33,725 bases of DNA from NCBI GenBank assembly GCA_964449185.1, contig CAYUYN010000001.1, forward strand, positions 13,212 to 46,936. The letters are read 5' to 3'. The first letter of the stretch is position 1. The number at the start of each line of letters is the position of its first letter. Below the pieces are notes generated by a model. The model did no database searches, had not been told where the DNA came from, and saw nothing but the letters and a program-made list of their open reading frames with translations. This DNA is from an uncultured Anaerolineales bacterium (lineage in GTDB: Bacteria > Chloroflexota > Anaerolineae > Anaerolineales > UBA6663). Shown piece by piece: positions 1 through 33,725 of this stretch. Made by a program: the position numbers and the translations under genes.

Positions 1-58
1 CCAGGTGCCGGCCGATGAACTGTGGGTCAAGCTGCAGGGGCTGAAGGTCTGGATGGCG

Positions 59-92
59 ACACCTGCACTTGCAGCGCAGGTGCAAGTGTGGC
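59..92 (+). repeat. Short palindromic insertion element, copy A (~34-35 bp)
   Basis: Sequence is ACACCTGCACTTGCAGCGCAGGTGCAAGTGTGGC. It matches the reverse complement of copy B at 691-724 except in a 6-nt central spacer. The arms CACTTGCA/TGCAAGTG and CACCTGC/GCAGGTG can pair. Its position matches a frame 2 to frame 1 shift in the transposase, which needs an insert length of 2 mod 3. Confidence 0.7.
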
Positions 93-690
93 GTTGCAGG
101 TTGCGACCCGCTTGCCCACAGGGGGCCTTCGGCTCTGGCTGGGCGGGGTGGTCTCGCCGCACCGCGATCGGGCCCTGATTGCGGCTTTGGTGCAGAAGAT
201 CCGCGCGTGCGCTTTGCCACGGCCCTTGCTGCTCTGTGTGGATGGGCTTGCGACCTACGTGAATGCGATCCGCCGGGTCTTTCGCGATCCGCGGCCGCGG
301 AACCATCAGCGCGGGCGCTGTCGCTTGCAAGCCTGGCGTGGACTGTACATTGCACAGGTCGTCAAGCAGTACGCCAAACGGCATGGGGTGGCGGTCAAGC
401 ATCGCATTGTCCAGGGGCGACGGACCGCGGTGCAACGCTTGATCGAGCGAACCCAGGGCGAAGGTGGGATTAACACCGCTTACGTGGAGCGCCTCAACGC
501 GACCTTCCGGGCCCGGCTCAATGGCTTGGTGCGGCGTGGCCGGTCCCTGGCGCGGCAGGTGCCAACCGTGATCCAGGGCATGTACCTCATCGGCACCGTC
601 TATAACTTCTGTACCTTTCATGCCAGTCTGCGCCTCCGCCGCCGGGGCCGCCCGGATCGCACCGGCCACCGCTGGCACTGGCGCACCCCG

Positions 691-724
691 GCCACACTTG
701 CACCTGCGGCGCTAGTGCAGGTGT
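691..724 (-). repeat. Short palindromic insertion element, copy B (inverted relative to copy A)
   Basis: Sequence is GCCACACTTGCACCTGCGGCGCTAGTGCAGGTGT. The arms CCACACTTGCAC and GTGCAGGTGTGG pair in 11 of 12 positions around an ~11-nt spacer. It interrupts the conserved ..RTPA / AEITDHRW.. junction of the transposase and shifts frame 1 to frame 3. Confidence 0.7.
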
Positions 725-963
725 GGCCGCTGAAATCACCGATCATCGCTGGAGTGTCCATGAACTGTTGTCGTTCCATGTCCCGCCCTCCCGACCGGCC
801 CCCGGTTCGGCACGGGGGTGGACACCGCCCAAGCGTCGCGGACGCTGGTCCAAGGCTACGCACGCCCTGGTAACCCGCTGGTGCTCATGACCACGGTTAA
901 GTGGAGTGCTACCCCCGTCCAGCCAGTCCGCTTGTTCTACTCTTTCCACTGCGTAAGCGGTGC

Positions 964-1182
964 TCAAGCGGTAAAAAGACTGTCCATGTTCTTGGCCGAC
1001 TCCCGATGGGCCTGGTCCATCAGATGGCCATAGATATCCACCGTGGTCGAGAACGAGGCGTGGCCGGCGATCTTCTGCACGTCTGATGCCGGAGCGCCGG
1101 CCGCCAGCTGTTAGGAGACAAAGGTATGTCTAAGGTCGTGGATCCGGATCGTCTCAGGCAAACCAGTGAACTGCGCCCCTTG
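964..1182 (-). pseudogene. Tyrosine recombinase (phage-integrase family) C-terminal fragment with an in-frame stop
   Basis: Minus-strand translation reads GAQFTGLPETIRIHDLRHTFVS*QLAAGAPASDVQKIAGHASFSTTVDIYGHLMDQAHRESAKNMDSLFTA-stop. It carries the HxLRHT box and the GH..S..T...Y.H catalytic Tyr box. The in-frame TAA is the complement of 1111-1113. No N-terminal domain lies upstream. Confidence 0.7.
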
Positions 1183-1295
1183 GTTTGGACAGAATAGCGG
1201 TCCAGTGAAGGGAATAAGCCGGTAGAACTGGATGGGCGTCCGTCAGACCGAAGCGCTGGTTCCCGGCCAGAGCGCCCAAGCAGTGGGAAGCGCCA

Positions 1296-1556
1296 GACAC
1301 GGCGCTTTATCAGGCCCTGGCCGCCAAGCAGATCGCCAACGCGGCCCTGGATGTGCTGGAGCAAGAGCCGCCCGCAGCGTATGATCCGCTGCTGCAGCTG
1401 CCAAAGGTGATGGTGACCCTGCACAGCTCGAGCTGGTCGAGCGAGGCAGTGGTTCAGCGGCGACGGGATGCCGCCCGCAATGTGGTCCGCGTCCTGCGGG
1501 GAGAGCCGTCGCGGCCGGTCGTCAATCCGGCTGTCTTGTCCACCAGCGCGGTCTGA
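1296..1556 (+). pseudogene. D-isomer-specific 2-hydroxyacid dehydrogenase, C-terminal remnant only
   Basis: Translation reads DTALYQALAAKQIANAALDVLEQEPPAAYDPLLQLPKVMVTLHSSSWSSEAVVQRRRDAARNVVRVLRGEP..-stop. This matches the family's C-terminal LDV.E.EP...PL......V..TPH motif region. The NAD-binding and N-terminal domains are absent upstream. Confidence 0.6.
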
Positions 1557-1560
1557 CCGC

Positions 1561-2109
1561 TCAGAAGGAGGCGTAAAGATCGTAAGAATCGGCCGGCATA
1601 GGCTCAGCGAGTGCATTATCCGCCTTGTCCTGGGCCAACGCCTGCAGCTGTCGATAGCGGCCGGCGAAGAATAACAGCGGCGGCCCGTCGCGCACCTCAC
1701 CCGCCAGCGGCTCTCCAATGTACATATCGTGGTCGCCGGCGTGCACGCGCTCGACCACGCGGCAGTCTACGTAAGCCAGCGCACCGGCCACGATCGGCGC
1801 GCCGGTTATGGCACTCGTCATGGCCAAGCCCTCGAATGACTTGGGACCCCGGAACGCATAGCGGCGAGCGATGTCTTCCTGCTCGCCGCCGAGGATGTTC
1901 ACCGCAAAGCACTGTCCCTCCGCCAGGCACTTGTTCATATAATTGTCGCACTTGATGCTGACCAGCAGCCGCGGCGGGTCGAGCGACAGCGACAGAATGG
2001 CGTTGGCCGTCATCCCCCAGACCACATCGCCCCAGCGCGCGGTGATCAGCGTGACGCCGGTGGCAAAGCGGCCCATCAGCCGCCGCTGGACAAGCGGATC
2101 GATAGCCAT
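1561..2109 (-). CDS. Flavin reductase family protein (NAD(P)H:flavin oxidoreductase, HpaC-like split-barrel)
   Basis: 182 aa. The N-terminus LMGRFATGVTLITAR..GMTANAILSLSLDPPRLLVSI..FAVNIL is typical of the Flavin_Reduct domain. It is the last gene of the minus-strand array, 1 nt after the upstream stop. Confidence 0.85.
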   Translation of the reverse strand: MAIDPLVQRRLMGRFATGVTLITARWGDVVWGMTANAILSLSLDPPRLLVSIKCDNYMNKCLAEGQCFAVNILGGEQEDIARRYAFRGPKSFEGLAMTSAITGAPIVAGALAYVDCRVVERVHAGDHDMYIGEPLAGEVRDGPPLLFFAGRYRQLQALAQDKADNALAEPMPADSYDLYASF

Positions 2110-2110
2110 T

Positions 2111-3109
2111 TCAGTCTCCTGTTAGAGTTGAGGTCTGCCCAAACGTCCCCTCCACTGCGCGGATGGCTCGCCAGGCAAACTCCGTGTAGGGCACCGGAAT
2201 GCCCAGCCGCTCAGCTTCGCGTACGATAACGCCGGCCGTGTTGTCCGCCTCCGTGCGCTGGCGCCGCTTGAGATCGAGCAGCATGGCCACCTCGTAGCCG
2301 CCCGTGCCTTCTTCGATGAACTGCCGTCCCATGCGCAGCGCGTCCTCCACCGCCTGATCGAACGGCAGGCTCAAGCGCCGGACGATGTCGATCGTGGGGT
2401 AGTCGCGCGGCGGGTGGCCCAGGGCCGTGGCCACCGCAGCGCATTCGCGTTCAATGCGGGCGAACAGGAAAGCGGCGTCGCGCTGGCTGTAGGCCTGGCC
2501 CAGGCTCAGCCGGGTGAGGGCCGGCACGATCACGAACGGGATCCACCACACCATCTTGCTCCAGCGGGTGGTGGTGATGTTGTCCGGCTCCGTCATCTGC
2601 AGACCGGTAGAGGCGAAGACAGTCCGTAGGTTGGCCACTCGCTCCGAGTGACGGCCATCCAGCTCGCCAATGAAGGTGGGCCGCTTTTCCATGAACCCGT
2701 AGATTTGCCCGGGGCCGATCAGTGATCCGCTGATCAAGGTGACCATGCCAAACACGCGCTCGGCGCCAAACGCGGCAATCAACGGATCATTGACGTCCAA
2801 CCCGTTCTGAACCGACGTGACGCTCGCGATAGGGATGTCAGTGACCAGGGCCAGGGCCGCGGCTGTATCGACATTCTTGGTGGCCAGGACCAGCAGATCA
2901 ACCTCCCCCACGGCAGTGGGTGCCGGCTGTGTCGTGGCCGTTGGCCGCACGGTGAAACTTTCTTGCCCCGTCACGCTGAGACCGCCCTCATTAATAGCGT
3001 CGACATGCGCCTGATAGCGATCGACCAGGGTGATTGCGTGACCGGCGCGCGCCAGGAGCGCGCCGATATAGCCTCCCACGCCGCCCGCTCCCAAAAGCAT
3101 GATGTTCAT
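2111..3109 (-). CDS. 2-dehydropantoate 2-reductase (ketopantoate reductase / ApbA-PanE) family oxidoreductase
   Basis: 332 aa. It has the N-terminal Rossmann motif MNIMLLGAGGVGGYIGALLARAGH and the C-terminal AMLLDLKRRQRTEAD motif, which resembles SMLQDxxxGRxTEID of PanE/ApbA. Its start overlaps the upstream stop (ATGA at 3106-3109). Confidence 0.85.
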   Translation of the reverse strand: MNIMLLGAGGVGGYIGALLARAGHAITLVDRYQAHVDAINEGGLSVTGQESFTVRPTATTQPAPTAVGEVDLLVLATKNVDTAAALALVTDIPIASVTSVQNGLDVNDPLIAAFGAERVFGMVTLISGSLIGPGQIYGFMEKRPTFIGELDGRHSERVANLRTVFASTGLQMTEPDNITTTRWSKMVWWIPFVIVPALTRLSLGQAYSQRDAAFLFARIERECAAVATALGHPPRDYPTIDIVRRLSLPFDQAVEDALRMGRQFIEEGTGGYEVAMLLDLKRRQRTEADNTAGVIVREAERLGIPVPYTEFAWRAIRAVEGTFGQTSTLTGD

Positions 3110-3930
3110 TGTGGCCAGTACAGTCGCGCGGCGTTGCCGCCCAGGATAAGTGTCCGGTCAGCCGGCGTCAAAAACGTATAAGCGCGCTGCGGGAGCAAGA
3201 GGCTGCGGCGATAGCCTGTCCGCAGCACCACATGCGGGAAATCGCTGCCCCACAATAGGCGCTCCGGCCCCAAGCAGTCGTAAACGGCGTGGACAAGGTC
3301 GTGGCAGTCGGCATAGGGGTAGGGGGTGCCGGAGAAGTAATAGTAGCCGCTCAACTTCACAAAGACGCGGGGAAAACGCGCTAGGTCGAGCAGGGCCTGA
3401 AAGCCCGGCGACTGGGTGCCGGCGCTGGGCTCGGGGTGGGCGAGGTGATCCAGCACCACGGCCACGTCCGGAAAGCGCTCGGCCAGGGCGGCCACAGCGG
3501 GCAGGTGCTGCGGGCCGGCCAATATCTGTACCACGATACCCAGCGCCTGTGCCTTATCCCAGAGGGGATAAGTGGCGGGTTGGCCGAAAATCTCGGCTTC
3601 GCCGGCCAGGCGCGGGCGCAGGCGCAGGCCGCGGCAGCCGCGTTCGGTGACCCAGTAGGCCAGCCGCTCCGGGGCGGCCGGCGCCCGCGGGTCCACGACA
3701 CACACCGCCGCCAGGCAATCCGGCTGGCGGGCCGCTGCATCGGCAATGTATTGGTTGTCTTCACCCGGATAAATAGGCTGGACCAGGACGGCGCGGTCGA
3801 TGGCATGCTCGGCCATATATTCCTGAAACAACTCGAGGGGCACATCGCTGGCTGGGCTCACGATGGTGACACCCGGTGCCGGGTGGGCCGGAAGGGCGCG
3901 CCAAAGGTGGAGGTGGCTGTCGACAATCAC
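3106..3930 (-). CDS. Amidohydrolase-2 family protein (metal-dependent lactonase/hydrolase or decarboxylase type)
   Basis: It has the VIVDSHLHLW metal-binding start and a WGSDFPH C-terminal motif. I moved the start to the GTG at 3930 (M-IVDSHLHLW). The ORF-track extension to 4038 overlaps the upstream gene and is Arg/Pro-rich. Confidence 0.8.
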   Translation of the reverse strand: MIVDSHLHLWRALPAHPAPGVTIVSPASDVPLELFQEYMAEHAIDRAVLVQPIYPGEDNQYIADAAARQPDCLAAVCVVDPRAPAAPERLAYWVTERGCRGLRLRPRLAGEAEIFGQPATYPLWDKAQALGIVVQILAGPQHLPAVAALAERFPDVAVVLDHLAHPEPSAGTQSPGFQALLDLARFPRVFVKLSGYYYFSGTPYPYADCHDLVHAVYDCLGPERLLWGSDFPHVVLRTGYRRSLLLPQRAYTFLTPADRTLILGGNAARLYWPQ

Positions 3931-3950
3931 GCGGTGCCTGCCTGGGCTGC

Positions 3951-4967
3951 CTAAAGCGCGACGCTCTGGCCGCTGTCTGCCGAGCGGTAGGCCGCTTCGA
4001 GCACCCGCATGCCGAGCAGGCCGTGGCGGCCGGTGCACAGCGGGGCGGCGCCCTCCAGGACGCAGTCCAAGAAGCGATCGATCTGCGCCTCGTACATGGC
4101 GGCCTGAATATGCTCTGCCGGTGATGCCGCGGCGGGCCGTTCAACGTTCCAGGCTCCCCGCGCACGGCGGTGCAACTCAGTGGGAAAGGTGCGGGCGTAA
4201 CCCTGGGTGCCGAAGAGTTCCATGGCCCCGTGCGGGCTGGGCGCAAACAGATGATGCCAGCCCGCCTCGACCACGGCGGTGAGGCCGCCGTCGTACTCGA
4301 TGATGACCAGGGCGGTATCCTCCACCGGGATGGGTTGGTGGTAGGTCCCGATGCGCGCGAAGACGTTGATCGGACGCAACGCGTCGCCAAACACAAAGGC
4401 GATCGTGTCGACGGCGTGAAGGCCGATATCCGTCAGGGCGCCGCCGCCCGCCAGCTTCGGCTGCACAAACCAACTGTCTGCGGCAGGCCCGGAACCGGCC
4501 AGGACGGCGTGCGCCCGTAACCTGAAGACTCGGCCAAGGGTGCCGGCCTGCACCACGCCGCGCAGCCAGCGGTAGGCTTCGCTGGAGCGCCAGGGATGCG
4601 CGATCATCAGCGTGCGCTCCGCGGCTTCGCTGGCGGCCAGCATGGCCTCTGCTTCGGCCACATTCAGGGCCATGGGTTTTTCGCACAGCACATGCTTGCC
4701 GGCTTGCAGCATGGCGATCGAGACCGGCGCGTGCAGGTAATTCGGCAACGCGTTTACCACCGCATCAATGTCGGCGTCGGCCGCCAGCTGATTGTAATCT
4801 GTATATGTCTGCTTTATCCCATGCTGGCGCGCGAGCGGTTCCAGGGAGGCGGCGTGCAGATTGCCCAGGGCAACGAGCTCAGCCCGCGGATTCGCGAGGA
4901 GTGCGGGCAGGTGATACTCGCGCACGATCGCCCCGGTGCCGAGCACAGCGATCCGCGCTTTGTTCAT
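3951..4967 (-). CDS. Gfo/Idh/MocA family NAD(P)-dependent oxidoreductase (inositol/sugar dehydrogenase type)
   Basis: 338 aa. Family hallmarks are MNKARIAVLGTGAIVREYHLPAL..AELVAL and the EKP motif (VLCEKPMAL). Confidence 0.85.
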   Translation of the reverse strand: MNKARIAVLGTGAIVREYHLPALLANPRAELVALGNLHAASLEPLARQHGIKQTYTDYNQLAADADIDAVVNALPNYLHAPVSIAMLQAGKHVLCEKPMALNVAEAEAMLAASEAAERTLMIAHPWRSSEAYRWLRGVVQAGTLGRVFRLRAHAVLAGSGPAADSWFVQPKLAGGGALTDIGLHAVDTIAFVFGDALRPINVFARIGTYHQPIPVEDTALVIIEYDGGLTAVVEAGWHHLFAPSPHGAMELFGTQGYARTFPTELHRRARGAWNVERPAAASPAEHIQAAMYEAQIDRFLDCVLEGAAPLCTGRHGLLGMRVLEAAYRSADSGQSVAL

Positions 4968-4982
4968 GGGAGGTGTCCGCGG

Positions 4983-5684
4983 CTAGGGCAAGACATGGCG
5001 GTAGCTGGCGGGGAAGGTCTGTGAGTGGCGAAAAGCTTCGGCGTAACGGCAAGTCGCTTGCAGTCCACGGAAAGCCGAGCAGACTTCCATAAATTCGAGC
5101 AGGGTCATGCCGTAACGCGCGCGCATCAGTTCCAGTTGGCTGGCGTGCGCCGCCAGCATTTGCCGCTTGCGCTCAAAGCTGGCGCTGATGTCCACGTACG
5201 TTTGCGGCACAAAGTTAATGCCGGCGATCGTATCCATGAAATACAAATCGGGAATTTTGTCGGTTGGCGGGTGCTGGGTCTGAATATTGATTTGAACGAC
5301 CATCAAGTGGATGTTCCACAGGATCTGACCGGTGGCCGCGTGATCGGGGTGGTAGTCGTGTAAGGGATCGTGCGTGAGGATGACGTCGGCTTGGGTCTCG
5401 CGCACCAGGTCGATAAAGCGTAGGCGGGTGGTGTCGTTGTCGTACAGGCTGCGCTCCGGAAAGCCCAACCAGATCGGCTGCGCCCCAATCGTCGCCGCTG
5501 AGGTGCGCGCTTCCTGCTGGCGGATGCGGCTGATCTCGGCCTCTGGCAAGGTGGTGGAGCCGCCGGCGCCGTCGGTCGCCACCGCCATAAAAACCTCGTC
5601 GCCGCGCTCGGCGTACCGGGCGAGGGTCCCGCCGCACAGTATTTCCAGATCGTCGGGATGAGCACCCACCGCAAGAATTCGCAT
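4983..5684 (-). CDS. PIG-L family deacetylase (LmbE-like N-acetylglucosaminyl deacetylase)
   Basis: The start MRILAVGAHPDDLEILCGGTLARY..VATDG carries the canonical PIG-L AHPDD motif, and HPDH occurs later. I moved the start to the ATG at 5684. The upstream 45 codons are Arg/Gly-rich. Confidence 0.85.
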   Translation of the reverse strand: MRILAVGAHPDDLEILCGGTLARYAERGDEVFMAVATDGAGGSTTLPEAEISRIRQQEARTSAATIGAQPIWLGFPERSLYDNDTTRLRFIDLVRETQADVILTHDPLHDYHPDHAATGQILWNIHLMVVQINIQTQHPPTDKIPDLYFMDTIAGINFVPQTYVDISASFERKRQMLAAHASQLELMRARYGMTLLEFMEVCSAFRGLQATCRYAEAFRHSQTFPASYRHVLP

Positions 5685-5758
5685 GCTAGGCTCGGGTTGT
5701 GTTCGGGAAGGCCGGCGGCAACGCGCCGGCCTGGTTGGACGGCTGACCGCGCGACCGG

Positions 5759-6526
5759 CTATGGCCGCACGGGCGCCGCGGCGGCCACCATCTTTTGGCA
5801 GGCCTCCTGCAGCATCCATTCGTCGCCGCTGGCGAGCAGCACCCGCGCGCCCTGCTGGATGCGCTTTTCCATCAGGGGCAGGTTGGCGGGGTAGAAGCCC
5901 ATGCCGGCCGGTTTACCGGCCTTCTTCGCCGCGGCGATGACCTTCTCGGTGGCTGCCTCCACCTTGGGGTGCTGCATCTGCATCGGAACCCCCAGCGCGA
6001 TAGACAGGTCCGCCGGCCCCATCACCACGGTGTCGAGCCCGTCCACGGCCATGATCTCGTCGATGTTATCGATCGCTTCGGCCGTCTCGATGATGAACAT
6101 GCACACGAGGCTGGGCTCGGTTTTGGGAAAATAGTTGCTGTCAAAGCCGTACTGATAGGCCCGCGATGGGCCGTAGCTGCGCGTTCCAACGGGCGGGTAG
6201 CGGCACGCCTGAACCGTTTTTTCGACGTCGGCCGCGCTCTTTATGAGCGGAATGAGCACGCCGCCGGCCCCCATGTCGAGCGCCAGCCGGATCTCATCGG
6301 GGTCGTTGCGTCCGAAGCGCACAATTGGGGTGCAGGGGTAGCCGTTCATCGCCTGCATCTGGGCTTGTATGCCGACCGGCGTCTGCGGGGCATGCTCGCC
6401 GTCGATGACGAGATAGTCGTAGCCGGCGGCGGCAAACAGTTCGGCGATGGCGGGCGTGCCCAACCGCAGCTGCGCGCCGAGGGCGACCTTGCCGGCCGCC
6501 AGGAGATCCTTGAAATGATTGACCAT
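5759..6526 (-). CDS. HpcH/HpaI family aldolase (2-keto-3-deoxy-acid, pyruvate-forming class II aldolase), paralogue 1
   Basis: 255 aa. Typical family motifs are DYLVIDGEHAP, VRFGRNDP, GAGGVLIPL and IETAEAIDNIDEI. Confidence 0.85.
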   Translation of the reverse strand: MVNHFKDLLAAGKVALGAQLRLGTPAIAELFAAAGYDYLVIDGEHAPQTPVGIQAQMQAMNGYPCTPIVRFGRNDPDEIRLALDMGAGGVLIPLIKSAADVEKTVQACRYPPVGTRSYGPSRAYQYGFDSNYFPKTEPSLVCMFIIETAEAIDNIDEIMAVDGLDTVVMGPADLSIALGVPMQMQHPKVEAATEKVIAAAKKAGKPAGMGFYPANLPLMEKRIQQGARVLLASGDEWMLQEACQKMVAAAAPVRP

Positions 6527-6590
6527 GGGTGTTGTTATCCAGGCTGTAAGTGAACGGCGGCTGGTAGGGCCTACCAGCCCCGGCTGGCGG

Positions 6591-7517
6591 CTAGGCCGCG
6601 GTCTGCAGTTCGGCCATCACGGCTTGTACGTTCTCGCTCTTGGCGTCGAGATCGCGTTTCATCATCTCGATCACCACGGTTTCAAAGAGCGCTTCGCTGG
6701 CGCCGGCGGCGTAAGCCAGGCGCTGCACCTCGGCGCGATATTGGCGCATCTCCAGGATAGTATGCGTCATTTGGTACGTGCGCTCCACCGTGGCTGGCTG
6801 GGCGCGCGTGTCAATCGAAAGCCGCACGCGGTCCGAAGCATTCGGCAGCGCCCAGTGCAGCAGCAGGTGATGGAAGATCAGCACGTCACCCGGCCGGTAA
6901 GCGGTGGTGAGCCAGGGGCCGTCAATGTCCTCGAGCGCCACGCCCTTTTGCTTTCTGCCCTTCAACACGTACGAAAAGACGTCGTCGCGCTCCACATGCT
7001 CGCGCAGGCCCTGCTTGTGCGAACCGGCGGCGATCACCAGTCCACCAACTTTCTCGTCGATGTGCATCAGAGGCATCCACAACGTCCGAAACTCTTCATT
7101 CGCGCGGATAAAGAAGGAGTCCTGATGCGCCGGCGTCACGTGCGCGGTGTCGGCGGGCAGGGTGTAGCGCAGCGTCGGTCCCTTGAACATGAAGGCGGGT
7201 TCGCCAAAGGTGATATCCGCGATGCGCTTGGCCGAGCCCTCGCACAGGGCCGCGCACGAGGCGAGGGCGTACAGCGCGTCGTCCTGTATTTGATCGAGCC
7301 CCGCCCCCGTCCAGAGGGTTTCCGTTTCACCCGCCTTGACAATGCCCTGATCCTGCAGCACGCGCAGCATATCGCTGCGGACGTGCTCCACTTCGTCAAG
7401 CTCCAGGACGTTGCGGAAAAATAGATAGCCCTCGTCCTTGAGCAGCGTGTCCATGCGCCCAAAGTCATCTAGGTGCTCGTTGGCTTCGCGCAGTTGGCCT
7501 AGGGCGGTCTGGGTCAT
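6591..7517 (-). CDS. Phytanoyl-CoA dioxygenase (PhyH) family Fe(II)/2-oxoglutarate-dependent oxygenase
   Basis: It has the HQD facial-triad region (TPAHQDSFFI), TLWMPLMHIDE..GGL..AAGSHK and a later HH..LH. I prefer the ATG at 7517, preceded by GGAGAG 7 nt upstream. The ORF-track alternative at 7532 lacks a ribosome site. Confidence 0.8.
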   Translation of the reverse strand: MTQTALGQLREANEHLDDFGRMDTLLKDEGYLFFRNVLELDEVEHVRSDMLRVLQDQGIVKAGETETLWTGAGLDQIQDDALYALASCAALCEGSAKRIADITFGEPAFMFKGPTLRYTLPADTAHVTPAHQDSFFIRANEEFRTLWMPLMHIDEKVGGLVIAAGSHKQGLREHVERDDVFSYVLKGRKQKGVALEDIDGPWLTTAYRPGDVLIFHHLLLHWALPNASDRVRLSIDTRAQPATVERTYQMTHTILEMRQYRAEVQRLAYAAGASEALFETVVIEMMKRDLDAKSENVQAVMAELQTAA

Positions 7518-7555
7518 GTCTTGGCTCTCCATGTCTGCCTGGATGGGCGGTTGCG

Positions 7556-8383
7556 CTACGCGACGGTCGCGGGGGCCGTCACCGCTTCGGCCAGCGGCAC
7601 CTGCGCCACCCGGCGGCCCGGGATGGAATTGATGAGCAGCCGGGTATAGGCGTGCTGCGGGTTCTCAAAGACCTGGCCGGTAGCGCCTGTCTCAACGATG
7701 TCGCCCTTCCGCATCACATACACGCGCGAGGTCAGGTAGCGCACCAGCCCCAGATCGTGCGAGATAAAGATGATGGCCAGGCCGCGCTCTTGCTGCAGCT
7801 GGCGCAGCAGGTTGAGCAGCTGGGCCTGCGCCGACTGGTCAATAGAGGAGGTCGGCTCATCGGCGATTAGCACTCTAGGCTTGGGCGCCAGGGCGCGGGC
7901 CACGCTCACGCGCTGCCGCTGTCCGCCCGAGAGCGACTTGGGGTACTGCAGCGCCTGCTCGTGGCTGATTCCCATCGACTGCAGCAGTTTGAGGGCCTCC
8001 TCCCTGGCCTGGCTGCCGCGCAGGCCTTGCCAGACGTGCAGGGCTTCCGCCACGGCTTCCCACGCGCGCTGGCGGGGGTTGAGCGATGAGTACGGATCTT
8101 GAAACACCATCTGGATCGACCAGCGCTCGGCGCGCGGAAAACGGTGCTGCGCGGCGGCGCCGAAGATCGGCCGGCCCTCGAGCAGCACTTCTCCCTGCGC
8201 CAGCCGCTGCAGGCCGACCAGCACGCGCGCGACCGTCGTCTTGCCGCTGCCGCTTTCGCCGACGATGCCCACGGCCTCCGCCGGGTTTACCGACAAGCTA
8301 GCGGCGTTGACGGCGTTAAAGGCTTCGGGTCCATGCCCAAATGTGACGGTCAGGTCGCGCGCCTCGAGCAGTGGGGCCGTCAT
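7556..8383 (-). CDS. ABC transporter ATP-binding protein (DppF/OppF type)
   Basis: It has Walker A GESGSGKTT, the signature LSGGQRQRV, Walker B LIADEPTS and the C-terminal NPQHAYTRLL motif. The start at 8383 forms an ATGA overlap with the upstream stop. The ORF-track extension to 8521 is rejected. Confidence 0.9.
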   Translation of the reverse strand: MTAPLLEARDLTVTFGHGPEAFNAVNAASLSVNPAEAVGIVGESGSGKTTVARVLVGLQRLAQGEVLLEGRPIFGAAAQHRFPRAERWSIQMVFQDPYSSLNPRQRAWEAVAEALHVWQGLRGSQAREEALKLLQSMGISHEQALQYPKSLSGGQRQRVSVARALAPKPRVLIADEPTSSIDQSAQAQLLNLLRQLQQERGLAIIFISHDLGLVRYLTSRVYVMRKGDIVETGATGQVFENPQHAYTRLLINSIPGRRVAQVPLAEAVTAPATVA

Positions 8384-9432
8384 CGGCGGCCTTCCAGGCG
8401 TTCGGGGTAAAGACAGGCAGACCATTGGCCATCGACCGCGCGTAGGGCAGGCTGCGCGCCCTCGCGGCAAGTCGCGTCGCCCACCGGGCAGCGCGGCCAA
8501 AAACGGCAGCCACTGGGCCACGCCCCAATGGTGGGGGGCTCGCCAGCAATCGCGGTCAGCGGGCGGCCACGCTCGGCCGTATCGACCCGGGAGTCGCGCA
8601 GCGCCAGGGTATAGGGGTGGCCCGGAGCATTGACCACGACGTTCACCAGACCGCTGGCCACGGTGGTGCCCGCATACATCACCATCAAGCTATCACAGAC
8701 CTCCTCGATAACAGCCAGGTCATGGGACACCAGGATCAGAGCCATTCCCAACTGCTGCCGCAAGCGCCGGATGAGCGTCAGGATTTCCTTTTGCACGGTG
8801 ACGTCGAGCGCCGTCGTGGGTTCGTCGGCCACCAGCAGTTTGGGCCGCTGCGCCAGGGCGGCGGCAATCATCACGCGCTGGCGCATTCCGCCTGACAGGC
8901 GGTTCGAATACTCGCCCAGGACAGTCTTGGCCCGGGGAATGTGGACCATGTCAAGCAGGTTGAGGGCTTCTTTCTCTGCGTCGCGGTTATTCAACGGCCG
9001 CACGGCCGTAATCGCCTCTACCAGTTGGGTCCGTATTGTTAGCACCGGGTTGAGACCGGCCAGTGAGCTTTGCGGCACATAGCCAATGGCGCGCCCGCGC
9101 ACCTTCTGCCACACCCGTTCCGGCGCATGGGCCAGATCACGCCCATCAAAGAGGATTTTGCCTCCGCTCACGACCGCCCCATGCCGCGCCAGTGTGCCGA
9201 TAAGGCTGCGGCACAGCATGGTCTTGCCAGAGCCGGATTCACCCACGATGCCAACGGCCTGGTCCTGCCGCAGCGTGAGATTGGCAGAGTTGATCACGGG
9301 CAGCAGACCCCGGCTTTTGCGAAAGCCGATCTGCAGCTGATCGATGTGGAGCAAGGGGGGGGCGGCCGCTGGCAGCGGCTCGCCGTCCAGTCCCGTCTGT
9401 CGAGCAGCGCGCGCTTCCATGACCCTATTCAT
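8380..9432 (-). CDS. ABC transporter ATP-binding protein (DppD/OppD type)
   Basis: It has Walker A GESGSGKTM, the signature LSGGMRQRV, Walker B LVADEPTTALD and the C-terminal PSGCRFWPRCP motif of oligopeptide-type ATPases. Confidence 0.9.
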   Translation of the reverse strand: MNRVMEARAARQTGLDGEPLPAAAPPLLHIDQLQIGFRKSRGLLPVINSANLTLRQDQAVGIVGESGSGKTMLCRSLIGTLARHGAVVSGGKILFDGRDLAHAPERVWQKVRGRAIGYVPQSSLAGLNPVLTIRTQLVEAITAVRPLNNRDAEKEALNLLDMVHIPRAKTVLGEYSNRLSGGMRQRVMIAAALAQRPKLLVADEPTTALDVTVQKEILTLIRRLRQQLGMALILVSHDLAVIEEVCDSLMVMYAGTTVASGLVNVVVNAPGHPYTLALRDSRVDTAERGRPLTAIAGEPPTIGAWPSGCRFWPRCPVGDATCREGAQPALRAVDGQWSACLYPERLEGRR

Positions 9433-10252
9433 CGTTCTGGGCCAGGCCGGTCAGGCCTTGCGCCAGGAGGGCCACCCCCAGCGCCGTGAGCGATAGGAGC
9501 ATGCCTGGGAACACGGTGATCCACCAGGCTTGCATGAGAAACCGCCGGCCATCGCTCATCATGGCGCCCCACTCGGGCTCCGGCGGGCGCACACCCACGC
9601 CCAGGAATGACAGGCCGGCAATGGCGATGATGACGATGACAAAGTCCGACAGGCCATAGGCCAGCGCTTCCGAATAGACGTTGGGCAAGATGTGCCGCAC
9701 CAGTACGCGCACGGGTGAGTAGCCCAGTACCTGTGTGGCATGCACAAAGTCGGCTTCACGCAGCTGCAGGGCTCGTGCCCGCGCCAGGCGGGCGTAGCGT
9801 GCCCAATTAACGGCCGCCAGCCCAACCAGCAGCCCCGTGACCCCGGAGCCGACCATCGCCACGATGCCGATCACAATCACCAGGAAAGGAAAGGCATTGA
9901 TCGCGTCGATGATGACCAGCCAGATGCTGGAGACGAGCGGGTTGCGCGTTGTGCCGAGCACGCCGCCCAGCAGCGTGCCGGTTAGCAGCGGAATGGTGAC
10001 CCCTACAAAGGCCAGCGCAATGTCGAGCTGCGCGGCCGCGAACGTACGCGTTAGCACATCCCGCCCAAGCTGATCGGTGCCAAAGGGGTGCTTGAGCGTC
10101 GGCGCGATGAAGACGTCGCCGACGCTGCTGAGTGGGTTGTACGGGCTGGCCAGCGGAATGAGAAGCCCCAGCACGATAATCAAGGCCAGAAGGCCGAGCC
10201 CCCAGCCAGCTTCACGGTTAAGACGGAGTATCAGGCGCAGGGCAGTTTTCAT
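9425..10252 (-). CDS. ABC transporter permease (DppC/OppC type)
   Basis: The sequence is hydrophobic and multi-spanning from MKTALRLILRLNREAGWGLGLLALII onward. The start at 10252 forms an ATGA overlap with the upstream stop at 10249. The 134-codon ORF-track extension is Arg/Pro/Gly-rich and overlaps the upstream gene. Confidence 0.85.
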   Translation of the reverse strand: MKTALRLILRLNREAGWGLGLLALIIVLGLLIPLASPYNPLSSVGDVFIAPTLKHPFGTDQLGRDVLTRTFAAAQLDIALAFVGVTIPLLTGTLLGGVLGTTRNPLVSSIWLVIIDAINAFPFLVIVIGIVAMVGSGVTGLLVGLAAVNWARYARLARARALQLREADFVHATQVLGYSPVRVLVRHILPNVYSEALAYGLSDFVIVIIAIAGLSFLGVGVRPPEPEWGAMMSDGRRFLMQAWWITVFPGMLLSLTALGVALLAQGLTGLAQNDE

Positions 10253-11253
10253 GAGACGCGCGTACGTGGGTCGAGCCAACCGCTGACGATGTCGGCCGAC
10301 AGGCTCACCAGCACGACCAGCAGGCCAAACACGAGGACGATGCCCTGCACGACCGGATAGTCGCGCAGCAGGACGCCTTCCACGATCAGGGCTGTGCCGA
10401 TGCCGGGCAGGTTGAACACCAACTCCACCACCACGGCGGCGCTGAGCAGCTGGCCGATCATATAGCCCAGCAAGCTGATGGTGGGCGGGAGCGAGGGCCG
10501 CAGCAGGTAGCGCCACAGGAATGGCACCGGGCCCAACCCGCGCACGATGGCGCTTTCCACAAATTCTTGCTCCAGGGTATTGACAATCGAGCTCTGCAGC
10601 ACGCGCGCGATGATGGGGACCATGACGCCGCACAGCGTCAGGGCCGGCAGCCACAGAAAGCGCAGGTTGTCGGGAAATTCAGGCGAATAGCCGGCCACCG
10701 GGGCGACCTTCAGCCGCAGCGCGAATAACAGCAACAGCAGCAGTCCGCTGTAAAAGGCGGGTGTGGCCAGCAGAATGGACGAGGCAAACCGAAAGAAGTG
10801 ACCGAACCAGGTGCGCCGGTATAGGGCGGCGGCGAGGGCCAGGGGCAGGGCTAACACAAAGGCAAGAATGATCGTCACGACGATTAGCCACAGGGTCACC
10901 GGCAATGTGCGCGCGATGGTGGCGTTGACGCTGACGCGCGTCTGCAGCGAAGTGCCCAGGTCGCCGCGCGCGACGGCGCCCGCGTAACGCAGGAATTGCT
11001 CGAGCAGCGTGCCGTCGAGCCCCAGTAGAGTGCGGTAATGAGCCGCCGACTCTTCGGTGATGGTATCGCCGAGCAAAATCTCGACCGGATCGCCTGGAAT
11101 AAAGCGCAGCAAAGTAAAGGCGATCACCATCACGCCAAAACTGACGAGGAACGCGCGCACCGTGCGCTGCAACAACCGGTGCCGAGCCAGGCGCATCAAC
11201 AGGGCCAGCGGCTCAAGCGGCTGCGGTGCTGACGTCCGTGAAGGGTGGGTCAA
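10249..11253 (-). CDS. ABC transporter permease (DppB/OppB type)
   Basis: It has the FIPGDPVEILLG motif and a multi-spanning hydrophobic profile. The TTG start at 11253 has GGAG 8 nt upstream. An ATG at 11196 is an alternative start. Confidence 0.85.
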   Translation of the reverse strand: MTHPSRTSAPQPLEPLALLMRLARHRLLQRTVRAFLVSFGVMVIAFTLLRFIPGDPVEILLGDTITEESAAHYRTLLGLDGTLLEQFLRYAGAVARGDLGTSLQTRVSVNATIARTLPVTLWLIVVTIILAFVLALPLALAAALYRRTWFGHFFRFASSILLATPAFYSGLLLLLLFALRLKVAPVAGYSPEFPDNLRFLWLPALTLCGVMVPIIARVLQSSIVNTLEQEFVESAIVRGLGPVPFLWRYLLRPSLPPTISLLGYMIGQLLSAAVVVELVFNLPGIGTALIVEGVLLRDYPVVQGIVLVFGLLVVLVSLSADIVSGWLDPRTRVS

Positions 11254-11287
11254 AGCAGTAACTCCAACGACGCTCCCCGCCCATGGC

Positions 11288-11367
11288 AGCCCGGATCGGT
11301 CAGACGCTCGTGGTCTGGCCGATCCGGGCTTGCCTCGGGGCGGCGCGCCCGTGTGAGCGCGCCGCCC
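11288..11367 (-). promoter_or_regulatory. Two strong intercistronic stem-loops between the binding-protein and permease genes
   Basis: Hairpin 1 (11288-11330) is AGCCCGGATCGGTCAGAC / GTCTGGCCGATCCGGGCT, an 18-bp stem with 1 mismatch and a 7-nt loop. Hairpin 2 (11338-11367) is GGGCGGCGCGC / GCGCGCCGCCC, a perfect 11-bp all-GC stem with an 8-nt loop. No U-tract follows either one on the minus strand. Confidence 0.6.
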
Positions 11368-11398
11368 GGTCTATTAGCGATTCAACCCAGCCGGCCGT

Positions 11399-13096
11399 TC
11401 ACTGGCACGGACCGCCGCCGCTCCCGAACTCGGCCACGGTGGCGACACGCGGGTTGTAGCCCGGCAGCAGGTTCGCTTCGCATAACACGTTGCGCGGAAT
11501 GCGTGTTCCGACCATCACCACGCGCGACGAGATCGGGACCAGCGGCATATCCTCGTAGGCCATTTGCTGCGCCTCGTGGAACAGCCGGATACGCTCTTCC
11601 GGGCTCGAGGCGTTGCCGGCTTGAATCAGTGCGTCGGACACGGCCACATTATTGTAGCGGATCCAGTTGGTCCACGTGCCGCCCGCGGCGAACTGGTTTT
11701 TCAGGAAAGTCAGCGGGTCCTGCGTGTTGCCGGTGAACTGCGCCTGCCAGGTACCGGAGTTGAGGTTGGCGATGGCATCGGCATCGGTCTTGGGCTCGAC
11801 CGTCACCTTGATGTTCAGCTCAGCCAGATTCTGCTGGATGATCAGGGCCGCGTCGGTCCAGCCAGGGCGCTGGCCCCAGGGCTGAATGGAGAACTCGAAA
11901 CCGTCCGCAAACGGCGTTTCCGCGAGCAAGGTCTTGGCCGCTTCCAGGTCTTGTTTGCCGTCGTTGGGCAGCACGGCCAGCCCCTCGGGCGGACCCTCGT
12001 ACAGGAAGCCCCGCGCCGGCTCGGAGATGCCAAAGAAGGCGCGCTGAGTAATGGCGTCTCGGTCGATGGCCAGCGAGATAGCCTGGCGGACCTTGGGATC
12101 GCCCAGCGGCCCGCCTTCGGCGGCTTCCAGGTTAAAGCACAGGCAGTACATGCCGATGATCGGCACCGCAAACGTCGCCACTTCCGGCGGCAGATCCTGG
12201 CGGGCCGACGGCGGCATGTCGTAGGCATAGTCAATGGCGCCGGTTGTGACCTGCAGCACGCGGGAGGTCTGGTCGGGCACGGCCACGAACTCAAGGCGCT
12301 TGATCATGGACGGGCCGCCAAAGAAGTGCGGGTTTTCTGCATACACCCACTGCGACTCACCGGGCGTCCATTCGGACAGGAAATACTGCCCGGCCGACAC
12401 CATGGGCGCCTTCGTGAAGAAATCCGGATCCGCCTCCAGCAGGGCCTTAGGATAGATCGTAAAGGCGTAGTCAGCCAAACCGATGAGGATATTCGGATAG
12501 GGCTGAGCGAGCACGATCTCGATCGTTTTCTCATCCGGGGCCGTCAGGCTCTCCACTGTCCCCAGCAAGAACAGGCGCGGGTTCTTGACCTCGATGGAGC
12601 GCTCGTACCCGTAGATGAAGTCCTCGGACGTGAGGGGCGAGCCATCTGAGAACTTGAGATCGGGCTTCAGGGTAATGGTATAGATTAGCCCATCGTCCGA
12701 AACTTCATACTTCTCCGCCAGCCACGGGCTGACCGAGAAGTCCGGATTTAGCCGGAAGAGTTGGGCACCCATGATGTATTGGCCCGTGAAGCAGCCGAGG
12801 CTGCAGGGACCATGCGGATCGGGGGCAGCCAGCGCCGAGTTGATCGAGATCCGGGCCGACTCGAGCGGCTGGTCGGCTGGAACCAGGGTCGGCTCAGGTG
12901 TGGGCGGGAGCGGCGTCGCGGTGACGACGCGCTCGACCACTTGCGAGGTGCCTTCGACGATCACGGTCTCGCGGATGATCTGCGGAGCAGCGGTCGGAAG
13001 GGCCGGGGTCGGCGCGGCGCAGCTCGCGACCAGGGCAAGGATAAGCACCAGCCACAAGGGACTTAACCATTGGGAACGCAATGCCGGGCGGTTCAT
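11399..13096 (-). CDS. ABC transporter substrate-binding lipoprotein, family 5 (peptide/opine/nickel/oligosaccharide type)
   Basis: The start at 13096 has GGAGGAGA upstream. The signal peptide carries the lipobox LVASC. A Pro/Thr-rich linker follows (APTPALPTAAP..TPLPPTPEPT). The body has the LKPDLKFSDGSPLTSEDFIYGYER motif typical of family-5 binding proteins. Confidence 0.88.
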   Translation of the reverse strand: MNRPALRSQWLSPLWLVLILALVASCAAPTPALPTAAPQIIRETVIVEGTSQVVERVVTATPLPPTPEPTLVPADQPLESARISINSALAAPDPHGPCSLGCFTGQYIMGAQLFRLNPDFSVSPWLAEKYEVSDDGLIYTITLKPDLKFSDGSPLTSEDFIYGYERSIEVKNPRLFLLGTVESLTAPDEKTIEIVLAQPYPNILIGLADYAFTIYPKALLEADPDFFTKAPMVSAGQYFLSEWTPGESQWVYAENPHFFGGPSMIKRLEFVAVPDQTSRVLQVTTGAIDYAYDMPPSARQDLPPEVATFAVPIIGMYCLCFNLEAAEGGPLGDPKVRQAISLAIDRDAITQRAFFGISEPARGFLYEGPPEGLAVLPNDGKQDLEAAKTLLAETPFADGFEFSIQPWGQRPGWTDAALIIQQNLAELNIKVTVEPKTDADAIANLNSGTWQAQFTGNTQDPLTFLKNQFAAGGTWTNWIRYNNVAVSDALIQAGNASSPEERIRLFHEAQQMAYEDMPLVPISSRVVMVGTRIPRNVLCEANLLPGYNPRVATVAEFGSGGGPCQ

Positions 13097-13226
13097 TTCT
13101 TGTCTCCTCCAAATTGCGCGGGATAAGGGTCCTGGGTCATTAGGCGCGTGAGCATTCGGGGCGTTCAAGGGTGTCTCATTGCACCTCCTTTCCCAGGTGC
13201 CCCCAGGGGCGTAGCGGAGCGCGACT

Positions 13227-14303
13227 CTACAACTGTGGTAAGGCCGGCGCAACTTCGCGGTTCAGCAGATCCATGGACTGATGCCACAGCCGCTCATCAT
13301 CCCAGTCGTGCGCGATCATGAGCAGCGTACCGAAGCCGCCGGTTTCGTCCCACAGCCCGCAGATCTGGCGGAGGCACTCGTCCGGGTCGCCGATGATGCA
13401 GATATTCTTCAGCATGTACTCCGGCGTCACGTCGCTGTCGGGCATGTCGGCATTCTTCTTCACCAGGCTCAGCATATTGCTGGCCTTGAGCAGCTCCAAC
13501 AGGTACCCAAAGGACCGGCCCAGCGTGCCCTGCACGGCGTGCTGCCAGGCCGCCTCGGTCGTCTCACCCACAAGAATGCTGCGGGAGACGCTCCACAGCG
13601 CGCGCGCCGGCGCTTCCCGCCCGGCCTGCGCGGCGCCGGCGGCATAAGTCCGCCAGTGCTCGGCCACGGTATGCGTCGGCACCAGGTTGGTGCTGATGGG
13701 CCGGAAGCCGCGCTGGCCGGCCATGGTGGCGGCCATGGAGCCGCCCTTGACGATGCTCATCGCCACCGGGGGGTGCGGCTGCTGGTAGGGCTTCATCAGC
13801 GAGCCAATGCCGAGCTCCGGCACCGGGCTTTCGATGCGGATTCGCCAGAACTTGCCCTGGAAGTCGAAGGGCGCTTCGGCCTGCCACAGTTTCAGGATCA
13901 TGTCGATCCCTTCCACCGTCATCAGCCCTTGCGTTCGCGCGTCGGGCAGGTTGAAGAGTTCCCAGTCGGTCGGCACGCCGCCCTGACCGAAGCCGCAGTT
14001 GAGGCGGCCCTTCGCCAGGTGATCCAGCAGCGCCAAGCGCACGGCGATGTTGGCCGGATGATGCTGGGGGACGATCGTGACGCCGGTGCCAAGCCGGATA
14101 GTCTTGGTTTGCGGCAGCACGTGCGCGATGAAGATATCGTTCGCCGGAATTGGCTCCCAGGCCAGCGTGTGATGCTGGCCGATCCAGGCTTCCTTAAACC
14201 CCAGCGCGTCGGCGCGGATAATGAGCTCAACGTCCTCGGCCAGGCATTGCGTGCGCGACTTTTCAGGCGGATGCAGCGGCATCATGAAAACGCCCAGGTG
14301 CAT
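13227..14303 (-). CDS. LLM-class (luciferase-like) flavin-dependent monooxygenase/oxidoreductase
   Basis: The start at the ATG at 14303 has GAGGAG upstream. MHLGVFMMPLH...EAWIGQHH...RLGTGVTIVPQHHP...GRLNCGFGQG is characteristic of bacterial-luciferase-like TIM barrels. Confidence 0.85.
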   Translation of the reverse strand: MHLGVFMMPLHPPEKSRTQCLAEDVELIIRADALGFKEAWIGQHHTLAWEPIPANDIFIAHVLPQTKTIRLGTGVTIVPQHHPANIAVRLALLDHLAKGRLNCGFGQGGVPTDWELFNLPDARTQGLMTVEGIDMILKLWQAEAPFDFQGKFWRIRIESPVPELGIGSLMKPYQQPHPPVAMSIVKGGSMAATMAGQRGFRPISTNLVPTHTVAEHWRTYAAGAAQAGREAPARALWSVSRSILVGETTEAAWQHAVQGTLGRSFGYLLELLKASNMLSLVKKNADMPDSDVTPEYMLKNICIIGDPDECLRQICGLWDETGGFGTLLMIAHDWDDERLWHQSMDLLNREVAPALPQL

Positions 14304-14500
14304 ACGTTGGCTCCTCAGGCCGGAGGTGCGCCCGGCGTCGCCAGCGCGCCGCGCGTCACGCCCCACCTTGGTGAGTACCTTGCTATTGTGCAAGTGGTGC
14401 GGTGGGGCTGTTGGCCCGCGCACCGGCAGCCGGCCTCCCGTGTGTCGGCCCAGCCGATGTCTCGCCCGCTTTTGAATGACCTGACCCGGCCGGGCTAATT

Positions 14501-15280
14501 TTATGCCGCTGGGTTGTTCGCTTGTTCGGCTGCCTCTTCCGCCTGGCCGACCTTCTGCATGAGCTGCTCGATCGCTGCCACCGCGGCCTTGGTTTCAGCC
14601 GAGGCTTCACCCGCGCCGCTCATGTCGTGTCCCATTTCCTGCAGGAACCGTTTCACCAGGCGGACTGTGGCGCTCGCATCCGGCGCGTAGCCATCGGCGC
14701 CCACGCGGTTGGCGTACTCCTGTGTCACGGGCGCGCCGCCGACCATCACCTTGATCTGGTCACGCAGACCTTCCTTGGCCAGGGCATCCATATTCACCTT
14801 GAACATGGGCATCGTAGTGGTTAAGAAGGCCGAGAAGCCGATGACAGGCGGCGCGTGCTGCTTGACGGCGTTGACGACCTTATCGGCTGGGACGTTGACT
14901 CCCAAATCGACCACCGTGAAGCCGGCGCCCTCCAGCATGATGTTGCACAGGTTCTTGCCGATGTCGTGCAGGTCACCCTTCACGGTGAGCATCAAGACGG
15001 TGCCCAGGGGCTTGATGCCGCTCTGCACCAGCAGCGGGCGCAACAGGTTGAGCGCGGCCTGCATGGCCTTGGCCGCCACCAGCATCTCAGGCACGAAGTA
15101 GTCGCCGATCTCAAACAGGCGCCCGACTTCCTGGAGCGAGGGAATCAGCGCGCCGAACAGCAGGTCCATCGGATCCATGCCCAGCGCAATACCCTCTTCC
15201 GTCAGGGCTTTGACTTCCTTTGCGTGGCCGACGAGCGTATGCTCGTAGAGGCCCTTCTTAATCTCTTCTTCACGCCTCAT
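14501..15280 (-). CDS. Cobalamin-binding corrinoid protein (MtaC/MtbC/MttC-like methyltransferase cognate protein)
   Basis: It has an N-terminal helical cap followed by the B12-binding Rossmann domain, with the DxHxxG motif as GDLHDIGKN. The GGAGAGG ribosome site lies 8 nt upstream. The ~47-aa Ala/Glu-rich C-terminal tail is atypical. Confidence 0.9.
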   Translation of the reverse strand: MRREEEIKKGLYEHTLVGHAKEVKALTEEGIALGMDPMDLLFGALIPSLQEVGRLFEIGDYFVPEMLVAAKAMQAALNLLRPLLVQSGIKPLGTVLMLTVKGDLHDIGKNLCNIMLEGAGFTVVDLGVNVPADKVVNAVKQHAPPVIGFSAFLTTTMPMFKVNMDALAKEGLRDQIKVMVGGAPVTQEYANRVGADGYAPDASATVRLVKRFLQEMGHDMSGAGEASAETKAAVAAIEQLMQKVGQAEEAAEQANNPAA

Positions 15281-15351
15281 GTCGATCGCCTCTCCACAGT
15301 GATTGAGCTTGGCCGCCGCAGGGCAGGGGGCAGGGGGACAGGCTCACGGGC

Positions 15352-16380
15352 TCAATTCTTGCGCATATCCTCACAGGTCTGCACGATTTCCTTCAGGTTC
15401 TCCACCGTCGTCTGGAGCGGCACGGCGCACTCAGGCGCGATAATGTGCACCCCCGCGTCGATGGCGCGCTGGGCTTCGGCCCGCACTTCCGCCGGCCCAC
15501 GCGAGAACAGCGTCACCGGGTTGTTGACGTTGCCGGCCAGCTTGATCTTGCCCGCTGTTGCGGCGATGGCCTTGTCCGGGGCCACCTGCGACTCGAAATG
15601 GAAGGCGGCAAACCCGGCCTCGCGGAAATACTGGATGCGGTCCAGCGTCGGGCCGCAGCAGTGTAGGATGACCGGCGCCGGCACCTGTGGGATGAGCTGC
15701 TGATGCAGCGGCAGCAGGAAATCGCGGTACATGGTGTTGCGTACCAGGTCGCCCGTGGCGTGGTCGGCCCACACAATGGCATCGGCTCCGGCCTCCAGCT
15801 GGGCCTTGGCAAACATCACCGGCACCTGCTGCAGTACCTCGAGCGACCGTCGAACACGATCCGGGTCCAGGAGCGTGTCCAGCAGAAATTCCTGTACGTT
15901 GTAAAGGTGATAGGACAGCGTCCACGGCCCCATCACCTTGCCCAGGATCATCACCTCGTCGCCAAAGTGCTGCTTGAGCAGCCGGATCGCCTCAACGGCG
16001 CAGCTCACGTACTTGTCTTCCAGGAAGGAGTCGGGGAAGCCGTCCGGCAGCTTCAGCTCGACGTCCCGGTCTTGCCAGGGATGGGTGGAGGGCGTCGGCA
16101 TCATCGAGTCGTCCGACCAATCCACTTCACAGCCCAGCGCCTGCGCCTCTTGGGCGATGGAAAAGACCGGCATCACGGAGTCAAAGCCCATGACCTCATG
16201 GGCCCCGGCGGCCAGCGTGGCCATCGCTTCGGGCTCGGTATTGGCCGCCGGGAAGTGCGAGCCGACGATGTCCATCAGCTCATAATTGATCACCGACACA
16301 ATGCTCGCCGCGGGGGGGCGGTCCACCGGTTCACCCCGCAGGGCTGCCATAAAGCGTTGCCGGCCTGTCATGCGCATCAT
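15352..16380 (-). CDS. URO-D (uroporphyrinogen decarboxylase) family corrinoid-dependent methyltransferase (MtaA/MtbA/CmuA-N-like)
   Basis: 342 aa. The N-terminus reads TGRQRFMAALRGEPVDRPP. Putative Zn ligands are present as ILHCCG (H-x-C) and a distal APEC Cys, as in MtaA-type enzymes. It lies directly upstream of the corrinoid protein. The GGGAGG ribosome site is 7 nt upstream. Confidence 0.85.
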   Translation of the reverse strand: MMRMTGRQRFMAALRGEPVDRPPAASIVSVINYELMDIVGSHFPAANTEPEAMATLAAGAHEVMGFDSVMPVFSIAQEAQALGCEVDWSDDSMMPTPSTHPWQDRDVELKLPDGFPDSFLEDKYVSCAVEAIRLLKQHFGDEVMILGKVMGPWTLSYHLYNVQEFLLDTLLDPDRVRRSLEVLQQVPVMFAKAQLEAGADAIVWADHATGDLVRNTMYRDFLLPLHQQLIPQVPAPVILHCCGPTLDRIQYFREAGFAAFHFESQVAPDKAIAATAGKIKLAGNVNNPVTLFSRGPAEVRAEAQRAIDAGVHIIAPECAVPLQTTVENLKEIVQTCEDMRKN

Positions 16381-16461
16381 GTTGAGACCTCCCTAATCGG
16401 CCAAGCGTCCGGGTTTACGAGGTGCTCTGGCCGTTCACCCCGCAACACTGGTAAGATCTAG

Positions 16462-16668
16462 TTAATCGCTGTTGGCCACAGCCGCGCCTGGCTGGCCGTG
16501 GTCGCGCCCGCGAGGTGGAGTGTGGCGACCATATCCTGGCGCTGCAGCAATGGCTGGCTGGAGCGGGGGCTCGGGATTGAAGACAACCAGGCCAGCGACC
16601 TCCGCGATGCCGTCCAGCATGGACGAATATTGGCTGGGTAGCTGGCGTGCGAACCAGATGCGATACAT
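16462..16668 (-). pseudogene. Possible N-terminal remnant of a 2-hydroxyacid-dehydrogenase-like gene (very tentative)
   Basis: The 68-aa ORF reads MYRIWFARQLPSQYSSMLDGIAEVAGLVVFNPE.. It loosely resembles the N-terminal substrate-domain pattern M..I...R.LP.....L....EV. Continuing the similarity needs a frame change. No ribosome site was seen. Confidence 0.25.
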
Positions 16669-16755
16669 GGGCTCAGATCCACTCTGAACCCAGCCGACGA
16701 GTGCTGGCGGGCGCCGTCCCAGCGCCCTTATGCCTACTGCGAGACGTGTTCAGTC

Positions 16756-17505
16756 CTAGGTACCGTTCTGGCTTTGAGACCGCTGCGCGCCGTCGAGCAT
16801 GCGTACGCGCCCTTCGATGCCGTGCCAGTGCTGCGCCATCGCCGCCTGCAGCTCCGCAACGTCGCGGGCCTTAAGCGATGCCACGATTTCAACGTGGCGC
16901 TGATATGTGGCGGAGGGGTTGGCGGGCTCGGGCATCGCCACGCGTGCCTGGGCCTCGCGGTAAATGGCCCAGAAAACATCCAGAATCTTGCTCAGGACGC
17001 TGTTGCCAACGTTTTCGTACAGTAGTTGGTGAAATTCCTGGTCGTAATCCGCGACGTAACGACCTTGTTCCGCCACCGCGCGCATGCGTTCCAGCACGCT
17101 CTCCAGCCGCCGAATCTGATCATCCGTCACCACTTCCACAACCCGGTCCGCCATGCCATACTCGATGCGGTGGCGCACCTCCAGGATGTCGATAAGCTGT
17201 TTCAGGTCGAACTGCATGCCGTAGGCCAGATTGTCGAGAATAGAGTCAAACGAGAAGGCGCGCACGAAAAGGCCCGCCCCGGCGCGCGCCTCCAAGATTC
17301 CAACCGCCTCCAGGGCTTTGACGGCTTCCCTGAGCGAGTTGCGGCTGATGTTCAGTTGCTGAGCCAGCTCTGCTTCAGCGGGCAAGGGGTCCCCGGACTT
17401 CAACGAGTTTCCGACAATATAGGCTTTAATTTCTTCCTGGGCGGTTTGATGCAGCAACTGCTTGCGCTTGACTGCTTGGAGAGAGTGGACGGGTTTGATG
17501 GTCAT
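16756..17505 (-). CDS. GntR-family transcriptional regulator, FadR subfamily (winged HTH plus FCD domain)
   Basis: The start at the ATG at 17505 gives MTIKPVHS... The HTH reads LPAEAELAQQLNISRNSLREAVKALEAVGILEARAGAGLFV. The all-helical C-terminal domain is typical of FCD. It sits at the pivot between the divergent operons. Confidence 0.88.
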   Translation of the reverse strand: MTIKPVHSLQAVKRKQLLHQTAQEEIKAYIVGNSLKSGDPLPAEAELAQQLNISRNSLREAVKALEAVGILEARAGAGLFVRAFSFDSILDNLAYGMQFDLKQLIDILEVRHRIEYGMADRVVEVVTDDQIRRLESVLERMRAVAEQGRYVADYDQEFHQLLYENVGNSVLSKILDVFWAIYREAQARVAMPEPANPSATYQRHVEIVASLKARDVAELQAAMAQHWHGIEGRVRMLDGAQRSQSQNGT

Positions 17506-17612
17506 GACTAGTACCAAACGAACCGCATAGCGTGTTGCCGGTTGCGTCTTAGAGTCCTGGGCAGGCACTAAACAGCGTTAGGTTGGTGAGAAAGATGCAT
17601 CCGATTCAAGCT

Positions 17613-17641
17613 AAGATATCCCATATTAGGATATTTGTCAA
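17613..17641 (-). promoter_or_regulatory. Candidate sigma-70-type promoter directed leftward (gntR and possibly the minus-strand array)
   Basis: On the minus strand, TTGACA is the complement of 17636-17641. A 17-nt spacer follows, then TATCTT (complement of 17613-17618). It lies in the only AT-rich stretch of the window. Confidence 0.45.
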
Positions 17642-17648
17642 TTGACAA
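17635..17648. promoter_or_regulatory. Perfect 14-bp palindrome TTGTCAATTGACAA (candidate GntR/FadR operator overlapping both -35 boxes)
   Basis: This is a perfect inverted repeat. It fits the generic GntR-family operator form (GT-Nx-AC). It is built from two abutting, back-to-back TTGACA hexamers. Confidence 0.55.
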
Positions 17649-17671
17649 GGCGTGATGTCATAGGATATCAT
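17642..17671 (+). promoter_or_regulatory. Candidate sigma-70-type promoter directed rightward (P450 operon)
   Basis: TTGACA lies at 17642-17647. An 18-nt spacer follows, then TATCAT at 17666-17671 (5 of 6 matches to TATAAT). It is ~70 nt upstream of the P450 start. Confidence 0.5.
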
Positions 17672-17742
17672 ATATCTAATAACACAACAACACAAATTTT
17701 TCAAAATCGATGGTCTTTTACGGTGACGAGAGAGGCCAGATC

Positions 17743-18984
17743 ATGGTCCAGCCAGGCCACATCACGCACGACCCGTACGCAATCGGCAGCCGCGCCATGC
17801 TGCTCAACCCGTACCAGGTTTATCAACAGCTGCGGACTGAAGCGCCTGTCTACTGGTCCGAAGCGTGGAACGGCTGGGTCCTTACCCGCTACAAAGACGT
17901 TCAGGCCGTCTTGGGCGACGAACGCTTCTCCTCCGCGCGGACGTCGTCCGTGCTGAGCCAGCTGTCCGAGACCCAACGAGCCCAGCTGCCGGACCTCGAC
18001 CAATACATGTCGCTTTGGATTGGTTTCATCGACAAGCCCGAACACACGCGGCTGCGCGCCATTGCCGCCCAGGCGCTGGCGCCGCGCTTGTTCGAAGCCA
18101 TGCGGCCGCGCATCCAGGCGGTCACCGACCGCCTCATTGATCAAGTGCGGGCCAGCGGCCAACTGGACGCTATTGGGGATTTGGCCTACCGGCTGCCAGC
18201 GACCGTCATCGCCGACCTGATCGGCATTCCAGAAGAGCACCGTGCCCGTTTCAAAGCTTGTTCCGACCAGTTCGTGGCCTTTGCCGGACCCAGCCGCGTT
18301 GACTTCGAAAAGGCCCGCCAGGCTCAGGACGGCCTGCGGGCGATTATCGAAATTTTGCGGCCGGTCTACGCCGAGCGGTGCCGGGCGCCGCAAGCCGACA
18401 TCATGAGCGTTTTGATGCAGTGCGAGGTGAATGGCGGCTTGCTGAACGAGATGGAGGTGCTGATCCTGTGCACAGCGCTGGCCATTGGCGGGCACGAAAC
18501 CACCACCAACCTGATCGGGAACGGTCTACTGGCGCTTCTGCGCCACCCGGACCAGTTGGAAAAGCTGAGGTCTCAGCCGGAATTGATTGTGACGGCGGTG
18601 GAGGAATTACTGCGCTTCGAACCGCCGCTGCAGCGCGTCCTGCGAACCGCCAACACCGACGTCGAATTTGGCGGGCAGCAGATCCGCCAGCGGCAGTTCG
18701 TGTTGGCCATGGTCGCCGCGGCCAACCGAGATCCGGAGATTTTTACCGATCCTGAGCGCCTGGACGTCGAGCGCCAAGAGAACCGCCATCTCAGCTTTGG
18801 GCAGGGCTCCCGCTTTTGCCTTGGGGCGCAACTGGCGCGCATCGAAGGCCAGGTCGCCATCAGCACGCTGCTGCGCCGTTTGCCGGGCCTACGGCTGACC
18901 GGCTCGGAAGCCAACTGGCATGAGAACATGGGCTTCCGCGGTCTCAAAACCCTGCCACTGGCTTTTAGTGCGACGCTTCAATAA
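17743..18984 (+). CDS. Cytochrome P450 monooxygenase
   Basis: It has the heme-thiolate loop FGQGSRFCLGAQLA, the EELLR (ExxR) motif and the I-helix AIGGHETT. I prefer the ATG at 17743, with GAGAGAGG upstream. The ATG at 17710 is an alternative start. Confidence 0.92.
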   Translation: MVQPGHITHDPYAIGSRAMLLNPYQVYQQLRTEAPVYWSEAWNGWVLTRYKDVQAVLGDERFSSARTSSVLSQLSETQRAQLPDLDQYMSLWIGFIDKPEHTRLRAIAAQALAPRLFEAMRPRIQAVTDRLIDQVRASGQLDAIGDLAYRLPATVIADLIGIPEEHRARFKACSDQFVAFAGPSRVDFEKARQAQDGLRAIIEILRPVYAERCRAPQADIMSVLMQCEVNGGLLNEMEVLILCTALAIGGHETTTNLIGNGLLALLRHPDQLEKLRSQPELIVTAVEELLRFEPPLQRVLRTANTDVEFGGQQIRQRQFVLAMVAAANRDPEIFTDPERLDVERQENRHLSFGQGSRFCLGAQLARIEGQVAISTLLRRLPGLRLTGSEANWHENMGFRGLKTLPLAFSATLQ

Positions 18985-19017
18985 CGGCATTCATTTTTCA
19001 GCCCAGTAAGGTGACTC

Positions 19018-19779
19018 GTGCAAACTAACATAACCAAGGCCAAACTAAAGGCGGGCGAAACGGTGTTTGGCTGCTTCGTGCGCTACCCGGACGCCAGCCT
19101 GGCCGAAGTGCTGGCCTACTCGCCGTGGGACTTCCTGGTGTTCGACGGTGAACACGGGACGCTCGAGCCGCGCGACTGTGAGAACATGGTGCGCGCCGCC
19201 GAGCTGCGCGGCGTGACCCCCATCGTGCGCGTTACGACCAACCAGCCGTCGGTCATCCTGCGCCTGATGGATACGGGTGCCGGCGGCCTGCACGTGCCAT
19301 GGGTTAACTCCGCCGCCGAAGCCGAGGCCGTTGTCCGCTCGGTGAAGTATCATCCGCGGGGCATGCGCGGTCTGGCCGGCGTCCGCGCCGCCAACTACGG
19401 GCAGACTATTTCCTTTGGTGAGTATGTGGAGCAGGCCAATCGTGAGACTCTGGTGGTCATTCACATAGAAACGGCCGAAGCCGTCGATTGCTTGCCGGAA
19501 ATCGCGGCGACCGATGGCGTCGACGTGATTTTCATCGGGCCCACCGATCTTTCGCAATCATATGGCGTGCCTGGCCAGCCGCAGCATCCCCTGGTCCAGT
19601 CCGCCATCGACCGCATTGTCGACGTGGTGGCCCAGTCGAACGCGGCCCTCGGCATCATGGTGGGCAACGCCCAGGCCGCGCGCCATTGGCGAGAGCGCGG
19701 TGCGCGCTACATTACGATTGGGTTGGAATCAATCCTCATGCCCGCCATGCGTGATTACCTGACAGCCGCGCGGGCCTGA
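19018..19779 (+). CDS. HpcH/HpaI family aldolase, paralogue 2
   Basis: 253 aa with a GTG start. Family motifs are DFLVFDGEHG, VRVTTNQP, GAGGLHVPWV and IETAEAVDCLPEI. Confidence 0.85.
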   Translation: MQTNITKAKLKAGETVFGCFVRYPDASLAEVLAYSPWDFLVFDGEHGTLEPRDCENMVRAAELRGVTPIVRVTTNQPSVILRLMDTGAGGLHVPWVNSAAEAEAVVRSVKYHPRGMRGLAGVRAANYGQTISFGEYVEQANRETLVVIHIETAEAVDCLPEIAATDGVDVIFIGPTDLSQSYGVPGQPQHPLVQSAIDRIVDVVAQSNAALGIMVGNAQAARHWRERGARYITIGLESILMPAMRDYLTAARA

Positions 19780-19825
19780 CGCGGTTTGACAGCGGAGAGC
19801 GCCAAGCGCGAAGGGATCAGTCGCA

Positions 19826-21244
19826 ATGGAAATGTACCTCAATGGCCAATGGAGACAGTCGGCGGAGCGCATGCCTATCAGCTCGCCCTACACGGGTGAA
19901 ATAGTTGACACCGTACCCGTGGCTGACGCCGACGATGTGGAGCAGGCGCTGGCGGCGGCCGTGGAAGGGGCGGCGGCGATGGCGCGACTGACCGCCTACG
20001 AGCGTACTCAGATCCTGCACCGCGCGGCTGACCTCCTGGCGGCCAAGGTGGAAGACATTGCCCAGACCATCAGCCGCGAACAGGGTAAGCCGATTACCGA
20101 AGCGCGCGGCGAAGCCAGCCGCACGCCGGACTTTCTGCGCCTGTGCGCCTTTGAAGGCGCGCAATTGCGCGGTGAAACCCTGCCGCTCGATGCGCACGTG
20201 GGCACCAAGGGCAAGCTCGGCTTTACGCTGCGCCAGCCGTGCGGCGTCGTCCTGGCCATTACGCCGTTCAACTATCCGCTGCTGTTGGTGCTGCACAAGG
20301 TTGGCCCGGCCCTGGGCGCCGGCAACGCGGTGATCCTTAAGCCCGCCAATACCACGCCCCTGACGGCGCTAAAACTCACCCAGATCTTCTTGGAAGCGGG
20401 TCTGCCTGCCAATGGGCTGCAGTGCCTCACCGGCTCCGGGGCCTTCTTGGGGCCGCTCTTGTGCGCCGATGCGCGCGTGCGCAAGATCACGTTTACGGGC
20501 AGCACCGAGGTAGGGGAGCAGATTACGCGGGTGGCCGGTGTGAAGAAGCTTTCGCTGGAGCTGGGCTCGAACGCCCCCCTGATTGTGCTGCCCGATGCCG
20601 ACCTGGACGCGGTGGCGGCCGCGACTGCCATTGGCGGGTACGTCAATGCCGGGCAGGTCTGCATTTCAACCCAGCGCGTGCTCGTGCAGCAGCGGGTGTA
20701 TGCCGATTTCATCGACGCGCTCAAGCCGCGGGTGGAAGCCATCCAGGTGGGCGACCCGCTGGCAGCGGGCACGCAGCTCAGCGCCATGATCAGTGAGACC
20801 GAGGCCCAACGCGTGGAAGCCTGGATAAACGAAGCAGTGCTGGCGGGCGCCCGCGTGGTGACCGGCGGGCAGCGGCACGGCGCGGTCTTTGCCCCGACTA
20901 TCGTGGCGGACGTCAAGCCATCCATGCGGATTTCGCGCGATGAGATTTTTGGCCCCGCCGTCGCCGTCACGCCGGTGGACAGCCTGGACGACGCGCTGCA
21001 GCACGCCAACGACAGCCGCTATGGCTTGAGCGCCGGCATCTTCACGCGCAACATCGCCGACGCCATGCGCTTTGCGCGAGAAGCCGAGTCCGGCAACGTC
21101 CACATCAACTGGACCCCCCTCTGGCGCGCCGACTTTATGCCCTACGGGGGCTTCAAGGGCAGCGGCATCGGCAAAGAGGGCCCGCGCTACGCCGTTGAAG
21201 AGATGACCGAGCTGAAGACGGTGGTGATTCACGGGCTGGCGTAG
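19826..21244 (+). CDS. NAD(P)+-dependent aldehyde dehydrogenase (lactaldehyde/semialdehyde dehydrogenase-like)
   Basis: 472 aa. It has LELGSNAP (the catalytic Glu region), the catalytic Cys in NAGQVCISTQR, ITFTGST and PFNYP motifs. Confidence 0.9.
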   Translation: MEMYLNGQWRQSAERMPISSPYTGEIVDTVPVADADDVEQALAAAVEGAAAMARLTAYERTQILHRAADLLAAKVEDIAQTISREQGKPITEARGEASRTPDFLRLCAFEGAQLRGETLPLDAHVGTKGKLGFTLRQPCGVVLAITPFNYPLLLVLHKVGPALGAGNAVILKPANTTPLTALKLTQIFLEAGLPANGLQCLTGSGAFLGPLLCADARVRKITFTGSTEVGEQITRVAGVKKLSLELGSNAPLIVLPDADLDAVAAATAIGGYVNAGQVCISTQRVLVQQRVYADFIDALKPRVEAIQVGDPLAAGTQLSAMISETEAQRVEAWINEAVLAGARVVTGGQRHGAVFAPTIVADVKPSMRISRDEIFGPAVAVTPVDSLDDALQHANDSRYGLSAGIFTRNIADAMRFAREAESGNVHINWTPLWRADFMPYGGFKGSGIGKEGPRYAVEEMTELKTVVIHGLA

Positions 21245-21257
21245 AAACGAGGCGCAC

Positions 21258-22049
21258 ATGCGGGGCAATCGGGTCAAACAAAAGCTGCAGGCCGGCCAGG
21301 TGGCCACCGTCGTCGGCGGGTCGATTACCACGCCCGACATCATCGACTTCATGGGGCCGCTAGGCTTCGACGGTTTTTGGCTCGAAGGCGAGCATGGCCC
21401 GGTCGATTGGGGCGCCATTGGCGATCTGTCGCGCGCCTGTGATCTCTGGAATATGGCTTCCATCATGCGGGTGCAAGCTAACGAGCCCGGCCTGATCACG
21501 CGCACGATCGATCGCGGCGTGAGTGGTCTCGTGGTGCCGCACGTGAACACCCGCGCCGAGGCCGAGCGGGTGGTGCAGGCCGCCCGCTTTCATCCGCAGG
21601 GCAAGCGGGGCATTTATCCCAGCCGGCGCTTCTACGGCGACCCCAAGTATTTTGAGACGGCCAACGACGAAGTCCTGGTCGTCATCTTGATCGAGGAAGT
21701 TGAGGCCGTCGAGAACCTGGCTGAAATCCTGAAGGTCGAGCACATCGACGTATTCTTTGTCGCTCCGGGAGATCTGTCCCAATCCATGGGCCTGCCGATG
21801 CAGATGGACCACCCCGACGTGGTTGCGGTCGTCGGGTCCGCCATCCAGCAGATTGTGGCGGCGGGCCGCGTGGCGGGCGCGCTGGCTTTTGACCACAATC
21901 TGGACCGGTATTTGAGCTTGGGCGCTCGTTTCCTGTTCACGGTCTTTGATGCGTGGATCGCCGCCGGTGCCGTGGCCTACCTGGAGCGCCTAGCCGCGCT
22001 GCAGCGGGTTGAGCCCAACGAGGGGCCGGCCGCGTCCCAGCCTGGCTGA
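21258..22049 (+). CDS. HpcH/HpaI family aldolase, paralogue 3
   Basis: 263 aa. Family motifs are DGFWLEGEHGP, MRVQANEP, GVSGLVVPHV and IEEVEAVENLAEI. It starts 13 nt after the ALDH stop. Confidence 0.85.
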   Translation: MRGNRVKQKLQAGQVATVVGGSITTPDIIDFMGPLGFDGFWLEGEHGPVDWGAIGDLSRACDLWNMASIMRVQANEPGLITRTIDRGVSGLVVPHVNTRAEAERVVQAARFHPQGKRGIYPSRRFYGDPKYFETANDEVLVVILIEEVEAVENLAEILKVEHIDVFFVAPGDLSQSMGLPMQMDHPDVVAVVGSAIQQIVAAGRVAGALAFDHNLDRYLSLGARFLFTVFDAWIAAGAVAYLERLAALQRVEPNEGPAASQPG

Positions 22050-22100
22050 CTGGCAGGGTCTTGATACAGCGTATCTGCCAACCGAAAGGAACACCGGAAG

Positions 22101-23996
22101 ATGTCTGCTTCGTCCAAATCGACCCACCTCCGCCTGACGATGGCCCAAGCGCTGGTGAAGTACCTCCAGGTACAGTACAGCGAGCGGGACGGCCAACAAC
22201 GCCGCCTGATTCCCGCGGTCTTCGGCATTTTCGGGCATGGCAACGTCGCCGGATTGGGGCAGGCGCTTTTTGAATACGGGCAGGACCTGCCTTACTTTCA
22301 ACCCTGCAATGAGCAGTCGATGGTGCATACCGCCATTGGGTTCGCCAAGGCCAATCTGCGCACCGCCACCCTGGCCTGCGCCGCCTCCATTGGCCCGGGG
22401 TCGACCAACATGCTCACCGGGGCCGCCACGGCGACTGTCAATCGACTCCCCGTTTTGCTGCTGCCCGCCGATTACTACGCCACGCGCCACCAGGGACCGG
22501 TGCTACAGCAGATCGAGCATCCCGTCTCGGCCGACGTGAGCGTCAACGACGCTTTTCGGCCGCTCAGCCGCTTCTTCGACCGCCTGACCCGCCCGGAGCA
22601 TCTGTTGACCGCTCTGCCGGAGGCCATGCGGGTCCTGACGGACCCGGTCGAGACAGGCGCCGTGACCCTATCGCTGCCGCAAGATATTCAGGCGCACGCC
22701 TACGATTACCCGGCCCACTTCTTTGAGAAACGCGTGTGGCGCATCGAGCGGCGGTTGCCCGATCCGCAGCGGATCGAGGAGGCGGTGGCCTGGCTGAGGG
22801 CGGCCAAGCGTCCCGCCATCATCGCCGGGGGCGGCGTCCACTATGCGCAGGCCTGGGACGAGCTGGAGCAGTTGGCCAACGTCTGCGGCATTCCCGTGGG
22901 CGAGACGATGGCCGGCAAGGGCTCGCTGCGGCATGCCTCGCCGCTGCTGCTCGGCGGATTTGGCGTTACCGGCAACCCGGCCGCCGGCCGGATCATCAGC
23001 CAGGCGGACCTCGTCATCGGCATTGGCACCCGCCTCACAGATTTCTCGACAGGCTCGATGTCGGCCTTTCAGCACCCGGACGTTAAGTTCCTTAACCTGA
23101 ACATTGTCGGGCACGACGCCTACAAGATGGGCGCGCTCCCCATTGTGGCCGATGCGCGCGAAAGCCTGCGGGCGCTGCTGGCCGCGGCCCAGGCCGCGGG
23201 CCTCGGTCCCGATGCCACTTACGTGCGTGAAATCGAAGAGGCCAACGCGGCCTGGGCCGCGCAGCTGCGCGCCGAAGTGTCCGTGCCGAAACAGGGCGAG
23301 ATTATGAACCAGGGCCAGTTGATCGGCATGATCAATGCCCAGGCGCAAGCCGGCGACACGATTGTCGCCGCTGCCGGCGGGTCGCCCGGCGATCTGCACG
23401 AGATTTGGGACGCGACCGGCGGACGCAACTGCCACCTTGAGTTTGGCTTCTCCTGCATGGGTTATGAGATCCCGGCTGGTTTGGGCGTGCGGCTGGCGCA
23501 GCCCACCGGTGAGGTCTATGTGCTCATTGGCGACGGCACGTACCTGATGAACCCCACGGAGCTGGTGACCGCTCTGCAGGAAAGGCTCAAGATCATCGTG
23601 GTCATCTCGCAAAACCATGGCTATCAAGTGATCCGGCGCCTCCAGATGGCCCGTGCGGGCCGCAGTTTTGGTACCGAGTTCCGCGAGCGTGACGCCGCCT
23701 CCAATCGCCTGGAAGGTGCTTATCTGCCGATCGATTTGGTCAAGAACGCCGAAAGCATGGGCGCGAAAACCTGGCATGCATTCACACCCGACGAGGTGCG
23801 CCAGGCGCTGCAGGAGGCGCGGGGCGAGACCGGCGCCTGTGTTATTGTGGCCGAGACCGAAAAGCATCGCTATTTGCCGGGGGGCGGCATCTGGTGGGAC
23901 GTGGCCTCGGCGGAGGTATCGGGCGACGGTGTGACACAAGAGCTGCGGGCGGCCTACGAGGAAGAACGCCAGCGTCTGCAGCGTCTGTACTACTGA
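22101..23996 (+). CDS. iolD: 3D-(3,5/4)-trihydroxycyclohexane-1,2-dione acylhydrolase (ThDP-dependent, decyclizing)
   Basis: 631 aa. The N-terminus LRLTMAQALVKYLQVQY...IFGHGNVAGLGQAL...NEQSMVHTAIGFAK...GPGSTNMLTGAATATVNRLPVLLLPADYYATRHQGPVLQQIEH runs collinear with my recollection of Bacillus subtilis IolD (LTTAQALIKFL..IFGHGNV.G.GQAL..NEQGMAH.A..PADTFATRQPDPVLQQ.E). A ThDP GDG motif (LIGDGTYLMN) is present. Confidence 0.9.
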   Translation: MSASSKSTHLRLTMAQALVKYLQVQYSERDGQQRRLIPAVFGIFGHGNVAGLGQALFEYGQDLPYFQPCNEQSMVHTAIGFAKANLRTATLACAASIGPGSTNMLTGAATATVNRLPVLLLPADYYATRHQGPVLQQIEHPVSADVSVNDAFRPLSRFFDRLTRPEHLLTALPEAMRVLTDPVETGAVTLSLPQDIQAHAYDYPAHFFEKRVWRIERRLPDPQRIEEAVAWLRAAKRPAIIAGGGVHYAQAWDELEQLANVCGIPVGETMAGKGSLRHASPLLLGGFGVTGNPAAGRIISQADLVIGIGTRLTDFSTGSMSAFQHPDVKFLNLNIVGHDAYKMGALPIVADARESLRALLAAAQAAGLGPDATYVREIEEANAAWAAQLRAEVSVPKQGEIMNQGQLIGMINAQAQAGDTIVAAAGGSPGDLHEIWDATGGRNCHLEFGFSCMGYEIPAGLGVRLAQPTGEVYVLIGDGTYLMNPTELVTALQERLKIIVVISQNHGYQVIRRLQMARAGRSFGTEFRERDAASNRLEGAYLPIDLVKNAESMGAKTWHAFTPDEVRQALQEARGETGACVIVAETEKHRYLPGGGIWWDVASAEVSGDGVTQELRAAYEEERQRLQRLYY

Positions 23997-24104
23997 TTGC
24001 CCTGGCTCTGTGATGCAGGAGTGCCGGCGCCTCGATCCGGCACCGGCACCCATTGTCTACAACCTGGCTCGGCCCAAGTTTCCACCCATGCGAGGAGTCT
24101 CACG

Positions 24105-24989
24105 ATGAATGTTACCGTCGGCAGCGCGCCGGACAACTGGGGAGTCTGGTTTCCGAGCGACCCGGAACAAACGCCCTGGAATCGGTTCCTGGATGAGCTG
24201 TGCGAGGCGGGCTTTGAGTGGACAGAGCTGGGGCCATACGGTTATTTACCGACCGACACTTCTGTCCTGCGCCAGGAGCTAAGCCAGCGTGGGATTAAGG
24301 TGACAGGCACCTTTGCTATGGCTGACCTGGCGGATCCGGCCCAATGGCAGGCGCTGGAGCGGCAAGTCCTGGGGGCTGGCGAAGTGCTGGCCGCCCTGGG
24401 CGCCAAGTTCTTAGTGCTCATTGACGGCATCTACACCAATGTGTTTACCGGGGAGTTTCTCACTGCAGCGGAGCTGAACGAAAGCGGTTGGAAGCGGCTG
24501 ATTGAAACGACTCACAAGGTGGCCGACATCGCGCAGAGCCGTTTTGGCCTGCAGACCGTCTTCCACCCGCATGCTGAGACGCACGTCGAGTACGAGGCGC
24601 AAATCGAGCGCTTCTTGGCCGACACGGAGCCGCACATCAAACTGTGTCTGGACACCGGGCACCACGTTTATCGCGGCGGCGACGCCGTGCGCTTCATGCG
24701 CAAGCATCATGCGCGGATACCCTATCTGCACATCAAAAGTGTCGATCCGGTGGTGCGGGCCAAGGTGCAGGAGGCGCGCATCCCCTTTGGCGTCGCCGTG
24801 GGCCAGGATATGTTCTGCGAGCTCTCACGCGGCGCGGTCGATTTTGCTGCTTTCCGCGACGTCTTGCAGGACATCAATTATCAAGGCTGGGCCATTGTCG
24901 AACAAGACATGTACCCGGCGCCGTTTGACAAGCCACTGCCGATCGCGCGTCGCAACCGGCAATATCTGCGGGAGATTGGCATTGGCTAG
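24105..24989 (+). CDS. Xylose-isomerase-like TIM-barrel protein (sugar phosphate isomerase/epimerase family; IolE/MocC-like)
   Basis: The start at the ATG at 24105 has GAGGAG upstream. MNVTVGSAPDNWGVWF...[11 protein letters not shown]...HPHAETHVEY...EQD are typical of AP-endonuclease-2/xylose-isomerase-like barrels. It is a paralogue of 29908-30792. The exact activity (dehydratase versus isomerase) is not assignable. Confidence 0.8.
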   Translation: MNVTVGSAPDNWGVWFPSDPEQTPWNRFLDELCEAGFEWTELGPYGYLPTDTSVLRQELSQRGIKVTGTFAMADLADPAQWQALERQVLGAGEVLAALGAKFLVLIDGIYTNVFTGEFLTAAELNESGWKRLIETTHKVADIAQSRFGLQTVFHPHAETHVEYEAQIERFLADTEPHIKLCLDTGHHVYRGGDAVRFMRKHHARIPYLHIKSVDPVVRAKVQEARIPFGVAVGQDMFCELSRGAVDFAAFRDVLQDINYQGWAIVEQDMYPAPFDKPLPIARRNRQYLREIGIG

Positions 24990-25184
24990 TCTCCCTGCCG
25001 ACTGTCGCCCGCGACGCCGTCTGCCTCCGCAGTCATTGACCCGCTCACCCATTACCCTTTGGCCGGTGTGGCGTTGAGGCCATAGGGCGATGGTTCGCTG
25101 CCAGCCCGACGCCGCGGCCCTGCTCGGCTGCGGCCAGACACCACTGCGTGGGCTACAAAACTCATGGCGAGGACCTAATCCTTC

Positions 25185-26048
25185 ATGGAAACAGTGCTGC
25201 ACTCCAAGTCAAAGACGGTGGTGATCAGTCCCGAACAGCCCTTTGTGATGATCGGCGAGCGGATCAATCCCTCGGGCCGCAAGAAATTGGGCGCCGAAAT
25301 GGCGGCAGGGGATTACAGCCGCGTGCGCCGCGATGCCGAAATCCAGGTGGCGGCCGGCGCCCATGTCCTGGACGTCAATGCCGGATATCCTTTGGGAGAT
25401 GAAGCGGCCATGCTTGTGGAAGCCATTCACGTCGTCAGCGCGGTGACCGATGTGCCCTTGTGCATTGACTCCTCGTTGGTGGAGGCGCTGGAGGTGGCCC
25501 TGGCCGCCTACCAGGGCAAGGCGCTGGTAAACTCGGTGACGTGTGAAGATGAACGGCTAGAACGTATCCTGCCGCTGGTTAAGAAGTACGGCGCGGCCGT
25601 CATAGGGATGGCCAACGATGAGACGAGCATCTCTAACGACCCGGTTGAACGCCTGGCCGTCGCGCGCCGGCTCGTCCAGCGGGCGAGTGACTTCGGTATT
25701 CCAGCTGAGGACGTTGTCATCGATCCACTCTGCTTGACCGTAGCCGCCGATACACAGGCGGCCCTCATCACGTTCACCAGCATGCGCTTGATCCGCGATG
25801 AGCTGGGCGTGAATATGGTCTGCGGGGCCAGCAACGTCTCATTCGGTCTCCCGGAACGTTCGGCCATCAATGCCGCTTTCCTGTCCGTGGCCATGGCCTG
25901 CGGTTTGACCTGTGCCATCACCGATGCCACGAATGCGGTGATCAAGCAGGCGGTGCTGGCCAGTGATGTTCTGTATGGCAAGGACGACTACGCGGCCAAC
26001 TGGATTGCCCATTATCGCCAGGCCAAGCGGAACGAAGCGCATACGTGA
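25185..26048 (+). CDS. Pterin-binding methyltransferase (methyltetrahydrofolate:corrinoid / methylcorrinoid:THF methyltransferase, MeTr/AcsE/CmuB-like)
   Basis: 287 aa. FVMIGERINPSGRKKL...AGAHVLDVNAG...PLCIDSS...ALVNSV...GASNVSFGLP matches the dihydropteroate-synthase-like pterin-binding barrel of MeTr and the MetH Hcy-distal domain. Confidence 0.88.
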   Translation: METVLHSKSKTVVISPEQPFVMIGERINPSGRKKLGAEMAAGDYSRVRRDAEIQVAAGAHVLDVNAGYPLGDEAAMLVEAIHVVSAVTDVPLCIDSSLVEALEVALAAYQGKALVNSVTCEDERLERILPLVKKYGAAVIGMANDETSISNDPVERLAVARRLVQRASDFGIPAEDVVIDPLCLTVAADTQAALITFTSMRLIRDELGVNMVCGASNVSFGLPERSAINAAFLSVAMACGLTCAITDATNAVIKQAVLASDVLYGKDDYAANWIAHYRQAKRNEAHT

Positions 26049-27949
26049 AGCATCTCATCACCTTTCTGCCTCAGGCGCTGCTGACCCACGCTCCGTCAGG
26101 CACGACTGTATTCAATGCCGCCAACTGGGCCGGTTTGGCTATTGATAGCACCTGCGGCGGCCGGGGCACATGCGGCAAGTGCAAAGTGCAAATGCTGGAG
26201 GGCGCGCAGGCCGTGACGGAAGCCGATCTGCGCTATCTGTCTGAAACCGAGATGGCCGAGGGCTGGCGCCTGTCTTGTCGGGCAGCTATCCACGGTGAGT
26301 GCGTGGTGACTGTCCCGCGTATGCAGACCGCGCCCAAGGCGGCCCTGCTGGGTTACGGCCGGCATGTGGCGATCGATCCAAACGTGACCAAAGTTTATCT
26401 CGAGCTCGCGGAGCCTGGGCTCGAGGATCAGCGCTCAGATGTAAGGCGTGTCACCCAAGCCCTGGGCGTGGAGGGCTACGAGGCACGCGTCGTTCCCTCG
26501 GTCTGGAGAGCGTTGCCCAAGCTGCTGCGCGCGCATGACTTTGCCATTACCGCGGTGGTGTGCGGGAACGAGCTCATCGCCGTTGAGGCGGGTGATACCA
26601 CGGCCCACAGCTACGGTCTGGCGCTCGACGTCGGTACGACGACAGTGGTGGGGGCCATTGTCAACCTGAATACCGGGGCGGTGGCCGCCGTCCAATCGAC
26701 CCTCAATGGCCAGGCCATCTTTGGGGCGGATGTCATCTCGCGCATCAGCTATGCCATGCTGGAGCCCAACGGCCTGGCGGAGCTGCAAACCCGCATTGTG
26801 ACGACCATCAGCGGCCTGATCGACCAACTCTTGGCGTCTTCGGGCGTGCAGCGCGAGCTCGTGTACGAGGTGGTCGCGGTTGGCAACGCCACGATGCTCC
26901 ATCTGCTGCTGGGAATCGATCCCGAGCCCATCGGCGTGGGTCCTTTTATACCGGCGATTGAAGACAGTGTCACCTTGCCCGCCGCTGAGCTCGGTCTCAA
27001 GCTTCATCCGGAGGCGCGGCTGTCGACCCTGCCCCATTTGGGCGCTTACGTGGGCGCCGACATCGTGGCAGGCATCCTGGCCACGGGCCTGGCCCGCAGC
27101 CAGGACGGCCGGCTGCGCCTGTATATCGACGTGGGGACCAACGGTGAAATCGTCCTGGGCTCGACCAGGCACGGCAATCTGGCGACCGCCGCCCCGGCCG
27201 GGCCGGCCTTCGAAGGCGCCCAGATCGCCTGCGGCATGCGCGCCAGCACCGGGGCAATCGAAGGCGTGGTCATCACCGCCGACGTGGAGCTGCAGATCAT
27301 CGGCGGTGACGTGCGTCCGCTCGGTTTATGCGGTTCTGGCCTGGTGGACGCGGTCGCCGAGCTCATCCAGTGCGGCCTGGTGGACAAATCAGGCCGTTTG
27401 TTGACCCCGGCGCAGGCGCTGGGGCGAGGTGTGCCTGAGGCCCTGATTGCTCGTCTCGTAGAGATCAAAGGCGTGCGTGCCTTCCGGCTTAGCGGGCTCG
27501 AGGACAACATTGTGCTTACGCAGCCGGATATACGCGCGCTGCAGTTTGCCAAGGCCGCGATTGCCGCCGGGGCCAGTGTTCTGCTCGCCCGGCTGGGGGT
27601 GACGGCTGCCGACCTGCACGAGGTGCTGTTGGCCGGGTCGTTTGGCTCCTACATCAATCCGGCCAGCGCCCGCCTGATCGGCCTGGTGCCCTGGCTCGCG
27701 GTCGACCGCATCATCGCGGTGGGCAACACGGCCGGAGAGGGCGCTAAGATGGCGCTGTTGTCGTTTCGCGAGCGCGAAGCCGCCCAGCGCATCCCCGATT
27801 TCGTCGAGTACCTTGAACTGTCGGGGCGCCCCGAGTTTACTGATATTTTCACCGAGGCCCTCGCCTTTCCCACGCCGCCAGACCAACAGACGGAGGCCGC
27901 GCCAACGCCGGACGCCCACGCCACCGGCGCCCAGGGCCGGCCGCATTAA
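26045..27949 (+). CDS. RACo-type reductive activator of corrinoid enzymes (N-terminal [2Fe-2S] ferredoxin plus ASKHA/DUF4445 ATPase)
   Basis: 634 aa. It has the plant-type ferredoxin Cys motif DSTCGGRGTCGKCKV...LSCRA, followed by a long ASKHA-like region (LDVGTTTVVG, IDVGTNGEIVLG, GPAFEGA). The GTG start overlaps the methyltransferase stop (GTGA). Confidence 0.85.
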   Translation: MKHLITFLPQALLTHAPSGTTVFNAANWAGLAIDSTCGGRGTCGKCKVQMLEGAQAVTEADLRYLSETEMAEGWRLSCRAAIHGECVVTVPRMQTAPKAALLGYGRHVAIDPNVTKVYLELAEPGLEDQRSDVRRVTQALGVEGYEARVVPSVWRALPKLLRAHDFAITAVVCGNELIAVEAGDTTAHSYGLALDVGTTTVVGAIVNLNTGAVAAVQSTLNGQAIFGADVISRISYAMLEPNGLAELQTRIVTTISGLIDQLLASSGVQRELVYEVVAVGNATMLHLLLGIDPEPIGVGPFIPAIEDSVTLPAAELGLKLHPEARLSTLPHLGAYVGADIVAGILATGLARSQDGRLRLYIDVGTNGEIVLGSTRHGNLATAAPAGPAFEGAQIACGMRASTGAIEGVVITADVELQIIGGDVRPLGLCGSGLVDAVAELIQCGLVDKSGRLLTPAQALGRGVPEALIARLVEIKGVRAFRLSGLEDNIVLTQPDIRALQFAKAAIAAGASVLLARLGVTAADLHEVLLAGSFGSYINPASARLIGLVPWLAVDRIIAVGNTAGEGAKMALLSFREREAAQRIPDFVEYLELSGRPEFTDIFTEALAFPTPPDQQTEAAPTPDAHATGAQGRPH

Positions 27950-28370
27950 GCGACGCGATAGAGGGGCGGCAGACCCTGAGCCGGCCGGTTGGCGTTCTCG
28001 ACGCAGGCCAGGCCGCGCTTACGAGCTGTTCCCCGGGTCACGCCCGCCATGTGAGGGGGGCACAGCACATTGTCCATGCCCAGCAGCGGATGAGCCGGGT
28101 TGAGCGGCTCGCTCTCGAAGACGTCCAGACCCGCGCCACGGATCCAGCCCAACTGTAGCGCTTCGACCAAGGCCGCCTCGTCGACGCTCGCGCGTGCCCA
28201 TCGCCCCACCGGGGTCAATGACCAAGTCCACGCCTTTGAACTGGCCGGCCAGCGGCTGCTCGGGGGCTAGAAATTGCAGGGGATATTCGCCTTCCACGGC
28301 GGCTAGAAACTCGTCGGTCCAGACGTTCGGCGAAGGTGGGCGCTGATTGAGATAGAGTATTTTCAGGCGG
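27946..28370 (-). pseudogene. D-2-hydroxyacid dehydrogenase remnant: N-terminal and C-terminal pieces joined, NAD-binding core missing, frameshifted
   Basis: One frame reads LKILYLNQRPPSPNVWTDEFLAAVEGEYPLQFLAPEQPLAGQFKGVDLVIDPGG, an N-terminal domain. After a frame change it reads RASVDEAALVEALQLGWIRGAGLDVFESEPL..HPLLGMDNVLCPPHMAG, the C-terminal catalytic His region. No GxGxxG Rossmann segment lies between them. Confidence 0.6.
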
Positions 28371-28397
28371 CCTGTGTTGGTCTGGCAGCCGGGCGTC

Positions 28398-28619
28398 TCA
28401 TAGGTCGATAGGGCGGTTCTCTCGCGCCGATTTCAGTAGGGCCACGATGGCGGCCACATTGTTCTGACTGTCAGACAGCGGGATCACCGGGGCCGCGCCA
28501 TCCAAGATCGTGGCGACCGCCAGCAGCTCCGAGCGGGCCGAGGCCCGAAGGCAAGGGATAAGACGTTCGTTGATGCGGGCCGTGCTCAGCAGACCCCAGC
28601 GCACTTTATTGGGGATCAT
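28398..28619 (-). pseudogene. Gfo/Idh/MocA oxidoreductase mini-remnant (N-terminus fused to the extreme C-terminus)
   Basis: The 73-aa ORF starts VRWGLLSTARINERLIPCLRASARSELLAVA, a family N-terminal Rossmann start. It then runs directly into ILDGAAPVIPLSDSQNNVAAIVALLKSARENRPIDL, a typical family C-terminal tail. About 250 residues of core are missing. Confidence 0.55.
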
Positions 28620-28628
28620 CGCTGCCGC

Positions 28629-29813
28629 CTATGGGTGTGCCATTTGCAGCGAGCGCACCGCTTCCCACTGGCCACTGTCCCACGAGCGCTGCATGGCGGC
28701 CTGCACTTCCGCCACCGCCAGGGCCTCGCGAAAGCCGGGCGCGTTCTGGACTCCCTCGGCCACCGATTTCAGGAACTGGTAGGCCTCGATGGCCTTAAGG
28801 TCATCGTAGCCGATGCCAATGCCCGGGCCTGGGTTGAAATGGCCGTGGAACGGGTGAGCGGGCCCGCCAAAGAGGGTGGCATAGCCTTCGTGCACCGCGT
28901 CGCCACCGGGTACGTAGACTTTTAGCTCATTGAGCCGCTCGAAGTTCCAGCCCAGGGCGCCCGCGGTGCCGTTCAGCTCGAAGGCCATCTCGCACTTCGG
29001 TCCGAAGATTGCCCGGCAGACCTCGAGCGATCCTTGGGCGCCGTTCTCAAACTGCACCAGCGCGCCAACATAGTCTTCGTTGGTGACGTCCCCGAGTGGG
29101 TCACCGGGTTGGCCCAACGAGAAGTGGGTGCCCCGGCCCGGAACGGGCAGCGGTCGTTTTTGGATAAAGGTGTGCTGGTTGCTCACCAGGCGCTTAATCG
29201 GGCCAGCCAACAGGGAGGCCATATCGATCACGTGCGACATGATGTCACCCAGCGTGCCCAGCCCAGCCAGCGAGCGATCGAAGCGCCAGGTCAGTTGGCC
29301 TTGGGGATGGCTGCCGTACATAGCGAAGAAGCGGCCACGATAGTGCGTGAGCGTGCCCACGCGGCCGCTGCGAATGAGCTGGAGGGCATACTGCACCATC
29401 GGCGCCCAGCGGTAGTTGTAGCCGACAAAGCTCAAAACGCCGGCCTCGCGTGCCAGCGCCTCGATCAGCGCGGTCTCCTGCGGCGAGCGGCCGACTGGCT
29501 TCTCGCAGAAAATGTGCTTCTTGGCATCCGCGGCCGCCCGGACCATCTCGACGTGCAGGTGGTTGGGTGAGGCAATGTTCACAACCTCGACAGCGGGATG
29601 GGCCATGACAGCGCGCCAATCGGTGGAGCAGGTTTCGAACCCAAACATCTCCTGCGCCGATTGCGCGCGCTCCGCGACCTCATCCGCGCAGATGACCAGG
29701 CGCGGCCAGATATTATCGGCGTGGAAGCGGTCGCGCATCTGGCGGTAGGCGCGGCTGTGCACCATGCCCATCCAGCCCATACCGATCACCCCAATGCCGA
29801 CGGTCCGTCTCAT
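28629..29813 (-). CDS. Gfo/Idh/MocA family oxidoreductase
   Basis: The start at the ATG at 29813 has AGGAAAGGA upstream. It has [23 protein letters not shown] and the EKP motif (IFCEKPVGR). Confidence 0.88.
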
Positions 29814-29907
29814 AGCAAGCATCCTTTCCTGATGGGGCCATGCCATTGCGTCGCTGCGGCGGCGCGTTGTTGTGATAACTGTTGCGAAGCCTGCCGACTG
29901 GCCCGCC

Positions 29908-30792
29908 TCATCCCAGTCCTAGCTCGCGCAGATAGGCTCGCGTGCGGCGGGCGATGGGCAGCGGCTTATCGAACGGCGTGGGGAACAAGTCCTGCTCCAC
30001 TACCGCCCAGCCCCTGAAGTCAATTTCGCGCAGCAAATCGCGCAGCTTTGGAAAATTGATCGTGCCGAGGGCCGGCTCGGTGAACAGGCCCATGCCCACG
30101 GCCGCGTGGAGGGAGGCGCCCGCGGCCTGGGCCTGGCGGTGGACTGCGGCATCGATGCTCTTCAAATGCAGGTAGGGGATGCGCGGGTGATGCCGGCGCA
30201 CGAACTCCACCGGGTCGGTGCCCCGATAAGCAAACCACCCAGTGTCGAGGCACAGCGACACGCGGGCCGGATCCGTGCGCTGCAGCAGCTCCTCCAGTTG
30301 ATCCTCATACTCAATGAAGGATTCGGCATGGTTGTGGAAGAGCAGGGTCAAGTCGTAGTGCTCGCGCACCAGGTCGGCCGCCCGGTGTGTGTTCTTGACC
30401 ACGCACGCCCAGCCATCTTTATCCAGGCGCAGCGGACCAATCAGCTTGCCGTTCGCATCGGCATACGGCTCCGCGATCAGCACAATGTATTGCGCGCCCA
30501 GGGCGGCCAGCAGCGCGCCTGTAGCGTGCAGCCGCTGTTCGAGCTCCGGCCAGCCGCCGGCGGCTTCGAGCCTGCCAAAGACAAACGTCGCGGACACCCG
30601 CAGGCCGCGGCGATCCAGTTCGGCGCGCAGGACGGGCAGCTCTGTCGGCAAGTAGCCGTACGGCCCCAGCTCGATCCATTGGTAGCCGGCCTCGGCGGCC
30701 TCATCCAAGAATTGCGTCCACGGCGGCTGGCGCGGATCATCCGCGAACCAGACGCCCCAGGAGTCCGGCGCTGTACCAATCTTGACGTCCAT
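29908..30792 (-). CDS. Xylose-isomerase-like TIM-barrel protein (IolE/MocC-like), paralogue of 24105-24989
   Basis: The start at the ATG at 30792 has GGAGGAG upstream. [16 protein letters not shown]...[11 protein letters not shown]...[29 protein letters not shown]. It has the same 294-aa length and shares its termini with the plus-strand paralogue. Confidence 0.82.
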
Positions 30793-30797
30793 GGTGA

Positions 30798-31973
30798 TCA
30801 CTCCTCCGCCGCTGCCAGTTCTGGCAGCTTTAAAAGCCGGGCGGCATTGCCGCCCAAGATGAGGGCCTTTTCCCTGGGCGACAGGAAGTCGCAGTGGCTG
30901 CGAATGAAGGCAAGCGCCTGGCGGTAGGTGCACCAGTTGCCGCCCGAATAGGGCATATCAGTGCCCCATAACAGCTTTTCGGCGCCCACGCCGTCCCGCA
31001 GCTGCTTGAGCATGGCCTGCCCCCCCGGAAAGGGATACTCGGGCCACTTGGCCTGCATCAGGACTTCAGCGTACGTATTGGGGCGCTCGAGCAGCCGCCA
31101 CACCCCATCCGGGATGCCGATCTCGTGGATGATGGCTGCCGGCACCAGGCCGTGCGTCATCACCGTCGCAAGGTCGGGATGCACCTCAGCCCAGCGCTCC
31201 AGCTCGGCCACGCGCTGCAGAAAGCCGGCCGTCCGGTCGCGCCTGCGGGCGTCCAGGTACCACCACACGGAAATCCCCAGGTCGCCGACGAGCTTCCACA
31301 GCGGCTTGAAGCGCGCGTCGTCGATGTGATCGACGTACCCGCGCAGCGCAAAGAGCTCCACGCTGAAGTACAGACCTCGGCAGCCATATTCTCGGACGGC
31401 GTGCTCGAGGCGCTTGAGCTGCTCAGGCTGGTCGGCGTCGGTCTCGCGGATCTGTGCCAGCCCGATGAAGCGCCCTGGGTAGCGCTGCATGGCCTGGGCG
31501 TAATACTGGTCGATGTTCACCCCATAGACGTGGTCGCTCTGCAGCACGCCCATGTCTACGCCGGCCACGTTCATTTCGGCGATCATCCTTTCGGGCGTCG
31601 CCTCCAGGCTCTCCAGGCCGGGGGGGTAGAGCTGAACGTAGTAGTCCTCGCCATCGATGGTGAACTCGGCCTGGCCGTAGCGGCCCATGCGAAAGTTCAC
31701 GTCGGGCATGTCGTGGAGGCTGTCCGAGGGGTAGTCAAGCAGCCGTTGGTTCATGCGGGCCCCGTCACGCCTGCGCCAGATCTCGGTGAAATCGCGCAGG
31801 TGGTACTGCCACAACTGCATGGTCAGCCGGGCGCTCTCTGGTCCAGAGCCGGTGCCGAACCGCGGAAAAATGTGGAAGTGCGCGTCGATGATCTGGGTGC
31901 GCTGGGCGGCCGGCGGCTCGTCTGCGAACCGCCACCCACCGCCGAAAAACTGCATAGGAAGTTGGTCACTCAA
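30798..31973 (-). CDS. Amidohydrolase-2 family protein (larger variant)
   Basis: 391 aa. It has the IIDAHFHIFP metal-binding start and a LLWGTDMPY C-terminal motif. The TTG start at 31973 has AGGAG 8 nt upstream. Confidence 0.8.
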   Translation of the reverse strand: MSDQLPMQFFGGGWRFADEPPAAQRTQIIDAHFHIFPRFGTGSGPESARLTMQLWQYHLRDFTEIWRRRDGARMNQRLLDYPSDSLHDMPDVNFRMGRYGQAEFTIDGEDYYVQLYPPGLESLEATPERMIAEMNVAGVDMGVLQSDHVYGVNIDQYYAQAMQRYPGRFIGLAQIRETDADQPEQLKRLEHAVREYGCRGLYFSVELFALRGYVDHIDDARFKPLWKLVGDLGISVWWYLDARRRDRTAGFLQRVAELERWAEVHPDLATVMTHGLVPAAIIHEIGIPDGVWRLLERPNTYAEVLMQAKWPEYPFPGGQAMLKQLRDGVGAEKLLWGTDMPYSGGNWCTYRQALAFIRSHCDFLSPREKALILGGNAARLLKLPELAAAEE

Positions 31974-32011
31974 GCCGGTCGCTCCTGCTCATGCGAGACC
32001 ACACCCGTCCG

Positions 32012-32842
32012 CTACAGGCCGGGCACGTAGCCCCGCCCCCATTGCACTGGGCGGGGCTCGCGGAAGTCGCCCGTGAGCGGCATGATGGCGGCCTGGCCGC
32101 CATCACAAACGATGGTCTGCCCAATAATGTAGCGCGCCTCGTCGGAAGCCAGGAACAGGGCCAGACGGCCGATGTCGCGCGGGGCGCCGATGAAGCCGGC
32201 CGGTATCTCGCGCCCAGCGGCTTCTTGGTTTAGCTCCTTAAGCTCGCGAAGGTGGTTCTCGGTCAGAATCCAGCCGGGGGCGATGGCGTTGACCCGAATA
32301 CCCTTGGGTGCCAGCTCCAGGGCCAGCACGCGCGTGAAGGCGACGATAGCGGCCTTGGTGCCAGCATAAACGGTATGCTCGGTCATGCCGAAGAAGGCGT
32401 GGTTTGACGCCAGGTTGATCACGACGCCGTGCCCCTGCGCGATCATGCTGGGCACGACCGTCTGAGTGACGAAGAACAGGCCGCGGATGTTGACGTTGTA
32501 GAGCGTGTCGAACTGCTCGACCGTCACTTTTTCGAAGGGCCGGTTCATGGTGATGCCGGCATTGTTGACCAGCACGTCGAGGCCTCCCAGGAACTCCAAG
32601 GCCTGCGTGCCCAGGCCGCGCACCTGGTCGATGTCGTTAAAGTTGGCCTGTATGGCCATAGACTTGCCGCCGGCACGCTGGATCTCTTCCGCCGTGGCGT
32701 GAGCACCGGCGCCGTCCAGCGGGTAATGCAGGGCAACGGCGGCGCCTGCCCGAGCAAATTCAAGGGCCACGCCCCGGCCGATGCCTGTATCTGAACCGGT
32801 GACGAGCACCCTCAGGCCTTTTGCCTTCATAGGCTCTGTCAT
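32012..32842 (-). CDS. Short-chain dehydrogenase/reductase (SDR) family oxidoreductase
   Basis: It has the TGSDTGIGRG cofactor motif, NNAG and the catalytic YAGTKAA (YxxxK). The ATG at 32842 lies 9 nt after AAGGAGA. The GTG at 32848 is an alternative start. Confidence 0.9.
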   Translation of the reverse strand: MTEPMKAKGLRVLVTGSDTGIGRGVALEFARAGAAVALHYPLDGAGAHATAEEIQRAGGKSMAIQANFNDIDQVRGLGTQALEFLGGLDVLVNNAGITMNRPFEKVTVEQFDTLYNVNIRGLFFVTQTVVPSMIAQGHGVVINLASNHAFFGMTEHTVYAGTKAAIVAFTRVLALELAPKGIRVNAIAPGWILTENHLRELKELNQEAAGREIPAGFIGAPRDIGRLALFLASDEARYIIGQTIVCDGGQAAIMPLTGDFREPRPVQWGRGYVPGL

Positions 32843-32855
32843 GGTCACTGTCTCC

Positions 32856-33659
32856 TTACGTGAGCCCGAGCGACGCCAGATACCGTCGGGATTGGGCCAT
32901 AGCGGCGTTAACCTCTCCCAAAGACGGCTGTGCCTCCGCCTGGAACTCGACTTCGACGCTGAACGGTCCCGTGTAGCCAGCGCGCTCCAGCACGCTCAGC
33001 AGCGCGGCAAAATCAATGTGGCCTTCCCCAAGCGCGGGAAAGTTCCAATCCCCCTTGCCGCCAATCTTGTCCTTGAGATGGCAGTGCGCCAGGTACGGCA
33101 GGGTCGGCTCGATATCCTCTAGCACTGGGAGGCCGGCAAAGTATTCCGAATTGGCAGTATCGTAGTTGATGCGCACGGCCGGATGATCAACCTTTTCGAT
33201 CAGGGTGCGGGTCTGCCGGCCCGTGCCGGTCAGTGTGCCGTGGATCTCCAGGCCAATGACGACCTGGCGCCGGGCGGCATACTCGGCCAGCGCCGGGATG
33301 CCGGCCAGGAAGGCCGCCTCGTCCTCGTGGTCGTTGAAGGCGCCCCCGACGGCCGTGTTCAGGAGGCCAATGCCCAACTCCGCACACAGGTCGAGCGCCC
33401 GACAGGCATCGTCTTGGCCCGCTGGCGCTGTCAGGTCGGAGTGTCCGCTGAGGCTGAGGGGAACGAGGCCGGCGTCGTTGATTTGGCGCCGAACGGCACG
33501 CAGCCGGGCCGGACTGGCCTCCAGCGGTACGTGTTGAATCACGCCGCGGATAGCGGCCAGCTCGACATAGTGGAAGCCCGCCGCTGCGATTCCGGCCAGC
33601 GCCTCATCCAGGGTGAACCATTGATAGCTGGTAGTGGTTGCGCCCAGCCGATTTTGCAT
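32856..33659 (-). CDS. Xylose-isomerase-like TIM-barrel protein (sugar phosphate isomerase/epimerase family)
   Basis: MQNRLGATTTSYQWFTLDEALAGIAAAGFHYVELAA..., LEIHG and HCHLKD are typical of the family. I chose an internal ATG start by arithmetic from the ORF track. My base counting at the window end is uncertain by 1 nt. The ORF stays open to the window edge. Confidence 0.75.
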   Translation of the reverse strand: MQNRLGATTTSYQWFTLDEALAGIAAAGFHYVELAAIRGVIQHVPLEASPARLRAVRRQINDAGLVPLSLSGHSDLTAPAGQDDACRALDLCAELGIGLLNTAVGGAFNDHEDEAAFLAGIPALAEYAARRQVVIGLEIHGTLTGTGRQTRTLIEKVDHPAVRINYDTANSEYFAGLPVLEDIEPTLPYLAHCHLKDKIGGKGDWNFPALGEGHIDFAALLSVLERAGYTGPFSVEVEFQAEAQPSLGEVNAAMAQSRRYLASLGLT

Positions 33660-33725
33660 GGTCGTGAGCCCTAGGCAGGGCGCTCGGTCAGATTCCAGCG
33701 CGGCGTTAGGCCCCGGTTGACGCAT

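Follow-up and report, generated by a model that had tools for sequence, protein, structure and literature searches.

A probable inducible four-component corrinoid demethylase in a sugar-type catabolic cluster of an uncultured Anaerolineales bacterium

Which methylated compound could be demethylated by a corrinoid system that is encoded amid oxygenases and sugar-type catabolic enzymes, and do its separately located genes form one system at all? This question is raised by a stretch of 33,725 nucleotides from an uncultured Anaerolineales bacterium, which is called the window in the following. The first-pass annotation had recognized all four parts of a corrinoid methyl-transfer system in it. Profile searches, motifs and structure matches bear this out, and each of the ORFs it delimited matches an ORF of the window:

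15352-16380, minus strand: MT I, a URO-D-fold zinc methyltransferase of the MtaA clade, 342 aa (PF01208, 2e-66)
14501-15280, minus strand: corrinoid protein with cap domain and Rossmann B12 domain, 259 aa (B12-binding 8e-27, B12-binding_2 7e-17)
25185-26048, plus strand: MT II, a methyl-corrinoid:tetrahydrofolate methyltransferase with a MeTr/AcsE-like pterin-binding TIM barrel, 287 aa (Pterin_bind 1e-28)
26045-27949, plus strand: RACo-type reductive activase, 634 aa (Fer2, RACo_linker, Raco_middle, RACo_C_ter)

All four components are intact, have kept their catalytic motifs and score well over family cut-offs. In profile searches, MT I reaches 265 against NCBIfam PRK06252 "methylcobalamin:CoM methyltransferase" (cut-off 244) and only 52 against hemE (cut-off 303), which agrees with its earlier assignment as a methyltransferase and not as HemE. 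It is 31-32% identical to MtaA (4ay7, 3e-54), and its zinc-binding residues (H240, C242, C318) correspond in the alignment to those of MtaA and are invariant in 14 relatives. The corrinoid protein possesses the motif D103-x-H105-x-x-G108; among solved structures it comes nearest to 1y80 (3e-51) and to the corrinoid protein of the Desulfitobacterium O-demethylase (4jgi), and the B12 module of MetH is matched as well. MT II scores 311 against PRK07535 (cut-off 259) and matches the structures of MeTr (2e7f, 1e-40) and of the Desulfitobacterium O-demethylase MT II (4o0q, 5e-38). The activase, whose reading frame shares 4 nt with the end of the MT II gene, consists of an N-terminal [2Fe-2S] ferredoxin, linker, middle and C-terminal ASKHA ATPase domains in this order and matches RACo (3zyy, 9e-104) over its full length (residues 6-609).

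Caldilineaceae carry the four orthologues in one contiguous operon, seen in about 30 genomes, in the order MT I, corrinoid protein, MT II and RACo-type activase, the latter being the last gene (77, 73, 60 and 56% identical to the window proteins, respectively), which rules out a chance co-location. This contiguity and the common control region described below uphold the view that the four genes constitute one system for methyl transfer to tetrahydrofolate (THF). The split into two operons, which had been presented as a feature of the system, is not shared by these relatives. In the window, remnants of other genes are found next to both gene pairs:

16398-16668, minus strand: pseudogene scar of a D-2-hydroxyacid dehydrogenase, pieces aa 1-36 and aa 264-320 (tblastn with L039 2Hacid_c)
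27952-28375, minus strand: pseudogene scar of an internally deleted D-2-hydroxyacid dehydrogenase, pieces aa 2-61 and aa 245-324, convergent with the RACo gene

The first scar, with 57-58% identity in two frames and a translation interrupted by a frame break and a stop, lies between the GntR and MT I genes, where relatives carry a D-2-hydroxyacid dehydrogenase; at the place of the second, the Caldilineaceae have an intact 2-Hacid_dh gene. The region is visibly rearranged. All three 2-hydroxyacid dehydrogenase genes of the window are decayed and an IS-like ORF was found, which suggests that the split is a derived, local rearrangement that does not characterize the system as such.

The two operons diverge from a common region, next to which a regulator is encoded:

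17612-17672, no strand: symmetric divergent control region with a palindrome and two outward sigma70-like promoters
16756-17505, minus strand: GntR/FCD-family regulator with GntR and FCD domains, homology-supported start ATG 17505

The perfect 14-bp palindrome TTGTCAATTGACAA at 17635-17648 holds the -35 element TTGACA of both promoters, and the -10 boxes of both are the outer inverted arms of the region; a promoter scan gave 11/12 matches on the plus strand (17642-17671) and 10/12 on the minus strand (17641-17613). The palindrome occurs once in the window. An identical copy is present in loci L039, L040 and L041 between the SBP5 and GntR genes, the GntR product there being 66% identical to that of the window (over 247 aa in L039, where its gene precedes a 2-hydroxyacid dehydrogenase, URO-D and corrinoid protein gene series), and again in front of a second ABC operon. 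The GntR/FCD repressor encoded next to the palindrome probably uses it as operator. The two arrays do diverge, but GntR is no neutral pivot between them: its gene points the same way as the URO-D gene and comes first in the leftward array. Intergenic gaps in both operons are at most 77 nt, with two exceptions, namely about 145 nt between the genes of the binding protein and the first permease, and 195 nt 5' of the MT II gene. A scan of the window gave no convincing terminators between operon genes. Because of the 195-nt gap, co-transcription of MT II with the iol-like genes is only assumed.

The P450, PhyH, LLM, IolD, IolE-like and GFO/IDH/MocA neighbours that had been read from the sequence were all recovered by profile search. 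Plus-strand genes form the rightward operon; those between 2111 and 7532 belong to the leftward array and abut or overlap their neighbours:

1561-2109, minus strand: flavin reductase, LLM partner (Flavin_Reduct 3e-37)
2111-3109, minus strand: ApbA/PanE-family 2-oxoacid reductase
3106-4038, minus strand: Amidohydro_2 lactonase-like protein
3951-4967, minus strand: GFO/IDH/MocA dehydrogenase
4983-5819, minus strand: PIG-L/BshB-like deacetylase
5759-6526, minus strand: HpcH aldolase
6591-7532, minus strand: PhyH dioxygenase
7556-13252, minus strand: Opp/Dpp-type ABC importer (SBP_bac_5 binding protein, two permeases, two ATPases)
13227-14423, minus strand: luciferase-like two-component flavin monooxygenase (LLM), directly 3' of the corrinoid protein gene (Bac_luciferase 3e-43)
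17710-18984, plus strand: P450, start of the operon
19018-19779, plus strand: HpcH aldolase
19826-21244, plus strand: aldehyde dehydrogenase
21258-22049, plus strand: HpcH aldolase
22101-23996, plus strand: IolD, true equivalog (score 833, cut-off 715)
23997-24989, plus strand: IolE-like TIM barrel (score 162, below the equivalog cut-off of 290)

The binding protein of the importer is nearest to the opine-binding AgaA (6hlx, 3e-35), GsiB/YliB and MppA, and importer orthologues (65-77% identical) are found in L001.

MT I orthologues occur at 79 loci and remain 69-91% identical across strongly differing gene contexts. Over the 24 distinct contexts counted besides the window, the corrinoid protein gene follows MT I in 14, and a D-2-hydroxyacid dehydrogenase (2-Hacid_dh) lies within 6 kb, usually adjacent, in 20. 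Within one orthologous 2-Hacid_dh group, members from Caldilineaceae, Anaerolineales and Rokubacteria share 55-75% identity. Locus L033 has in place of this enzyme a carboxylate transporter and an FAD-linked oxidase (FAD_binding_4 and FAD-oxidase_C), which we take to be GlcD or D-lactate-dehydrogenase-like. The setting in a sugar-type catabolic cluster, as proposed before, is substantiated by L070 from a distant marine lineage, where orthologues of many island genes accompany the methyltransferase at 30-72% identity: PIG-L, GFO, LLM and flavin reductase (64% and 48%), two HpcH aldolases, Amidohydro_2, AP_endonuc_2 and the pterin methyltransferase. The genes of this locus comprise Pterin, ADH, two APendo, two GFO, PIG-L, an ILVD/EDD dehydratase, UROD and 2Hacid, followed by SDR, two further APendo, LLM, flavin reductase, two HpcH, creatininase and Amidohydro_2. 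The catabolic neighbourhood recurs also in L001, L032, L039 and L047, so that the predicted tie of MT I to sugar or sugar-acid catabolism is recurrent in several lineages.

We therefore think that the window probably encodes one functional, inducible four-component corrinoid demethylase, which would transfer the methyl group of a catabolic intermediate, a small methylated hydroxy- or oxo-acid, to THF. A literature search found no published description of such a demethylase. By analogy to characterized homologues, the RACo-type activase would bring the corrinoid protein from its inactive Co(II) state to Co(I), using ATP and its [2Fe-2S] domain for this reduction. MT I would bind the methylated substrate with the heteroatom on its His-Cys-Cys zinc, and attack of Co(I) on the methyl group would yield the CH3-Co(III) corrinoid protein and a zinc-stabilized thiolate or alkoxide, before MT II hands the methyl group to THF. 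A role of MT I in demethylation is indicated by Rokubacteria locus L046, where three URO-D genes, each with its own corrinoid protein, have one pterin methyltransferase and an MTHFR in common. The system would take part in breaking down an imported compound of carbohydrate-like or opine-like type, probably N-acetylated, side by side with O2-dependent enzymes. Its direct substrate would not be an intact cyclitol or sugar; it would be formed further down the pathway, as a small anionic methyl-thioether or methyl-ether with a 2-hydroxy or 2-oxo acid function. The hydroxy-acid character is suggested by the frequent 2-Hacid_dh, the oxidase and carboxylate transporter of L033 and a TRAP carboxylate transporter encoded in L046. 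As the dehydrogenases of the window itself have decayed, either the ApbA-family reductase has taken over their role or the tie to hydroxy acids is looser in this locus. Two further observations speak against the proposed reading: the SAR324 homologue stands alone beside a LysR gene, with no corrinoid protein found within 10 kb, and several close relatives have no pterin methyltransferase or RACo gene nearby.

Whether the heteroatom is sulfur or oxygen may be reflected in the zinc site. The ligand set of MT I is His-Cys-Cys, as in the thiol methyltransferase MtaA and presumably in MtpA, whereas URO-D paralogues encoded in the same operons of relatives carry Asp as the second ligand (H-x-D). His-Cys-Cys sites have been assigned to S/Se-methyltransferases and carboxylate ligands to O-methyltransferases (PMC10418091). 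A precedent is MtpA, an MtaA-family thiol methyltransferase that acts specifically on methylmercaptopropionate together with a corrinoid protein of its own (bioRxiv 10.1101/548461). On these grounds we slightly prefer a methyl-thioether, for which S-methyl-mercaptolactate or -pyruvate, 2-hydroxy-4-methylthiobutyrate and methylthioacetate would be candidates. The ligand rule is a heuristic that may not decide between S- and O-methyl substrates. Indeed, the Cys-His-Cys zinc of alcohol dehydrogenases binds an alkoxide, so that ethers such as O-methyl-glycerate or a 2-O-methyl-aldonate are conceivable as well.

The first-pass annotation had favoured O-demethylation of pinitol, ononitol or a rhizopine-like 3-O-methyl-scyllo-inosamine, with the freed inositol or inosamine entering an IolG/IolE/IolD-type pathway, and we regard this as unlikely. 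The window does contain a true IolD, two IolE-like barrels and GFO/IDH/MocA dehydrogenases, L032 has an IolD gene divergent from its MT I gene (91% identity), L047 and L051 have KduI/IolB, PfkB and GFO genes at most 10 kb from MT I, and bacterial pinitol use is without any other established demethylase (PMC9788770). However, IolD accompanies the tightly conserved MT I in one of the 24 contexts, as against 20 for 2-Hacid_dh, the IolE-like and IolG-like genes score under their equivalog cut-offs, and profile searches of the window did not find IolB, IolC or IolJ. Moreover, the zinc site is not of the carboxylate-containing type reported for O-demethylases, the importer is of the peptide/opine type and not of a sugar or inositol type, and pinitol breakdown in Erwinia is reported to run through iolGEDBC with no demethylation step (PMC9788770). 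The accompanying statement that no corrinoid-dependent route is known for such substrates is in line with our literature search, which found none for methylated sugars or cyclitols.

A split methionine-synthase analogue or another system working in the reverse direction seems still less probable. Here, the pterin methyltransferase would methylate the corrinoid protein from methyl-THF, and the MtaA-like zinc enzyme would pass the methyl group to a thiol such as homocysteine, with RACo in place of the AdoMet reactivation domain. The four proteins map one-to-one to the four MetH modules (corrinoid protein and MT II match them at 1e-32 to 1e-36), MtaA is a methylcobamide:thiol methyltransferase, and conservation of MT I across phyla would fit a universal substrate. 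The Rokubacteria operon includes MTHFR, and the SAR324 homologue has a LysR-type regulator gene beside it. Yet in the window and L039 the genes lie in operons with a putative GntR operator, alongside importers, aldolases and dehydrogenases, as is usual for inducible catabolism and not for housekeeping. In addition, L046 has this enzyme as one of three URO-D/corrinoid-protein pairs that feed a single pterin methyltransferase, and at many loci no pterin methyltransferase is nearby.

A Cmu-like halomethane (chloromethane) dehalogenase/methyltransferase unconnected to the surrounding sugar genes is highly improbable: CmuA (URO-D-like and corrinoid domains) and CmuB (pterin methyltransferase) follow the same logic in aerobes, the H-x-C...C motif is present in CmuA too and MT I scores 231 against TIGR01463 mtaA_cmuA, slightly below the cut-off of 235.4, but MT I is only 24-25% identical to CmuA, compared with 31-32% for MtaA, CmuA is a fusion whereas the window proteins are separate, and a gaseous substrate leaves the ABC importer, the GntR control and the conserved 2-hydroxyacid dehydrogenase unexplained. 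Equally improbable is that the two pairs serve different pathways and that rearrangement merely happened to leave them 9 kb apart, as their separate operons, the rearranged region and the several close relatives with MT I and corrinoid protein in which no pterin methyltransferase or RACo was found nearby might suggest; no second corrinoid protein or other corrinoid-dependent methyltransferase was found in the window, one putative operator is common to both operons, and window MT II and RACo are orthologous to the Caldilineaceae single-operon genes (60% and 56%), whereas the Rokubacteria pterin methyltransferase is 35% identical to MT II.

The four genes of the corrinoid methyl-transfer system that the first-pass annotation had proposed are open reading frames with exactly the boundaries it assigned, and in profile searches each protein matches the family expected for it strongly and over its full length:

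14501-15280, minus strand: corrinoid protein (CP), with a B12-binding_2 cap (7e-17), a B12-binding Rossmann domain (8e-27) and the motif D103-L-H105-D-I-G108
15352-16380, minus strand: URO-D-fold methyltransferase (MT I), PF01208 (2e-66)
25185-26048, plus strand: pterin-binding methyl-THF methyltransferase (MT II), PRK07535 (methyl-THF:corrinoid methyltransferase) score 311, above the cut-off of 259
26045-27949, plus strand: reductive activase (RACo), with all four RACo Pfam domains including the N-terminal 2Fe-2S Fer2 domain; matches 3zyy over its full length (9e-104)

The closest solved structures to the CP are Moorella 1y80 (3e-51), a trimethylamine corrinoid protein, and 4jgi of a Desulfitobacterium O-demethylase. 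MT II matches MeTr/AcsE (2e7f, 1e-40) and the MT II of a Desulfitobacterium O-demethylase (4o0q, 5e-38), and the MT II and RACo genes overlap by 4 nt (stop and start).

The assignment of MT I to the methyltransferases was borne out, as the protein passes the PRK06252 model 'methylcobalamin:CoM methyltransferase' (265, cut-off 244), whereas its score of 52 on the hemE equivalog TIGR01464 (cut-off 303) led us to reject a true HemE. Its closest characterised homologue is MtaA of Methanosarcina (4ay7; 31-32% identity, 3e-54), compared with 3e-11 or weaker for the UroD matches in the PDB. It scores slightly under the cut-off of TIGR01463, the MtaA/CmuA family (231 versus 235.4), and below the equivalog cut-offs for MtaA (240 versus 400) and MtbA (191 versus 600). 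In the alignment, the residues H240, C242 and C318 coincide with the zinc ligands of MtaA and CmuA (His-x-Cys...Cys); they are identical to those of MtaA and invariant in 14 relatives. Judged from its sequence, MT I with its His-Cys-Cys zinc site would belong to the clade of MtaA, a CoM methyltransferase, and not to that of the aromatic O-demethylases. A PDB search to E 10 for a comparator of the O-demethylase/CdmB type gave just MtaA and true UroDs, and an MtaA-like Mlp (CLJU_RS09375) is described as about 17% identical to OdmB/VdmB (PMC10418091). Further URO-D paralogues occur in the same operons of relatives, namely in locus L039 (383 aa) and in the Rokubacteria locus L046 (401 and 372 aa). 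Their identity to MT I is 19-21% and their score with MtaA models 35-41 bits, and they have H-x-D or miss the aligned second Cys ligand; the 383-aa protein matched UroDs alone in the PDB, and these weakly.

MT I belongs to a tight family. Its closest relatives, from Anaerolineales and Anaerolineae MAGs, are 85-91% identical, and the source of the window is most likely a Chloroflexota genome of the class Anaerolineae. The mean column identity among 14 diverse members of the family is 78%. Homologues at 69% identity or more were found at 79 loci, and the next ones seen were at 57% or less (pattern-based sample of 80 loci). Of a library clustered at 50% identity, just 173 clusters matched at E 1e-30 or below, with 49% identity for the best full-length representative. 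The members that carry a name belong to Anaerolineae and Caldilineaceae, Rokubacteria, SAR324 and one Arenicellales MAG, and record names point to sponges, open ocean and subsurface water among the habitats of the family. An exact-protein lookup found no identical protein on record. Among plasmids, tblastn with MT I gave distant matches only, to CmuA at 24-25% identity and to haloarchaeal hemE. Eight distant relatives (P0136, P0138, P0161, P0162, P0170, P0175, P0193 and P0254) have 583-686 aa, match MT I over one half only at 29-42% identity and probably represent fusions of methyltransferase and corrinoid protein as in CmuA or MtsD.

That the MT I and CP genes belong together with those of MT II and RACo is supported best by about 30 Caldilineaceae genomes and metagenome contigs, in which the orthologues of all four form a single contiguous and co-oriented operon (about 77, 73, 60 and 56% identity to the window for MT I, CP, MT II and RACo, respectively). 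MT II of the window is orthologous to the Caldilineaceae pterin methyltransferase, whereas it shares just 35% identity with that of the Rokubacteria cluster. The four-component system in the window is intact, and its parts are orthologous to one operon elsewhere. In the window itself, the genes are distributed over two divergent arrays, which contain all the neighbours that had been named for them, i.e. P450, PhyH, the luciferase-like monooxygenase (LLM), IolD, IolE-like barrels and GFO/IDH/MocA dehydrogenases (GFO):

leftward array: GntR, pseudogene, MT I, CP, LLM, SBP_bac_5 binding protein (SBP5) and four more ABC genes, PhyH, HpcH, PIG-L, GFO, Amidohydro_2, ApbA, flavin reductase
rightward operon: P450, HpcH, ALDH, HpcH, IolD, IolE-like, a 195-nt gap, MT II, RACo

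The junctions of the leftward array, whose first gene encodes GntR with a homology-supported start at 17505, are mostly overlaps or short gaps. Both arrays start from an AT-rich region of about 200 bp with two back-to-back sigma70-like promoters (11/12 and 10/12 matches). A perfect palindrome, TTGTCAATTGACAA (17635-17648), encloses the -35 hexamers of both promoters, and its inverted flanking arms hold the -10 boxes. It occurs once in the window, and the identical 14-mer is found in the related loci L039, L040 and L041, where one copy separates the GntR gene from the SBP5 importer and another lies upstream of a second ABC operon. The GntR/FCD protein of the window is 66% identical to the GntR of the L039-type locus. 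Probably, therefore, the palindrome is the GntR operator through which one repressor would control both halves of the methyltransferase system. Together with the contiguous Caldilineaceae orthologues, this common and conserved control site upholds the view that the four genes constitute one system. An Rfam scan of the whole window found neither a cobalamin nor any other riboswitch.

The first-pass annotation had asked whether the split arrangement is conserved in related genomes. It is not, as the Caldilineaceae relatives carry the four genes contiguously and the window is scarred, and we rejected the split as a conserved design feature. The interval between GntR and MT I contains two fragments of a D-2-hydroxyacid dehydrogenase gene (2-Hacid_dh; aa 1-36 and 264-320), and L039 has that dehydrogenase at this position. 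Directly after RACo, on the opposite strand, lies a 2-Hacid_dh with an internal deletion, where Caldilineaceae have an intact gene; it was not accepted as an orthologue of the partner 2-Hacid_dh, since it resembles a different subgroup (b/g). A third copy, at 1236-1541 on the plus strand, is truncated to about 100 aa of the C-terminal part and faces the flavin reductase gene convergently. It is adjoined by an ORF at 22-873 (plus strand) that resembles an IS transposase (...YVERLNATFRARL..., with a weak DDE_Tnp_IS240 match), and a mobile element seems to have truncated the left edge of the island. With these dehydrogenase scars and the transposase-like ORF, the split layout looks like a local, derived rearrangement.

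The surroundings of the MT I gene were compared over 24 distinct contexts of ±6 kb, drawn from 62 loci of the tight family. In all compared loci, neighbours were labelled by tblastn with the window proteins and by Pfam-annotated reference genes, with the following occurrence:

2-Hacid_dh: 20 of 24 contexts
corrinoid protein: 14 of 24
pterin methyltransferase: 7 of 24
RACo: 7 of 24
IolD: 1 of 24

The 2-Hacid_dh gene mostly adjoins the MT I gene directly, and one orthologous group of it spans Caldilineaceae, Anaerolineales and Rokubacteria at 55-75% identity. The Caldilineaceae operon has an L-type Ldh_2 dehydrogenase before it and the D-type dehydrogenase after it. Locus L033 ('Candidatus Aquidulcis') has instead a CitMHS carboxylate transporter and an FAD-linked oxidase (FAD_binding_4 and FAD-oxidase_C), which we take to be GlcD- or D-lactate-dehydrogenase-like. 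The loci L001, L032, L039 and L047 share SBP5 importers, HpcH aldolases, Amidohydro_2, AP_endonuc_2, creatinase/M24 and GntR genes. IolD adjoins MT I in L032 only, and L047 has KduI/IolB, PfkB and GFO nearby, under a LacI gene of their own.

Most of the enzyme families of the window recur in a single-strand super-operon of about 20 kb on the marine metagenome contig Ga0310344_10000151 (L070, 365-21043), where nearly all proteins are 48-72% identical to those of the window (PIG-L, 30%). Its order is pterin methyltransferase, ADH, two AP_endonuc_2, two GFO, PIG-L, an ILVD/EDD dehydratase, MT I, 2-Hacid_dh, SDR, two further AP_endonuc_2, LLM, flavin reductase, two HpcH, creatininase and Amidohydro_2, so that an ILVD/EDD sugar-acid dehydratase is encoded directly upstream of MT I. 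Neither a corrinoid protein nor RACo was found within the 21 kb compared. In L046, the MT I gene belongs to one of three URO-D/CP pairs that have one pterin methyltransferase, MTHFR and a TRAP carboxylate transporter in common, an arrangement that fits a substrate-side role of MT I with methyl flow into THF. This locus (1-16551) and L002, both on Rokubacteria-type contigs, also encode a 217-aa unknown protein, an MTHFR with DUF5981, PhyH, MR_MLE and ADH, and constitute a multi-substrate demethylation island in a non-acetogen.

Some members of the family occur in other settings. In L058 (6492-11032), a 78-79% identical homologue lies directly downstream of a PFL-like glycyl-radical enzyme and its radical-SAM activase, an anaerobic context quite unlike the oxygenase-rich window. 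In the SAR324-type marine loci L042 and L043, a solitary homologue of 71% identity adjoins the gene of a LysR regulator, with housekeeping genes around them. The marine loci L044, L045 and L064 carry the MT I/2-Hacid_dh pair by genes for rhodanese, a glyoxalase-II-like hydrolase, gamma-glutamyl transpeptidase and oxoprolinase-like proteins, a neighbourhood suggestive of thiol or sulfur metabolism.

MtaA transfers the methyl group from its corrinoid protein to CoM. As no CoM pathway is evident in the window and the partner methyltransferase depends on THF, MT I is most likely the substrate-side enzyme. We infer that the system probably works in the catabolic direction, from substrate to THF, under the common control of one GntR operator. 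It plausibly serves to degrade an imported compound that resembles a carbohydrate or an opine and is probably N-acetylated. The PIG-L protein of the window is BshB-like, and the SBP5 is of the peptide/opine type with AgaA, GsiB and MppA as closest matches; a substrate assignment from the SBP5 was discarded, since opine-, glutathione- and murein-peptide-binding structures match at just 1e-27 to 1e-35, which is not diagnostic. The direct substrate of MT I might not be an intact cyclitol but a small, anionic 2-hydroxy or 2-oxo acid that bears a methyl-thioether or methyl-ether group, and it would arise from the action of dehydrogenase, lactonase, dehydratase, aldolase and ALDH. Such a substrate would account for three observations: a single, nearly invariant MT I serves clusters of many different compositions, it is accompanied by a D-2-hydroxyacid dehydrogenase, and the characterised proteins closest to it bind a small anionic thiol, CoM. 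As a speculation, the ApbA/PanE-family 2-oxoacid reductase may substitute for the three 2-Hacid_dh genes that the window has lost.

The zinc site bears on the choice between thioether and ether. Kountz & Balskus (PMC10418091) describe His-Cys-Cys as a signature of S/Se-methyltransferases, whereas O-methyltransferases swap Cys for carboxylates or non-ligands. Also, MtpA of Methanosarcina acetivorans is an MtaA-family enzyme specific to methylmercaptopropionate that has its own corrinoid protein, MtpC, and provides a precedent for an MtaA-family MT I acting on a small anionic S-methyl carboxylate (10.1101/548461). Taken together, the site, the rule and the precedent favour a thioether. In alcohol dehydrogenases, a zinc ion with Cys-His-Cys ligands binds an alkoxide, and these arguments for a thioether are therefore not decisive.

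An O-methyl-inositol (pinitol/ononitol type) or a rhizopine-like compound, the substrates suggested by the first-pass annotation, are possible for this particular lineage. IolD indeed passes its equivalog cut-off (833 versus 715), but it is the sole iol gene of the window that does so; the IolE-like genes reach 162 and 154 (cut-off 290), the IolG-like genes 134 and 101 (cut-off 355), and IolB, IolC and IolJ were not found in the window, which does not contain a complete myo-inositol (iol) pathway. The resemblance to rhizopine (moc) genes is at family level only (GFO/IDH/MocA, AP_endonuc_2), and the window showed neither a MocD-like nor a Rieske gene. The suggestion is weakened by this incomplete set, by the presence of IolD in just one of the 24 contexts, by the His-Cys-Cys zinc site and by the peptide/opine type of the importer. 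Furthermore, Erwinia degrades pinitol by iolGEDBC with no demethylation step (PMC9788770).

The modules make a methionine synthase of split, MetH-like form an appealing alternative, as the pterin, B12 cap-plus-Rossmann and zinc-thiol-barrel functions of MetH all have counterparts among the window proteins, and MT II and the CP match MetH modules. In the window, however, the modules are separate proteins, and the zinc barrel is of the URO-D/MtaA type and not an Hcy-binding S-methyltransferase domain. MetH is reactivated by AdoMet and flavodoxin, whereas the predicted reactivation here is by RACo with ATP. A methionine synthase also conflicts with the inducible catabolic operons that harbour the genes and with the Rokubacteria cluster that has several MT I. 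A Cmu-like role in halomethane use is unlikely. CmuA/CmuB of the aerobic Methylorubrum extorquens CM4 likewise combine a URO-D-like H-x-C...C methyltransferase, a corrinoid module and a pterin-binding methyl-THF-forming enzyme, but CmuA is a methyltransferase-corrinoid fusion with a gas substrate and another genomic context, whereas the window proteins are separate, with 24-25% identity of MT I to the CmuA N-terminal domain; no RACo gene was found within the 7 kb examined near cmuA. A chance juxtaposition of two gene pairs is unlikely in view of the Caldilineaceae operon.

In its architecture, the preferred substrate-to-THF system is of the known O-demethylase/Cmu/Mtp kind. With the O-demethylases of acetogens and Desulfitobacterium (OdmB/VdmB/MtvB), it shares the four proteins, the ATP-dependent reductive reactivation and the logic by which a methyl group passes from methyl-X via a Co(I) corrinoid protein to THF, with CP and MT II matching 4jgi and 4o0q. 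It differs in its Chloroflexota host, in operons that also encode the O2-dependent P450, PhyH and LLM, and in sugar-acid enzymes as neighbours in place of Wood-Ljungdahl or aromatic-compound genes. MtpA/MtpC, which we liken to it by description, are archaeal and methanogenic, with an acceptor in the CoM route, whereas the window has a THF acceptor and the family a 2-hydroxyacid dehydrogenase partner. The nearest published concept are the mlp clusters of anaerobes, whose defining features differ. Type 1 mlp clusters, proposed for methyl-sulfur or methyl-selenium metabolism, comprise two to three Mlp paralogues, with Mlp2 and Mlp3 as the minimum, besides a corrinoid protein and Ram; they have no THF methyltransferase, and reports of them are from obligate anaerobes only (PMC10418091). 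The window has one MtaA-like gene, a THF methyltransferase and O2-dependent operon neighbours, and falls outside this definition.

Neither a description of the MT I family nor a corrinoid route for methylated sugars or cyclitols was found in open-access papers and bioRxiv, in agreement with the earlier statement that no such described route was known. What appears to be new is, first, that Chloroflexota and other non-methanogens combine an MtaA-clade MT I with RACo and a THF methyltransferase in operons rich in O2-dependent enzymes, second, the tight conservation and spread of the MT I family, and third, the conserved association of this family with sugar-acid genes and D-2-hydroxyacid dehydrogenases. 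Tentatively, and with somewhat less than even confidence, we read MT I, CP, 2-Hacid_dh, THF methyltransferase and RACo as a widespread, uncharacterised MtaA-clade demethylase module of Chloroflexota and, apparently by transfer, of Rokubacteria, SAR324 and marine Gammaproteobacteria. It would give oxygen-exposed bacteria a cobalamin-dependent, methyl-conserving way to remove S- or O-methyl groups from small hydroxy-acids that derive from methylated sugars, opine-like conjugates or organosulfur compounds.

Corrinoid-dependent methyl-X:THF systems are a textbook trait of strict anaerobes (acetogens, methanogens), and the chloromethane Cmu system is, to our knowledge, the main aerobic exception. 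We know of no enzyme of aerobes for such a removal of methyl groups from small hydroxy-acids, e.g. for the demethylation of methylthio-acids to mercapto-acids. Here, an MtaA-type system is predicted to share a regulon with a P450, a 2-oxoglutarate dioxygenase and a flavin monooxygenase, and its family is 69-91% conserved over several phyla. If the substrate is a methylthio- or methoxy-acid, the system would fill a gap in the recovery of carbon, and possibly sulfur, by aerobes from methylated sugars or organosulfur metabolites, and it would add a cobalamin demand to carbohydrate turnover in Chloroflexota.

Some details of the window remain to be mentioned. The longest-ORF calls of the second permease and second ATPase on the minus strand (9425-10654/10249-11253 and 7556-8521/8380-9432) overlap their upstream genes by 140-400 nt, and their coordinates are overstated, as the true starts probably lie further downstream. 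Between the decayed 2-Hacid_dh after RACo and an intact GFO gene (28629-29846) lies a 73-aa ORF (28398-28619, minus strand) whose start (MIPNKVRWGLLSTARINERLIP...) by eye resembles the Rossmann region at the N terminus of GFO/IDH/MocA oxidoreductases, and which may be another gene fragment; tblastn gave no match between it and the two GFO proteins of the window. The leftward set at 28629-33725 (minus strand) comprises a levoglucosan-dehydrogenase-like GFO (327 bits, under the cut-off of 650), an IolE-like barrel, Amidohydro_2, SDR and an AP_endonuc_2 that runs off the window. Its pairs of GFO and TIM-barrel proteins resemble oxidative glycoside or ether cleavage modules, and its Amidohydro_2 (g29) and GFO (g27) have orthologues of about 60% identity in the marine locus L070.

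Follow-up and report, generated by a model that had tools for sequence, protein, structure and literature searches.

What becomes of the product of an inositol ring-cleaving hydrolase whose gene lies beside genes for aldolases and an aldehyde dehydrogenase (ALDH)? This question is raised by contig C1 in the genome of an uncultured Chloroflexota bacterium (assembly 91% complete), on which the window, i.e., the whole stretch of 33,725 nucleotides that was analysed, is located. Pfam and NCBIfam gene calls for positions 19018-24989 revealed the order HpcH aldolase, ALDH, HpcH aldolase, IolD, IolE-like TIM barrel, and bore out an earlier sequence-only reading that had placed the two HpcH aldolases and the ALDH directly before iolD:

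19018..19779, plus strand: HpcH_b, class II (metal-dependent) pyruvate-type aldolase (PF03328, 123.5 bits)
19826..21244, plus strand: SSADH-like NAD(P)+ ALDH (PF00171, 525.6 bits, full length)
21258..22049, plus strand: HpcH_c, second class II aldolase, between ALDH and IolD (PF03328, 100.8 bits)
22101..23996, plus strand: IolD, ThDP-dependent 3D-(3,5/4)-trihydroxycyclohexane-1,2-dione hydrolase (TIGR04377, 833.1 bits)
24105..24989, plus strand: TIM_a, IolE-like dehydratase (PF01261, 94.7 bits; TIGR04379, 162.3 bits vs. 290)

The confident assignment of IolD in that reading holds. Its score is well over the curated TIGR04377 equivalog cut-off of 715 bits, with residues 11-625 covered; the domains TPP_enzyme_N, TPP_enzyme_M and TPP_enzyme_C were all found, and the ThDP motif GDG...N begins at residue 477. 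The window copy is the single IolD above the cut-off in the whole genome. With these features it is best explained as a true inositol-pathway hydrolase that cleaves the ring with ThDP.

IolB, IolC and IolJ had been reported as missing from the 33.7 kb; none was found in the window or elsewhere on contig C1, where whole-genome family searches also gave no match to class II FBA or DUF2090. Two of the three are encoded elsewhere in the genome: contig C120 carries adjacent iolB (318.8 bits; cut-off 205) and iolC (390.5; cut-off 300) together with a LacI regulator, an IolE-like gene and iolG (461.6; cut-off 355). Contig C120 has no iolD. Both contigs lie within the tetranucleotide bulk of the bin. 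Because the genome has one IolD and the iolB/iolC genes of C120 have none beside them, the window IolD probably supplies the normal phosphorylative route via these two enzymes, as judged from gene content. The split layout is repeated in related Chloroflexota (G001, G002 and G006), whose sole IolD is of the window type, and window-type IolD is the only enzyme able to serve IolB/IolC in at least eight genomes. Where a genome encodes both of these enzymes, a second, different IolE-like gene lies beside iolB/iolC. Lower in the route, neither IolJ nor DUF2090 was found in the 91%-complete assembly; IolC of C120 is a single-domain protein of 324 aa, the only class II FBA-like gene in the genome is a divergent one on C15 (58 bits, 486 aa), and four DeoC/LacD-family genes are located elsewhere. 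Since the host has iolB and iolC, its IolD can be accounted for without an oxidative branch.

Tree analysis placed the window IolD in a 66-row clade that is split from canonical IolD at 99% support. Phyla are intermixed inside the clade, implying frequent transfer. Both IolB and IolC were absent from 36 of its 47 whole genomes, 6 of them chromosome-level; scores over the cut-off were obtained for IolB in 10/47 and for IolC in 9/47, and both enzymes were present in all three canonical control genomes. The sequence-only reading had named a standard iolBCJ set elsewhere in the genome, required for growth on inositol, as a refuting find; iolB and iolC on C120 supply part of it. The idea that the IolD product is processed without phosphorylation was weakened for the host, which has iolB and iolC, and still stands for the clade as a whole.

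When iolD neighbourhoods were compared across the clade, as the sequence-only reading had envisaged, ALDH, HpcH and D-2-hydroxyacid dehydrogenase genes were repeatedly found by IolD. The ALDH gene is directly upstream of IolD in 16 of the 66 loci and a D-2-hydroxyacid dehydrogenase gene is present in 10; an HpcH gene lies within 10 kb in 17 loci from at least seven phyla (chance rate a few percent by rough estimate). The nearest neighbours of IolD, tallied over 25 dereplicated genomes that have neither IolB nor IolC, were TIM barrel (14), ALDH (8), 2-hydroxyacid dehydrogenase (4), HpcH (4), Gfo (4) and MR_MLE (3) genes; no PfkB, KduI or FBA gene was among them. Locus L041, on a complete chromosome without IolB/IolC, contains, in this order, genes for a 2-hydroxyacid dehydrogenase, an ABC-2 transporter, IolD, TIM_a, an IolG-like protein, HpcH_b (71% identity) and DUF3500, and locus L021, whose IolD is 80% identical to that of the window, contains, again in order, HpcH, 2-hydroxyacid dehydrogenase, LLM, ALDH and IolD genes. 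Nine Latescibacterota-type clade loci had neither ALDH nor HpcH near IolD. At least one of ALDH, HpcH and 2-hydroxyacid dehydrogenase was encoded within 10 kb of IolD in 8/10 genomes with IolB and IolC vs. 14/36 without them; because the partners are commoner in the former, they do not behave like simple replacements. We define a kinase-free IolD module as an IolD of the window clade with a TIM_a-type barrel and an adjacent orthologous ALDH, HpcH or D-2-hydroxyacid dehydrogenase, in a genome lacking IolB and IolC. The window has this neighbourhood (ALDH, two HpcH and TIM_a by IolD, with the 2-hydroxyacid dehydrogenases as three decayed remnants), and the host has both IolB and IolC on C120. 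As these partners turn up together in many phyla, for the most part where the isomerase and the kinase are missing, inositol breakdown likely has a final part that uses no ATP and has yet to be described.

All 13 orthologues of ALDH (at least 67% identity; 50 whole genomes) adjoin IolD or lie within ~2 kb of it, and in relatives the gene is at a median of 69 bp upstream. The protein has the motifs GQVC and LELGSNAP and scored under all NCBIfam cut-offs (lactaldehyde dehydrogenase, 502 vs. 650; SSADH, 386 vs. 646; MMSDH, 251.1 vs. 448.5). Its proposed substrate is 5-deoxyglucuronate, with malonate semialdehyde as the alternative. The assembly yielded no MMSDH-type IolA above the cut-off, and the genome's top match to the IolA model (TIGR01722, CoA-acylating) was the window ALDH.

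The window encodes a third HpcH aldolase:

5759..6526, minus strand: HpcH_a, class II aldolase in a leftward operon (PF03328, 137.8 bits)

HpcH_b and HpcH_c, both above the gathering cut-off of PF03328, were compared with the equivalog models of HpaI (192.4 and 145.1 bits, respectively; cut-off 368.8), GarL (173.4 and 134.5; cut-off 406.75) and RhmA (128.9 and 115.7; cut-off 441). HpcH_b was closest to HpaI and GarL; it was ruled out as an equivalog of either, both scores being below the cut-off. The catalytic His and Arg of HpaI (H45, R70) and its two metal-binding carboxylates (E149, D175) are conserved in HpcH_b and HpcH_c, and the position of HpaI Q147 is occupied by His and Leu, respectively. 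HpaI and GarL, the nearest characterised relatives of both aldolases, have dicarboxylic 4-hydroxy-2-oxo acids as substrates. Orthologues of HpcH_b (70-81% identity) adjoin IolD in loci L021, L028, L032 and L041 and are away from IolD in 8/12 genomes. An orthologue of HpcH_a (72% identity) adjoins IolD in L028, and no close orthologue of HpcH_c was found near IolD in relatives (best, 48% identity).

The steps before ring cleavage would involve two further families in the window:

29908..30933, minus strand: TIM_b, a TIM_a paralogue (47% identity; PF01261; TIGR04379, 154.4 bits vs. 290)
32856-33725: third TIM barrel
28629..29846, minus strand: Gfo_b, Gfo/Idh/MocA dehydrogenase (PF01408 and its C-terminal domains)
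3951-4967: second intact Gfo/Idh/MocA gene
28398-28619: Gfo remnant of 73 codons

All three TIM barrels claimed previously (23997-24989, 29908-30933 and 32856-33725) were recovered; three intact Gfo/Idh/MocA genes had been counted, and these proved to be two intact genes and the remnant. The reading frame of TIM_a spans 23997-24989 on the plus strand, with the ATG at 24105 as the likely true start, and its best PDB matches were the IolE entries 9zmu and 3cny. TIM_a, TIM_b and the C120 copy (228 bits) all missed the IolE equivalog cut-off. In 47/66 loci of the clade, IolD is followed, after a median of 49 bp, by a barrel of the TIM_a/TIM_b family, and TIM_a appears to be a clade-specific partner of window-type IolD. 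Gfo_b scored 326 bits with the levoglucosan dehydrogenase model (cut-off 650) and 101 with IolG (cut-off 355). Genes of its type are directly upstream of IolD in 15 clade loci, and orthologues of 49-66% identity lie immediately upstream in 14 loci other than the window's. Gfo_b likely performs the first oxidising step on the cyclitol.

We consider it an even chance that 5-deoxyglucuronate has two fates in this bacterium, the canonical one and an oxidative one that is free of kinase. TIM_a would make the cyclohexane-1,2-dione, which IolD would open to the aldehyde-acid 5-deoxy-D-glucuronate. For the classical fate, C120 would supply the isomerase (IolB) and the kinase (IolC). For the second fate, with no kinase and with genes beside IolD, the SSADH-like ALDH would turn 5-deoxyglucuronate into 5-deoxyglucarate, a D-2-hydroxyacid dehydrogenase, PanE-type enzyme or acid-sugar dehydratase would add the 2-oxo group, and a class II HpcH aldolase would cut the 2-oxo acid into pyruvate or hydroxypyruvate and malonate semialdehyde. 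Gene identities, the operon layout, the IolD clade with its partners in different phyla, and the distribution of IolB and IolC over whole genomes are results of the analysis; from them we infer the substrate of ALDH, the order of steps, the substrate of the aldolases and the activity of the oxidative branch in the host. The order of the sequence-only reading, with the aldolase before ALDH, does not appear to be favoured over one that starts with ALDH. For the middle step, no acid-sugar dehydratase orthologous to those adjoining IolD elsewhere was found, the two MR/MLE genes of C1 being ~30% identical, and the 2-hydroxyacid dehydrogenase genes of the island are decayed in 3/3 cases, among them two found by tblastn:

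27952..28185, minus strand: D-2-hydroxyacid dehydrogenase 3' remnant
16383..16568, minus strand: second D-2-hydroxyacid dehydrogenase 3' remnant, with an in-frame stop

The first corresponds to about residues 240-320 of IolD-linked 2-hydroxyacid dehydrogenases (at most 58% identity) and lacks the Rossmann core; the second has 51-63% identity to the last ~60 residues of the enzymes in loci L040, L054, L028 and L030.

An alternative, which we consider unlikely, is that only the classical route operates: IolD feeds IolB and IolC of C120, ALDH replaces IolA on malonate semialdehyde, and the HpcH aldolases belong to another pathway (P450-linked or acting on other 2-oxo acids). The presence of iolB and iolC with one IolD in the genome fits this alternative, as do the lack of an MMSDH-type IolA, for which ALDH is the top match at 251 bits, and the expectation that an SSADH-like ALDH suits short omega-carboxy aldehydes. 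However, ALDH-IolD pairs also occur in seven genomes without IolB and IolC (G004, G020, G025, G035, G038, G039 and G044), where the classical route yields no malonate semialdehyde, and neither IolJ nor DUF2090 was found to complete that route here. Also in its favour, HpcH_b orthologues are frequently distant from IolD, and an island on contig C6 combines P450 paralogues (43-47% identity) with HpcH and 2-hydroxyacid dehydrogenase paralogues and has no IolD; on the other hand, HpcH_c sits exactly between ALDH and IolD, and the 17 clade loci with HpcH near IolD are spread over at least seven phyla.

The genes surrounding the core suggest a different substrate as another alternative:

17613..17671, no strand assigned: predicted divergent promoter pair, one for the GntR gene and one for the rightward operon (two sigma-70-like sites)
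16756..17568, minus strand: GntR/FCD-family regulator (Pfam GntR and FCD)
17710..18984, plus strand: cytochrome P450, at the head of the operon (PF00067, 103.7 bits)
25185..27949, plus strand: methyl-THF:corrinoid methyltransferase and RACo activase, distal end of the operon (NF005719, 311 bits vs. 259; RACo domains)
15352-16380: MtaA/CmuA-type methyltransferase in the divergent operon, partner of the corrinoid set

The two sigma-70-like sites, which are back to back (scores 11/12 and 10/12), were the only ones across 16300-28700. The genes are tightly packed downstream of the one predicted promoter, and no intergenic terminator-like site was found between P450 and the TIM barrel. The segment 19018-24989 is best explained as the promoter-proximal core within a single GntR-controlled operon; the regulator, homologues of which (48-55% identity) occur near IolD in loci L030, L040, L047 and L054, likely controls both divergent operons. 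The ALDH-IolD-TIM core is also present in the closest relatives, indicating that the gene order is not due to chance. The flanks of the island carry highly mixed genes, e.g., PIG-L, PhyH, LLM and Opp-type importers.

It is rather improbable, in our view, that IolD, TIM_a and Gfo_b act on a modified cyclitol (O-methyl-, deoxy- or amino-inositol), with the corrinoid methyltransferases and P450 stripping the modification and a product other than 5-deoxyglucuronate passing to ALDH and HpcH. Such a route would give a role to P450, the methyl-THF:corrinoid methyltransferase and RACo in the operon, and to the MtaA/CmuA-type methyltransferase and the corrinoid protein encoded divergently; the closest relative has a 90%-identical orthologue of the former adjoining IolD (L028). 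Rieske and FA_desaturase genes near IolD in L021 and L025, which presumably are similar to the rhizopine-catabolism genes for MocE and MocD, are in line with it, as are the failure of TIM_a and Gfo_b to qualify as IolE and IolG equivalogs and the second, different IolE-like gene beside IolB/IolC where both exist. However, IolD itself is well over its equivalog cut-off and window-type IolD alone can serve IolB/IolC in at least eight genomes; corrinoid O-demethylases are, to our knowledge, known solely for aryl methyl ethers; and no transporter or binding protein at the locus indicates a particular cyclitol. That the genes lack any functional link, being a mosaic of unrelated catabolic genes joined by rearrangement in a paralogue-rich genome, is very unlikely: the remnants (three 2-hydroxyacid dehydrogenase 3' ends and one of Gfo), the mixed flanks and the transfer implied by the IolD tree would suit it, but the genes are closely packed after one promoter, the ALDH orthologue group occurs only by IolD, TIM_a is a near-constant neighbour, and the same partner families repeat in distant phyla.

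The two-fate reading can be set against known systems. [quoted passage not shown] 2008. The proposed route has the same succession of dehydrogenase, dehydratase and ThDP hydrolase, with IolD above its cut-off, and the host has iolB, iolC and iolG on C120. Unlike in the canonical route, host iolD is apart from iolB/iolC and grouped with ALDH, two HpcH, P450 and corrinoid methyltransferase genes; the dehydratase and dehydrogenase beside it are not IolE/IolG equivalogs; IolJ, DUF2090 and MMSDH-type IolA were not found in the host assembly; and most genomes of the window IolD clade lack IolB/IolC. In the IolC-DUF2090 fusion, a different protein serves as the 2-deoxy-5-keto-gluconate-6-phosphate aldolase (Price et al. 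2022, PMC9007349). There an aldolase other than IolJ finishes the lower part of inositol breakdown, which shows gaps at the aldolase step to be common; however, it stays phosphorylative, and the host has no DUF2090 and a single-domain IolC.

HpcH-family aldolases end several oxidative acid-sugar routes that involve no phosphorylation: GarL (2-dehydro-3-deoxyglucarate), RhmA/YfaU (2-keto-3-deoxy-L-rhamnonate) and HpaI (4-hydroxy-2-oxoheptanedioate). The proposed branch would share with them oxidation of aldehyde to acid, formation of a 2-oxo-4-hydroxy acid and cleavage by a class II metal aldolase, and HpcH_b and HpcH_c retain the catalytic residues of HpaI; unlike in those routes, the host aldolases are below all equivalog cut-offs and no orthologous dehydratase is linked. 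We found no published description of the proposed substrate, a deoxy-hexarate derived from the inositol ring. A ThDP enzyme of Azoarcus, cyclohexane-1,2-dione hydrolase (PDB 2pgn), opens its cyclic dione to an omega-oxo acid, which is then oxidised to a dicarboxylate, adipate; the same succession is proposed for IolD followed by ALDH. The Azoarcus enzyme is only distantly related to the window IolD (91.9 bits), and it carries out the oxidation itself, whereas a separate ALDH is proposed for the host. Thermotoga maritima reportedly has an alternative inositol pathway without IolB, IolC and IolJ, said to have been described by Rodionova and co-workers in 2013, and this pathway is said to involve no IolD. 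Both routes would be non-canonical; in contrast to that of T. maritima, the present module is centred on IolD.

Pfam and NCBIfam searches confirmed the arrangement of HpcH aldolase, ALDH, HpcH aldolase, IolD and IolE-like barrel that the sequence-only reading had described at the core of the window. The three intact Gfo/Idh/MocA genes that it had counted came down to two intact genes and one remnant. The rightward gene run comprised the following features.

17613-17671, divergent: strong promoter pair, the sole strong pair, with the rightward + strand gene run behind it
17710-18984, + strand: P450 (Pfam/NCBIfam)
19018-19779, + strand: HpcH aldolase HpcH_b (Pfam/NCBIfam; under every equivalog cut-off)
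19826-21244, + strand: ALDH (Pfam/NCBIfam; under every equivalog cut-off)
21258-22049, + strand: HpcH aldolase HpcH_c (Pfam/NCBIfam; under every equivalog cut-off)
22101-23996, + strand: IolD (833 bits; curated cut-off 715)
23997-24989 (ORF; likely start 24105), + strand: IolE-like TIM barrel TIM_a (IolE model, 162 vs 290)
25185-26048, + strand: methyl-THF:corrinoid methyltransferase (Pfam/NCBIfam)
26045-27949, + strand: RACo activase (Pfam/NCBIfam)

The ALDH sequence contained the motifs GQVC and LELGSNAP, and the His, the Arg and the two metal-binding carboxylates of HpaI were conserved in both HpcH_b and HpcH_c. Judged from its sequence, the IolD is genuine, and its predicted operon also encodes an IolE-like barrel, two HpcH aldolases and an ALDH that is catalytically intact. 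A GntR/FCD regulator, divergent from this P450-to-RACo operon, heads a leftward gene set consisting of an MtaA/CmuA-type methyltransferase, a corrinoid protein, a luciferase-like monooxygenase and an Opp-type importer, and further on of PhyH, a third HpcH, PIG-L, a Gfo/Idh/MocA dehydrogenase, Amidohydro_2, a PanE-like reductase and a flavin reductase. A right-hand convergent operon carries the Gfo/Idh/MocA dehydrogenase Gfo_b, the TIM_a paralogue TIM_b, Amidohydro_2, an SDR and a third TIM barrel. The four parts of a corrinoid methyl-transfer set (MtaA/CmuA-type methyltransferase, corrinoid protein, methyl-THF methyltransferase and RACo) are divided between the divergent operons (14501-16380, - strand; 25185-27949, + strand). 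A 90%-identical orthologue of the MtaA-type gene adjoins IolD in the closest relative (L028:8890-9912). Upstream of the window, the first 13 kb of its contig (C1:1-13200, locus L018) contain a second Opp-type ABC importer, two luciferase-like monooxygenases, an SDR and two MR/MLE genes; this gene set indicates that the island extends beyond the window.

Three 3′ remnants of D-2-hydroxyacid dehydrogenase genes were found in the island (1296-1541, + strand; 16383-16568, - strand; 27952-28185, - strand), and no whole gene of this family was present there. They are distinct 3′ ends and not mutual copies, and one has an in-frame stop. The family is a regular neighbour of the IolD clade in other genomes. 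Between the convergent operons, a 73-codon Gfo/Idh/MocA remnant (28398-28619, - strand) lies next to one of the three dehydrogenase remnants. Intact D-2-hydroxyacid dehydrogenase paralogues occur on another contig, C6, where an island without IolD (about 1-20000) contains at least four paralogues of this family along with two P450 and two HpcH.

The absence of iolB, iolC and iolJ noted by the sequence-only reading held for the window, C1:13212-46936, and for the whole 47-kb contig C1. For iolB and iolC it did not extend to the genome: that reading had named a standard iolBCJ set elsewhere, required for growth on inositol, as evidence against it, and the genome-wide search that it called for revealed part of such a set, iolB and iolC, on contig C120. 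C120 carries a LacI regulator, iolB (318.8 bits vs 205), iolC (390.5 vs 300), a Gfo gene, a TIM barrel, a 261-aa ThDP-enzyme fragment, an IolE-like gene (228 vs 290) and iolG (461.6 vs 355), after which the contig ends. No iolD was found on C120, and the window IolD was the sole match above cut-off in the whole genome. Contamination as the origin of iolB and iolC was rejected, because C1 and C120 both fall within the bulk of the bin by tetranucleotide composition and the same split occurs in relatives. An iolB-iolC-IolE-like cluster lacking iolD was also present in four related Chloroflexota genomes (G001, G002, G006 and G019); in G001, G002 and G006 the sole IolD copy was of the window type and located away from that cluster. 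Because C120 lacks iolD, the genome has a single IolD and relatives show the same split, the window enzyme very probably acts as a true IolD and serves IolB and IolC.

The ThDP-enzyme fragment on C120 is N-terminal and lies between the TIM barrel and the IolE-like gene (L017:7179-7964), roughly in the place expected for iolD. It was rejected as a second IolD (ALS-like, 179 bits; IolD-like, 96 bits). A KduI/IolB-like match on contig C5 (169 bits) was likewise rejected as a second IolB; its neighbours are GH141 and fucosidase genes, and it looks like part of uronate metabolism.

The classical phosphorylative route (IolB isomerase, IolC kinase, IolJ aldolase and IolA) is incomplete in this assembly, which comprises 671 contigs with 91% completeness and 4.3% contamination. 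The only class II FBA-like gene in the assembly is a divergent one on contig C15, and four DeoC/LacD-family genes are located elsewhere in the genome. DUF2090, an alternative aldolase put forward by Price et al. (PMC9007349), was absent from the assembly. No MMSDH-type IolA was found in it either; the best match to the model was the window ALDH (251 vs 448.5).

We scanned one genome per species and constructed a tree of the IolD sequences from the 79 loci obtained. The window protein, whose closest relatives are from Anaerolineales and other Chloroflexota MAGs, belonged to a clade of 66 sequences whose separation from the others had 99% support; canonical Halomonas-group IolD enzymes fell outside it. 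Identity to the window IolD was 55-82% inside the clade and 41-53% outside. Chloroflexota, Planctomycetota, Acidobacteriota, Latescibacterota, Actinomycetota, Verrucomicrobiota, Poribacteria and other phyla were intermixed in the clade, which suggests that it spread horizontally.

Homologues of IolB, IolC, IolE and IolG were present at canonical loci and mostly missing at clade loci. When every ORF up to 10 kb from IolD at the 66 clade loci was clustered, the partners were a TIM_a/TIM_b-type barrel at 47 loci (median 49 bp after IolD), HpcH aldolase at 17, ALDH at 16 (before IolD, by a median of 69 bp), a Gfo_b-type dehydrogenase directly before IolD at 15, and D-2-hydroxyacid dehydrogenase at 10. 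Among whole-genome tests, ALDH gave the clearest link to IolD: of all matches in 50 genomes, the 13 orthologues with at least 67% identity were without exception beside IolD or within ~2 kb of it, and a separate paralogue group (55-62% identity) was located elsewhere. The core order SDR, ALDH, IolD, HpcH was found at L055, L100 and L062, with TIM_a upstream of the core at L062. L021 has HpcH, 2-hydroxyacid dehydrogenase, LLM, ALDH and IolD, and L040 has GntR, SDR, IolD, TIM_a, HpcH and 2-hydroxyacid dehydrogenase. L041, from a complete chromosome that lacks both IolB and IolC, has 2-hydroxyacid dehydrogenase, an ABC-2 transporter, IolD, TIM_a, an IolG-like gene, an HpcH_b orthologue (71%) and DUF3500. 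In the 10.4-Mb Ardenticatenaceae genome G019, which also has iolB and iolC, two window-type IolD genes, each 71% identical to the window protein, lie <10 kb apart (L054, G019:C1:8333127-8343869) near orthologous ALDH (77%) and HpcH_b (79%).

IolB was above cut-off in 10 of 47 clade genomes and IolC in nine, largely the same ones; both were present in all three canonical control genomes. Neither was found in 36 of the 47, six of them assembled to chromosome level (the genomes of L041, L044, L045, L052, L063 and L106). The 139 nearest IolD neighbours in 25 dereplicated genomes lacking IolB/IolC included, by Pfam, 14 TIM barrels, eight ALDH, three MR_MLE, and four each of 2-hydroxyacid dehydrogenase, HpcH, Gfo and MFS; there were no PfkB kinases, KduI or FBA among them. 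The proposed non-phosphorylative variant is partly supported: its assumption of a genome devoid of iolB and iolC failed, but the partners of IolD in the clade suggest that an ALDH/HpcH lower branch probably does exist for window-type enzymes.

Other findings temper a kinase-free reading, among them the decay of all three D-2-hydroxyacid dehydrogenase genes of the island and the IolD-free island on C6. Of the genomes with IolB and IolC, 8 of 10 had ALDH, HpcH or 2-hydroxyacid dehydrogenase genes within 10 kb of IolD, vs 14 of 36 of those without, a count confounded by relatedness; being commoner in IolB/IolC-bearing genomes, these partners are not simple replacements. HpcH_b orthologues with at least 62% identity were found in 12 genomes and were near IolD in only three or four. 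Their contexts away from IolD were rejected as a clue, since they had almost nothing in common with the window. HpcH_c had no close orthologue beside IolD at any locus surveyed. Nine Latescibacterota-type loci have Gfo_b, IolD and TIM_a and no ALDH or HpcH near IolD; therefore, at least one further fate of the IolD product must exist. A further shared feature of these nine loci is an ORF cluster conserved around +4 kb (e.g. L060:15841-16926), putatively DUF3500-like by appearance, with PhyH-like, Amidohydro_2-like, RmlC-like cupin and Nramp-type neighbours. A Pfam-assigned DUF3500 protein lies a few kb downstream of IolD at L041 (14798-15877).

A transaldolase-like gene (TAL_FSA, 362 aa) adjoins IolB in place of the IolC kinase in two Chloroflexota genomes (L025:13594-15587 and L113:7058-9034; 62% identity between them), and is a second candidate for a kinase-free ending. 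It was rejected as the ending here, the best match in the window's genome having 24% identity.

We infer every step after IolD. The IolD product, 5-deoxy-D-glucuronate, is an aldehyde-acid that the SSADH-like ALDH would oxidize to 5-deoxyglucarate. A 2-oxo group could then be introduced by a 2-hydroxyacid dehydrogenase or PanE-type enzyme, giving 3,4-dihydroxy-2-oxoadipate, or by an acid-sugar dehydratase, giving 4-hydroxy-2-oxoadipate. Cleavage by an HpcH aldolase would yield hydroxypyruvate or pyruvate, together with malonate semialdehyde. In the window's genome, this oxidative branch would operate alongside IolB and IolC. Alternatively, the order may be that of the sequence-only reading, with the aldolase acting first and ALDH second; ALDH would then oxidize malonate semialdehyde. 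As candidates for the missing dehydratase, the two enolase-superfamily dehydratase genes that C1 carries upstream of the window were rejected (only ~30% identity to IolD-linked MR/MLE of other genomes), and 608-aa genes downstream of HpcH in Terriglobia loci, considered as IlvD/Edd dehydratases, were ALDH-like. We found no paper describing 5-deoxyglucarate, 4-hydroxy-2-oxoadipate from inositol, an ALDH/HpcH ending to the IolD pathway, or an ALDH/HpcH route from 5-deoxyglucuronate.

Read most broadly, the operon would be a complete ATP-independent lower cyclitol branch, running from 5-deoxyglucuronate via 5-deoxyglucarate and 2-oxo-(3,)4-hydroxyadipate to pyruvate or hydroxypyruvate plus malonate semialdehyde; a P450 and a corrinoid/tetrahydrofolate demethylase on the same transcript would demethylate O-methyl-inositols such as pinitol. 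We consider this unlikely. If true, it would be the first corrinoid-dependent cyclitol ether demethylation and the first kinase-free IolD pathway.

Few plant-derived polyols in soil and sediment are as abundant as the inositols and their methyl ethers, and to our knowledge the only well-studied bacterial IolD-based route costs ATP at the kinase step. A kinase-free IolD ending, if it exists, would alter genome-based prediction of inositol use, because surveys that demand three of iolB, iolC, iolD and iolE (PMC9430895) miss such clusters and would count 36 of the 47 sampled genomes as non-utilisers. Such an ending would also provide functions for genes with only generic annotation so far, namely the ALDH orthologue group, HpcH and 2-hydroxyacid dehydrogenase. 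The window is a useful case in that both endings may coexist within one genome.

In the two closest metagenomic relatives, IolD has Amidohydro_2 and Rieske genes in its vicinity (L021:13369-16182 and L025:5808-7282), followed in L021 by FA_desaturase; the Rieske gene is reminiscent of MocE, and FA_desaturase of MocD, in the breakdown of rhizopine (O-methyl-inosamine). The proposed scheme of oxidation before aldol cleavage fits the closest characterized relatives of HpcH_b and HpcH_c, HpaI and GarL, whose substrates are dicarboxylic 4-hydroxy-2-oxo acids. Cyclohexane-1,2-dione hydrolase of Azoarcus, a distant match to IolD, cleaves its ring and then oxidizes the product to a dicarboxylate; this cleave-then-oxidize order also fits the scheme.
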